From Azolla caroliniana (lineage: Eukaryota; Plantae; Polypodiophyta): a DNA stretch of 64,000 nucleotides. Each line of letters begins with the position of its first letter. Positions within the stretch are counted from its first letter, which is position 1. The stretch lies in contig JBHGNT010000022.1 in NCBI GenBank assembly GCA_043228905.1, forward strand, positions 11,780,001-11,844,000, read 5' to 3'. The notes beneath the pieces are model-generated. The model searched no databases, was not told the DNA's origin, and saw only the letters and a program-made list of their open reading frames with translations. Shown here piece by piece: positions 1 to 64,000 of this stretch. The position numbers and the translations under genes are program-made.

Positions 1-68
1 AACTCCCAACTGGAATGCCAAACAGATGCCATTTTCTGATGCATATCATGCATGTTATATTGTTTTAG

Positions 69-598
69 GATCTCCAAGAACAAAATCAAAAGTGAAACGG
101 AAGTCTGAACTTGGAAATGGGCAAATTCAAGGCCAAGAGAAAGTTTCAACACCAGCATCCCAGGAAACTAAACAAATGCTCATAACTTTGGCTTCACAGC
201 CAAGTAAAGAATCAGACGTTCTGCAGCAGCATGATGATTTTGTAACTCGTCTTGGCTTTACCGACTCAAAAAAGCTTATTGTTGTTATCTGCATATTGGC
301 AGTATTGGTACTCATACAGACAGGGATTATTATAACTCTATCAAGTTCATCAAAGGTGCAATATGTACCCATTAGCCTACAAAAGCGTGCCACAGTTTAC
401 TATGAGTCATTTGCTGGGAATTCTCAACGACGTGATTTAACATGGCTGGAAGATTCTGCAAGGCTATTGGAAGAAGAAATAAACATAGCAGAGGCACGAA
501 TAGAGAGTTTGCAGAATTCCTTGGGTATCTTGAAAAGCAATTTCAAGTTGGTTGAGAAGTCGGTTTATAATTCAGGATTAGCTCCTGAGATCACTTGA
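69..598 (+). CDS. VAD1: Last exon of a VAD1-like (GRAM/VASt-domain, C-terminal TM + coiled coil) gene; upstream exons lie outside the window
   Basis: Acceptor ttttag at 63-68. TM segment LIVVICILAVLVLIQTGIIITL is followed by WLEDSARLLEEEINIAEARIESLQ, resembling the VAD1 C-terminus. Identical exon at 37374-37903 follows VASt exons. Confidence 0.8.
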
Positions 599-1533
599 AA
601 TCCTAGCTAAAAATGCAGAAGCATTTATACAAAATCCACTAATCACTGTCCATGGCACATATCTTCCCTCTGTTGATCGAAGCATTTATACAAAATCTCT
701 GAATCAGTATCCACATCAATCTGTCTCTTTGCTGAGAAAATATTCGAGATTGACGGAAGGGGTTTTCAAGGATTGCTATCCAAATGATGATGTTTTTTCT
801 TCTGATAGTCTTAATACAACCATCACTGTACAAAGTCAATAAGCATGACTCAAATATCATTGTGCATTGTATCCATGACATCTCTAAATACCTTGTTCAT
901 TGTTTTTCAAATGCTTCTCCTTTGAACATCAGAAGACATTCGATGCAACAGCTTTCTTGACAAAGAGATAAAGGGGAAACTTCATGCATCTGTTTTTATA
1001 GAGTAAATGTTTTGCATTTTGGGCACTGCGAGCAATCACCACAATTGTACCAAGAGCTTTTTAATTCAACAAAAGCTTAAAACCTCATCATCAATTTTTT
1101 TGTGGTGACATTCTCATCATGGTCTATGTAGTATAATAATAATAATAATATTTGTACGTAACCACCCGATTCTCATTTTCGAAAAACTAAGCCTCGACTT
1201 CTGTCATGGCACTGAAGCTTCACTACCTGGACGTTTTGTTTGATTATATTCTTGGTCTTTTATACCTGATTGTGTGATTGAACGTTCCGGAAATTTTCAA
1301 ACTTCTCATGTTTGTGAAGATGCACGATGAGCTGATTCATGCTTTGTGGTGTTTAGGTTCAAGTGATTTCCTAACTATCGCAAATGCATGGGCATGGTTT
1401 ACTTGATAAAAGACTTTATTTATTTATTTGACATTTGTAACCTCTCCATTAATATCACAGAGCAACATGAGATATTGGTCTTTTCACATGGGATATCGAT
1501 GATGAGAAGGAGTTTCCATACCCACAATTATGG

Positions 1534-1661
1534 CATCATGTAATAATTTGCATCTTGTATATAATTCTTTGTTCATCATGTGATAATTTGCATCCTGTAT
1601 ATAATTCTTTGTTCATCATGTGATAATTTGCATCCTGTATATAATTCTTTGTTCATCATGT
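1534..1661. repeat. 40-bp tandem repeat x3.2
   Basis: CATCATGTGATAATTTGCATCCTGTATATAATTCTTTGTT repeated three times plus a partial unit. Confidence 0.95.
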
Positions 1662-2259
1662 CATACATGCAAGTATTATATTGGAAATTACTCCTAAATT
1701 AAAGCATGATGTCTTGCTTTTCACAATGTAGGTGTATGAAGATGAGTTGACACAACATGCACACACTCTCACACGAAACTATGATTTCACAAATTATAAC
1801 TAGGTGTTCTAGGTTTTCCAAAATATTATAAAGAACAAGGGAAAATTATATAAGTAAGTGAACTTTTATAAAAGTGGGAACATTATATAATATATATGTG
1901 CATACATACATCTGTTTGTTTTGGGTTTTGTCTTTTTATTGTTCATGAATACTTTATAACATAGTTTCATGATGGTACAACACGATACTTTCTGATCGGG
2001 AATTATGTAGTTCCAAAAATCATGGAGCACTTTGAAATTGTTACTTTCTCAAATTTGCATGCTCGTGATTGGGAAAAGGGTTAAAATATGGAAGATGATC
2101 GAGATATGCCAAATATGCAATGACCACGTGCAAATATCGAGGTTTTTTTGGACACTAATACAAGTATTATTGAACTGTGGCTTAGATACGATGAAGAGAA
2201 CACAATTAGTTTGAAATCATAATTGAAATCATAAGCCTACAAAGAAGTGTGGACTCATT

Positions 2260-2907
2260 CACTTAACAATCGATGTCGGTTGCCTATTTTCATGGGGATT
2301 AACAATGTGGGGAGCATTACATTCCAGTTTGATGTTGTATGAGGCAAACGATGTTCAAGAGGCAATGATGGTACATAATAGAATATTGATATTGGTCAGC
2401 CCCTTTCAACAACCTCGAAAGCAGGTGTGATCTGTCCAGATATGGAAAACAATGACTACAATAACGTTATGGGCATTATGGAAATGTCGATGCAACCGAC
2501 GTTATGATGCAACATATCAGTGTCTCTCAGATGTCTTGCGTGAGATATGGGAGAACTTGGTGGCAGTAGTCCGCAGCCAGTATGACAACATGCAGGGTTC
2601 ACCAGAGATTGTGAATAAGAGAAAGAAGAAGCTCCTTCACTTACGGAAAAAGTTACCCCTATTTTTTGAGTCAACTGAAGGGCCTCAATGGAACTATCAA
2701 CTTCCATGGACCCTTTCTTGAATATCAGTGAAGCATGGCAAAGTGCAACAATAAATTTTTATACCTTTTATAAAGTTCTAGCTTTGGTCTTAGGATTATT
2801 GTATATCATTTTACATGAAAATTGTAAGCTTTTGGGCACATAAGCTTAAGTTATAGCATTCACATGTTTTTCTTAATACTAATGAGGAAAATCTTTGAAG
2901 AAAAAAG
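2260..2907 (+). mobile_element. 5'-truncated LINE (3' end of ORF2 + 3'UTR)
   Basis: 18-bp TSD AAGAAGTGTGGACTCATT (2242-2259 / 2908-2925) and an A-rich tail. Peptide ITLWALWKCRCNRRY..LREIW..SQYD is homologous to the LINE at 22296. Confidence 0.8.
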
Positions 2908-3491
2908 AAGAAGTGTGGACTCATTAAAAGGGTAAAGACACATGAGAGAAATATAGACATGGGTACCACATTGGGCATCATTATAAAGCCTCTTGTCAAT
3001 ACACATCTAAACACCACCAACACAACCATTGGAAAAACTTTCACACTCAATACTAACCCAAAACACAGTAGCCTATTTTCCGTTACTTAATTGCAAGATA
3101 AAATTCAATGGCAAGGAATTCTAACTCAAGTTACCTCCTTTTGTCCCCTTTCGTGAAATCAAGGCTCGTTTGTGATTTGAGCACCTCGGTAGCTTTGATT
3201 TTGGCCTCTTCACTCCAAAAACCTCAATCTCACTATGTCCACACACACACATTGATGTAAATGTCTTCTCAAACCCCTAGGTTAATTACAATATCAGTTG
3301 ACAATTAAGCTTGTTTGCAACAACAAAAAGCTTCAAAAACAAAGAATGATATTATTCATGCAAAGGGGATCTTGTCAAATAGGATGGTTAAAAACTAACG
3401 GAATAATAATTAGTAAACAATGTTGGGGAGGCGAGGTTCTGGACAAGTCAAAAACATACATGCAAAAAAATGAAGATCGTGTGTTCTTAAA

Positions 3492-4604
3492 TCAACAAGA
3501 TATCGTATGTTTGCGATGCCCATTGTCGTGATTGAGTCCGTAACGACATGTTTTGAAGGACCACTGAAGCGTGCCGGACATACACGACACCATCGTCGCC
3601 AAGTACGCATTGAGCTTCGGCTCCCTTTGTATCAACTCCTCCTTCCGTTGTATGGCATCAACTACTTGTGCACAATGAGCATCTACACAATCCATCATAT
3701 CCACCACAACTTCCACCGCATTCTGGAAGGACCCGAATGCACCGCTCTCGTACATGACCCACGGAAGGTTGAAATTGTAACCGAGGGACGCCTCCATGTG
3801 GCACGACACGATGTCGTTGCACATACATATGTAGTCTAAAACAAGGTCTCGGAACTCCTCGACGAGCTGGTGGAGATGGATGGGATCCTCATCTAGGCTT
3901 AACATGTAGAGGACTAGCTCGAAACCCACAAGGAAGCCCGAGGAATGCCGGCGAATAGCCATATATTCCTCCATGTTCTTGTTCATATCGCCTCCCTCCT
4001 CGTGCCGCCAAAATGCTCGATTGCTTGTGGGCTGAAGGCAGACGGCATGAAGATGATCTTGCATGACCAATATGAAGCGTGACCGCACTTGTGGGACAAG
4101 CCGAGATTACATCTTGCCCCATAGTTCCCCCAATGCATCTAACATGATTAAGCTCTGGGCATGGCAGTCACTCAAATTGTCGAAAAGTACGACATTGCTA
4201 GGAGATTGTGGGTCGCGGAGTTTAGAAAGAACCAATTGTGCCCAAACATTGGTGGTAGATGGAGGACCATGATCATGAGACCCCATGAAACCATGATCTT
4301 CGGTACCGAGTAACAAGGGGCCATTGTCTTCTATGTCGTCTGACAAGAACAACCAAGCAATGAACTTGATGATGGTTTCAAGATCTCGGAGGTCGGTTGC
4401 TTCCGCAAAAAGGATGAGACAATAGAGGAGACAATAGAGGATGAGACAATAGAGGAGGAGCTGCTCAGAACCGGGGCGAGCCAAGTTAAGGATCCATGAC
4501 TCACACACCATCCTCACACTCTCATATTGTGGGTGCAATTTGGCGGGGAACGAGCATCGGATTGGCGGCAATGTGAAACTGGTACTGCAAGTTGGGATGA
4601 CCAT
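3492..4604 (-). pseudogene. Microbial-type terpene synthase-like (MTPSL) pseudogene, short form without N-terminal extension
   Basis: ORFs 4107..4634 and 3492..4088 share a frame and are split by one stop (TCA>TAA, 4107-4109). Motifs DDIED, RRHSSG, NDIVSCHME, WSFKTCRY. ATG at 4604. Intronless. Confidence 0.9.
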
Positions 4605-4913
4605 TGAGGAGGATACTCTAAAGGTTGATGCCAAAATGTCTATATATTATTGATAGGTATATGTTGAAAATATGGTTGTGTTGGTGCTTTTGAGATGTAC
4701 TATGTCGATTTATGTATAGATCACATTTTGAGAGTCCATTTATAATAATACCAAATGAGGTACCTATGTCTATATTGTCTCATGTGTCTTTCCCTTTTCT
4801 AATGAGTCCAAAGAGTTCCATATGACTTTTGTAGCCTTAAATTCCAATTATGACATGATTAATAGATTTCACAATTCTCGTGGTCCGTAATGCCATGTTT
4901 CCACTTGCTTGTA

Positions 4914-5215
4914 GTATTGCGGGTGCAATTTCATGGGGAATGAGCATCTAATGTGAAACCGGTACCGCAAGTTGGGATCCATGAGTCGCATTAGGTCCTC
5001 ATGGTGCTCTCGGCATTAAGTTGGGCCGCTCAAACGAGTGCTTGATGGGCGGGAGTGTGTCACCAGGAGCTTGTATCCAAGGATCGCGCTCCGTCTGGTG
5101 CAATCCAGAGGAGGCTTGGGCAATTTTAAGTTGAGACCGGTAGCTTGGATCTGCCGCCATGGCTAAGATTCGACTACGGCCAACCTCACCCCAACATTCA
5201 TGAGATTATTACCAT
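4914..5215 (-). pseudogene. Degenerate 5' stub of another MTPSL paralog (N-terminal extension to ...FPMKLHPQ)
   Basis: Reverse complement aligns with gaps to 31895-32315 (cctcaatgg..aataatct; gactcatggatcccaacttgcggtaccggtttcac; aaattgcacccgcaat). No intact ORF. Confidence 0.7.
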
Positions 5216-5333
5216 TGAGGATATGTACTCTCAAATTGATCCCAAATTTACTAATAGATATGGTGAGAGCTTTTGATGGATATGATTGTGTTGGTGTTGG
5301 TGTACGGTTATGGAGGTAGAGCTTCTTGCTTTG

Positions 5334-8300
5334 TGTAAGGAATAGACCCTTCTATTCACCTTCTTCACTCGGCCACAACCGAGTAAGCGCGAATCGATGG
5401 AGCAGAAAATAGGAACCACACGGAGAAACAAAACGCGAGTACACAGGGATTAACGTGGAAAACCCTAGACGGGAAAAACCACGGGAGTACAAGACTCCAA
5501 ACCAACACTATACAGAGAAGTATACAATGGCGAGCTGCAAGGCGACGACCTTGAGCTCGCTGTCCTCGCCACAGGCGGCGGAAATACACAGAGGCGTCTA
5601 CCTCTTCCTCTCTCCGCTCTATCTCTCTCACGGCTGCTCTCTCTTCACTCCTCTAAAGTGGAAAAACAGAAAAAAATGAGAAGCAACAGTAAAACTGTTT
5701 GCCCTAAGTCATATTTATACTTATATGACTTTGGGCTATTTACAACTGTAGCCTCAGGGGCCCATAGCGAACATATTCACGGATATGTCCCTGCATCCGG
5801 ATCGCTCTCCGGGTACATTCGTCATCCGGTACCGAAACCGGGGTCTTCGTCATCCGGATCCGAAACCGAAACCGGGCTTGTCGGCATTCATCTCCGATAT
5901 CCGACCATCCCATCCGAAGGGACCGTAATCCCAACAAACTCCCCCTTCACTTCGGCATGGGATGTCTCTCCAATCCGATCCTCTTCCGGCATGCTTCCAG
6001 CTTGTCGGGTGTGAGCACCTTGGTCAGCATATCCGACCCGTTCTCGTCCGTGTGGATCTTTGTCAGCACGAACTCCTTGTCTTCTATCCTTTCCCGGATC
6101 CAGTGATATCTTCGCTGGATGTGCTTCGTCCGGGAGTGATAGGCCGCGTTCTTCGCAAGGTGGATTGCACTCTGACTGTCGCAGTAGAGTCGGTACTCCT
6201 CCTGTTGGATACCGAGCTCTCTAATGAAGTCCTTCATCCATATTATTTCCTTGCCGGCTTCAACAGCCGCCATGTACTCCGCCTCCGTGGTTGACAACGC
6301 AACCGTCTTCTGCAGCCTCGACTGCCATGAAACAGCTCCCCCTGCATACGTCATCACATACCCTGATGTGGACCGGCTGGTATCTGCATCAGCCGACATA
6401 TCCGAATCGGTAAAGCCGTCGAGTTCGGGCTTTCCGGAGCCGAATCGGAGGCACACGTTTGCCGTGCCCTTCAGGTATCGGAGTATCCACTTGGCCGCGT
6501 TCCAATGCTCTTTGCCGGGATTGCTCATGTACCGGCTCACCACTCCGACTGCATATCTGATGTCCGGTCTCGTACACACCATGGCGTACATCAAGCTCCC
6601 GACGGCTGAGGCATACGGTACTTTCATCATATCCTCCTTTTCAGCCTTTGTCTTGGGACTTTGCTTGCTGGACAGCTTGCAGTTTGTCGGGAGGGTCGAT
6701 CCGACCGGTCTTGCTTCCGACATGTTGAACCGGTGAAGCACCTTCGTCACGTACTTCTCCTGTGACAGCCACAACTGCTTCTTCTTCCGGTCCCGGATGA
6801 TGTGCATCCCTAGTATTTGCCTCGCCGGACCCAGGTCCTTCATTGAGAAGGTTCGGTGAAGAGCCTTCTTCAGCATCCGTATCTTGACCTGATCCCGTCC
6901 GACGATCAACATGTCGTCCACGTACAGGAGGAGTATTAGAGAGTCTCCTTCTTCGAACTTCTTCACAAACACGCAGTGGTCGGACTGCGTTTTGAGGTAC
7001 CCTTCGTCGGTCATGAAGGAGTCGAACTTCCGGTACCATTGCCGGGGAGCCTGCTTCAGTCCGTAAAGGCTCTTCTTCAACCGGCATACCAGGTGCTCCT
7101 TCCCTTTCTTCTCGAATCCTTCCGGTTGCTGCATGTAGATCTCTTCTTCGAGGTCACCGTGAAGGAATGCCGTCTTCACGTCCATCTGTTCTACCTCGAG
7201 GTCCATGCTTGCCGCTATGCTCAGCACCGTTCGGATGGAGGTCATCTTCACTACCGGAGCAAATATCTCGTCGAAGTCGACGCCCTTCTTCTGCTGAAAC
7301 CCCTTCACCACGATCCTGGCTTTGTATCTCGGGGGGTTTCCGGCATCTCCCGGTTTCAGCTTGAACACCCACTTGTTTCGAAGTGCCCGCTTTCCTTTCG
7401 GCAACTCCACAAGTTCATATGTGTGGTTCTCATGCAGGGAATCCATCTCGTCCTGCATGGCACTCAACCACCTGCGGCTCTGGGTGTCATGCTTTGCTTC
7501 TTCAAAGCTCTCCGGCTCCCCCTCGTCGGTTAGCAGCACGTGCTCTGGTTCCGGAAATCTCCGGGGGGCCCTTCTCTCTCTTAGAGGATATCTCCGTTCC
7601 GGAGCTTCGGTAACCGGTTCTTCCGATTCTTCTTCATCCGAATCCATTTCGGGATCGGGGCCGGTTCCGGTATCATTTTCGTCTTCTTCGGCCGGTTCGG
7701 TTTCTTCACCGTCTTCGGCCGGATCCTCGAGTGCTAACCGGTCCCTTGCCGGTCGGGACTGCTCCTCGTAGAGTTTATCCTCACCGGTTGACTTGGAGCT
7801 CTTCATCTTCTTCTCCGACTCCCAGTCGGCGAGTGTCTTGTCCTCCATGAAGATGATGTCTCGACTCCTGAATATCTTCTTGTCAACCGGGTCCCATACT
7901 CGGTAGCCGAACTCGTCGTCGCCGTATCCGAGGAATATGCATGGCCGGGTCTTTGGATCTAGCTTTCCTCTCCGGTCCTTTGCCACATGCACGTATGCGA
8001 GACACCCGAACACCTTCAGATGCCGGTAGGATACTTCCCTACCGGTCCACACTCTCTGCGGCGTGTCTCCGTCCAAAGGTACTGAGGGTGATCTGTTTAT
8101 CACGTATGTCGCCGTCGACATCGCCTCAGCCCAAAAACCCTTGGGTAATTCCGCATGCGCCAGCATACTCCGGACCCTCTCCATTATGGTCCGGTTCATC
8201 CTCTCAGCCAGCCCGTTCAGTTCCGGCGTCTTCGGCACAGTAAACTCGAGTCGGATTCCCTTCGAGCGACAGTACTCCTGGAACTGCCCCCGGTATTCCC

Positions 8301-10653
8301 CTCCATTATCCGCTCGTATCGCTTTCAGCTTCTTGCCGGATTCCCTTTCCACTCTCGCGTGGAGTTCTTTGAAGACGCACAACACTTGGTCCTTTGTCTT
8401 CATCGGTGCCGTCCACAGCTTCCGGCTGTGGTCATCAATGAATGTCACGAAGTACTGGGCTCCGCCATGTGACTTCGTTTCTACTTGACACACATCAGTG
8501 TGTACCAACTCCAATGGTACACTACGTCTCTTCGGTGGCCTTGAGTGGAAGGAGGCTCGGTTCTGCTTACCGGCCAGGCAATCGGTGCACTTCTCCAGGT
8601 GCACGTGCTTCACTGGAATAAGGTTGTCTTCTGCAAGCCTCTTCATCCCCTTCTCACTCATGTGGCACAGTCTTTTGTGCCACAGCTCACCGGCAGTGTC
8701 GGCTGCCACATTCAGCTCTTCCGGACATAACCAGGCATTCATCAAGTACAGTGTGTTGACCTTCCGGGCCCGAGCCACTATCAAGCTCCCCTTGCTGAAC
8801 TTCATGACACCGTTCCGGATGCTACCCGTGTAGCCTTCATCATCTAGCCTCCCGGCCGAAATCAGGTTCAGTCGGACCTCCGGAACGTGTCGGACATTCT
8901 TCAGCAGCATTTTGCATCCGGTCGGGGTTGTCAACCACACGTCTCCTATGCCGGCAATCCGGCACGTACCTTCGTTTCCCATCCGAACACAGCCATGCTC
9001 GCCGGCTGTGTAGGATGAGAAGTATCTTCTCTCCGGGGTCAGGTGGAACGATGCTCCGGAATCGACCACCCAGGTCGTCTCATCGCCGGCAATGTTTAGT
9101 TCACCTTCTTCGGTGATGAGCATGATCTCCTCTTCACTTGCCGCGAGTGCCGTCGTTCCTTTCCGGTCCTGTCCTCGCCGATCCGAACCATTTCGGTCCG
9201 TGGCTCCCCGGTATGCACCGTTTCTCTCCGGTGACTTCTTCGAATCGGTGTTGTCGGTTCCATTGTCCTTTCGGTAATGCCGACAATTCTTTCGGAAGTG
9301 CCCGGGCTTCCCACAGTGGAAGCATGTGGGCCTTCCTCTTGACTGCGACCGGGTCCCCGACTTCTCCCGTCTTTGCGGACTCCGGTTCCATTGTCTTCCC
9401 CGATCCGATTCGGTAAACAACATCTTCGGGTCGGAGGCCGGTTCCTTATCTCTCCGACGCGCTTCTTCATTCAAAATACTTGTCTTTACCGTTTGTAAGG
9501 ACAAGTTATCTTCGGCGCAGGAGGTGCTGAGAGTTACCACCAAGTTCTCCCAGCTTTCCGGCAATGTACACATCAGGATGATGGCTTGCATTGCATCCTC
9601 CAACGGGAACTTGATCGCCGCAAGCTGATTCACGAGTCCCATGAACGTGCTTACGTGTTCCACCATACTCTCGCCATCCCGGTACTTGAGATTCACTATC
9701 TTCCTCATCAGGGAGGTTCGGTTCAACGCATTCTTCCTCTCATAGAGGCCCGACAGCTTCCGCCACATCTCATATGCGTTGGTGTCGTTCGCCACATGTT
9801 GTAGAACGCTCACGTCGACGTATTGCCGAATGGTTGCAACGGCTTTCCGGTTCAGAAGCCTCCATTCCGACTCAAGTACCCCCTTCGGTATTTCCGACCT
9901 GTCAATCGGTTCGTACAGGTCCCGAACAATCAGAAGATCCTCCATCTTGATCTTCCAGTCGGCGTAATTCTGTGCATTCAGCACCATCATCCCCGGCTGC
10001 CCGCTGCCGCCGCCTTCCATTTTCTGCAGCAGTTCGCTCTGATACCAGTTTGTAAGGAATAGACCCTTCTATTCACCTTCTTCACTCGGCCACAACCGAG
10101 TAAGCGCGAATCGATGGAGCAGAAAATAGGAACCACACGGAGAAACAAAACGCGAGTACACAGGGATTAACGTGGAAAACCCTAGACGGGAAAAACCACG
10201 GGAGTACAAGACTCCAAACCAACACTATACAGAGAAGTATACAATGGCGAGCTGCAAGGCGACGACCTTGAGCTCGCTGTCCTCGCCACAGGCGGCGGAA
10301 ATACACAGAGGCGTCTACCTCTTCCTCTCTCCGCTCTATCTCTCTCACGGCTGCTCTCTCTTCACTCCTCTAAAGTGGAAAAACAGAAAAAAATGAGAAG
10401 CAACAGTAAAATTGTTTGCCCTAAGTCATATTTATACTTATATGACTTTGGGCTATTTACAACTGTAGCCTCAGGGGCCCATAGCGAACATATTCACGGA
10501 TATGTCCTTGCATCCGGATCGCTCTCCGGGTACATTCGTCATCCGGTACCGAAACCGGGGTCTTCGTCATCCGGATCCGAAACCGAAACCGGGCTTGTCG
10601 GCATTCATCTCCGATATCCGACCATCCCATCCGAAGGGACCGTAATCCCAACA
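5334..10653 (-). mobile_element. Intact young Ty1/copia LTR retrotransposon (Tnt1/Tork-like), unit A only
   Basis: 603-bp LTRs 5334-5936 and 10051-10653 (TG..CA, 2 visible mismatches). 5-bp TSD CTTTG, PBS TGGTATCAGAGC (tRNA-iMet, 10036-10047), PPT next to 5937. Empty site at 42634-42638. Confidence 0.98.
5947..10020 (-). CDS. Copia gag-pol polyprotein, 1357 aa, uninterrupted
   Basis: CCHC knuckle CFHCGKPGHFRKNC, protease VVDSGAS, GAG-pre-integrase WHKRLCH, integrase core, RT LYVDDML, RNase H DSDMS..TKHI, in copia order. Confidence 0.97.
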   Translation of the reverse strand: MEGGGSGQPGMMVLNAQNYADWKIKMEDLLIVRDLYEPIDRSEIPKGVLESEWRLLNRKAVATIRQYVDVSVLQHVANDTNAYEMWRKLSGLYERKNALNRTSLMRKIVNLKYRDGESMVEHVSTFMGLVNQLAAIKFPLEDAMQAIILMCTLPESWENLVVTLSTSCAEDNLSLQTVKTSILNEEARRRDKEPASDPKMLFTESDRGRQWNRSPQRREKSGTRSQSRGRPTCFHCGKPGHFRKNCRHYRKDNGTDNTDSKKSPERNGAYRGATDRNGSDRRGQDRKGTTALAASEEEIMLITEEGELNIAGDETTWVVDSGASFHLTPERRYFSSYTAGEHGCVRMGNEGTCRIAGIGDVWLTTPTGCKMLLKNVRHVPEVRLNLISAGRLDDEGYTGSIRNGVMKFSKGSLIVARARKVNTLYLMNAWLCPEELNVAADTAGELWHKRLCHMSEKGMKRLAEDNLIPVKHVHLEKCTDCLAGKQNRASFHSRPPKRRSVPLELVHTDVCQVETKSHGGAQYFVTFIDDHSRKLWTAPMKTKDQVLCVFKELHARVERESGKKLKAIRADNGGEYRGQFQEYCRSKGIRLEFTVPKTPELNGLAERMNRTIMERVRSMLAHAELPKGFWAEAMSTATYVINRSPSVPLDGDTPQRVWTGREVSYRHLKVFGCLAYVHVAKDRRGKLDPKTRPCIFLGYGDDEFGYRVWDPVDKKIFRSRDIIFMEDKTLADWESEKKMKSSKSTGEDKLYEEQSRPARDRLALEDPAEDGEETEPAEEDENDTGTGPDPEMDSDEEESEEPVTEAPERRYPLRERRAPRRFPEPEHVLLTDEGEPESFEEAKHDTQSRRWLSAMQDEMDSLHENHTYELVELPKGKRALRNKWVFKLKPGDAGNPPRYKARIVVKGFQQKKGVDFDEIFAPVVKMTSIRTVLSIAASMDLEVEQMDVKTAFLHGDLEEEIYMQQPEGFEKKGKEHLVCRLKKSLYGLKQAPRQWYRKFDSFMTDEGYLKTQSDHCVFVKKFEEGDSLILLLYVDDMLIVGRDQVKIRMLKKALHRTFSMKDLGPARQILGMHIIRDRKKKQLWLSQEKYVTKVLHRFNMSEARPVGSTLPTNCKLSSKQSPKTKAEKEDMMKVPYASAVGSLMYAMVCTRPDIRYAVGVVSRYMSNPGKEHWNAAKWILRYLKGTANVCLRFGSGKPELDGFTDSDMSADADTSRSTSGYVMTYAGGAVSWQSRLQKTVALSTTEAEYMAAVEAGKEIIWMKDFIRELGIQQEEYRLYCDSQSAIHLAKNAAYHSRTKHIQRRYHWIRERIEDKEFVLTKIHTDENGSDMLTKVLTPDKLEACRKRIGLERHPMPK

Positions 10654-12911
10654 CTTTGATGGATATGGTTGTTTAGGGATTATATGGAATCAAAGGACTC
10701 CATACTTTTTTTTTTGTATAGTCTTTAATTCCAATCTGTAAGAAATCAAGCAATAACACAAGAGATAGGAAGAAGATAACAAGGAGAGAGAGAGAGAGAG
10801 ATCAAGATCCAACAGTTGTATTTCTCACATCATATGAATAGTGGTTACAATGTGTATATATGAGAGAAAGGGTGGTTACAAAACGTTTTTATAAATGAGG
10901 GGTATTTTGGGAAATATTATTTATTACTTTATTTATCATAATATGTTTTATTTTTATTCCTAATATTATACTTTATTTTATATTCTAACACCCCCCCATA
11001 AAATAAAGTGTTTATTTTTCTTTATTGATATTGCTAATACTAAGACCAATTTTATTACAACAATTCCAATGTTTTTGTTGTGGTACTGGCTTCATCAAAA
11101 AATCCGCCCACATTGTTGTAGTAGATGTATAATGTAAAGACATTTCTTTTGCTTCTACCAACTCTCGAATAAAATGATGTCGCGCTCTTATATGTTTATT
11201 TTAATCCGTGATCTTTGGGTTGATAGCTAGCTTAATACATGACTGATTGTCGCAAAATACTTTGACTTCATTAAGCTTTATGATGTCGAGCTCTTCAATG
11301 ATCGTCTTTATCCACAATCCTTCTTTTGCCGTTAATGCCGCCGCAACATATTCCACTTCGGTGCTAGAAAGAGCCACGGATACTTGACGTTTGGTTCTCC
11401 ATGCAATTGCCCCATCGGCAAATGTGAAAACCATACCAGATGTTGAGCGGGAGGTATCAAGATCCCCCCCCCCCCAATCCGAATCCGTCCAACCGACTAA
11501 TGGTGTTTGGAGCCAACCATTAATTTGGGACGAATTCCTAGATTGGAAAGACTTGTATGTGAGACCGATGTCTTTAGTGTATTGTAGATAGCGAAGAACT
11601 CGCTTTAAAACATTCCAATGAACTACTCTGGGATTCTGCATAAATCTAGAAAGAAAACCAGCTGAGTAAGACAAATCTGGACGTGTACAACTCACAAGAT
11701 ACCTTATACTTCCAAGGATTTGTCGATAAGGAAGTGTTTTCATGAGTTGCTCTTCTTCCACGGTCTTTGGACTATCATTGGATGATAGTTTGCACGGTAC
11801 GATCATTGGTGTTGCAGTAGGTTTGCAATCAGACATCTCGAACTTGTGAAGAATTTCTTCGACCAACTTTCGTTGCGACATAGTAAGTGTGCCTTCCGTC
11901 CTATTCCTTGTTACCTTGATACCAAGGCAATACTCTAGTGGTCCTAGGTCTTTGACGGGAAACTTCTCCTTGAGTTGATTTATAGCCTTTCGCATTGAAG
12001 TAGTAGAGTTTGAGGCAATTGGCAAATCATCAACATACACACCAATGATTACATAGTCACTTCCTTCTTTACGAATGTAAAGATTTGGCTCGGCTTGAAG
12101 ACGCCGAAAATTAATAGACATAAGAAATGTATGGAGCTTGTGGTGCCACATTCGTGGAGATTGTTTCAAACCATACAATGACTTATGAAGCTTACACACA
12201 TACTTTGGGAATTTTGAATCTTCAAAAAATGGCGGTTGTTGCATGAATATTTCTTCATTTAAGTCGTGACCATGTAAAAATGCGGTTTCGATATCTAAGT
12301 GGTGAAGTTCGAGATTAAAACCGGCCGAAAAAGCAAGCATGACTCGTAATGGAACCATTTTTAGTGTCGGCGCAAATGTTTCTTTAAAATCCACACCAGG
12401 AATTTGTGAAAAACCACGAGCGACGACACGTCGAGCTTTATATCTCGTCACTACACCATGTGCATCCTTCTTCTTCGTAAGTACCCACTTACTAGATATG
12501 ACATTGCGATTCTTTGGTTGTGGCACTAAAGTCCATGTTCCATTGCGCATGAGTGCCTCCATCTCCGTTTGCATCGCCGACTTCCACATTTCACTCTCGG
12601 GACCATTAAGGGCTGCTTTTGGAGTGAGATTTATGTCCTCAAGTGGAATATCACCTTCGTTATCTTCAATCTCGTCAATAGTCTCCGGTCCGAAGTCGGC
12701 CATGAGTGCTTCGAATGGATGTGTGGCTTCCATGATTTCGTAAATATTACGAAATTTTTGCTTGATTGGTTGCGGCTGATCATCAAAATTCTCATTTGTT
12801 GGGTAAGTGCCGGGTAGAGAAGGAAATATATTGACATTAGGTGATGCTTCTGGTGTGAAACCTATATGTATGTGGATGACTTAAGTTCACATGAGATTTA
12901 TTAGTTACACT

Positions 12912-13487
12912 CATAGTTCTAGCCATACGTCCCATTCGTGTCATACTCAAACGCCAATATTCGTATCATACTCATACGTGAAAAGGCTCCAAGTATGATT
13001 GAAATCCATACGCGGTACATAGATATATTATATATACATATGGTGTATATGGTGTACATAGTGTGTGTGTGTGTGTGTGAGGGGGAGAGAGAGAGAGAGA
13101 GAGCGTGTGTGGTCTAGAGAGAGAAGCCCTGTTTTGCATGTGTGAGGAGACAGTGATTGAGTGTATATCTAGACTCTAGAGAGAGAGAGAGAGAGGAGCT
13201 ATGGGTTTTGTCTGTGTGAGGGAGTATGTAATATGTATATTAGATATCTAGATTTTGTAGAGAGAGAAAATCTGTCAGTTCTCGTGTGAGAGAGAGAGAG
13301 TGTGTGTGTATGTGTGTCAGATGTCACTTCTATTCACAAAATATTATGAATATCAAAAATTAAAAAAACCAAAATAAAGTAAAAAAAAAAAAAAAAAGCC
13401 AAACGAATATCGCGTATCATACGCGTACGTTTGCAAACGTTCGCGTACGTCCAGTAAATTGGACGTACGCGAATATTAGGAACTATG
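12912..13487. mobile_element. hAT-type MITE inserted in copia-2, unit A only
   Basis: TIR CATAGTTC..GAACTATG and perfect 8-bp TSD GTTACACT. Empty site at ~44879-44886. Internal GA/GT microsatellites. Confidence 0.92.
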
Positions 13488-14396
13488 GTTACACTTTTTC
13501 TTGTGTAAATCGGTGTGAATAGGTTATTATTTGGTGAAGAGTAACTGTTTTGGAGAAGCGGGAAGAGTTGGCGCGCTCCAAAACAGTGTCTGCACCTATA
13601 AAAGAACCCGCTCCACCTCCCAAGTCCTTACTTCTTCTCTGTGATGGCGTTTCCTTCTGTTCCAATGCTTTGCCGCCACCGCCATCTTGCTGCAAATCGA
13701 GCTTCTCCTGTTGTTGGCCGCGCTTCTCCTGCTGTCTATGGCCGCGATGCAGCTGCATATTCTCCCGTTTATCAGAAGGTTGCTGATCCTCTTGCTGATT
13801 ATACTTCTGATCATAAAGATGTTGTTTAATTTGCTGATTATTTGGTTGATTATTTTGATGATTGTGCTGCTGATTATGTTGCTGATCAGGAGGTCGTTGA
13901 TCATGTTGCTGATCGGGAGGTTGTTGATTCTGTTGTTGATGGCCGTGTTGATGGTGGCTGAGTTGAGGCTCCTGATGGCTGAGCGGATGGTGGCCGATTT
14001 GATGCTGCTGGTGGCCAAGCTGAGGCTGTTGGTGGCCGAGCTTATGATGCTCGTGTTGATTGTTGCCGCGCTTCTGATGGCCGTGTTGATGGGGGTCGAG
14101 CTTCTGCAGGTCGTTCTGGTCATGACTGAGCCGATTTTGAGGGTGGCCCACCTGCTCATCATGAAGTTGATCGTCACTCTGATTTTGTGGGGAATGTTGA
14201 ATTTGTGGAGAATCATCATGCCTATCATGTTGAAAATGACCACTTTCATGTGGATTCATCAGAAATGTTGATGTAGGGGAGCAATGAATGAATTCGACTT
14301 CTTCATTCTGTCTGCTTTCAGGATTCTTTCTTCGCCATCGACTACCAGCTTTGTTAGGCACCTTTTCTAAATCTTTCACCAATATATCTTTATAAG

Positions 14397-14421
14397 TTTA
14401 GGGTTTAGGGTTTAGGGTTTA
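14397..14421 (+). repeat. Interstitial telomere-type repeat (TTTAGGG)3
   Basis: TTTAGGGTTTAGGGTTTAGGGTTTA inside copia-2. Confidence 0.85.
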
Positions 14422-17400
14422 TGATCTTTCTTTTCATCATCTGTAGCCTGCATGCATGTCGTGTATGTCTTCATTTCTTATGTGATTGTGTAAATCTTCT
14501 TTGTATGATGATCTTAATCCTTTCTTGTTAGGGTAGGTCGGATTAGTGTACAAGTAATGCGTTACTCCTTCCTCCTCATCTTCTGCTCGAACATCTGCAT
14601 GTTTCTGATTTTGAAACTGCTTCCCGAAACTCCTTGTGATCAGACCACCGTAATTTTCTATTTGTGAAACATTTATAGTAATTAGATCATTAATCCTTAA
14701 ATTGTGTTTAAAATCGCGTACCTCATGTTGTTTTTGTTGTTGAAGTAAACTAATCTCATCGAAGATAACTGATCGACTATAGAAACACTTTTGTTTATGA
14801 GGATCAAATAGCTTGTATGCTTTAACTCCGGAAGCTTCACCATATCCAATAAAAAAGCATTTTCTAGTGTGTGGATCTAACTTCTTCCGTTTATCTGCAG
14901 GTATATGACTCTAGGCGATCGAACCGAACACTCGGAGGTGACCAAGGTTAGGTTTATGCTTAAACCAGAGTGAATGTGGTGTTTGAAGACCCAATATCTT
15001 ATGTGGAGATCTATTTTGCAAGTAACAAGCAGTCGCAACTGCTTCTTGCCAAAATCGAAGAGGCAATCCAGCTACTTGAAGCATACTTCGACTAGCATCT
15101 AGGAGCGTCCGATTCTTGCGCTCAGCTACACCATTTTGTTGCGGGTTGTATGGTACAGTATGTTCATGTCTTATTCCATTTTCTTTACAAAAACTGTTCC
15201 ATTCATCACTAAGATATTCCCCTCCATTGTCAGTACGAATAGTCGAAATCTTATGTTGACACTGGTTTTCTACATATGCTTTATAATTTGTAAATGCATT
15301 GTATGCTCCAAATTTCTTCTTCAGAAAGTACAAGATTGTGAATCTTGTGTAGTCATCTATGAATGTAATAAAATACCTGTTACCGTTTATTGATACGTCC
15401 ACATAAGTCTGAATGAATGAGTTGTAGTGGTCTTTCCGTCCTTTTCTGTTTGCTTATTGGAAACTTTTCTCGACACTGCTTGCCATAGATGCATCCCTCG
15501 CATATAGATATATAGCTGAATGACTTTGTTGGAATTCCTTCGAATAATTTATGAACTTGACCAGTCTTTATCGCCTTTGGGTTGAGATGCCCGAGTCGAT
15601 GATGCCAAAGCATTGTAGGGTCAATAGGTGACGCGCTTGATGCAAAGAGGGCTTGTATAGGAGTTTTATCCATCATTTGTAAAGGGTAGAGTCTTCCAGA
15701 TTTGGGGCAAGTCACTCTTAACATCTCACCAGTAGGTAATTCATGAGAAATAACCGCAAAATCATTATTGAATTGTATACTTGTTCCATTTTTTGTTGCT
15801 TCACTTACAGATATTAGGTTTCTCATTACACCTGGAACATAATAAACATTTGGAATGCTTACCGTCTTTGATTTGTTTAGAGACAGGTGTACTTCCCTTT
15901 TGCCAATCGCGACTTTTGTGCCATGGTCGCCGAATTTAACTTGGAGACCTTGTGGAAGGGAGCAGTAGTTATGTAGAAGATTTCTATTATTTGTTAAGTG
16001 ATGTGTCGCCCCAGTGTCGAAGAACCAAAGGTTGTCATTGCCTTTCTTTTGGTTCACTTGATTTTCATTTGCATCACTTGTAAAAGCTTGTATAAAATTA
16101 TTCTCTTCATCTTCTTCACAATAGTTCACATTATCATTTTGAATTGATGCACTATGAATTTGAGGGTAAGACTTCTTTCCTTTCCTTTTAAGATCAAATT
16201 GCTTCTTTCTACAATCTTTTTCAATATGACCTTGTTTATTACAATACCTCCATGTGATTTGTTCTTATGTTGAAACTTTTAGTTGCTTGAAAACTGTTGA
16301 AATTTCATCTTCCCAAAGTTGCCTCGATTATTTCTCATTGAGGCTGCCATGGCCATGTGGCTAGCCTCATGTTGTGAACTCGTTCTTTTCCTTCGTAGTT
16401 CATCCTACTTTAACTTTGCTACTAAATTTTGTAAATTTAGATTTTTATCTTCACTATGAATACTTACAAAAGTCATCCATGATTCTGGTAGCGCTCCCAT
16501 TAAAATCTCACATTTGGACATTTCATCGATATTATTGCCTGAAGAGATGGTTGTATCTAATTGCTTTTGCCACTTCATTATAAATGTGTCGATTTGTTCA
16601 CCTTCTTTCATCTGTAAATTCATTAATGATCTGAATGAAAAAATTTTAGTCATTCCGTCAGATGGTTGATGAATCTTTTGCAAAAACTCCCACATTTCAT
16701 TTGTTGTGTGTAAGTTTCGAACATAATCGACTTGCTCGTCACTTAAGTGCATTATTATCTCCATTCTAGCGTCGAGGTCTCTGCTTTTCCACATGCTCAT
16801 CCCAGGTTCTTGTTCAGGCATTTTCATGGAGCCATCTATTATATCCTTTAGATTATTACGCTCCATTATCAACTCCATCCGTGTCTTCCACATCCTGTAA
16901 TTGTGAGTAGTTAGTTTCTCAACTACATATTTTCTTACCATATTTGATGGATTTGCAGGATGATGATTGTTTGATGTGGATGTGGTTAGGTTTTCTGATT
17001 CTTCTTCGAACTCCATCTTGCTTAGATCGTCCGGATCAATCCAAGAACAAAATGTTTTGTGTTTTGATTGATGTCTCTAATTTTGCTCTGATACCATGTA
17101 AGAAATCAAGCAATAACATAAGAGATAGGAAGAAGATAACAAGGAGAGAGAGAGAGAGAGATCAAGATCCAACAGTTGTATTTCTCACATCATATGAATA
17201 GTGGTTACAATGTGTATATATGAGAAAAAGGGTGGTTACAAAACGTTTTTATAAATGAGGGGTATTTTGGGAAATATTATTTATTACTTTATTTATCATA
17301 ATATGTTTTATTTTTATTCCTAATATTATACTTTATTTTATATTCTAACACAATCAATGTGCCTTTTTTTTTGGATATTAACCTTTTTTGTAGAGCCTTC

Positions 17401-17695
17401 ATAAACAATGTACCAATGAATGTATGTGCCATCAAACCATGTCATCAAGTATTCACGAGACATCATGCATATTGAAACTCATACATGATGCAAATAATGA
17501 TTATAGATGTAATGCCATATTCTTGGCTATGGAGTCCTCTCTTCATTATAGATATCCCATGTGCAATGACCAATATCTCATGCTTGTGCCACGGCCCACC
17601 ATATTGATGGAGAAGCTACTAATGTCACATGATCAAGCATAAAAAATCGAGAATATAATTGGGCAAAACAATAAGATCATCTATGTAGTGAAGAT

Positions 17696-18603
17696 TAGCA
17701 ATGGGCCCGGTTTCGGCTCAAACTGAACTGAACCATTAAACCATGGCTTAACGGTTTATTGGTTCAAAGATAAATAAACCGTTTGGTTTAGTTTACATGT
17801 TATGATCCGGTTCAGTTCGGTTCTGAATTTCATGGTTTGGCAGTTTATTGGCTTATCGGTTCGGTTTTAAATTTCATGGTTTAGCGGCTTATCGGTTTCG
17901 GTTTAAAGGTTTAAAGGTTTATAGGTTAAAATTTATTCCTAAATTTTCACCTCTAGGCTCTAACTTTCAACTATAGTATGAACCATACGTACCATACTTT
18001 TGGATTAACTATTTATTATGAGGTAAATAAGCCTAAAAAATAGAAAAAAAAACAAAAACAAACATTAAAAAATGGGGAAAAACAAAAAAAAACACAAGAA
18101 TGTTTGAATAACATTCGCATTTGTTCTCCAACGTAGGAAAACAAATGTTATGCTAGACGAACACGAATTTTACGTACTATACTTTCAATTGTTAATTTTA
18201 AACCTCTAGGCTCTAACTTATTAAATTTTATATGCATTAATAATTATATGTAGAGTCTCCTTTTGATTTATGATTATCAAATTTATGACCAAATTTATAA
18301 TATGTATGATGACCAAATTTATAATAAGTGTAATAACTAAGTTTATGATAAGTATGATGACCAAATTTATGATGATTTTCTCACAAAAATTCATAATATG
18401 TATGATAATAAATATCTCTAAAAATTGGTTTTGTTTGGTTTTGATTTATGATAAACCGGTTTGGTTTGGTTCTAAATTTTCCGTAAATGGTTCAGTTTAA
18501 ATGGCTTCATAAATTTTAAACAGTTCCGTTTGGTTTTTATTATAACCAAATGTTTTGGTTTGGTTTCAAGGCCAAGAAACCAAACCAAATTGGCCCAATG
18601 CTA
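17696..18603. mobile_element. hAT-type non-autonomous element with GGTT/AACC subterminal repeats
   Basis: TIR TAGCAATGGGC..GCCCA(A/T)TGCTA. TSD GTGAAGAT/GTGAAAAT (1 mismatch). Many CGGTT/AACCG motifs at both ends. Confidence 0.85.
17972..18181. mobile_element. Small hAT-type MITE nested in the 17696 element
   Basis: TIR TATAGTA..TACTATA, TSD CTTTCAAC/CTTTCAAT. Inverted homolog at 24418-24646. Confidence 0.8.
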
Positions 18604-19740
18604 GTGAAAATGCAATTTTGTGATAGTAGAAGTTGATGGCAAGCCTTTCCTAAACCAAGAATTGGGAACTCATATACAAGCATGCAACACAGAACCATAG
18701 CACTAGTGACACTAAAAATTACGTCTAGTTGTACAATAGAGCATGGAGCCAAATTTGTGTAGAACATACAAACAATGATATTACAAAACATTCAAGCCAA
18801 TTCCCATTTTTATGTTTATTGTTGTCAATATCATTTCCCATCTCATGCTTGAATGCTCCATAGAGCGTTGTAGTAATGTGAGGAGAGCATATGTTGAAAT
18901 GGGTTAAACTAAATTTTCATCTCCTTAATCTTTATCAAACTTCCTTTTATTAAGCCACTCCAAGTAATAGAGTAGAGAATTATCTCACATGTATCTTAAT
19001 TTCCCTTTCATTACTTGAAACTAAGTTTCCTTTCCATTATTCATTTCAAGTTGTTTGCAGTTATTAATGATCTTACTCACAATCAAACAGGGATCACAAC
19101 TTATTTTTTTGGCTCTAAAATCTGAGCTTGGAGCACAAAATTACACAATTTTAGAGCAAATTCGCCGAACAACTAGTTGTGGGTAAATATGGAAAGAAAC
19201 TCATTGCATCAACATAAAGATTTCATCTCAAGGAAGACAATGAGATTTTCGAAGCTTGATTTTGACCTCTGAGCGAAAAGTTGTGAGATCATATGTTAAT
19301 TTTGAACAACTGGAATTGAACATGCTACATTGACTAGAGGACATCCCGAAGGGGGGAGGTTATAAACATAAATCTCCGAAATTTCAACCCCCCTCAAGGA
19401 GGCATGGATACTTGTAAAATTTCAAAAACTGGAATCCCATTGAAGGAAAACTCCACCCATGACTAGTGTTGGGCAAAGTTTTTAATCCCTACCACAAATT
19501 TTCCTACTAATTAACCTAACTGGATTATAACCATTTTAATTGGCCATTTTTGTATCAATGTTTATGTCATTTAGAAATTCTTGATTATTATTTTTTAAAT
19601 CATAACATACCAAATCGTATAGCATGAACATTCGGTAGAAATTTTACAATTGGTAAAATATTGAGAACATTGGCAACTAAGTAATCCATTGAGAAAAAAA
19701 TTACTCTACAATATTGAAATATCAAATGCTATATTGAAAC

Positions 19741-20014
19741 CATAGTACATAATATTCATGTTTGTTAGCCCAAACATTTGTTTTCATATGTATGCAAACG
19801 AATGCGTATGTTATGAAAACATTTTTGTGTTTTCTTTTACACTTTTTGCCTTAACTTACCTTAACTTTCTTACCCTAAAAAAATTTACCTTATAATAAAT
19901 AGTGAGTGCAAAAGTATATGGTATTTACCATAATTCGAGGGTGTTTTTCTTACGCGAATGATAAGAATGTTCACGAATGCGCATGTACGAATGCTATGTA
20001 TGCTTCATACTATG
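19741..20014. mobile_element. hAT-type MITE
   Basis: TIR CATAGTA..TACTATG, perfect 8-bp TSD ATTGAAAC. Confidence 0.88.
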
Positions 20015-21121
20015 ATTGAAACATCACATACCATATTAAAACAAAAATACTAGATTGACCACTAGATATGATAAACATTAAATGCCATATTGAAACACAA
20101 ATACCATGTTAAAAAATGGCATGTCATATTGAAACATCACATACCAAAATCATAGAACATTTATATCTAAGTCTCTTACCAAGAGAGAGAAACAAGTCAT
20201 TCATTGCATGGAGAAATTTTGATTTGTATCTTTTATGAAGTTCTCAATATCATTATCACAATGAGAAGTTCTTGTGAAAATATAACGATATGCCTTGCTT
20301 CGCCACAACAAGATTTACGTATTGAAGTCATGCTCTTCAAGATTAGGTCCTTCAATAGATATTTATATCAATGTATCTACCACATTGCTTTTTAGTCTAT
20401 TTTGTAAACCTATTCTTTGCTAGATTTAAGCCACTAAATCCTCTCTCACATGGTAATATAGAAGAGTATCAAATTGACCCTATCAATGAAAGCTTTAAAA
20501 CCGTGGATAACTTTTCTTTTCACACATAATTACAATTTATCATATACCCAAACATCTAAAAAATCTCTTCCTAACCATTTGTGGTAGCTTTCTTTCCTTC
20601 GTCGTGTTCGTCAAAATTTTCATTCTTCACCATCTTTGTGGAAATTTTTGTTGTCTTCTCTTCCCAATTTCAGAATTTGAAGCCAAAAAAATCTTTGTTT
20701 TCCTTGTTTGTCCACGGAAATTTTTAACATGGATTTGCAAGAGATATTTAAAAGTATGTATATTAAAAATTATAAATGATAGTAAATTCTTGAGAATGAG
20801 TATTGGTGTAGGGTCATGGAGATAGAGAGAACAAAAGCATTTTGCTTTGATGGATATGGTTTTGTTGGTGTCAGTTTAGGGTTATGGAGATAGAGAGAAC
20901 AAGCGCTTCTTGCTTTGATGGATATAGTTGTTTAGGGTTTATATGATTATGGATATGTATAGATCTCAAGACTAGAGCCTTTAATTATTAGACTAGAACC
21001 CTTAATGATTACCCTCTTTCCAATTATTTAAAAGACTCCATACCCTTTTTTTGGATTGCCTTTAATTCCAATCAATGTGTGCCTTTCTTGTATAACATGT
21101 GCCAATGAATGTATGTACCGT

Positions 21122-21839
21122 TGTCGTAGTGTATTTCGTACACTACGTGAAAATAATATAAAATAACCGATTGAATAAATATGAAGAAAAAAGAAGAAAA
21201 TATCAAAATAAGCATTACATGCATAGGGCAAGATTTAAACCTTGCACCTCCATGTTAATAATATAATGTCTTACCATTGCACTAGCATTTCATCAATATT
21301 AAAAAGTAGATGTTCCTCATAGAAAGTTTAGTTAACCTAGGATAAACTTTGGTTAAAAGAAAATGCATGCTAAAAGAAAAAGCTACGCATGCACATCTAG
21401 CATGCATGAATGTTATATTTGATAAAAAACGCACAAGTTAGAAAAAGCATGATCACTTTAGATAAAGCATAGAGTCTATAGTTAGAGAAATCGCACGGGT
21501 TGGAAAAAACTCTCTCATCTCTATATAAGGATGAGGAGCACAATGTAATGGGTGTAGAATAGTTGGAAATTGGATATATTTCCTAAAACACCAATTAATA
21601 AACTATACTCATGGGATTCACGAGGATTCTATATCATTCTCTTTCAACCCAAATTTATATTCTTATATTCATATTGATTAATCTAATACAATACACTCGT
21701 AGGATTCACGAGTTTGCTATAACTCTTTCTTACAACATATTTATATTCTTATTAGCCTTAAAACTCTCATCTTCCTAGTCCAAAACCCCAGCAGTTCCCA
21801 CCCGACTCACGCAACGATCCGGCGCCGAAAGGCACGACA
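21122..21839. mobile_element. Solo LTR (718 bp)
   Basis: Termini TGTCGT..ACGACA and 4-bp TSD CCGT. The empty homologous site tgta-ccat-caaacc is seen at ~30771-30784. Internal TATA-like ctctatataagg. Confidence 0.8.
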
Positions 21840-22295
21840 CCGTCAAACCATGTGATCTAGTATTCATCGAGTATATAATATAGAATCTTCCCACTTTATA
21901 TAATTGGAAACTTATCCCGCACCTATATATTAATTAATGCCATAGTTTTAGAGAGTAACATGCCTAATGTCACACATAGACAAATATGACATAAAACGAA
22001 AATCCGAAATTGAAGCACGATGACTCCTTTTCCACATGTGGGTCCGCAAATATGAGTCGCTCACATCATGAAACATTTGGTATCATTATAAAATGACTAT
22101 CAAAGTGGGATCTATAAATCAATATACATCTCAAAACCATCAACACAACCATCTCAAAGCATGACGCCTCCTTTTCCACATGTGGGTCGGCAAATACGAG
22201 TTGCTCACATCATGAAACATTTGGTCTCATTATAAAAGGACTCTCAAAGTGTGATCTATAAATCAATATACATCTCAAAACCACCAAAATAACAA

Positions 22296-23525
22296 TGGAG
22301 ATCAGAAATGAGATGGACTATGAAATCGGAAATCATTAACGCTCTATTGATTAGGGAATCTGCTACTCAAAGGATGACAATGGAGAAATGGATAGGCCAT
22401 GAGGAGAAGGGTTCTCTAATCCTGAGAAGTAGGGGATCACTAGACAAACTCGAAGGCCCTGAATTATGAGACACTGAGACACCAACACAGAATAACGGCA
22501 TTCGAGTACTCGCGTACACTGGTCATAAATGGGTTGTAGATCCTGATCCAACCAAAGTACAACCCGATTGGCATATATGTACTCATGAAAACACATGGCT
22601 ACGTAAGGTCAGTTGGGACCCTTTGTAATGGACATGGCGTGATCCCTATGCGGAGCAAGGAAGCAAACCCATCCCTTTCTTCCAATTCACAACTAGATTG
22701 GGTCGCCACATTCTAGCTACTCAAGCTGCCCGAGAACCGGCTGTTGCGAAGGTCTGGCACACATTTCAAGTTCCCTTCGCAATAATCACCAAGTTTTGGC
22801 AGAAAATCTGGAAGCAACAACACGTGAGGCGAATTACCACTTTCCAATGGCTGTTAATACATAAGTCCCTACCGGTGGGAGCATGGCAACGTGGGAACCT
22901 TAGCTCTCCTAATTGTGTAGAGTGCCCACATGTAGTAGAATCCATACGACACGCTCTATGGGACTGCCTAACGTCCCATCGAATATGGCGGGGGGTTGGC
23001 CGCTTGTTGCAATTATGCCAGGTGCAAGGTTCAATCAAGTGGGGAAATATATGTTGGCTATCATGGCAAGCTGCAATTGGCCGATACGAGCATCAGGAGG
23101 AGGGGATGACTTTGGTGATAAAAGCACAAGAGGTCCTTTTCTCCTCTAGCAGCAATGTCCACTCTATTCCTCTTAATGACAAATCTCAAGAGGTGTTGGA
23201 ATTGGTCAGCCCAATAACCCTTTGGATTCTATGTAGGCGAGTCTTCTCCAACCAAACCGCCCATCCAACAAGGTTACTACAAGAGATATGGAGTGAAATT
23301 GTAGCCACTCTAAAGAGTCAATATGATGGCCTTAAGGGCGGCTCCGAGGGAGTTGAAAGACAACGTATAGCCTTCATCCAACAATGGTCATCCTCTCCCT
23401 TTCTTGAGTCAATGGGCATCCACATAAGATGGAACTATCGCGTCCCTTTAGGGATTTGTACATAATCGTCTCATTTGTAAAATTTTATAACTAATGGAAG
23501 GAGTTTTTTTTGGGAAAAAAAAAAA
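22296..23525 (+). mobile_element. 5'-truncated LINE (zf-RVT-type C-terminus of ORF2) in an MTPSL promoter copy
   Basis: 14-bp TSD CACCAAAATAACAA and poly(A) tail. ORF 22698..23465 contains FWQKIW..FQWLLIHKSLP..CVECPHVVESIRHALWDC. Confidence 0.88.
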
Positions 23526-23618
23526 CACCAAAATAACAAACATATAATCAAACCTCTCACCCTACTATACATATCAATAATAATATAGGCATTTTGGCAT
23601 CAACTTAGGGTATCTTCA

Positions 23619-23935
23619 ATGGTGATCCTTAGGAGGCTTCCCTTGGTTACAATTTCAACCTTTCGTACCTCGTGTATGAGAATGGTGCATTCGGGTCCTT
23701 CTAGGACGTTGTGGAAGTTGCGGTGGATATGATCAATTGTGTCGATGCTCGTTCTGCAAATTCTAAAGTAGTTGATGCCATCCAACACAATGAGTTGATA
23801 CGAAGGGAGCCGAAGCTCAATGCTTACTTGGCTACGATGGTGTCGTGTATGTCTGCCAACATTCGTTGGTCCTTCGAAACATGTCATTACGAACTTAATC
23901 ACGACAATGGTCACAAGCATATAATATCTTGTTGA
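23619..23935 (+). pseudogene. MTPSL remnant: start codon joined directly to the C-terminal ~100 codons
   Basis: ATGGTGATCCTT jumps to GAGGCTTCCCTTGGTTACAAT (EASLGYNFN). Ends ..WSFETCHY..ISC*. Shares promoter and 3' flank with 31886-33340. Confidence 0.85.
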
Positions 23936-24170
23936 TATAAGAATACATGATCTTGATTTTCTGCATGTATGTTTTTGACCTGTCGAGAACGTAGCCTCCC
24001 CTGCATTGTTTATAAATTATTATTCTGTTGGTTTTGAACCATCCTATGTGACAATATGTCATTTGTATTAATCATATTATTCTTTATTTTTGAAGCTCTT
24101 TAGCATTGCAAACAAGGTTCATTGTCAATTGATATTGTAATTGACCTAGGGTTTTGAGAAGAAATTTGTG

Positions 24171-24207
<37 letters not shown>

Positions 24208-24417
24208 ACATAGTGAGATTTGAGGTTTTTGGAGTAAGTGCATGAAGAGGCTAGAATCAATGCTACGAGGGTGCTCAAAGCATGAACAAAAGGGGGCGAA
24301 AGGGGGTTGAGTTAGAATTCCTTACCATTGAAATTTTCCTTGCAATTGGGTAATGGGAAATATGTTATAGTGTATTGGGCTAAATTGAGTGTGGAGGTTT
24401 TTCCACTCAAGTGGAAG

Positions 24418-24646
24418 TATAGTACGTAAAATTCGTGTTCGTCTAGTATAACATTTGTTTTCCTACATTGGAAAACGAATGTGAATGTTATTTAAACATT
24501 CTTGTGTTTTTTTTTTGCTTTTTCCCATTTTTTTAATGTTTTTTATTTATTTTTAGGCTTATCTACCTCATAATAAATAGTTAATCCAAAAGTATGGTAT
24601 TTATCATTCTTTGAGGGTGTTTATGGTACGTATGGTTCATACTATG
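24418..24646. mobile_element. hAT-type MITE
   Basis: TIR TATAGTA..TACTATG, TSD AGTGGAAG/AGTGGAAC. Empty homologous site ccactcaagtggaaaccac at ~34073. Confidence 0.82.
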
Positions 24647-26067
24647 AGTGGAACCCACAACTAAAGGGCAATAAGCAAAAGGTAGGGCAATTTTTTGTAA
24701 TTTCAACGCAACTATTTTTTTATTCTTTATATGCTTATGCCGAGGATGTCAGAGTCTAACTAATTAATTAAGCAAACAATAAAAGAATTATAGACCAAAG
24801 AAAGGAGAGTGTGATTTTCTCATTGTGACGTTCAAGCTTGGATATGATTTTCTCAATGAGAAATTAGAAGCCAAATGTTGTTTTTTCTTGCTTTTTTCTG
24901 AATCTGGAAGCAAGGCAAGCTTGGATGCGAGATTAGGAAAGAAAATTTTCCAAAGCACTCATCCAAAGCTTCAAAATAGAGCCATAATAAACTGTACAAC
25001 CTCCCTCCACATAACAAATGCTATGAGGTCCTCTTATAAAGCATGAGACTTAGCTGATTAGGAGAGAAAATTTTCCCAAGCACTCATCCAAAGCTTCAAA
25101 ATAGAGCCATAATATGTTTTTAGATAGAAAAAGGCTTTCACATTAATGAAAAGTTTCTTACACATGCTTTGAAGACCAGAAAGCTAAAAAACACCATATT
25201 CAATAAGTTTCTGTGATTCCAATTTGATATAATGTTCAAGTATGAATATATATAGAAGTTGAAATTTGAAATGTTGACTGGCGTACATATCTTAGATAAA
25301 ATTCAAATAAATAAACCCATCACTCATATACATAAATAGTTGCATGAAAAATCTGGAACATCCTCTTTTCATGTACATGGTCCCTACAAAAAGCACCAAG
25401 AGCTGACCCTGCACAAGGTTAATAGAGAACATTAGACTAAGTGAACAAGATGCTTAAAAAATGGAACAAAAACAACATGTCTTGGGATACAAACATATAA
25501 AAGTGGCACAAGATAAACATGGCGATAAATAAATAAAAGACGGCTCCGATCGTCTACGATTTCCGAGACGAGTTCAGGGCCGTCCAAGCCCTAGATTCAC
25601 GGGCTTCACCTATTTAATGTTTCGCCCCCTAATAGTGACGAGAGGGTTAGGGCCTAAATTTGACGGGTTAATATTAAAGTTTTTTGACGGGCATTTTTTA
25701 AAGATGTATGTCATATGACATAAGATTGCAAAAACTAACATGTCCTTTGACATACAAATTAAAAAAATGAAAAGCATAGTAATATGACCTAGTACTCACC
25801 TTTTCTACACTAACCTAAATTTTTTTAACAAAGCATAGTAACAAGTATGAAAAAAACAAGTTAGTAAAATAAAATAAAAATTAACTTAAAAAAAGTAGGT
25901 TAATAAAAAAGTTAGTTGCATCTTAAAACTTAACATTAAAAACTAACCTAGAGCCTACACTCTTAGAGTATTTATAAAGGTTATTGTTTAAAATTTAAAT
26001 CAAATTTTAACTAATATTATTAGTAAAAAATAAATATTTGAGAATATATATTATAATTACATGATAT

Positions 26068-29000
26068 TGTAAAATGCCTCAAACTCTCTCCCCTTTTTCT
26101 ATTACATTTGAATGCTTTTATACACCTTGGTAATACATTCCAAGATACATTCGGTTATCTTGGCACACTTACCTCTAACTAACCTCTTACTAACTTTAGT
26201 GTAACTAACTAACCCAAGGTCTAACTCCCCTAACCCTGGTTATAGCTACTTGGGTTAGGGGAAGGGTTTTGGCCTGTGGTTTTACCACGCGATCCCACAA
26301 CTCTCCCCTTCAAAAAATCTGAGTATGTCGACTGTGTCTGATGGTGCCACTTCGCCTCCGTCACTGTGGGAGCGACATCCGCCACGTTGCTATGGCAGAG
26401 GGCATCTCGATTGCTCGTGTGCGGTGGTGGCTCTGCTTCGTCCTGCTGGCTGGCTGCGACTGAAGGGTTTTCTGATTCATCCTCGCAGGGGACGTCATGG
26501 TGAGTTTCTTCCTCTTGTGCTTCTTGAGTTGTGGATTGCTGATTATATGGCTTCATCCGTATCACGTGCGCATAAGTAATCCGCCCATTAGCATCGCGGC
26601 GGAGGGAATACGTGTTGGCTCTCATTGAACGGATGACCGTAAAAGGGCCGATCCATCGATGCATCATTGATTCACTGAGTCCTTGTCGGCGGATCGGGAA
26701 ATAGACTAGGACCTTTGTTCCGGCTGTGTACTCGACCGCCCGACGACCCTTATCATAGCACCGCTTTTGGCGCGACTGAGCCAATTGTAGATTCTTGTGT
26801 ATGCTCAACCGTAAGATAGGTTGAACCTGTTGCAAGTGCAGCCACCAATCCATCGCATCGGTTCGAGTATTTTTTTTGGGTAGATCCACCTTGATGTCGG
26901 GGGGTAAACGGGGATCTCTTCCATATAGTGCTCTGAAAGGGCTGATTCGAGTCGAGGCCTGCACCGAAGTGTTATACGCATGCGTGATGAAGGGTAGGAT
27001 CAAATCCCACGTTGTGTGTAGTGGGTCGATGAATGCGGTAAGTTGTTGTTTAATCATCTTGTTCATACGTTCATTCAATCCGTTCGTCTGGGGATGGTAT
27101 GGGGAGGTGAATATCTGTTGAATCCCTAATTGTGTGGCTAATGCTTGCAGTACCTCTCCGCTAAATTGCGGTCCTTGATATGAGAGGATGCGAGTTGGGC
27201 AGCCATGTGGGAAAATGATCCGCTCCATCAGCTTTGTTGCTATGGTGACGGCTCGTGCATCCGGAATTGCGGCGGTTTCGGTCCATCGTGTCAAGTATTC
27301 TGAGATGACTAAGATATACTTGTTTCCTGCCTGGGATTCAGGAAAAGGGCCGATGATATCCCATCCTATTAATTCAAAGGGTTCAGAAACAGTAATAGGT
27401 TGGAGTAGGCCGTCATTGGAATGGGGAGGCTTAATTTGTTGACATGAGTGACATTGTTTGATGTAGGCCGCAATCGTTGTACGCATTTGCGGCCAATAAT
27501 ATCGGAGACGGATCTTGTCCAATACCTTGTGGAATCCGAGGTGGCCAGACATCGGGTGATCGTGAAAAAATTGCATATATAAATTCCGCAAGCTTTGTGG
27601 TATGTAGATTCGTGGCTCTTTCCCTGTTTGTATAAAGTATAAGACATTGTTTTGCAATTGGAAATGGGTGTGTACCTTTTTGCTTGTTGTCAATTGGATG
27701 TCATGGGTGATTTGTCGTATTTGCTCATCGGCTTGTTGTAGGGCTGCTATCTGGGCCATCGTTGTGGGTAATTCGACTAGTGTAGGATTGAATTGAACAC
27801 ATTGTGTTTCTACTCTTGACAAACCATCGATGATCACATTTTGGACTCCTTTTTTGTAAGTTAAGGTGTACCGATATTCCTGTGAAGCCATTGCCCATCT
27901 TAATAGGCGACCTGGCGGGTGTGGCTTGTTAATCAGATGGATTAGGGGTTGGTGATCCGTTTCGACGTTGACGTGGGTGCCATGTAAATAGGGATGGAAC
28001 TTTGTGAAAGCCCATACGATTGCTAACCATTCCTTTTCTGTTGTGGAGTAATTCTTTTCTGCAGGAGTAAGGGATCGACTTATATAGGTAATTGGGCGCT
28101 CTGCTCCTGTTGCATCCGTTTGTTGTAGGACGGCTCCCAATCCATGATTGGATGCGTCTGTCTGCAAAAGGAAGGGGCGTGAGAAATCAGGGTGAGCTAA
28201 CTGACCTGCTTGGTGTAGTGTATTTTTTAATTGGATGAAGTTGTTCTCGCATACTGTTGTCCACTCAAACTTGGAGCCTTTTCGCAATAAGTGTCGTAGG
28301 GGTGTTGTCATGGTGGCCATATTGGGAATGAATCGGAACGAAAAAGTCGCCATGCCTAAGAAACGATGCAGGGACTTGATTGTGGTTGGTCGGGGAAAAT
28401 TGGTCACGGCCTCGGTCTTCTTTGGGTCCATCTGTAGGCCTTCGGCAGAAATTATGTAGCCCAAAAACTTGAGCTGGGTGCTACCCCATCTGCATTTTTT
28501 CCATTGTAATTTCAAATTGTGTTGTTGTATTCGTTGTAGAACTGATTGTAATACCTTAACATGTTGTGGCCATGTGGAAGTATGAATTAGAATGTCATCC
28601 AGGTATACGAGCACTGTACCGTTAGCGATAAGGTCAGCGAATATTGAATTTGCCATCCGTTGAAATGTGTTGCCTGCATCGGACAAGCCAAATGGCATCC
28701 TATTGAACTGGAATAGCCCTCTGCGTGTTCTGAAAGCTGTCTTATGTGCATCTCTTGGGTCCATTGGAATCTGCCAATATCCAGCCGCAAGATCGATAGA
28801 GGTGAAGTACTTTGAGCATCCCAGCTGGTCCAAGAGATCATCTATTCGCGGCAGAGGGTAAAGGTCATGGATGGTAACTTGATTGAGATTGCGAAAGTCA
28901 ACACAAAATCGGTATGTGCCATCATCCTTTTTGACCATGTGTGGCTCCGATACCCAATCACTATGTGAGGGTGAGATGATCCCCTTTTTAAGCATCTCAT

Positions 29001-30600
29001 TAACTGCTTGGTCAATGCGTGCATGATCTAAAGGAGAACGTCGTCTTGCTGCTGTCCGGACAGGTGTTGCGCTTCCTGTGTTGATGACATGTTGGACCGG
29101 GAATGAGACTGTAGTGGGCTTGTCAGATGAGTTGATTAGTTCGGGGTATTGAGCTAAAACCTTGTGGACATCACTTAGGCAAACCTCCTTGCTTAATGTT
29201 ACCTGTGCATTGCTGATTTGTTGGTTGCATTTGCTTGTGAACAGGGGAACTGGCCTTGCTTGTGGTAATGTGAGGTGACGCGTATGGAAATCGAGTTGGG
29301 CCCTGCTCTTGATGAACCAATCACATCCGAGTCTGAGTGGGAACAATTGATGTGGAAGGACGTAAAAGGTGTGTGTGATCGTGGTGGAGCCTAGCTTGAG
29401 TGTGCAAACGATTGTGGTGTTGGACTTATATAGGCATTGGTGATCGCCGAATAACACCTTGATGGGGGAGGCTTTGGAGGTTGAAAGATTGAGGCGATCA
29501 ACCAGATCTTGACTGATGGAAGATATGCTACTACCGGAATCAAAGAGAACTTCTTGTGGGCTATGGAGAATTGTCGCCATGGCCGTGCACACGGGAGAAC
29601 TTGAGGATGTGGATGCTTGTATGTGCGGGGGTTGTGCTCCCTTCAACACCCCGCGACTTAGTTTTCCGACAGGTCGGTCCGATAACTATTGTCAACCAAC
29701 TATACTTGCACATTTTGCTTCTGTGTTTGGTTGTTCCATTTCCGACAGTGTTTCTTCACGTGCCCATAATTGTTGCAAAAAAAACACTTAGGTCTTCCTT
29801 GTGTATCGCGTGTTGGCAGGTTCCTTCTTGCTTGTAGTTGAGCGTTCTGGATATCGATTTCCATTGGCGTGGCGTTGCTATTGTATTGTTTCTCGGAATT
29901 GACATTGGATGACCAACTCATTTGGAGTTCTGTTTGTGTTGCTGCTTCAATGCGTTGTGCAATGAGGATGGCTTCTTGAAATGTTTTGGGGCCTTGATCG
30001 CGCACTCGACGATATATTTCTGGGCATAGCCGTGGCCATAAGAAGAATAGCTTCATCGATTCTGGCATTGTTGGATTTGCGCAAGTAATTGTTGTAATCG
30101 GATTGCAAATTGTGTCACTGGCTCATGTTGTTGTTTGATTGTCTCTAGTTGCTGCAAAGCCGTCTGAGTTGAGTCATGGTGAGCGAAATTCCCGATCATG
30201 AGGGATTTAAGTATCGACCAATCGTTCTTGGACTCCTCTGTTTGCTGTATGAACCATGTGGCCGCGATGCCCTCCAATAAAGTTCACATCTCTAGTGCTT
30301 TCCGTGCTTCGGGCCACTGATGATAGCTCGCCACCATTTCAAAATGATCGAGCCAAGAAAGGATGTCCTCAGACGGCAGACCTGAGAAGGATTTAGGTCG
30401 TACTCGTGGGTCTGGCCGATTACCGTGCCTATCTGTCTGCGAAGAGAAAAAAGATAGCATGGCCTGATTAGTCAAATTTGATTGTATTGCGATGTTAGAT
30501 ACCGCTTGTATTAGTTGATCCAGCTGGAAAGCTTGACGGTTTTCTTGGTGTTGTTGCAGAAATTCTTGATTCATGTCGGTGCATTCTGTTACTGATACAT
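26068..30600 (-). mobile_element. 5'-truncated Ty3/gypsy LTR retrotransposon (no chromodomain seen), unit A copy
   Basis: Putative 3' LTR 26068-26299 (TG..CA) next to PPT AAGGGGAGAGT. PR-RT-RH-INT order. Broken gag with CFFCNNYGHVKKHC. No 5' LTR: joined to the MTPSL upstream module at ~30600. Confidence 0.9.
26230..29649 (-). CDS. Gypsy pol ORF (PR, RT, RNase H, integrase), 1139 aa, no ATG start
   Basis: LFDSGSS, YLDDILI, LQTDAS, ETDHQPL, HDHPMSGH..CHSCQ, YHPQTNG, WIGPF. Confidence 0.9.
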   Translation of the reverse strand: MLKGAQPPHIQASTSSSSPVCTAMATILHSPQEVLFDSGSSISSISQDLVDRLNLSTSKASPIKVLFGDHQCLYKSNTTIVCTLKLGSTTITHTFYVLPHQLFPLRLGCDWFIKSRAQLDFHTRHLTLPQARPVPLFTSKCNQQISNAQVTLSKEVCLSDVHKVLAQYPELINSSDKPTTVSFPVQHVINTGSATPVRTAARRRSPLDHARIDQAVNEMLKKGIISPSHSDWVSEPHMVKKDDGTYRFCVDFRNLNQVTIHDLYPLPRIDDLLDQLGCSKYFTSIDLAAGYWQIPMDPRDAHKTAFRTRRGLFQFNRMPFGLSDAGNTFQRMANSIFADLIANGTVLVYLDDILIHTSTWPQHVKVLQSVLQRIQQHNLKLQWKKCRWGSTQLKFLGYIISAEGLQMDPKKTEAVTNFPRPTTIKSLHRFLGMATFSFRFIPNMATMTTPLRHLLRKGSKFEWTTVCENNFIQLKNTLHQAGQLAHPDFSRPFLLQTDASNHGLGAVLQQTDATGAERPITYISRSLTPAEKNYSTTEKEWLAIVWAFTKFHPYLHGTHVNVETDHQPLIHLINKPHPPGRLLRWAMASQEYRYTLTYKKGVQNVIIDGLSRVETQCVQFNPTLVELPTTMAQIAALQQADEQIRQITHDIQLTTSKKVHTHFQLQNNVLYFIQTGKEPRIYIPQSLRNLYMQFFHDHPMSGHLGFHKVLDKIRLRYYWPQMRTTIAAYIKQCHSCQQIKPPHSNDGLLQPITVSEPFELIGWDIIGPFPESQAGNKYILVISEYLTRWTETAAIPDARAVTIATKLMERIIFPHGCPTRILSYQGPQFSGEVLQALATQLGIQQIFTSPYHPQTNGLNERMNKMIKQQLTAFIDPLHTTWDLILPFITHAYNTSVQASTRISPFRALYGRDPRLPPDIKVDLPKKNTRTDAMDWWLHLQQVQPILRLSIHKNLQLAQSRQKRCYDKGRRAVEYTAGTKVLVYFPIRRQGLSESMMHRWIGPFTVIRSMRANTYSLRRDANGRITYAHVIRMKPYNQQSTTQEAQEEETHHDVPCEDESENPSVAASQQDEAEPPPHTSNRDALCHSNVADVAPTVTEAKWHHQTQSTYSDFLKGRVVGSRGKTTGQNPSPNPSSYNQG

Positions 30601-31885
30601 GTTTAGGGTTTATATGATTATGGATATGTATAGATCTCAAGACTAGAGCCGTTACTGATTACTCTCTTTCCAATTATTTAAAAGACTCCAGAGTCCATAC
30701 CCTTTTTTTGTATAGCCTTTAATTCCAATCAATGTGTGACTTTCTTGTATAACACGTGCCAATGAATGTATGTACCATCAAACCATGTCATCTAGTATTC
30801 ACCAAGTATATGAATCTTCCCACTTTATATAATTGGAATCTCATTCCACACCTATATATTAATTAATGCCATAATTGTATATTGTAATGTTTGATGTCAT
30901 ATTTCCTGTGGGTGTGAGTGCATTGGTTGTCGTATGCGAGCAACTCGTATTTAGCATACACCCACATGTGAAAAACGAGACATAATGCCTATTGAAACTC
31001 ATATATGATTAATGATCATAGATGTGATGCCATATTCGTGGGCCATGGCTATGGAGTCCTCTTTTCATTATAGATATCCCATGTGAAAAGACCAATATCT
31101 CATGTTGTGCCACCAAATTGATGGAGAAGCTACTAATGTCAAATAAATAAATAGATAAAAGTATGCTCAACGTAAACCATTCACACCCATCCGCGATGTG
31201 AATTAATATGTTACTTGAAAATAAATCTGAGAGAGGTGGTGCACATTTTGAACCTTCACAATGATGGAGAAACATGAAATCGCATGATGAAGTATAAAAA
31301 ATTACTATACAATATTGAAACATCACATTCCATATTGAAACAAAAATACTTGATGGAACATTACAAGGAAAAATTATACATGTGTTGTATATAAAAGTGG
31401 CAAGATTATATAGATATATATCTATACATACTGGCATACATGTGCTTGTTTAGGAATTCGTATTTTAATTATTCATGAAATACTTTGTAACATGGTTTCA
31501 TATGATACTTTCTAATGGAGAATCGTGTTTCAAAAATCATTAAGCACTTTAAAGTTGTTAACTTATCAAATTTGTATGTTTACGATTGTGGGAAATGGGC
31601 CAAATACATAAGACATGAGGTATGCAAATATACAACGTGCAAGTGGAAATATGTACATATTATGGAGGCATTTCCAAGCACGAGACTTGAAAGCTACAAA
31701 GACGTGTGGAACTTTTTGGACATGAGTACCTTATTTGGTATCATTATAAAAGGACTCTTGAAGTGTGATCTATGCATAACTCAATATATATCTCAAAACC
31801 ACCAACACAACCATATCATCAAACCTCTCACCATATACATATCAATAATATAGCCATTTGACATCAACCTTACTATAGATACTCA

Positions 31886-33340
31886 ATGGTGATCCTCAAT
31901 GGGAATAATAATCTTGCGAATCTCGAGTCCGTGAGGCCGGGCTCCGTGATGTCACTACAAGGGTTAAATATAGGCTTTGTGAAACTGGCCTCCAAGTGGG
32001 CCCAAGATTCCCATTTCACATTATCATCGCGCTCGATGCATACCTCCTCTCGAATCAACTCTCGGCCATGCCCACACCGAGCTACAAGCCTAAATTTGTT
32101 GCCATTGCGGTGCTCAATGGGGGCAGCCTCTGAATTGCACGCAGACCATGCCCATGTGAGTGTGGAGCACGATACTTGGACACAAGTTTCCAGTTTCACA
32201 TCGCCGTGTATCAAGTTCTTGCAAACCGGATGTGACTCACGGATCCCAACTTGTGGTTCCGGTTTCATCTTGCCACCAATCCGATGCTCGTTCCCCACCA
32301 AATTGCACCCGCAATGCGAGACTATAAGGATGGTGTGCGAGCCATGGATCCTTAACTTGGCTCGCCCCGGTTCCGAGCAGCTCATCCTCGATTGTCTCAT
32401 CCCCCGCTATGTGTGCCGCCTTTTCCCGGAAGCAACCGACCTCCGAGATCTTGAAACCATCACCAATTTCATTGCTTGGTTGTTCTTGTCGGACGACATA
32501 GAAGACACTGGCCCTTTGTTACTCGGTACCGAAGGTCATGGTTTCATGGGGTCTCATGATCATGGTCCTCCATCTACCACCAATGTTTGGGCACAATCGG
32601 TTCTTTCTAAACTCCGCGACCCACAATCTCCTATCAATGTCATCCTTTTCAACAATTCGAGTGACTGCCGTGCCCAGAGCTTAATCATGTTAGATGCATT
32701 GGGGGAACTATGGGGGAAGATGTCATCTCGGCTCGTCCCACAAGCGCGGTCGCGCTTCATTTCGGTCATGCAAGATCATCTTCATGCCGTCTGCCTTCAG
32801 CCCACAAGCAAATGAGCATTTTGGCGGCCCGAGGAGGGAGGCGATATGAACAAGAACGTAGAGGAATATAGGGCTATTCGCCGGCATTCCTCGGGCTTCC
32901 TTGTCGGTTTCGAGCTAGTCCTCTACGTGTTAGGCCTAGATGAGGATCCCATCCATCTCCACCCACTCGTAGAGGAGTTCCGGGACCTCGTCTTAGACTA
33001 CATATGGATGTGCAACGACATCGTGTCGTGCCACATGGAGGCTTCCCTCGGTTACAATTTCAACCTTCCGTGGGTCGTGTATGAGAGTGGTGCATTCGGG
33101 TCCTTCCAGGACTCGGTGGAAGTTGTGGTGGGTATGATGAATAGTGTGGATGCTCGGTGTGCACAAGTAGTTGATGCCATCCAACGGAATGAGGAGTTGA
33201 TACGAAAGGAGCCGAAGCTCAATGCTTACTTGGCGACCATGGCGTCGTGGATGTCCGGCACGCTTTGTTGGTCCTTTGAAACCTATCGTTATGGACTCAA
33301 ACACGACAATGAGCATCACAAGCATACAATATCTTGTTGA
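31886..33340 (+). pseudogene. Long-form MTPSL with one nonsense mutation
   Basis: Near-identical to 61466-62920, but CGA>TGA at 32813-32815 truncates it before the NSE/DTE motif. Confidence 0.92.
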
Positions 33341-33567
33341 TCTACGAATACATCATCTTGATTTTTTTGCATGTATGTTTTTGGATTGTCGAGAACCTAG
33401 TCTCCCCAACATTGTCTACTAATTATTATTCCATTAGCTTTTTACCATCCTATTTGACAACCTAGGGTTTTGACTCTTGAGAATCTAAATTTGCATAAAT
33501 GTGCGTGTGTATGGACCTAGTGAGATTGAGGTTTTTGGAGTGAGCGGTGCCGTGGTGTGGTGTGTCC

Positions 33568-34808
33568 TGTGTGAGAAAAAGTTAGGTTCCACGCGCATCT
33601 CGTGAAGTGATGTATAAATGAAGATAATAATAACAAAAAATAAAACTTAAAGTAGCCTAGTGGTCCTAGCCATTTTTGAATAATCATGAAACAATTTCTA
33701 TGTAAAAAACCACCAAAATCGTGGTATCTAACCTAATTGTTGTACAAACCATCAATTTTGCAACATTTTTCCCTAACCTTGTGTGTATTCTCCTTAAGCA
33801 TTTGCTAATCGTGGTGGTGAATCCCCAACTTCCTCACCCCTTGTGTCTCCCCGGTCCAAGGCCCCGACGGTCTCGTTCGAGCAACACACGCACGCGAAAC
33901 TTTGCGACAACGGTGAAGAGGCCAAAATCGAAGCTACGAGGGCACTGAAACAAGCCTTTATTCCACGAAAGGAGGTCGAGTTAGAATTCCTTACCATTGA
34001 ATTCTTCCTTGCTATTAGGCAATCAAAAAGAGGCTCTAATGTTTTGGATTGGTTTTAAGTGTGATTGTGTTTCCACTCAAGTGGAAACCACAAATAAAAG
34101 ACATATAAGCAAAAGATAGGGGCTGCTAGTGTAATTTCAGCGCTACTTTTTGTTTACTTATTCTTTATATGTGAAGGCCAAGGGTGTTGGAGTCTAACTA
34201 ATTACTTAAGCAAAACATAAAGAATTATATACCAAAGAAAGGAAACAAGGGTGCCAAACCACTCAAGCATCCCCTAGCCAACGCCGTGAGACGGAACGAA
34301 AATTTCATCTCCTTAATCCTTACCAACATTCCTTTTAAACCACTCCAAGTAACGGAGTAGAGAATTATCTCACATGTATCTGAATTGCCCTTTCATTACT
34401 TGAAACTAATTCTCCTTTCCGCCATTCATTAACAATTGTTTTCAATTATTGACTATCTTACTCGCAATCAAACATGGATCACTTAAAGTTAGGTGGGGTG
34501 GTGTGTGTGAGAAAAAGTTAGGTTCCACGCACATCTCATGAAGTGATGTATAAATGAAAATAATAATAACAAAAAATAAAACTTAAAGTAGCCTAGTGGT
34601 CCTAGCCATTTTTGAATAATCATGAAACAATTTCTATGTAAAAAACCACCAAAATCGTGGTATCTAACCTAATTGTTGTACAAACCATCAATTTTGCAAC
34701 ATAACTCTTCTATATTTTTGTCTACATTTTTCCCTAACCTCGTGTGTATTCTCCTTAAGCATTTGCTAATCGTGGTGGTGAATCCCCAACTTCCTCACCC
34801 CTTGTGTC
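33568..34808. repeat. Local ~280-300-bp direct duplication (33568-33847 and 34504-34808) at the unit A/B junction
   Basis: tgtgtgagaaaaagttaggttccacgc..cctcaccccttgtgtc occurs twice. The second copy is followed directly by VAD1 intron sequence. Confidence 0.9.
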
Positions 34809-34842
34809 CCGCTAACATGACAATAACATTTCCTGGTTGCAG

Positions 34843-37800
34843 TGACGGATTCATATAAAACGGTTTTGGAATGTGAGCTGCCCGTGAGTGATAATATGGC
34901 TGGATTCTTATTTTCTAGAGTTTGTATATGGTATTTCTTGTTCTTTACCATGGTAAATGTTGATGCAGATCAACGTGAAAGATTTCTTTATGATGTTCTT
35001 CTTGAATGATTCACTGAAGTTCTTTGAATCATTTCACAAAAAATGTGGAGATCAAGGCAAGAAGACTGTAAATTCTACATCTTTAATATGAATATAATTC
35101 ATTTGCTGTATTCGTATTGAATTATGCGGATATACCCATTAATTTTATAGGTTGATAATGCAACTTTTGAAACATGAATCTGATATGCTCAAATCAAAAC
35201 TAATCCCTATGAACTTTAAATTTGTTGAAAGGTTTTGGAAAGCTCATTCTATCCCTTGCCTTTTGGCTCTTTTCCACCCATTACATGCAACTGGCTAACA
35301 TTTTGGGCAGGGCTAGGAATCTCTAATGTGTTAAGCCTACATTTGTGTCTGCTAGATCCATCAAATGCATGGTTTCTCAATTGGTGCCAATCCTACGTTT
35401 GGCTCTCCTAGATCCATCAAATGCACCTTAATTATTTTATCATGCGGATAGTACATTTATCACCTACAGTTAACATATCAATTGAGGTGCAGTTTTCATC
35501 TACTACAATTAAAAGAGTTAAGTTTCAATGAAAACATGATGATGGCCAAATGCAGCACTGTACCTGCTGAAGAAGGCAAGCTTCACTATCCACTAATATT
35601 TTTCAGTGTGGAAATTCTTTTTGAAGAGGCAAAATTTGGCCTCTTGGGCTTCATTCATTCATCAATTTGTTTACTACCTTATTCTAGCCAGGCCAAAGAA
35701 GTATGTCTTACATTAGTTTCAAGCTTAAAGTGACCTGAGCTCTTATAATTGTTATTCTTTTATCCTCTTATATTTTACTTAAATTCTAAGTGTGTGGTCT
35801 ATTAAGCTCATTTGATCTCCTCTAGCAGTACTACATGTTTTGAAAGTCAGTAAGCACATTCTGTTTCAGCATTCCCTCTCTTGTCATTTGCCTGATTTAA
35901 AAGATATTGAAAAAAAGAAACTTCTGTTTATAACTGCTTCCATGGAATGGGGGGTTCTGTATTGAAATAATGGTTGAAACATATTTCATTGATTTATGTG
36001 TGCAAGAGAAAAAATTAGATGCACAAAAATTGGATTCTGGACATATTGATTACACAGTATTTTATTGTGGCACGATGATTTTGTTTGTGTTTTTCTTGAT
36101 TTTGAAGATTTTCGGTGCACAAATTGGGCAAAAGGTCAACATTTTGGTGGTCATGTGCGAGACGTTTCTTTTCGGCATCCTGTCAAGGTCTATTTTGGTA
36201 AGGTACCCCTACAAAATTCTATTTTGTACAATTTCGTGATTTCAAACTCATATACTTCTGTCAGGCCCCAAAGCTAGTAACTGTCAAGAGGTTCAAAGAT
36301 ATCGTGTATACCGGGATAGGTATATACTATCCTTCCCATGTGTCACCCAAGTAGGTTTCATGTTTTTTAGATAGAAGGTAACATTGTCACAAAATTTAAT
36401 TTTCATGCAGTCACCTAGTTGTAGAGACTTCACAACAAATGAATGACATACCTTACGGTGATTATTTTCATGTGGAGGCAAGGGTTGTTGCTGAATTTCT
36501 TGTTTTATATTTAACTGGCGCAGCAACCTGGTTAATTGAAATTTATCATTCTACAGGGGCATTGGGATGTTTATCCATTGGTTGGCAAAGAAACACCCAG
36601 TTGTGTGGTTCGGGTTTTTGTTAATGTTTCCTTCTCCAAGAAAACAGTCTGGAAAGGTAAAATATTGACGATTTTGTCAATACACAGTGGTAAAGCATTG
36701 ACTTTTTTGTTATGAAAAGAATCTGTATTTACCTCTGTAGTTTGAGTGGCATATGTTTCTTGTATAAGTCATCTTGCGTGTAAAGCTACATGACACTATC
36801 CATTATTATGGACGAAGTGATGAAATTTCGATGATTGTAGTGCATTGACTTCAATTATTTAACAGGTAAGATCGAGCAGGGCACTTTTGAAGAATGTAAG
36901 GAGGTTTATGGCACTTGGTTGGGTGAGGTAATGATCTTATATAAGGGCAGGAACCACTTGTCTGCATGTCTTGGAGCTAGTTATTTGATGCAGAACCTAT
37001 ATTGCTACATATGTTTTTGCTCTTTTTTTTACCTGGCACATGTTTTTTTCCTTTTTTTACCTGGCCTTGGCTCCTGCATATCATGCACCATTTACTCACC
37101 ATGTTCATTGTGTTCTAATTGAAAGTTGATGAACAATAAACTGATGGATCCCATGGTTCAGGCATTTAAATGTTTGCAGGAGAAAGGTTTGATTGATAGT
37201 AAACCAATAAAAGTTGACAATGTCAGCCAGACTAATGCGATAGGTAATTGCTCTTTATGTTCGTTCTCTTGTAAATCTTATGGTAATTACATTTTTTCTT
37301 GTCCAAACTCCCAACTGGAATGCCAAACAGATGCCATTTTCTGATGCATATCATGCATGTTATATTGTTTTAGGATCTCCAAGAACAAAATCAAAAGTGA
37401 AACGGAAGTCTGAACTTGGAAATGGGCAAATTCAAGGCCAAGAGAAAGTTTCAACACCAGCATCCCAGGAAACTAAACAAATGCTCATAACTTTGGCTTC
37501 ACAGCCAAGTAAAGAATCAGACGTTCTGCAGCAGCATGATGATTTTGTAACTCGTCTTGGCTTTACCGACTCAAAAAAGCTTATTGTTGTTATCTGCATA
37601 TTGGCAGTATTGGTACTCATACAGACAGGGATTATTATAACTCTATCAAGTTCATCAAAGGTGCAATATGTACCCATTAGCCTACAAAAGCGTGCCACAG
37701 TTTACTATGAGTCATTTGCTGGGAATTCTCAACGACGTGATTTAACATGGCTGGAAGATTCTGCAAGGCTATTGGAAGAAGAAATAAACATAGCAGAGGC

Positions 37801-37903
37801 ACGAATAGAGAGTTTGCAGAATTCCTTGGGTATCTTGAAAAGCAATTTCAAGTTGGTTGAGAAGTCGGTTTATAATTCAGGATTAGCTCCTGAGATCACT
37901 TGA
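34843..37903 (+). pseudogene. VAD1: 5'-truncated VAD1-like gene (VASt domain + TM). Exons 34843-34883, 34969-35056, 36108-36197, 36265-36319, 36411-36477, 36557-36656, 36866-36927, 37162-37243, 37374-37903
   Basis: Spliced peptide ..INVKDFFMMFF..FESFHKKCGDQDFRCTNW..HVRDVSFRHPVKVYFG..CQEVQRYRVYRDSHLVVETSQQMNDIPYGDYFHVEGHWDV..VNVSFSKKTVWKGKIEQGTFEECKE matches the plant VAD1 VASt domain as I recall it. Frame is open across all exons. No GRAM or start exons upstream. Confidence 0.85.
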
Positions 37904-38838
37904 AATCCTAGCTAAAAATGCAGAAGCATTTATACAAAATCCACTAATCACTGTCCATGGCACATATCTTCCCTCTGTTGATCGAAGCATTTATACAAAA
38001 TCTCTCAATCAGTATCCACATCAATCTGTCTCTTTGCTGAGAAAATATTCGAGATTGACGGAAGGGGTTTTCAAGGATTGCTATCCAAATGATGATGTTT
38101 TTTCTTCTGATAGTCTTAATACAACCATCACTGTACAAAGTCAATAAGCATGACTCAAATATCATTGTGCATTGTATCCATGACATCTCTAAATACCTTG
38201 TTCATTGTTTTTCAAATGCTTCTCCTTTGAACATCAGAAGACATTCGATGCAACAGCTTTCTTGACAAAGAGATAAAGGGGAAACTTCATGCATCTGTTT
38301 TTATAGAGTAAATGTTTTGCATTTTGGGCACTGCGAGCAATCACCACAATTGTACCAAGAGCTTTTTAATTCAACAAAAGCTTAAAACCTCATCATCAAT
38401 TTTTTTGTGGTGACATTCTCATCATGGTCTATGTAGTATAATAATAATAATAATATTTGTACGTAACCACCCGATTCTCATTTTCGAAAAACTAAGCCTC
38501 GACTTCTGTCATGGCACTGAAGCTTCACTACCTGGACGTTTTGTTTGATTATATTCTTGGTCTTTTATACCTGATTGTGTGATTGAACGTTCCGGAAATT
38601 TTCAAACTTCTCATGTTTGTGAAGATGCACGATGAGCTGATTCATGCTTTGTGGTGTTTAGGTTCAAGTGATTTCCTAACTATCGCAAATGCATGGGCAT
38701 GGTTTACTTGATAAAAGACTTTATTTATTTATTTGACATTTGTAACCTCTCCATTAATATCACAGAGCAACATGAGATATTGGTCTTTTCACATGGGATA
38801 TCGATGATGAGAAGGAGTTTCCATACCCACAATTATGG

Positions 38839-38966
38839 CATCATGTAATAATTTGCATCTTGTATATAATTCTTTGTTCATCATGTGATAATTTGCATCC
38901 TGTATATAATTCTTTGTTCATCATGTGATAATTTGCATCCTGTATATAATTCTTTGTTCATCATGT
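38839..38966. repeat. 40-bp tandem repeat, unit B copy
   Basis: Same as 1534-1661. Confidence 0.95.
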
Positions 38967-39564
38967 CATACATGCAAGTATTATATTGGAAATTACTCCT
39001 AAATTAAAGCATGATGTCTTGCTTTTCACAATGTAGGTGTATGAAGATGAGTTGACACAACATGCACACACTCTCACACGAAACTATGATTTCACAAATT
39101 ATAACTAGGTGTTCTAGGTTTTCCAAAATATTATAAAGAACAAGGGAAAATTATATAAGTAAGTAAACTTTTATAAAAGTGGGAACATTATATAATATAT
39201 ATGTGCATACATACATCTGTTTGTTTTGGGTTTTGTCTTTTTATTGTTCATGAATACTTTATAACATAGTTTCATGATGGTACAACACGATACTTTCTGA
39301 TCGGGAATTATGTAGTTCCAAAAATCATGGAGCACTTTGAAATTGTTACTTTCTCAAATTTGCATGCTCGTGATTGGGAAAAGGGTTAAAATATGGAAGA
39401 TGATCGAGATATGCCAAATATGCAATGACCACGTGCAAATATCGAGGTTTTTTTGGACACTAATACAAGTATTATTGAACTGTGGCTTAGATACGATGAA
39501 GAGAACACAATTAGTTTGAAATCATAATTGAAATCATAAGCCTACAAAGAAGTGTGGACTCATT

Positions 39565-40212
39565 CACTTAACAATCGATGTCGGTTGCCTATTTTCATGG
39601 GGATTAACAATGTGGGGAGCATTACATTCCAGTTTGATGTTGTATGAGGCAAACGATGTTCAAGAGGCAATGATGGTACATAATAGAATATTGATATTGG
39701 TCAGCCCCTTTCAACAACCTCGAAAGCAGGTGTGATCTGTCCAGATATGGAAAACAATGACTACAATAACGTTATGGGCATTATGGAAATGTCGATGCAA
39801 CCGACGTTATGATGCAACATATCAGTGTCTCTCAGATGTCTTGCGTGAGATATGGGAGAACTTGGTGGCAGTAGTCCGCAGCCAGTATGACAACATGCAG
39901 GGTTCACCAGAGATTGTGAATAAGAGAAAGAAGAAGCTCCTTCACTTACGGAAAAAGTTACCCCTATTTTTTGAGTCAACTGAAGGGCCTCAATGGAACT
40001 ATCAACTTCCATGGACCCTTTCTTGAATATCAGTGAAGCATGGCAAAGTGCAACAATAAATTTTTATACCTTTTACAAAGTTCTAGCTTTGGTCTTAGGA
40101 TTATTGTATATCATTTTACATGAAAATTGTAAGCTTTTGGGCACATAAGCTTAAGTTATAGCATTCACATGTTTTTCTTAATACTAATGAGGAAAATCTT
40201 TGAAGAAAAAAG
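39565..40212 (+). mobile_element. 5'-truncated LINE, unit B copy
   Basis: Same TSD and sequence as 2260-2907. Confidence 0.8.
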
Positions 40213-40796
40213 AAGAAGTGTGGACTCATTAAAAGGGTAAAGACACATGAGAGAAATATAGACATGGGTACCACATTGGGCATCATTATAAAGCCTCTTG
40301 TCAATACACATCTAAACACCACCAACACAACCATTGGAAAAACTTTCACACTCAATACTAACCCAAAACACAGTAGCCTATTTTCCGTTACTTAATTGCA
40401 AGATAAAATTCAATGGCAAGGAATTCTAACTCAAGTTACCTCCTTTTGTCCCCTTTCGTGAAATCAAGGCTCGTTTGTGATTTGAGCACCTCGGTAGCTT
40501 TGATTTTGGCCTCTTCACTCCAAAAACCTCAATCTCACTATGTCCACACACACACATTGATGTAAATGTCTTCTCAAACCCCTAGGTTAATTACAATATC
40601 AGTTGACAATTAAGCTTGTTTGCAACAACAAAAAGCTTCAAAAACAAAGAATGATATTATTCATGCAAAGGGGATCTTGTCAAATAGGATGGTTAAAAAC
40701 TAACGGAATAATAATTAGTAAACAATGTTGGGGAGGCGAGGTTCTGGACAAGTCAAAAACATACATGCAAAAAAATGAAGATCGTGTGTTCTTAAA

Positions 40797-41909
40797 TCAG
40801 CAAGATATCGTATGTTTGCGATGCCCATTGTCGTGATTGAGTCCGTAACGACATGTTTTGAAGAACCACTGAAGCGTGCCGGACATACACGACACCATCG
40901 TCGCCAAGTACGCATTGAGCTTCGGCTCCCTTTGTATCAACTCCTCCTTCCGTTGTATGGCATCAACTACTTGTGCACAATGAGCATCTACACAATCCAT
41001 CATATCCACCACAACTTCCACCGCATTCTGGAAGGACCCGAATGCACCGCTCTCGTACATGACCCACGGAAGGTTGAAATTGTAACCGAGGGACGCCTCC
41101 ATGTGGCACGACACGATGTCGTTGCACATACATATGTAGTCTAAAACAAGGTCTCGGAACTCCTCGACGAGCTGGTGGAGATGGATGGGATCCTCATCTA
41201 GGCTTAACATGTAGAGGACTAGCTCGAAACCCACAAGGAAGCCCGAGGAATGCCGGCGAATAGCCATATATTCCTCCATGTTCTTGTTCATATCGCCTCC
41301 CTCCTCGTGCCGCCAAAATGCTCGATTGCTTGTGGGCTGAAGGCAGACGGCATGAAGATGATCTTGCATGACCGATATGAAGCGTGACCGCACTTGTGGG
41401 ACAAGCCGAGATTACATCTTGCCCCATAGTTCCCCCAATGCATCTAACATGATTAAGCTCTGGGCATGGCAGTCACTCAAATTGTCGAAAAGTACGACAT
41501 TGCTAGGAGATTGTGGGTCGCGGAGTTTAGAAAGAACCAATTGTGCCCAAACATTGGTGGTAGATGGAGGACCATGATCATGAGACCCCATGAAACCATG
41601 ATCTTCGGTACCGAGTAACAAGGGGCCATTGTCTTCTATGTCGTCTGACAAGAACAACCAAGCAATGAACTTGATGATGGTTTCAAGATCTCGGAGGTCG
41701 GTTGCTTCCGCAAAAAGGATGAGACAATAGAGGAGACAATAGAGGATGAGACAATAGAGGAGGAGCTGCTCAGAACCGGGGTGAGCCAAGTTAAGGATCC
41801 ATGACTCACACACCATCCTCACACTCTCATATTGTGGGTGCAATTTGGCGGGGAACGAGCATCGGATTGGCGGCAATGTGAAACTGGTACTGCAAGTTGG
41901 GATCACCAT
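40797..41909 (-). pseudogene. Short-form MTPSL pseudogene, unit B copy
   Basis: Same TAA stop (41412-41414) as the unit A copy. Motifs DDIED, NDIVSCHME, WFFKTCRY. Confidence 0.9.
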
Positions 41910-42218
41910 TGAGGAGGATACTCTAAAGGTTGATGCCAAAATGTCTATATATTATTGATAGGTATATGTTGAAAATATGGTTGTGTTGGTGCTTTTGAGA
42001 TGTACTATGTCGATTTATGTATAGATCACATTTTGAGAGTCCTTTTATAATAATACCAAATGAGGTACCTATGTCTATATTGTCTCATGTGTCTTTCCCT
42101 TTTCTAATGAGTCCAAAGAGTTCCATATGACTTTTGTAGCCTTAAATTCCAATTATGACATGATTAATAGATTTCACAATTCTCGTGGTCCGTAATGCCA
42201 TGTTTCCACTTGCTTGTA

Positions 42219-42520
42219 GTATTGCGGGTGCAATTTCATGGGGAATGAGCATCTAATGTGAAACCGGTACCGCAAGTTGGGATCCATGAGTCGCATTAGG
42301 TCCTCATGGTGCTCTCGGCATTAAGTTGGGCCGCTCAAACGAGTGCTTGATGGGCGGGAGTGTGTCACCAGGAGCTTGTATCCAAGGATCGCGCTCCGTC
42401 TGGTGCAATCCAGAGGAGGCCTGGGCAATTTTAAGTTGAGACCGGTAGCTTGGATCTGCCGCCATGGCTAAGATTCGACTACGGCCAACCTCACCCCAAC
42501 ATTCATGAGATTATTACCAT
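42219..42520 (-). pseudogene. Degenerate MTPSL 5' stub, unit B copy
   Basis: Copy of 4914-5215. Confidence 0.7.
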
Positions 42521-42716
42521 TGAGGATATGTACTCTCAAATTGATCCCAAATTTACTAATAGATATGGTGAGAGCTTTTGATGGATATGATTGTGTTGGT
42601 GTTGGTGTACGGTTATGGAGGTAGAGCTTCTTGCTTTGATGGATATGGTTGTTTAGGGATTATATGGAATCAAAGGACTCCATACTTTTTTTTTTGTATA
42701 GTCTTTAATTCCAATC

Positions 42717-45700
42717 TGTAAGAAATCAAGCAATAACACAAGAGATAGGAAGAAGATAACAAGGAGAGAGAGAGAGAGAGATCAAGATCCAACAGTTGTA
42801 TTTCTCACATCATATGAATAGTGGTTACAATGTGTATATATGAGAGAAAGGGTGGTTACAAAACGTTTTTATAAATGAGGGGTATTTTGGGAAATATTAT
42901 TTATTACTTTATTTATCATAATATGTTTTATTTTTATTCCTAATATTATACTTTATTTTATATTCTAACACCGCCCCATAAAATAAAGTGTTTATTTTTC
43001 TTTATTGATATTGCTAATACTAAGACCAATTTTATTACAACAATTCCAATGTTTTTGTTGTGGTACTGGCTTCATCAAAAAATCCGCCCACATTGTTGTA
43101 GTAGATGTATAATGTAAAGACATTTCTTTTGCTTCTACCAACTCTCGAATAAAATGATGTCGCGCTCTTATATGTTTATTTTGATCCGTGATCTTTGGGT
43201 TGATAGCTAGCTTAATACATGACTGATTGTCGCAAAATACTTTGACTTCATTAAGCTTTATGATGTCGAGCTCTTCAATGATCGTCTTTATCCACAATCC
43301 TTCTTTTGCCGTTAATGCCGCCGCAACATATTCCACTTCGGTGCTAGAAAGAGCCACGGATACTTGACGTTTGGTTCTCCATGCAATTGCCCCATCGGCA
43401 AATGTGAAAACCATACCAGATGTTGAGCGGGAGGTATCAAGATCCCCCCCCCCCAATCCGAATCCGTCCAACCGACTAATGGTGTTTGGAGCCAACCATT
43501 AATTTGGGACGAATTCCTAGATTGGAAAGACTTGTATGTGAGACCGATGTCTTTAGTGTATTGTAGATAGCGAAGAACTCGCTTTAAAACATTCCAATGA
43601 ACTACTCTGGGATTCTGCATAAATCTAGAAAGAAAACCAGCTGAGTAAGACAAATCCGGACGTGTACAACTCACAAGATACCTTATACTTCCAAGGATTT
43701 GTCGATAAGGAAGTGTTTTCATGAGTTGCTCTTCTTCCACGGTCTTTGGACTATCATTGGATGATAGTTTGCACGGTACGATCATTGGTGTTGCAGTAGG
43801 TTTGCAATCAGACATCTCGAACTTGTGAAGAATTTCTTCGACCAACTTTCGTTGCGACATAGTAAGTGTGCCTTCCGTCCTATTCCTTGTTACCTTGATA
43901 CCAAGGCAATACTCTAGTGGTCCTAGGTCTTTGACGGGAAACTTCTCCTTGAGTTGATTTATAGCCTTTCGCATTGAAGTAGTAGAGTTTGAGGCAATTG
44001 GCAAATCATCAACATACACACCAATGATTACATAGTCACTTCCTTCTTTACGAATGTAAAGATTTGGCTCGGCTTGAAGACGCCGAAAATTAATAGACAT
44101 AAGAAATGTATGGAGCTTGTGGTGCCACATTCGTGGAGATTGTTTCAAACCATACAATGACTTATGAAGCTTACACACATACTTTGGGAATTTTGAATCT
44201 TCAAAAAATGGCGGTTGTTGCATGAATATTTCTTCATTTAAGTCGTGACCATGTAAAAATGCGGTTTCGATATCTAAGTGGTGAAGTTCGAGATTAAAAC
44301 CGGCCGAAAAAGCAAGCATGACTCGTAATGGAACCATTTTTAGTGTCGGCGCAAATGTTTCTTTAAAATCCACACCAGGAATTTGTGAAAAACCACGAGC
44401 GACGACACGTCGAGCTTTATATCTCGTCACTACACCATGTGCATCCTTCTTCTTCGTAAGTACCCACTTACTAGATATGACATTGCGATTCTTTGGTTGT
44501 GGCACTAAAGTCCATGTTCCATTGCGCATGAGTGCCTCCATCTCCGTTTGCATCGCCGACTTCCACATTTCACTCTCGGGACCATTAAGGGCTGCTTTTG
44601 GAGTGAGATTTATGTCCTCAAGTGGAATATCACCTTCATTATCTTCAATCTCGTCAATAGTCTCCGGTCCGAAGTCGGCCATGAGTGCTTCGAATGGACG
44701 TGTGGCTTCCATGTTTTCGTAAATATTACGAAATTTTTGCTTGATTGGTTGCGGCTGATCATCAAAATCCTCATTTGTTGGGTAAGTGTCGGGTAGAGAA
44801 GGAAATATATTGACATTAGGTGATGCTTCTGGTGTGAAACCTATATGTGGATGACTTAAGTTCACATGAGATTTATTAGTTACACTTTTTCTTGTGTAAA
44901 TCGGTGTGAATAGGTTATTATTTGGTGAAGAGTAACTGAATTGGAGAAGCGGGAAGAGTTGGCGCGCTCCAAAACAGTGTCTGCACCTATAAAAGAACCC
45001 GCTCCACCTCCCAAGTCCTTACTTCTTCTCTGTGATGGCGTTTCCTTCTGTTCCAATGCTTTGCCGCCACCGCCATCTTGCTGCAAATCGAGCTTCTCCT
45101 GTTGTTGGCCGCGCTTCTCCTGCTGTCTATGGCCGCGATGCAGCTGCATATTCTCCCGTTTATCAGAAGATTGTTGATCCTCTTGCTGATTATACTTCTG
45201 ATCATAAAGATGTTGTTTAATTTGCTGATTATTTGGTTGATTATTTTGATGATTGTGCTGCTGATTATGTTGCTGATCAGGGGGTCGTTGATCATGTTGC
45301 TTATCGGGAGGTTGTTGATTCTGTTGTTGATGGCCGTGTTGATGGTGGCTGAGTCGAAGAGGCAATCCAGCTACTTGAAGCATACTTCGACTAACATCTA
45401 GGAGCGTCCGATTCTTGTACTCAGCTACACCATTTTGTTGCGGGTTGTATGGTACAGTATGTTCATGTCTTATTCCATTTTCTTTACAAAAACTGTTCCA
45501 TTCATCACTAAGATATTCCCCTCCATTGTCAGTACGAATAGTCGAAATCTTATGTTGACACTGGTTTTCTACATATGCTTTATAATTTGTGAATGCATTG
45601 TATGCTCTAGATTTCTTCTTTAGAAAGTACAAGATTGTGAATCTTGTGAATGTAATAAAATACCTGTTACCGTTTATTGATACAGATTGCATAGGTCCAC

Positions 45701-47077
45701 ATAAGTCTGAATGAATGAGTTTGCTTATTGGAAACTTTTGTCGATACTGCTTGCCATAGATGCATCCCTCGCATATAGATATATAGCTGAATGACTTTGT
45801 TGGAATTCCTTCGAATAATTTATGAACTTGACCAGTCTTCATCGCCTTTGGGTTGAGATGCCCGAGTCGATGATGCCAAAGCATTGTAGGGTCAATAGGT
45901 GACGCGCTTGATGCAAAGAGGGCTTGTATAGGAGTTTTATCCATCATTTGTAAAGGGTACAGTCTTCCAGATTTGGGGCAAGTCACTCTTAACATCTCAC
46001 CAGTAGGTAATTCATGAGAAATAACCGCAAACCCTAAACCCTAAACCCTAAACCCTAAACCCAACATGAGGCTGCCATGGCCATGTGGCTAGCCTCATGT
46101 TGTGAACTCGTTCTTTTCCTTCGTAGTTCATCCTGCTTTAACTTTGCTACTAAATTTTGTAAATTTAGATTTTTATCTTCACTATGAATACTTACAAAAG
46201 TCACCCATGATTCTGGTAGCACTCCCATTAAAATCTCACATTTGGACATTTCATCGATATTATTGCCTAAAGAGATGGTTGTATCTAATTGCTTTTGCCA
46301 CTTCATTATAAATGTGTCGATTTGTTCACCTTCTTTCATCTGTAAATTCATTAATGATCTGAATGAAAAAATTTTAGTCGTTCCGTCAGATGGTTGATGA
46401 ATCTTTTGCAAATACTCCCACATTTCATTTGCTGTGTGTAAGTTTCGAACATAATCGACTTGCTCATCACTTAAGTGCATTATTATCTCCATTCTAGCGT
46501 CGAGGTCTCTGCTTTTTCCACATGCTCATCCTAGGTTCTTGTTCAGGCATTTTCATGGAGCCATCTATTATATCCTTTAGATTATTACGCTCCATTATCA
46601 ACTCCATCCGTGTCTTCCACATCCTGTAATTGTGAGTAGTTAGTTTCTCAACTACATATTTTCTTACCATATTTGATGGATTTGCAGGATGATGATTGTT
46701 TGATGTGGATGTGGTTAGGTTTTCTGATTCTTCTTCGAACTCCATCTCGCTTAGATCGTCCGGATCAATCCAAGAACAAAATGTTTTGTGTTTTGATTGA
46801 TGTCTCTAATTTTGCTCTGATACCATGTAAGAAATCAAGCAATAACACAAGAGATAGGAAGAAGATAACAGGGAGAGAGAGAGAGAGATCAAGATCCAAC
46901 AGTTGTATTTCTCACATCATATGAATAGTGGTTACAATGTGTATATATGAGAGAAAGGGTGGTTACAAAACGTTTTTATAAATGAGGGGTATTTTGGGAA
47001 ATATTATTTATTACTTTATTTACCATAATATGTTTTATTTTTATTCCTAATATTATACTTTATTTTATATTCTAACA
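42717..47077 (-). mobile_element. Decayed copia-2, unit B copy with two large internal deletions
   Basis: LTRs 42717-42970 and 46826-47077, TSD CAATC. Lacks unit-A segments ~13964-15055 and 15761-16338. Confidence 0.93.
46032..46062 (-). repeat. Telomere-repeat filler (CCCTAAA)4CCC at a deletion junction
   Basis: Sits between sequence matching 15760 and 16339 of unit A. Absent from unit A. Confidence 0.93.
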
Positions 47078-47422
47078 CAATCAATGTGCCTTTTTTTTTG
47101 GATATTAACCTTTTTTGTAGAGCCTTCATAAACAATGTACCAATGAATGTATGTGCCATCAAACCATGTCATCAAGTATTCACGAGACATCATGCATATT
47201 GAAACTCATACATGATGCAAATAATGATTATAGATGTAATGCCATATTCTTGGCTATGGAGTCCTCTCTTCATTATAGATATCCCATGTGTAATGACCAA
47301 TATCTCATGCTTGTGCCACGGCCCACCATATTGATGGAGAAGCTACTAATGTCACATGATCAAGCATAAAAAATCGAGAATATAATTGGGCAAAACAATA
47401 AGATCATCTATGTAGTGAAGAC

Positions 47423-48283
47423 TAGCAATGGGCTCGGTTTCGGCTCAAACTGAACTGAACCATTAAACCATGGCTTAACAGTTTATTGGTTCAAAGATAA
47501 ATAAACCGTTTGGTTTAGTTTACATGTTATGATCCGGTTCAGTTCGGTTCTGAATTTCATGGTTTGGCAGTTTATTGGCTTATCGGTTCGGTTTTAAATT
47601 TCATGGTTTAGCGGCTTATCGGTTTCGGTTTAAAGGTTTAAAGGTTTATAGGTTAAAATTTATTCCTAAATTTTCACCTCTAGGCTCTAACTTTCAACTA
47701 TAGTATGAACCATACGTACCATACTTTTGGATTAACTATTTATTATGAGGTAAATAAGCCTAAAAAATAGAAAAAAAAACAAAAACAAACATTAAAAAAT
47801 GGGGAAAAACAAAAAAAAACACAAGAATGTTTGAATAACATTCGCATTTGTTCTCCAACGTAGGAAAACAAATGTTATGCTAGACGAACACGAATTTTAC
47901 GTACTATACTTTCAATTGTTAATTTTAAACCTCTAGGCTCTAACTTATTAAATTTTATATGCATTAATAATTATATGTAGAGTCTCCTTTTGATTTATGA
48001 TTATCAAATTTATGACCAAATTTATAATATGTATGATGACCAAATTTATGATGATTTTCTCATAGAAATTCATAATATATATGATAATAAATATCTCTAA
48101 AAATTGGTTTTGTTTGGTTTTGATTTATGATAAACCGGTTTGGTTTGGTTCTAAATTTTCCGTAAATGGTTCAGTTTAAATGGCTTCATAAATTTTAAAC
48201 AGTTTCGTTTGGTTTTTATTATAACCAAATGGTTTGGCTTGGTTTCAAGGCCAAGAAACCGAACCAAATTGGGCCCATTGCTA
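47423..48283. mobile_element. hAT-type element with nested MITE, unit B copy
   Basis: TIR TAGCAATGGGC..GCCCATTGCTA. Copy of 17696-18603. Confidence 0.85.
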
Positions 48284-49423
48284 GTGAAAATGCAATTTTG
48301 TGATAGTAGAAGTTGATGGCAAGCCTTTCCTAAACCAAGAATTGGGAACTCATATACAAGCATGCAACACAGAACCATAACACTAGTGACACTAAAAATT
48401 ACGTCTAGTTGTACAATAGAGCATGGAGCCAAATTGGTGTAGAACATACAAACAATGATATTACAAAACATTCAAGCCAATTCCCATTTTTATGTTTATT
48501 GTTGTCAATATCATTTCCCATCTCATGCTTGAATGCTCCATAGAGCGTTGTAGTAATGTGAGGAGAGCATATGTTGAAATGGGTTAAACTAAATTTTCAT
48601 CTCCTTAATCCTTATCAAACTTCCTTTTATTAAGCCACTCCAAGTAATAGAGTAGAGAATTATCTCACATGTATCTTAATTTCCCTTTCATTACTTGAAA
48701 CTAAGTTTCCTTTCCATTATTCATTTCAAGTTGTTTGCAATTATTAATGATCTTACTCACAATCAAACAGGGATCACAACTTATTTTTTTGGCTCTAAAA
48801 TCTGAGCTTGGAGCACAAAATTACACAATTTTAGAGCAAATTCGCCGAATAACTAGTTGTGGGTAAATACGGAAAGAAACTCATTGCATCAACATAAAGA
48901 TTTCATCTCAAGGAAGACAATGAGATTTTCGGAGCTTGATTTTGACCTTTGAGCGAAAAGTTGTGAGATCATATGTTAATTTTGAACAACTGGAATTGAA
49001 CATGCTACATTGACCAGAGGACATCCCGAAGGGGGGAGGTTATAAACATAAATCTCCGAAATTTCAACCCCCCTCAAGGAGGCATGGATACTTTTAAATT
49101 TTCAAAAACTGGAATCCCATTGAAGGAAAACTCCACCCAGGACTAGTGTTGGGCAAAGTTTTTAATCCCTACCACAAATTTTCCTACTTCTGATTAACCT
49201 AACTGGATTATAACCATTTTAATTGGCCATTTTTGTATCAATGTTTATGTCATTTAGAACTTCTTGATTATTATTTTTTAAATCATCACATACCAAATCG
49301 TATAGCATGAACATTCGGTAGAAATTTTACAATTGGTAAAATATTGAGAACATTGGCAACTAAGTAATCCATTGAGAAAAAAATTACTCTACAATATTGA
49401 AATATCAAATGCTATATTGAAAC

Positions 49424-49697
49424 CATAGTACGTAATATTCATGTTTGTTAGCCCAAACATTTGTTTTCATATGTATGCAAACGAATGCGTATGTTATGAA
49501 AACATTTTTGTGTTTTCTTTTACACTTTTTGCCTTAACTTACCTTAACTTTCTTACCCTAAAAAAATTTACCTTATAATAAATAGTGAGTGCAAAAGTAT
49601 ATGGTATTTACCATAATTCGAGGGTGTTTTTCTTACGCGAATGATAAGAATGTTCACGAATGCGCATGTACGAATGCTATGTATGCTTCATACTATG
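49424..49697. mobile_element. hAT-type MITE, unit B copy
   Basis: TIR CATAGTA..TACTATG, TSD ATTGAAAC. Confidence 0.88.
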
Positions 49698-50873
49698 ATT
49701 GAAACATCACATACCATATTAAAACAAAAATACTAGATTGACCACTAGATATGATAAACATTAAATGCCATATTGAAACACAAATACCATGTTAAAAAAT
49801 GGCATGTCATATTGAAACATCACATACCAAAATCATAGAACATTTATATCTAAGTCTCTTACCAAGAGAGAGAAACAAGTCATTCATTGCATGGAGAAAT
49901 TTTGATTTGTATCTTTTATGAAGTTCTCAATGTCATTATCACAATGAGAAGTTCTTGTGAAAATATAACGATATGCCTTGCTTCGCCACAACAAGATTTA
50001 CGCATTGAAGTCATGCTCTTCAAGATTAGGTCCTTCAATAGATATTTATATCAATGTATCTACCACATTGCTTTTTAGTCTATTTTGTAAACCTATTCTT
50101 TGCTAGATTTAAGCCACTAAATCCTCTCTCACATGGTAATATAGAAGAGTATCAAATTGACCCTATCAATGAAAGCTTTAAAACCGTGGATAACTTTTCT
50201 TTTCACACATAATTACAATTTATCATATACCCAAACATCTAAAAAATCTCTTCCTAGCCATTTGTGGTAGCTTTCTTTCCTTCGTCGCGTTCATCAAAAT
50301 TTTCATTCTTCACCATCTTTGTGGAAATTTTTGTTGTCTTTCTCTTCCAAATTTCAGAATTTGAAGCCAAAAAAATCTTTGTTTTCCTTGTTTGTCCACG
50401 GAAATTTTTAACATGGATTTGCAAGAGATATTTAAAAGTATGTATATTAAAAATTATAAATGATAGTAAATTCTTGAGAATGAGTATTGGTGTAGGGTCA
50501 TGGAGATAGAGAGAACAAAAGCATTTTGCTTTGATGGATATGGTTTTGTTGGTGTTAGTGTAGGGTCATGGAGATAGAGAGAACAAAAGCATTTTGCTTT
50601 GATGGATATGGTTTTGTTGGTGTCAGTGTAGGGTTATGGAGATAGAGAGAACAAGCGCTTCTTGCTTTGATGGATATAGTTGTTTAGGGTTTATATGATT
50701 ATGGATATGTATAGATCTCAAGACTAGAGCCCTTAATTATTAGACTAGAACCCTTAATGATTACCCTCTTTCCAATTATTTAAAAGACTCCATACCCTTT
50801 TTTTGGATTGCCTTTAATTCCAATCAATGTGTGCCTTTCTTGTATAACATGTGCCAATGAATGTATGTACCGT

Positions 50874-51590
50874 TGTCGTAGTGTATTTCGTACACTACGT
50901 GAAAATAATATAAAATAACCGATTGATTAAATATGAAGAAAAAAGAAGAAAATATCAAAATAAGCATTACATGCATAGGGCAAGATTTAAACCTTGCACC
51001 TCCATGTTAATAATATAATGTCTTACCATTGCACTAGCATTTCATCAATATTAAAAAGTAGATGTTCCACATAGAAAGTTTAGTTAACCTAGGATAAACT
51101 TTGGTTAAAAGAAAATGCATGCTAAAAGAAAAAGCTACGCATGCACATCTAGCGTGCATGAACGCTATATTTGATAAAAAACGCACAAGTTAGAAAAAGC
51201 ATGATCACTTTAGATAAAGAATAGAGTCTATAGTTAGAGAAAACGCACGGGTTGGAAAAAACTCTCTCATCTCTATATAAGGATGAGGAGCACAATGTAA
51301 TGGGTGTAGAATAGTTGGAAATTGGATATATTTCCTAAAACACCAATTAATAAACTATACTCATGGGATTCACGAGGATTCTATATCATTCTCTTTCAAC
51401 CCAAATTTATATTCTTATATTCATATTGATTAATCTAATACAATACACTCGTAGGATTCACGAGTTTGCTATAACTCTTTCTTACAACATATTTATATTC
51501 TTATTAGCCTTAAAACTGTCATCTTCCTAGTCCAAAACCCCAACAGTTCCCCCCGACTCACGCAACGATCCGACGCCAAAAGGCACGACA
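50874..51590. mobile_element. Solo LTR, unit B copy
   Basis: TGTCGT..ACGACA, TSD CCGT. Confidence 0.8.
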
Positions 51591-52069
51591 CCGTCAAACC
51601 ATGTGATCTAGTATTCATCGAGTATATAATATAGAATCTTCCCACTTTATATAATTGGAAACTTATCCCGCACCTATATATTAATTAATGCCATAGTTTT
51701 AGAGAGTAACATGCCTAATGTCACACATAGACAAATATGACATAAAACGAAAATCCGAAATTGAAGCACGATGACTCCTTTTCCACATGTGGGTCCGTAA
51801 ATATGAGTCGCTCACATCATGAAACATTTGGTATCATTATAAAATGACTATCAAAGTGGGATCTATAAATCAATATACATCTCAAAACCATCAACACAAC
51901 CATCTCAAAGCATGACGCCTCCTTTTCCACATGTGGGTCTACTCCTGTTTCACATGTGGGTCGGCAAATACGAGTTGCTCACATCATGAAACATTTGGTC
52001 TCATTATAAAAGGACTCTCAAAGTGTGATCTATAAATCAATATACATCTCAAAACCACCAAAATAACAA

Positions 52070-53310
52070 TGTAGATCAGAAATGAGATGGACTATGAAAT
52101 CGGAAATCATTAACGCTCTACTGATTAGGGAATCTGCTACTCAAAGGATGACAATGGAGAAATGGATAGGCCATGAGGAGGAGGGTTCTCTGATCCCGAG
52201 AGGTAGGGGATCACTAGACAGACTCGAAGGCCCTGAATTATGAGACACTGAGACACCAACACAGAATAACGGCATTCGAGTACTCGCGTACACTGGTCAT
52301 AAATGGGTTGTAGATCCTGATCCAACCAAAGTACAACCCGATTGGCATATATGTACTCATGAAAACACATGGCTACGTAAGGTCAGTTGGGACCCTTTGT
52401 AATAGACATGGCGTGATCCCTACGCGGAGCAAGGAAGCAAACCCATCCCTTTCTTCCAATTCACAACTAGATTGGGTCGCCACATTCTAGCTACTCAAGT
52501 AGCCCGAGAACCGGCTGTTGCGAAGGTCTGGCACACATTTCAAGTTCCCTTCGCAATAATCACCAAGTTTTGGCAGAAAATCTGGAAGCAACAACACGTG
52601 AGGCGAATTACCACTTTCCAATGGTTATTAATACATAAGTCCCTACCGGTGGGAGCATGGCAACGTGGGAACCTTAGCTCTCCTAATTGTGTAGAGTGCC
52701 CACATGCAGTAGAATCCATACGACACGCTCTATGGGACTGCCCAACGTCCCATCGAATATGGCGGGGGGTTGGCCGCTTGTTGCAATTATGCCAGGTGCA
52801 AGGTTCAATCAAGTGGGGAAATATATGTTGGCTATCATGGCAAGCTGCAATTGGCCGATACGAGCATCAGGAGGAGGGGATGACTTTGGTGATAAAAGCA
52901 CAAGAGGTCCTTTTCTCCTCTAGCGGCAATGTCCACTCTATTCCTCTTAATGACAAATCTCAAGAGGCGTTGGAATTGGTCAGCCCAATAACCCTTTGGA
53001 TTCTATGGAAATAACAATGTAGGCGAGTCTTCTCCAACCAAACCGCCCATCCAACAAGGTTACTGCAAGACATATGGAGTGAAATTGTAGCCACTCTAAA
53101 GAGTCAATATGATGGCCTTAAGGGCGGCTCCGAGGGAGTTGAAAGACAACGTATAGCCTTCATCCAACAATGGTCATCCTCTCCCTTTCTTGAGTCAATG
53201 GGCATCCACATAAGATGGAACTATCGCGTCCCTTTAGGGATTTGTACATAATCATCTCATTTGTAAAATTTTATAACTAATGGAAGGAGTTTTTTTTGGG
53301 AAAAAAAAAA
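52070..53310 (+). mobile_element. 5'-truncated LINE, unit B copy
   Basis: TSD CACCAAAATAACAA, poly(A), ORF 52472..53014. Confidence 0.88.
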
Positions 53311-53403
53311 CACCAAAATAACAAACATATAATCAAACCTCTCACCCTACTATACATATCAATAATAATATAGGCATTTTGGCATCAACTTAGGGTATCT
53401 TCA

Positions 53404-53723
53404 ATGGTGATCCTTAGGAGTCTTCCCTCGGTTACAATTTCAACCTTTCGTACCTCGTGTATGAGAATGGTGCATTCGGGTCCTTCTAGGACGTTGTGGA
53501 AGTTGCGGTGGATATGATCAATTGTGTCAATGCTCGTTCTGCAAATTCTAAAGTAGTTGATGCCATCCAACACAATGAGGAGTTGATACGAAGGGAGCCG
53601 AAGCTCAATGCTTACTTGGCTACGATCGTGTCGTGTATGTCTGCCAACATTCGTTGGTCCTTCGAAACATGTCATTACGGACTTAATCACGACAATGGTC
53701 ACAAGCATATAATATCTTGTTGA
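53404..53723 (+). pseudogene. Internally deleted MTPSL remnant, unit B copy
   Basis: Copy of 23619-23935. Confidence 0.85.
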
Positions 53724-53958
53724 TATAAGAATACATGATCTTGATTTTTTGCATGTATGTTTTTGACCTGTCGAGAACGTAGCCTCCCCTACATTGTTTA
53801 TAAATTATTATTCCGTTGGTTTTGAACCATCCTATGTGACAATATGTCATTTGTATTAATCATATTATTCTTTATTTTTGAAGCTCTTTAGCATTGCAAA
53901 CAAGGTTCATTGTCAATTAATATTGTAATTGACCTAGGGTTATGAGAAGAAATTTGTG

Positions 53959-53993
<35 letters not shown>

Positions 53994-54203
53994 ACATAGT
54001 GAGATTTGAGGTTTTTGGAGTAAGTGCATGAAGAGGCTAGAATCAATGCTACGAGGGTGCTCAAAGCATGAACAAAAGGGGGCGAAAGGGGGTTGAGTTA
54101 GAATTCCTTACCATTGAAATTTTCCTTGCAATTAGGTAATGGGAAATATGTTATAGTATATTGGGCTAAATTGAGTGTGGAGGTTTTTCCACTCAAGTGG
54201 AAG

Positions 54204-54434
54204 TATAGTACGTAAAATTCGTGTTCGTCTAGTATAACATTCGTTTTCCTACATTGGAAAACGAATGTGAATGTTATTTAAACATTCTTGTGTTTTTTTT
54301 TTGCTTTTTCCCATTTTTTTAATGTTTTTTATTTATTTTTAGGCTTATCTACCTCATAATAAATAGTTAATCCAAAAGTATGGTATTTATCATTCTTTGA
54401 GGGTGTTTATGGTACGTATGGTTCACATACTATG
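54204..54434. mobile_element. hAT-type MITE, unit B copy
   Basis: Copy of 24418-24646. Confidence 0.82.
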
Positions 54435-55872
54435 AGTGGAACCCACAACTAAAGGGCAATAAGCAAAAGGTAGGGCAATTTTGTGTAATTTCAATGCAAC
54501 TACTTTTTTATTCTTTATATGCTTATGCCGAGGATGTCAAAGTCTAACTAATTAATTAAGCAAACAATAAAAGAATTATAGACCAAAGAAAGGAAAGTGT
54601 GATTTTCTCATTGTGACGTTCAAGCTTGGATATGATTTTCTCAATGAGAAATTAGAAGCCAAATGTTGTTTTTTCTTGCTTTTTTCTGAATCTGAAAGCA
54701 AGGCAAGCTTGGATGCGAGATTAGGAAAGAAAATTTTCCAAAGTACTCATCCAAAGCTTCAAAATAGAGCCATAATAAACTGTACAGCCTCCCTCCACAT
54801 AACAAATGCTATGAGGTCCGCTTATAAAGCATGAGACTTAGCTGATTAGGAGAGAAAATTTTCCCAAGCACTCATCCAAAGCTTCAAAATAGAGCCATAA
54901 TATGTTTTTAGATAGAAAAAGGCTTTCACATTAATGAAAAGTTTCTTACACATGCTTTGAAGACCAGAAAGCTAAAAAACACCATATTCAATAAGTTTCT
55001 GTGATTCCAATTTGATATAATGTTCAAGTATGAATATATATAGAAGTTGAAATTTGAAATGTTGACTGGCGTACATATCTTAGATAAAATTCAAATAAAT
55101 AAACCCATCACTCATATACATAAATAGTTGCATGAAAAATTTGGAACATCCTCTTTTCATGTACATGGTCCCTACAAAAAGCACCAAGAGCTGACCCTGC
55201 ACAAGGTTAATAGAGAACATTAGACTAAGTGAACAAGATGCTTAAGAGAAACCTCACCCTAAAAATGGAACAAAAACAACATGTCTTGGGATACAAACAT
55301 ATAAAAGTGGCACAAGATAAACATGGCGATAAATAAATAAAAGACGGCTCCGATCGTCTACGATTTCCGAGACGAGTTCAGGGCCGTCCAAGGCCTAGAT
55401 TCACGGGCTTCACCTATTTAATGTTTCTCCCCCTAATAGTGACGAGAGGGTCAGGGCCTAAATTTGACGGGTTAATATTAAAGTTTTTTGACGGGCATTT
55501 TTTAAAGATGTATGTCATATGACATAAGATTGCAAAAACTAACATGTCCTTTGACATACAAATTAAAAAAATGAAAAGCATAGTAATATGACCTAGTACT
55601 CACCTTTTCTACACTAACCTAAATTTTTTTAACAAAGCATAGTAACAAGTATGAAAAAAAACAAGTTAGTAAAATAAAATAAAAATTAACTTAAAAAAAG
55701 TAGGTTAATAAAAAAGTTAGTTGCATCTTAAAACTTAACATTAAAAACTAACCTAGAGCCTACACTCTTAGAGTATTTATAAAGGTTATTGTTTAAAATT
55801 TAAATCAAATTTTAACTAATATTATTAGTAAAAAATAAATATTTGAGAATATATATTATAATTACATGATAT

Positions 55873-58800
55873 TGTAAAATGCCTCAAACTCTCTCCCCTT
55901 TTTCTATTACATTTGAATGCTTTTATACACCTTGGTAATACATTCGAAGATACATTCGGTTATCTTGGCACACTTACCTCTAACTAACCTCTTACTAACT
56001 TTAGTGTAACTAACTAACCCAAGGTCTAACTCCCCTAACCCTGGTTATAGCTACTTGGGTTAGGGGAAGGGTTTTGGCCTGTGGTTTTACCACGCGATCC
56101 CACAACTCTCCCCTTCAAAAAATCTGAGTATGTCGACTGTGTCTGATGGTGCCTCTTCGCCTCCGTCATTGTGGGAGTGACATCCGCCGCGTTGCTATGG
56201 CAGAGGGCATCTCCATTGCTCGTGTGCGGTGGTGGCTCTGCTTCGTCCTGCTGGCTAGCTGCGACTGAAGGGTTTTCTGATTCATCCTCGCAGGGGACGT
56301 CATGGTGAGTTTCTTCCTCTTGTGCTTCTTGAGTTGTGGATTGTTGATTATATGGCTTCATCCGTATCACGTGCGCATAAGCAATCCGCCCATTAGCATC
56401 GCGGCGGAGGGAATACGTGTTGGCTCTCATTGAACGGATGACCGTAAAAGGGCCGATCCATCGATGCATCATTGATTCACTGAGTCCTTGTCGGCGGATC
56501 GGGAAATAGACTAGGACCTTTGTTCCGGCTGTGTACTCGACCGCCCGACGACCCTTATCATAGCACCGCTTTTGGCGCGACTGAGCCAATTGTAGATTCT
56601 TGTGTATGCTCAACCGTAAGATAGGTTGAACCTGTTGCAAGTGCAGCCACCAATCCATCGCATCGGTTCGATTATTTTTTTTGGGTAGATCCACCTTGAT
56701 GTCGGGGGGTAAACGGGGATCTCTTCCATATAGTGCTCTGAAAGGGCTGATTCGAGTCGAGGCCTGCACCAAAGTGTTATACGCATGCGTGATGAAGAGT
56801 AAGATCAAATCCCACGTTGTGTGTAGTGGGTCGATGAATGCGGTAAGTTGTTGTTTAATCATCTTGTTCATCCGTTCATTCAATCCGTTCGTCTGGGGAT
56901 GGTATGGGGAGGTGAATATCTGTTGAATCCCTAACTATGTGGCTAATGCTTGCAGTACCTCTCCGCTAAATTGCGGTCCATGATCTGAGAGGATGCGAGT
57001 TGGGCAGCCATGTGGGAAAATGATCCGCTCCATCAGCTTTGTTGCTATGGTGACGGCTCGTGCATCCAGAATTGCGGCGGTTTCGGTCCATCATGTCAAG
57101 TATTCTAAGATGACTAAGATATACTTGTTTCCTGCCTGGGAATCGGGAAAAAAGCCGATGATATCCCATCCTATTAATTCAAAGGGTTCAGAAACAGTAA
57201 TAGGTTGGAGTAGGCCGTCATTGGAATGGGGAGGATTAATTTGTTGACATGAGTGACATTGTTTGATGTAGGCCGCAATTGTTGTACGCATTTGCGGCCA
57301 ATAATATCGGAGACGGATCTTGTCCAATACCTTGTGGAATCCGAGGTGGCCGGACATCGGGTGATCGTGAAAAAATTGCATATATAAATTCCGCAAGCTT
57401 TGTGGCTCTTTCCATGTTTGTATAAAGTATAAGACATTGTTTTGCAATTGGAAATGGGTGTGTACCTTTTTGCTTGTTGTCGATTGGATGTCATGGGTGA
57501 TTTGTCGTATTTGCTCATCGGCTTGTTGTAGGGCTGCTATCTGGGCCATCGTTGTGGGTAATTGGACTAGTGTAGGATTGAATTGAACACATTGTGTTTC
57601 TACTCTTGACAAACCATCGACGATCACATTTTGGACTCCTTTTTTGTAAGTTAAGGTGTACCGATATTCCTGTAAAGCCATTGCCCATCTTAATAGGCGA
57701 CCTGGCGGGTGTGGCTTGTTAATCAGATGGATTAGGGGTTGGTGATCCGTTTCGACGTTGACGTGGGTGCCATGTAAATAGGGATGGAACTTTGTGAAAG
57801 CCCATACGATTGCGAACTTGGAGCCTTTTCGCAATAAGTGTCGTAGGGTTGTTGTCATGGTGGCCATATTGGGAATGAATCGGAGCGAAAAAGTCGCCAT
57901 GCCTAAGAAACTATGCAGGGACTTGACTGTGGTTGGTCGGGGAAAATTGGTCACGGCCTCGGTCTTCTTTGGGTCCATCTGTAGGCCTTCGGCAGAAATT
58001 ATGTAGCCCAAAAACTTGAGTTGGGTGCTACCCCATCTGCATTTTTTCCATTGTAATTTCAAATTGTGTTGTTGTATTCGTTGTAGAACTGATTGTAATA
58101 CCTTAACATGTTGTGGCCATGTGGAAGTATGAATTAGAATGTCATCCAGGTATACGAGCACTGTACCGTTAGCGATAAGGTCAACGAATATTGAATTTGC
58201 CATCCGTTGAAATGTGTTGCCTGCATCGGACAAGCCAAATGGCATCCTATTGAACTGGAATAGCCCTCTGCGTGTTCTGAAAGCTGTCTTATGTGCATCT
58301 CTTGGGTCCATTGGAATCTGCCAATATCCAGCCGCAAGATCGATAGAGGTGAAGTACTTTGAGCATCCCAGCTGGTCCAAGAGATCATCTATTCGCGGCA
58401 GAGGGTAAAGGTCATGGATGGTAACTTGATTGAGCTTGCGAAAGTCAACACAAAATCGGTATGTGCCATCATCCTTTTTGACCATGTGTGGCTCCGATAC
58501 CCAATCACTATGTGGGGTGAGATGATCCCCTTTTTAAGCATCTCATTAACTGCTCGGTCAATGCGTGCATGATCTAAAGGAGAATGTCGTCTTGCTGCTG
58601 TCCGGACAGGTGTTGCGCTTCCTGTGTTGATGACATGTTGGACTGGGAATGAGACTGTAGTGGGCTTGTCAGATGAGTTGATTAGTTCGGGGTATTGAGC
58701 TAAAACCCTGTGGACATCACTTAGGCGAACCTCCTTGCTTAATGTTACCTGTGCATTGCTGATTTGTTGGTTGCATTTGCTTGTGAACAGGGGAACTGGC

Positions 58801-60153
58801 CTTGCTTGTGGTAATGTGAGGTGACGCGTATGGAAATCGAGTTGGGCCCTGCTCTTGATGAACCAATCACATCCGAGTGTGAGTGGGAACAATTAATGTG
58901 GAAGGACGTAAAAGGTGTGTGTGATCGTGGTGGAGCCTAGCTTGAGTGTGTAGACGACTGTGGTGTTGGACTTATATAGGCGTTGGTGATCGCCAAATAA
59001 CACCTTGATGGGGGAGGCTTTGGAGGTTGAAAGATTGAGGCGATCAACTAGATCTTGACTGATGGAAGATATGCTACTACCGGAATCAAAGAGAACTTCT
59101 TGTGGGCTATGGAGAATTGTTGCCATGGTCGTGCACACGGGAGAACTTGAGGATGTGGATGCTTGTATGTGCGGGGGTTGTGCTCCCTTCAACACCCCGC
59201 GACTTAGTTTTCTGACAGGTCGGTCCGATAACTATTGTCAACCAACTATACTTGCACATTTTGCTTCTGTGTTTGGTTGTTCCATTTCCGACAGTGTTTC
59301 TTCACGTGCCCATAGTTGTTGCAAAAAAAACACTTAGGTCTTCCTTGTGTATCGCGTGTTGGCAGGTTCCTTCTTGCTTGTAGTTGAGCGTTCTGGATAT
59401 CGATTTCCATTAGCGTGGCGTTGCTATTGTATTGTTTCTCGGAATTGACATTGGATGACCAACTCATTTGGAGTTCTGTTTGTGTTGCTGCTTCAATGCG
59501 TTGTGCAATGAGGATGGCTTCTTGAAATGTTTTGGGGCCTTGATCGCGCACTCGACGATATATTTCTGGGCATAGCCGTGGCCATAAGAAGAATAGCTTC
59601 ATCGATTCTGGGATTGTTGGATTTGCGCGAGTAATTAATAGTTGTAATCGGATTGCAAATTGTGTCACTGGCTCATGTTGTTGTTGTTTGATTGTCTCTA
59701 GTTGCTGCAAAGCCGTCTGAGTTGAGTCATGGTGAGCAAAATTCCCGATCATGAGGGATTTAAGTATCGACCAATCGTTCTTGGACTCCTCTGTTTGCTG
59801 TATGAACCATGTGGTCGTGATGCCCTCCAATAAAGTTCGCATCTCTAGTGCTTTCCGTGCTTCGGGCCACTGATGATAGCTCGCCACCATTTCAAAATGA
59901 TCGAGCCAAGAAAGGATGTCCTCAGACGGCAGACCTGAGAAGGATTTAGGTCGTACTCGTGGGTCTGGCCGATTAGCGTGCCTATCTGTCTGCGAAGAGA
60001 AAAAAGATAGCATGGCCTGATTAGTCAAATTTGATTGTATTGCGATGTTAGATACCGCTTGTATTAGTTGATCCAGCTGGAAAGCTTGACGGTTTTCTTG
60101 GTGTTGTTGCAGAAATTCTTGATTCATGTCGGTGCATTCTGTTACTGATACAT
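55873..60153 (-). mobile_element. 5'-truncated Ty3/gypsy, unit B copy
   Basis: Putative LTR 55873-56104. gag is continuous (within 59246..60193). pol is broken by stops and frameshifts plus an in-frame ~240-bp deletion in the RT connection/RNase H region (KGSKF|AIVWAF). Confidence 0.9.
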
Positions 60154-61465
60154 GTTTAGGGTTTATATGATTATGGATATGTATAGATCTCAAGACTAGA
60201 GCCTTTAATTATTAGACTAGAGCCGTTACTGATTACTCTCTTTCCAATTATTTAAAAGACTCCAGAGTCCATACCCTTTTTTTGTATAGCCTTTAATTCC
60301 AATCAATGTGTGACTTTCTTGTATAACACGTGCCAATGAATGTATGTACCATCAAACCATGTCATCTAGTATTCATCGAGTATATAATATAGAATCTTCC
60401 CACTTTATATAATTGGAATCTCATTCCACACCTATATATTAATTAATGCCATAGTTGTATATTGTAATGTTTGATGTCATATTTCATGTGGGTGTGAGTG
60501 CATTGGTTGTCGTATGCAAGCAACTCGTATTTAGCATACACCCACATGTGAAAAACGAGACATAATGCCTATTGAAACTCATATATGATTAATGATCATA
60601 GATGTGATGCCATATTCGTGGGCCATGGCTATGGAGTCCTCTTTTCATTATAGATATCCCATGTGAAAAGACCAATATCTCATGTTGTGCCACCAAATTG
60701 ATGGAAAAGCTACTAATGTCAAATAAATAAATAGATAAAAGTATGCTCAACGTAAACCATTCACACCCATCCGCGATGTGAATTAATATGTAACTTGAAA
60801 ATAAATCTGAGAGAGGTGGTGCACATTTTGAACCTTCACAATAATGGAGAAACATGAAATCGCATGATCAAGTATAAAAAATTACTATACAATATTGAAA
60901 CATCACATTCCATATTGAAACAAAAATACTTGATGGAACATTACAAGGAAAAATTATACATGTGTTGTATATAAAAGTGGCAAGATTATATAGATATATA
61001 TCTATACATACTAGCATACATGTGCTTGTTTAGGGATTCGTCTTTTAATTATTCATGAAATACTTTGTAACATGGTTTCATATGATACTTTCTAATGGAG
61101 AATCGTGTTTCAAAAATCATTAAGCACTTTAAAGTTGTTAACTTCTCAAATTTGTATGTTTACGATTGCGGGAAATGGACCAAATACATAAGACATGAGG
61201 TATGCAAAAACACAACGTGCAAGTGGAAATATGTACATATTATGGAGGCATTTCCAAGCACGAGACTTGAAAGCTACAAAGACGTGTGGAACTTTTTGGA
61301 CATGAGTACCTTATTTGGTATGATTATAAAAGGACTCTTGAAGTGTGATCTATGCATAACTCAATATATATCTCAAAACCACCAACACAACCATATCATC
61401 AAACCTCTCACCATATACATATCAATAATATAGCCATTTGACATCAACCTTACGGTAGATACTCA

Positions 61466-62920
61466 ATGGTGATCCTCAATGGGAATAATAATCTTGCGAA
61501 TCTCGAGTCCCTGAGGCTGGGCTCCGTGATGTCACTACAAGGGTTAAATATAGGCTTTGTGAAACTGGCCTCCAAGTGGGCCCAAGATTCCCATTTCACA
61601 TTATCATCGCGCTCGATGCATACCTCCTCTCGAATCAACTCTCGGCCATGCCCACACCGAGCTACAAGCCTAAATTTGTTGCCATTGCGGTGCTCAATGG
61701 GGGCAGCCTCTGAATTGCACGCAGACCATGCCCATGTGAGTGTGGAGCACGATACTTGGACACAAGTTTCCAGTTTCACATCGCCGTGTATCAAGTTCTT
61801 GCAAACCGAATGTGACTCACGGATCCCAACTTGTGGTTCCGGTTTCATCTTGCCACCAATCCGATGCTCGTTCCCCACCAAATTGCACCCGCAATGCGAG
61901 ACTATAAGGATGGTGTGCGAGCCATGGATCCTTAACTTGGCTCGCCCCGGTTCTGAGCAGCTCATCCTCGATTGTCTCATCCCCCGCTATGTGTGCCGCC
62001 TTTTCCCGGAAGCAACCGACCTCCGAGATCTTGAAACCATCACCAATTTCATTGCTTGGTTGTTCTTGTCGGACGACATAGAAGACACTGGCCCTTTGTT
62101 ACTCGGTACCGAAGGTCATGGTCTCATGGGGTCTCATGATCATGGTCCTCCATCTACCACCAATGTTTGGGCACAATCAGTTCTTTCTAAACTCCGCTAC
62201 CCACAATCTCCTATCAATGTCGTCCTTTTCGACAATTCGAGTGACTGCCGTGCCCAGAGCTTAATCATGTTAGATGCATTGGGGGAACTATGGGGGAAGA
62301 TGTCATCTCGGCTCGTCCCACAAGCGCGGTCGCGCTTCATATCGGTCATGCAAGATCATCTTCATGCCGTCTGCCTTCAGCCCACAAGCAAACGAGCATT
62401 TTGGCAGCACGAGGAGGGAGGCGATATGAGCAAGAACGTAGAGGAATATAGGGCTATTCGCCGGCATTCCTCGGGCTTCCTTGTCGGTTTCGAGCTAGTC
62501 CTCTACGTGTTAGGCCTAGATGAGGATCCCATCCATCTCCACCCACTCGTAGAGGAGTTCCGGGACCTCGTCTTAGACTACATATGGATGTGCAACGACA
62601 TCGTGTCGTGCCACATGGAGGCTTCCCTCGGTTACAATTTCAACCTTCCGTGGGTCGTGTATGAGAGTGGTGCATTCGGGTCCTTCCAGGACTCGGTGGA
62701 AGTTGTGGTGGGTATGATGAATAGTGTGGATGCTCGGTGTGCACAAGTAGTTGATGCCATCCAACGGAATGAGGAGTTGATACGAAAGGAGCCGAAGCTC
62801 AATGCTTACTTGGCGACCATGGTGTCATGGATGTCCGGCACGCTTTGTTGGTCCTTTGAAACCTATCGTTATGGCCTCAAACACGACAATGAGCATCACA
62901 AGCATGCAATATCTTGTTGA
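61466..62920 (+). CDS. Intact microbial-type class I terpene synthase (MTPSL), 484 aa, intronless, with transit-peptide-like N-terminus
   Basis: DDxxD (DDIED), pyrophosphate-sensor Arg region (YRAIRRHSSG), NSE/DTE (NDIVSCHME), WxxxxxRY (WSFETYRY). Alpha-domain only. Ser/Arg-rich first ~78 aa ending LRCS. Confidence 0.92.
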   Translation: MVILNGNNNLANLESLRLGSVMSLQGLNIGFVKLASKWAQDSHFTLSSRSMHTSSRINSRPCPHRATSLNLLPLRCSMGAASELHADHAHVSVEHDTWTQVSSFTSPCIKFLQTECDSRIPTCGSGFILPPIRCSFPTKLHPQCETIRMVCEPWILNLARPGSEQLILDCLIPRYVCRLFPEATDLRDLETITNFIAWLFLSDDIEDTGPLLLGTEGHGLMGSHDHGPPSTTNVWAQSVLSKLRYPQSPINVVLFDNSSDCRAQSLIMLDALGELWGKMSSRLVPQARSRFISVMQDHLHAVCLQPTSKRAFWQHEEGGDMSKNVEEYRAIRRHSSGFLVGFELVLYVLGLDEDPIHLHPLVEEFRDLVLDYIWMCNDIVSCHMEASLGYNFNLPWVVYESGAFGSFQDSVEVVVGMMNSVDARCAQVVDAIQRNEELIRKEPKLNAYLATMVSWMSGTLCWSFETYRYGLKHDNEHHKHAISC

Positions 62921-63745
62921 TCTAAGAATACATCATCTTGATTTTTTTGCATGTATGTTTTTGGATTGTCGAGAACCTAGTCTCCCCAACATTGTCTACT
63001 AATTATTATTCCATTAGCTTTTTACCATCCTATTTGATAACCTAGGGTTTTGACTCTTGAGAATCTAAATTTGCATAAATGTGCGTGTGTATGGACCTAG
63101 TGAGATTGAGGTTTTTGGAGTGAGCGGTGCCTGTGTGAGATTGTGGTGTGTCCTGTGTGAGAAAAAGTTAGGTTCCACGCGCATCTCGTGAAGTGATGTA
63201 TAAATGAAGATAATAATAACAAAAAATAAAACTTAAAGTAGCCTAGTGGTCCTAGCCATTTTTGAATAATCATGAAACAATTTCTATGTAAAAAACCACC
63301 AAAATCGTGGTATCTAACCTAATTGTTGTACAAACCATCAATTTTGCAACATTTTTCCCTAACCTTGTGTGTATTCTCCTGAAGCATTTGCTAATCGTGG
63401 TGGTGAATCCCCAACTTCCTCACCCCTTGTGTCTCCCCGGTCCAAGGCCCCGACGGTCTTGTTCGAGCAACACACGCACGCGAAACTTTGCGACAACGGT
63501 GAAGAGGCCAAAATCGAAGCTACGAGGGCACTGAAACAAGCCTTTATTTCACGAAAGGAGGTCGAGTTAGAATTCCTTACCATTGAATTCTTCCTTGCTA
63601 TTAGGCAATCAAAAAGAGGCTCTAATGTTTTGGATTGGTTTTAAGTGTGATTGTGTTTCCACTCAAGTGGAAACCACAAATAAAAGGCATATAAGCAAAA
63701 GATAGGGGCTGCTAGTGTAATTTCAGCGCTACTTTTTGTTTACTT

Positions 63746-64000
63746 TTTGTGTCTGCTAGATCCATCAAATGCATGGTTTCTCAATTGGTGCCAATCCTAC
63801 GTTTGGCTCTCCTAGATCCATCAAATGCACCTTAATTATTTTATCATGCGGATAGTACATTTATCACCTACAGTTAACATATCAATTGAGGTGCAGTTTT
63901 CATCTACTACAATTAAAAGAGTTAAGTTTCAATGAAAACATGATGATGGCCAAATGCAGCACTGTACCTGCTGAAGAAGGCAAGCTTCACTATCCACTAA
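63746..64000 (+). repeat. Start of a third tandem unit (VAD1 intron sequence)
   Basis: Matches 35342-35596 (tttgtgtctgctagatccatc..cactatccactaa). Confidence 0.9.

Follow-up and report, generated by a model that had tools for sequence, protein, structure and literature searches.

Duplication and decay in a microbial-type terpene synthase cluster of a plant, probably a fern, with one intact predicted class I enzyme

How did eight terpene synthase loci of microbial type come to lie among retrotransposons in one 64,000-nucleotide stretch of DNA (the window), and does any of them still encode an enzyme? We put at about 80% the probability that these loci form a cluster of microbial-type terpene synthases (MTPSLs) in a plant, probably a fern, and that the cluster is turning over by duplication and decay, with one copy, C2, as a predicted class I synthase. 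The original prediction had advanced the locus as a candidate for an undescribed system. That claim falls: fern MTPSLs, copy-number-variable clusters (PMC12448838) and leader-bearing moss MTPSLs (PMC13098426) are published, and the cluster adds a further, unexceptional case to a gene family on record from non-seed plants, ferns included. What the window offers is turnover seen at base level in a terpene synthase family of horizontal origin, inside a transposon-rich, fern-type genome, with cassette copying, block duplication, homogenisation, CpG nonsense, microhomology deletion and truncation on view.

The C2 protein has a single Pfam match, PF19086 (E=3.8e-17). In the HMM search proposed along with the original prediction, PF01397 (the N-terminal beta domain) and PF03936 (the metal-binding domain) of typical plant terpene synthases gave no match at E<=0.01, and no prenyltransferase domain appeared. 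Residues 1 to ~125 form a disordered, Ser/Thr-rich leader, and residues ~126–470 a class I alpha-domain that carries DDIED at 203–207, NDIVSCHME (NDxxSxxxE) at 377–385 and RY at 468–469. Across a 14-sequence alignment D203, D204 and D207 are invariant, and 90% or more of the sequences keep N377, D378, S381, E385, R468 and Y469. The AF2 model places residues ~126–470 in one helical bundle with a confident all-helical core, while residues 1–125 have pLDDT <50. The Foldseek top 50 are all single-domain microbial class I synthases (TM 0.70–0.82 by target), and every one of the best 60 matches from phmmer and profile searches of the PDB is a class I terpene synthase domain from a bacterium or fungus; no typical plant terpene synthase structure occurs in either set (best 60; Foldseek top 50). 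In the ESM Atlas C2 lies closest to PF19086 clusters, mostly from Ascomycota. Pfam, PDB, alignment and Foldseek results together bear out the expected alpha-domain-only, microbial-type protein with DDxxD, NSE and RY motifs. C2 is an MTPSL in having the alpha domain only, microbial affinity, the metal motifs and few or no introns, and lacks what defines the typical plant terpene synthases of subfamilies a–h. By this evidence C2 is a predicted single-alpha-domain, Mg2+-dependent class I terpene synthase, which would ionise a prenyl diphosphate via its DDxxD and NSE metal sites.

Every NCBIfam bacterial equivalog falls well short of its cut-off (best, isoafricanol synthase, 56.8 bits versus 500), so these models give no basis for naming a product; bacterial and fungal matches score alike, which leaves the donor lineage unreadable from these matches. 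A word-based protein search reached 13 close family members with the single protein and 17 with the 14-sequence profile, all of them without a name, and no lycophyte, fungal or bacterial sequences. Intact paralogues besides C2 are P0002, P0003, P0005 and P0008-10. Since the solved structures and Atlas clusters closest to C2 come from fungi and bacteria, one might suspect that these are not resident plant genes but contaminants from microbes, or arrivals by a very recent transfer. This is hardly credible, and the findings contradict it: plant-type copia, gypsy and LINE elements alternate with the eight copies in one gap-free contig, the paralogues form a family of their own down to 39% identity, the best microbial structure is merely ~22% identical, and the locus recurs in independent DNA runs from several related organisms. 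A plant-type telomere repeat lies in the same contig. The stretch is present in DNA runs of related organisms from several studies and in leaf and plant metagenomes, the highest share of its words in any run being 0.70.

Searching the window by tblastn with the intact C2 ORF recovered six loci, at 3495-4598(-), 23633-23932(+), 31886-33337(+), 40800-41903(-), 53418-53720(+) and 61466-62917(+). Residues 1–100 of paralogue P0005 recovered two more 5′ fragments, at 4914-5201(-) and 42219-42506(-), with E about 1e-8. These are the eight loci, four per unit and in both orientations, that had been predicted, and C2 is indeed the sole uninterrupted ORF among them by the ORF list and tblastn (Table 1).

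Table 1. Positions of the duplicated units, terpene synthase loci and associated features in the window
Feature	Position	Strand	Basis and remarks
Unit 1 of the segmental duplication	1..37305	+	Self-blastn; left end cut by the window
A1, pseudogene	3492..4604	-	tblastn, alignment; C-terminal piece matches PF19086, E=3.3e-14
D1, 5′ fragment: leader and first ~40 catalytic-domain residues, with stops and frameshifts	4826..5296	-	tblastn with P0005 residues 1-100 (5201-4914, E=1e-8)
Copia element present only in unit 1	5334..10653	-	LTRs 5334-5936 and 10051-10653, 99.67% alike
B1, 3′ fragment; coding piece 23633-23932 with internal stops	23521..24054	+	tblastn, blastn
C1, full-length pseudogene	31886..33340	+	Base-by-base comparison; 98.8% nt identity to C2
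Ninth-cassette scar, 316 nt	34493..34808	+	Second copy of the cassette 3′ flank, no gene ahead
Unit 2 of the segmental duplication	37306..64000	+	Self-blastn; runs beyond the window end
A2, duplicate of A1 sharing all three defects	40797..41909	-	Lies in the 99.8% block
D2, copy of D1	42131..42601	-	blastn; tblastn with P0005 residues 1-100
B2, copy of B1	53306..53842	+	tblastn, blastn
Upstream sequence common to C, A and B cassettes	61299..61465	+	blastn, 77-79% identity
C2, sole intact MTPSL ORF, 484 aa	61466..62920	+	ORF list, PF19086, alignment, AF2, Foldseek
3′ flank common to C, A and B cassettes	62921..63672	+	blastn; probable-RNA contigs reach 63131 and 63632

The defects could be read base by base. 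C1 differs from C2 at 18 of 1,455 nt, 13 of these differences being nonsynonymous, and is interrupted by the premature stop R310*, a CGA>TGA change at 32813-32815 that is a CpG transition; private changes were polarised using L001, a contig from a related genome, and the A loci. A1 and A2 have lost 116 N-terminal codons, with ATG plus 10 nt fused in frame to codon ~120 at a GATCC microhomology. Both also have the conserved LIPRYVCRLFP, of which PRYVCRLFP is invariant in the family, swapped for the short repeat LYCLILYCLLYCLIL, and carry a TAA at codon 166 (A1, 4107-4109; A2, 41412-41414). B1 consists of a promoter remnant and ATGGTGATCCT, an out-of-frame join to codon ~385 and then the 3′ flank; at the junction in B1 and B2, ATG plus 11 nt is what precedes that codon. 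D1 has P0005 as its nearest paralogue. Nonsense, deletion and truncation are thus all seen, the first two as the original prediction held, but the A loci were not lost by single nonsense changes alone, since the 116 codons and PRYVCRLFP are also gone. The scar in unit 1 retains a 25-nt piece absent from the flanks of both C1 and C2, and marks a ninth, deleted cassette.

Each gene travels in a cassette of ~2.4 kb, made up of about 170 nt upstream, an intronless ORF and about 700 nt downstream. The promoter and 3′ flanks claimed to be common to the copies were recovered by blastn (~61299-61475 and 62921-~63672), and amplification at two scales holds, with cassettes 72–90% alike and units of 28–37 kb 97.5–99.8% alike. 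The cassette was copied several times at the DNA level, in both orientations, and the majority of copies then broke; a direct-orientation duplication of a 28–37 kb block carrying four cassettes probably came later, and part of that block was probably homogenised or re-duplicated very recently. Sharp cassette borders common to the copies, the position of B directly after a zf-RVT (LINE-type) ORF, and the orientation of A and D, which run opposite to B and C, would also suit spread by a gene-capturing transposon (Pack-type, Helitron or LINE transduction) rather than unequal recombination. We consider such capture quite improbable: a search for terminal inverted or long direct repeats flanking the cassette found none, no poly(A) tail was seen, and the upstream region is kept in the copies, which are therefore not processed retrocopies.

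Self-blastn resolves the window into two direct-repeat units (1-37305, then 37306 to at least 64000), each with four loci of single-domain class I terpene synthase (PF19086), two per strand, amid copia, gypsy and LINE debris that includes zf-RVT elements. Positions 63746-64000 equal 35342-35596 at 100% by blastn, so unit 2 extends past the window end; it lacks the unit-1 sequence 34160-35341, the junction lying at 63745|63746. The unit-to-unit offset drops from 37305 to 29547 because of extra insertions in unit 1. One of the unit-1 elements, the copia in Table 1, retains an intact polyprotein ORF of 1,357 aa and a CTTTG target-site duplication, and its empty site is found in unit 2 at 42634-42638. 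Divergence between the units falls into two strata, 0.1–0.5% and 1–2%: positions 1-5333 match 37306-42638 at 99.8%, the remainder at 97.5–98%, and an abrupt step from ~0.25% to ~1.4% occurs within a copia common to both units.

Such colinear units, with 0.1–2% substitutions and transposon and indel polymorphisms that could be allelic, raise the question of whether two haplotypes of one locus were assembled in series, leaving four loci with C polymorphic between a working C2 and a null C1 (R310*). In DNA run X1, from a related accession, the 63745|63746 junction occurs solely in its unit-1 form, which speaks for haplotypes. Both units, however, lie within one contig with no N gap (0 in the window), the divergence step inside the shared copia is typical of exchange between tandem paralogues, and L001 shows an independent, smaller-scale tandem duplication at the same locus. 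We therefore judge haplotypes unlikely and retain duplication of a block in a plant cluster. In L001 two intact copies stand 4.4 kb apart at this place, and these tandem copies, together with the scar of the ninth, make birth-and-death, as originally proposed, a good fit.

Is C2 still held by selection? C2 has accumulated seven nonsynonymous and three synonymous private changes, five times the number in the L001 copy (2 changes over the same time), and omega between the two is 0.88, on 12 changes, counts too few to tell 0.4 from 1. The pattern is compatible with neutral drift, and C2 may be under relaxed constraint. Because it has changed faster than its counterpart in the related genome, its function in the source genome is plausible, not assured. 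With this tempo in view, and with the sister copy C1 killed by a single CpG transition and other intact paralogues at hand, the whole cluster might be dead in the source genome, C2 being a pseudogene still without a stop and the function being carried by paralogues elsewhere. We regard this as possible though on the unlikely side: C2 keeps all catalytic motifs and the near-invariant positions of the family, and none of its seven replacements alters a motif position. Turnover with one surviving candidate remains our preferred reading, and C2, with its probable plastid leader, is the single intact candidate enzyme, clonable and assayable.

Related organisms offer a view of expression. Three probable RNA runs (X11, X13 and X15; the RNA label is guessed) yielded one contig each, spanning 61573-63632, 61573-63131 and 61375-62794. 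These contigs cover the gene only, depth dropping to zero on either side, and follow the genome colinearly without joints; in a DNA run used for comparison every bin was covered. Their letters are those of the variant in the related genome and not of C2 itself, and they indicate an intronless, transcribed gene in the relatives. As far as the contigs show, the predicted lack of introns is upheld: with an uninterrupted 1,455-nt ORF and joint-free colinear contigs, the gene has few or no introns. In one related organism the common upstream sequence lies inside the transcript, given the contig start at 61375. Position 61573 was rejected as a transcription start, being more likely a graph break at paralogue-common sequence, as the third contig starts upstream of the ATG.

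The long N-terminal leader is open in paralogues 72–74% identical, with indels in frame, and evolves at an omega of 0.53, against 0.38 in the catalytic part; the first 80 residues of C2 contain 20% S+T and 2.5% D+E. On this combination of an open frame, omega and composition, we take the leader to be coding. A leader of ~120 residues that is disordered, Ser/Thr-rich and acid-poor probably has a plastid-directing role, in which case the substrate would be drawn from the plastid's C5, C10 or C20 pool. By analogy with the moss isoprene synthases, one might go further and propose that the C-type genes define a fern-specific MTPSL subclade that gained both the ~120-residue plastid leader and the insertion behind DDxxD, acts in the plastid on a C5, C10 or C20 substrate, and differs sharply in dosage between very close genotypes, with two intact expressed copies in one and, in the source genome, one possibly drifting copy and seven wrecks. 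We hold this composite proposal to be doubtful; if true, it would amount to a natural chemotype polymorphism.

For the MTPSL family of non-seed plants the source is Jia et al. 2016 (quoted in PMC9169658 and PMC6779861). MTPSLs have 0–7 introns, versus 12–14 in typical plant terpene synthases. Fern members (DbTPSL, CpTPSL, MplTPSL, AcTPSL) were cloned and assayed by Wang et al. 2020 (as cited in PMC7826640). Like these fern and other non-seed-plant enzymes, the proteins here are single-alpha-domain, microbial-type class I synthases that carry DDxxD and NSE/DTE motifs and belong to a multigene family with at most a few introns; compared by description, the clade here differs in its ~120-aa leader and in some 50 residues inserted after DDxxD and modelled at low confidence. 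The Marchantia polymorpha MTPSL cluster shows presence/absence and copy-number variation (PMC12448838; PMC12890914), and is likewise a physical paralogue cluster whose copy number varies between close genotypes (here one intact copy versus two in L001). It belongs to another plant lineage; here the majority of copies are pseudogenes lodged among retrotransposons. The moss MTPSL-type isoprene synthases PcISPS and LjISPS (PMC13098426) share a long N-terminal plastid-type leader (113 aa in moss, ~120 aa here) ahead of a single alpha-domain but, compared by description, have DDxxxD in place of DDxxD. Fold (TM 0.70–0.82 by target) and metal motifs are shared with fungal Copu9 (7OFL), AriE (9LPB), a Streptomyces diterpene synthase (9M25) and pentalenene synthase (1PS1), whereas identity to them is 15–22% and the plant proteins add the leader and the insert.

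C2, the sole open microbial-type terpene synthase-like (MTPSL) frame of the window, encodes 484 aa that match Pfam PF19086 (Terpene_syn_C_2; E=3.8e-17). Among the matches listed in PDB sequence and profile searches, all were bacterial or fungal class I terpene synthase domains, including AriE (9LPB, 8e-24), Copu9 (7OFL, 3e-19) and a Streptomyces diterpene synthase (9M25), and none was a typical plant TPS. An AlphaFold2 model (14 family members) revealed a confident, all-helical core at residues ~126–470, with low confidence at 1–125, 206–229 and 306–317. Its best 50 Foldseek matches in the PDB were microbial single-domain synthases throughout (TM 0.70–0.82 by target, identity 15–22%). The originally named refuting outcomes, affinity to prenyltransferases or to typical plant TPS, did not arise in any of these match sets. 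Scores for structures of bacterial and fungal origin are similar, and the donor lineage therefore cannot be read from the present data. In the family alignment DDIED (203–207) is invariant, and NDxxSxxxE (377–385), the RR pair (332–333) and RY (468–469) are kept in at least 90% of sequences.

With C2 as tblastn query, five further loci surfaced in the window, and the N-terminus of a paralogue recovered two more 5′ fragments, bearing out the count of eight MTPSL loci: each unit has four of them, two on either strand. The original prediction attributed loss of the other copies to single nonsense changes, internal deletion or decay. Nonsense (C1), deletion and decay all occur, but A1 and A2 were not lost to nonsense alone. 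In their frame codon 166 is TAA, where C2 reads TCA, and besides this stop they carry a leader deletion joined at GATCC microhomology and a short repeat in place of the family-invariant LIPRYVCRLFP. The deletions in A and B are independent, and each starts 10–11 nt past the ATG (sites compared at 4595–4604 and 23619–23632). The octamer CTCAATGG occurs twice in C2, 13 nt apart and flanking the start codon (61463–61490), and singly in D, which has no in-frame ATG (5150–5330); its duplication may have given rise to the start codon and to a hotspot for deletions.

Features of the window by unit (suffix 1, unit 1; suffix 2, unit 2)
Feature	Unit 1	Unit 2	Strand	Remark
Repeat block	1-5333	37306-42638		99.8% identity
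Repeat block	10654-12911	42634-44886		99.4%
Remaining repeat	to 34159	44879-63745		97.5-98%
Terminal block	35342-35596	final 255 nt of window		100%
A1/A2	ATG at 4604	ATG at 41909	minus	start codon + 10 nt fused in frame to codon ~120
B1/B2				ATG + 11 nt fused out of frame to codon ~385; more stops within
C1/C2	31886-33340	61466-62920		18/1455 nt differ, including CGA>TGA at codon 310 of C1
D1/D2				leader + 40 residues; stops, frameshifts
Gene-less 3′ flank copy	34493-34808			
Copia	5334-10653	empty site		TG..CA ends; TSD CTTTG
Complete copia, polyprotein ORF	5947-10020		minus	1357 aa
Gypsy pol ORF	26230-29649	56035-58892		unit 1: unbroken, 1139 aa; unit 2: split into three ORFs
zf-RVT ORF	22698-23465	52472-53014		LINE-type reverse transcriptase tail
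Telomere repeats		46029-46063		CCCTAAA, ~4.5 copies
Length difference at telomere-repeat site	15760-16339	46031-46067		unit 1 longer by ~580 nt
ORF, 190-207 aa	26-598	37280-37903		

Self-comparison illustrated one large direct duplication. Because the last 255 nt of the window match unit 1, unit 2 extends beyond the window end and lacks unit-1 34160–35341; position 1 is a mere window edge, so the true duplication ends lie outside view. Substitution divergence between units rises from 0.1–0.5% over 1–12.9 kb to 1–2% further on, with the step inside a shared copia, a pattern that tandem paralogues typically show after exchange. That the assembler wrote two haplotypes of one locus in series is unlikely: both units lie within a single gap-free contig, the copia with TSD CTTTG faces an empty site in unit 2, and the divergence step falls inside a shared element. 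These points favour a real paralogous duplication. In X1, a DNA run of a related accession, the 63745|63746 junction appears in the unit-1 form only.

About 170 nt upstream and 700 nt downstream are common to the C, A and B cassettes (upstream stretch, intronless ORF and 3′ flank), confirming the predicted flank sharing and indicating that the cassettes were copied as DNA rather than as retrocopies. A search for terminal repeats around the cassette found none. Cassette identities (C–A 90%, C–B 82–84%, A–B 78%, D ~77%) place their divergence as much older than that of the units. P0001, at 98% identity the nearest protein in the database, is encoded on L001, a 17.6-kb ENA contig (assembly ERZ1034429) that is ~2% diverged from the window and has the same gypsy gag upstream. 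At 8202–16191, L001 carries the C cassette as a tandem pair (4407 nt, 99.97% alike) with two intact 484-aa ORFs. The second, gene-less flank copy in unit 1 keeps a 25-nt piece found in L001 and absent from the C1 and C2 flanks. By sequence comparison, this copy is a scar left by a further, deleted cassette, a ninth, and C1 and C2 are sister copies that arose after the 25-nt loss.

Polarised with L001 and the A loci, private changes numbered 7 nonsynonymous and 3 synonymous in C2, 6 (stop included) and 2 in C1, and 2 in total in the L001 copy. The flanks diverged to a similar extent in each of the three lineages, hence C1 and C2 evolved faster than the L001 gene. The excess of replacements, this faster rate and an omega of 0.88 between C2 and L001, on 12 changes, make it possible, if doubtful, that C2 is an unbroken pseudogene; against this, no C2 replacement touches a motif. 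Such a pseudogene and a working but redundant gene fit the data alike.

We compared Logan contigs of sequencing runs, none of which contained more than 0.70 of the window's words, so the window's own sample is not among them. Three probable RNA runs, so labelled by prediction and from three different organisms, yielded a single contig apiece, confined to the gene (61573–63632; 61573–63131, ending in sequencing adaptor; 61375–62794), with zero depth on 60400–61374 and past 63632 and no joints. All bins were covered in X1. A transcribed, intronless gene would give this pattern. The contigs carry L001-type letters and a C at 62393, and expression is therefore shown for the intact orthologue in relatives, not for C2. 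X1 word depth of 430–515 on the gene contigs versus 188–228 on the flanks fits a collapsed L001 tandem pair.

The model leaves residues 1–~125 disordered; of the first 80, 20% are Ser+Thr and 2.5% acidic. Paralogues at 72–74% identity keep this leader open with in-frame indels, and Nei–Gojobori omega between C2 and P0002 (sister sample ERZ1034401) is 0.53 in the leader and 0.38 in the catalytic part; the leader is therefore coding. The A deletion removed exactly this part. Its composition, together with the 113-aa leader of moss MTPSL isoprene synthases (PMC13098426), suggests a putative plastid transit peptide.

The locus had been proposed as the best candidate for an undescribed system, a reading that published work speaks against. 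Lycophytes, bryophytes and ferns are all established hosts of MTPSLs, whose origin is thought to be microbial (PMC9169658, PMC6779861); four characterised fern enzymes are credited to Wang et al. 2020 as cited in PMC7826640; Selaginella genes have 0 or 1 intron (PMC7826640); a Marchantia four-gene cluster differs in copy number among accessions (PMC12448838); and mosses have leader-bearing MTPSLs (PMC13098426). The locus is thus a well-resolved instance of known MTPSL biology in another genome.

The window as a whole is 64 kb of AT-rich plant DNA with 0 N, dominated by retroelements in the ORF list and Pfam: two copias, one complete and one degraded, a duplicated gypsy element, and LINE-type elements with zf-RVT ORFs, which lie immediately 5′ of the B fragments. 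With an intact polyprotein ORF and an LTR identity of 99.67%, the unit-1 copia is young, and its activity was probably recent. The gypsy pol is split in unit 2 and intact in unit 1, so transposons too decayed after the unit duplication. Plant-type telomere repeats sit within the degraded copia of unit 2. No Pfam family significantly matches the 190–207-aa ORF inside the 99.8% block; the best hit, at E=0.01, falls short of the cut-off.
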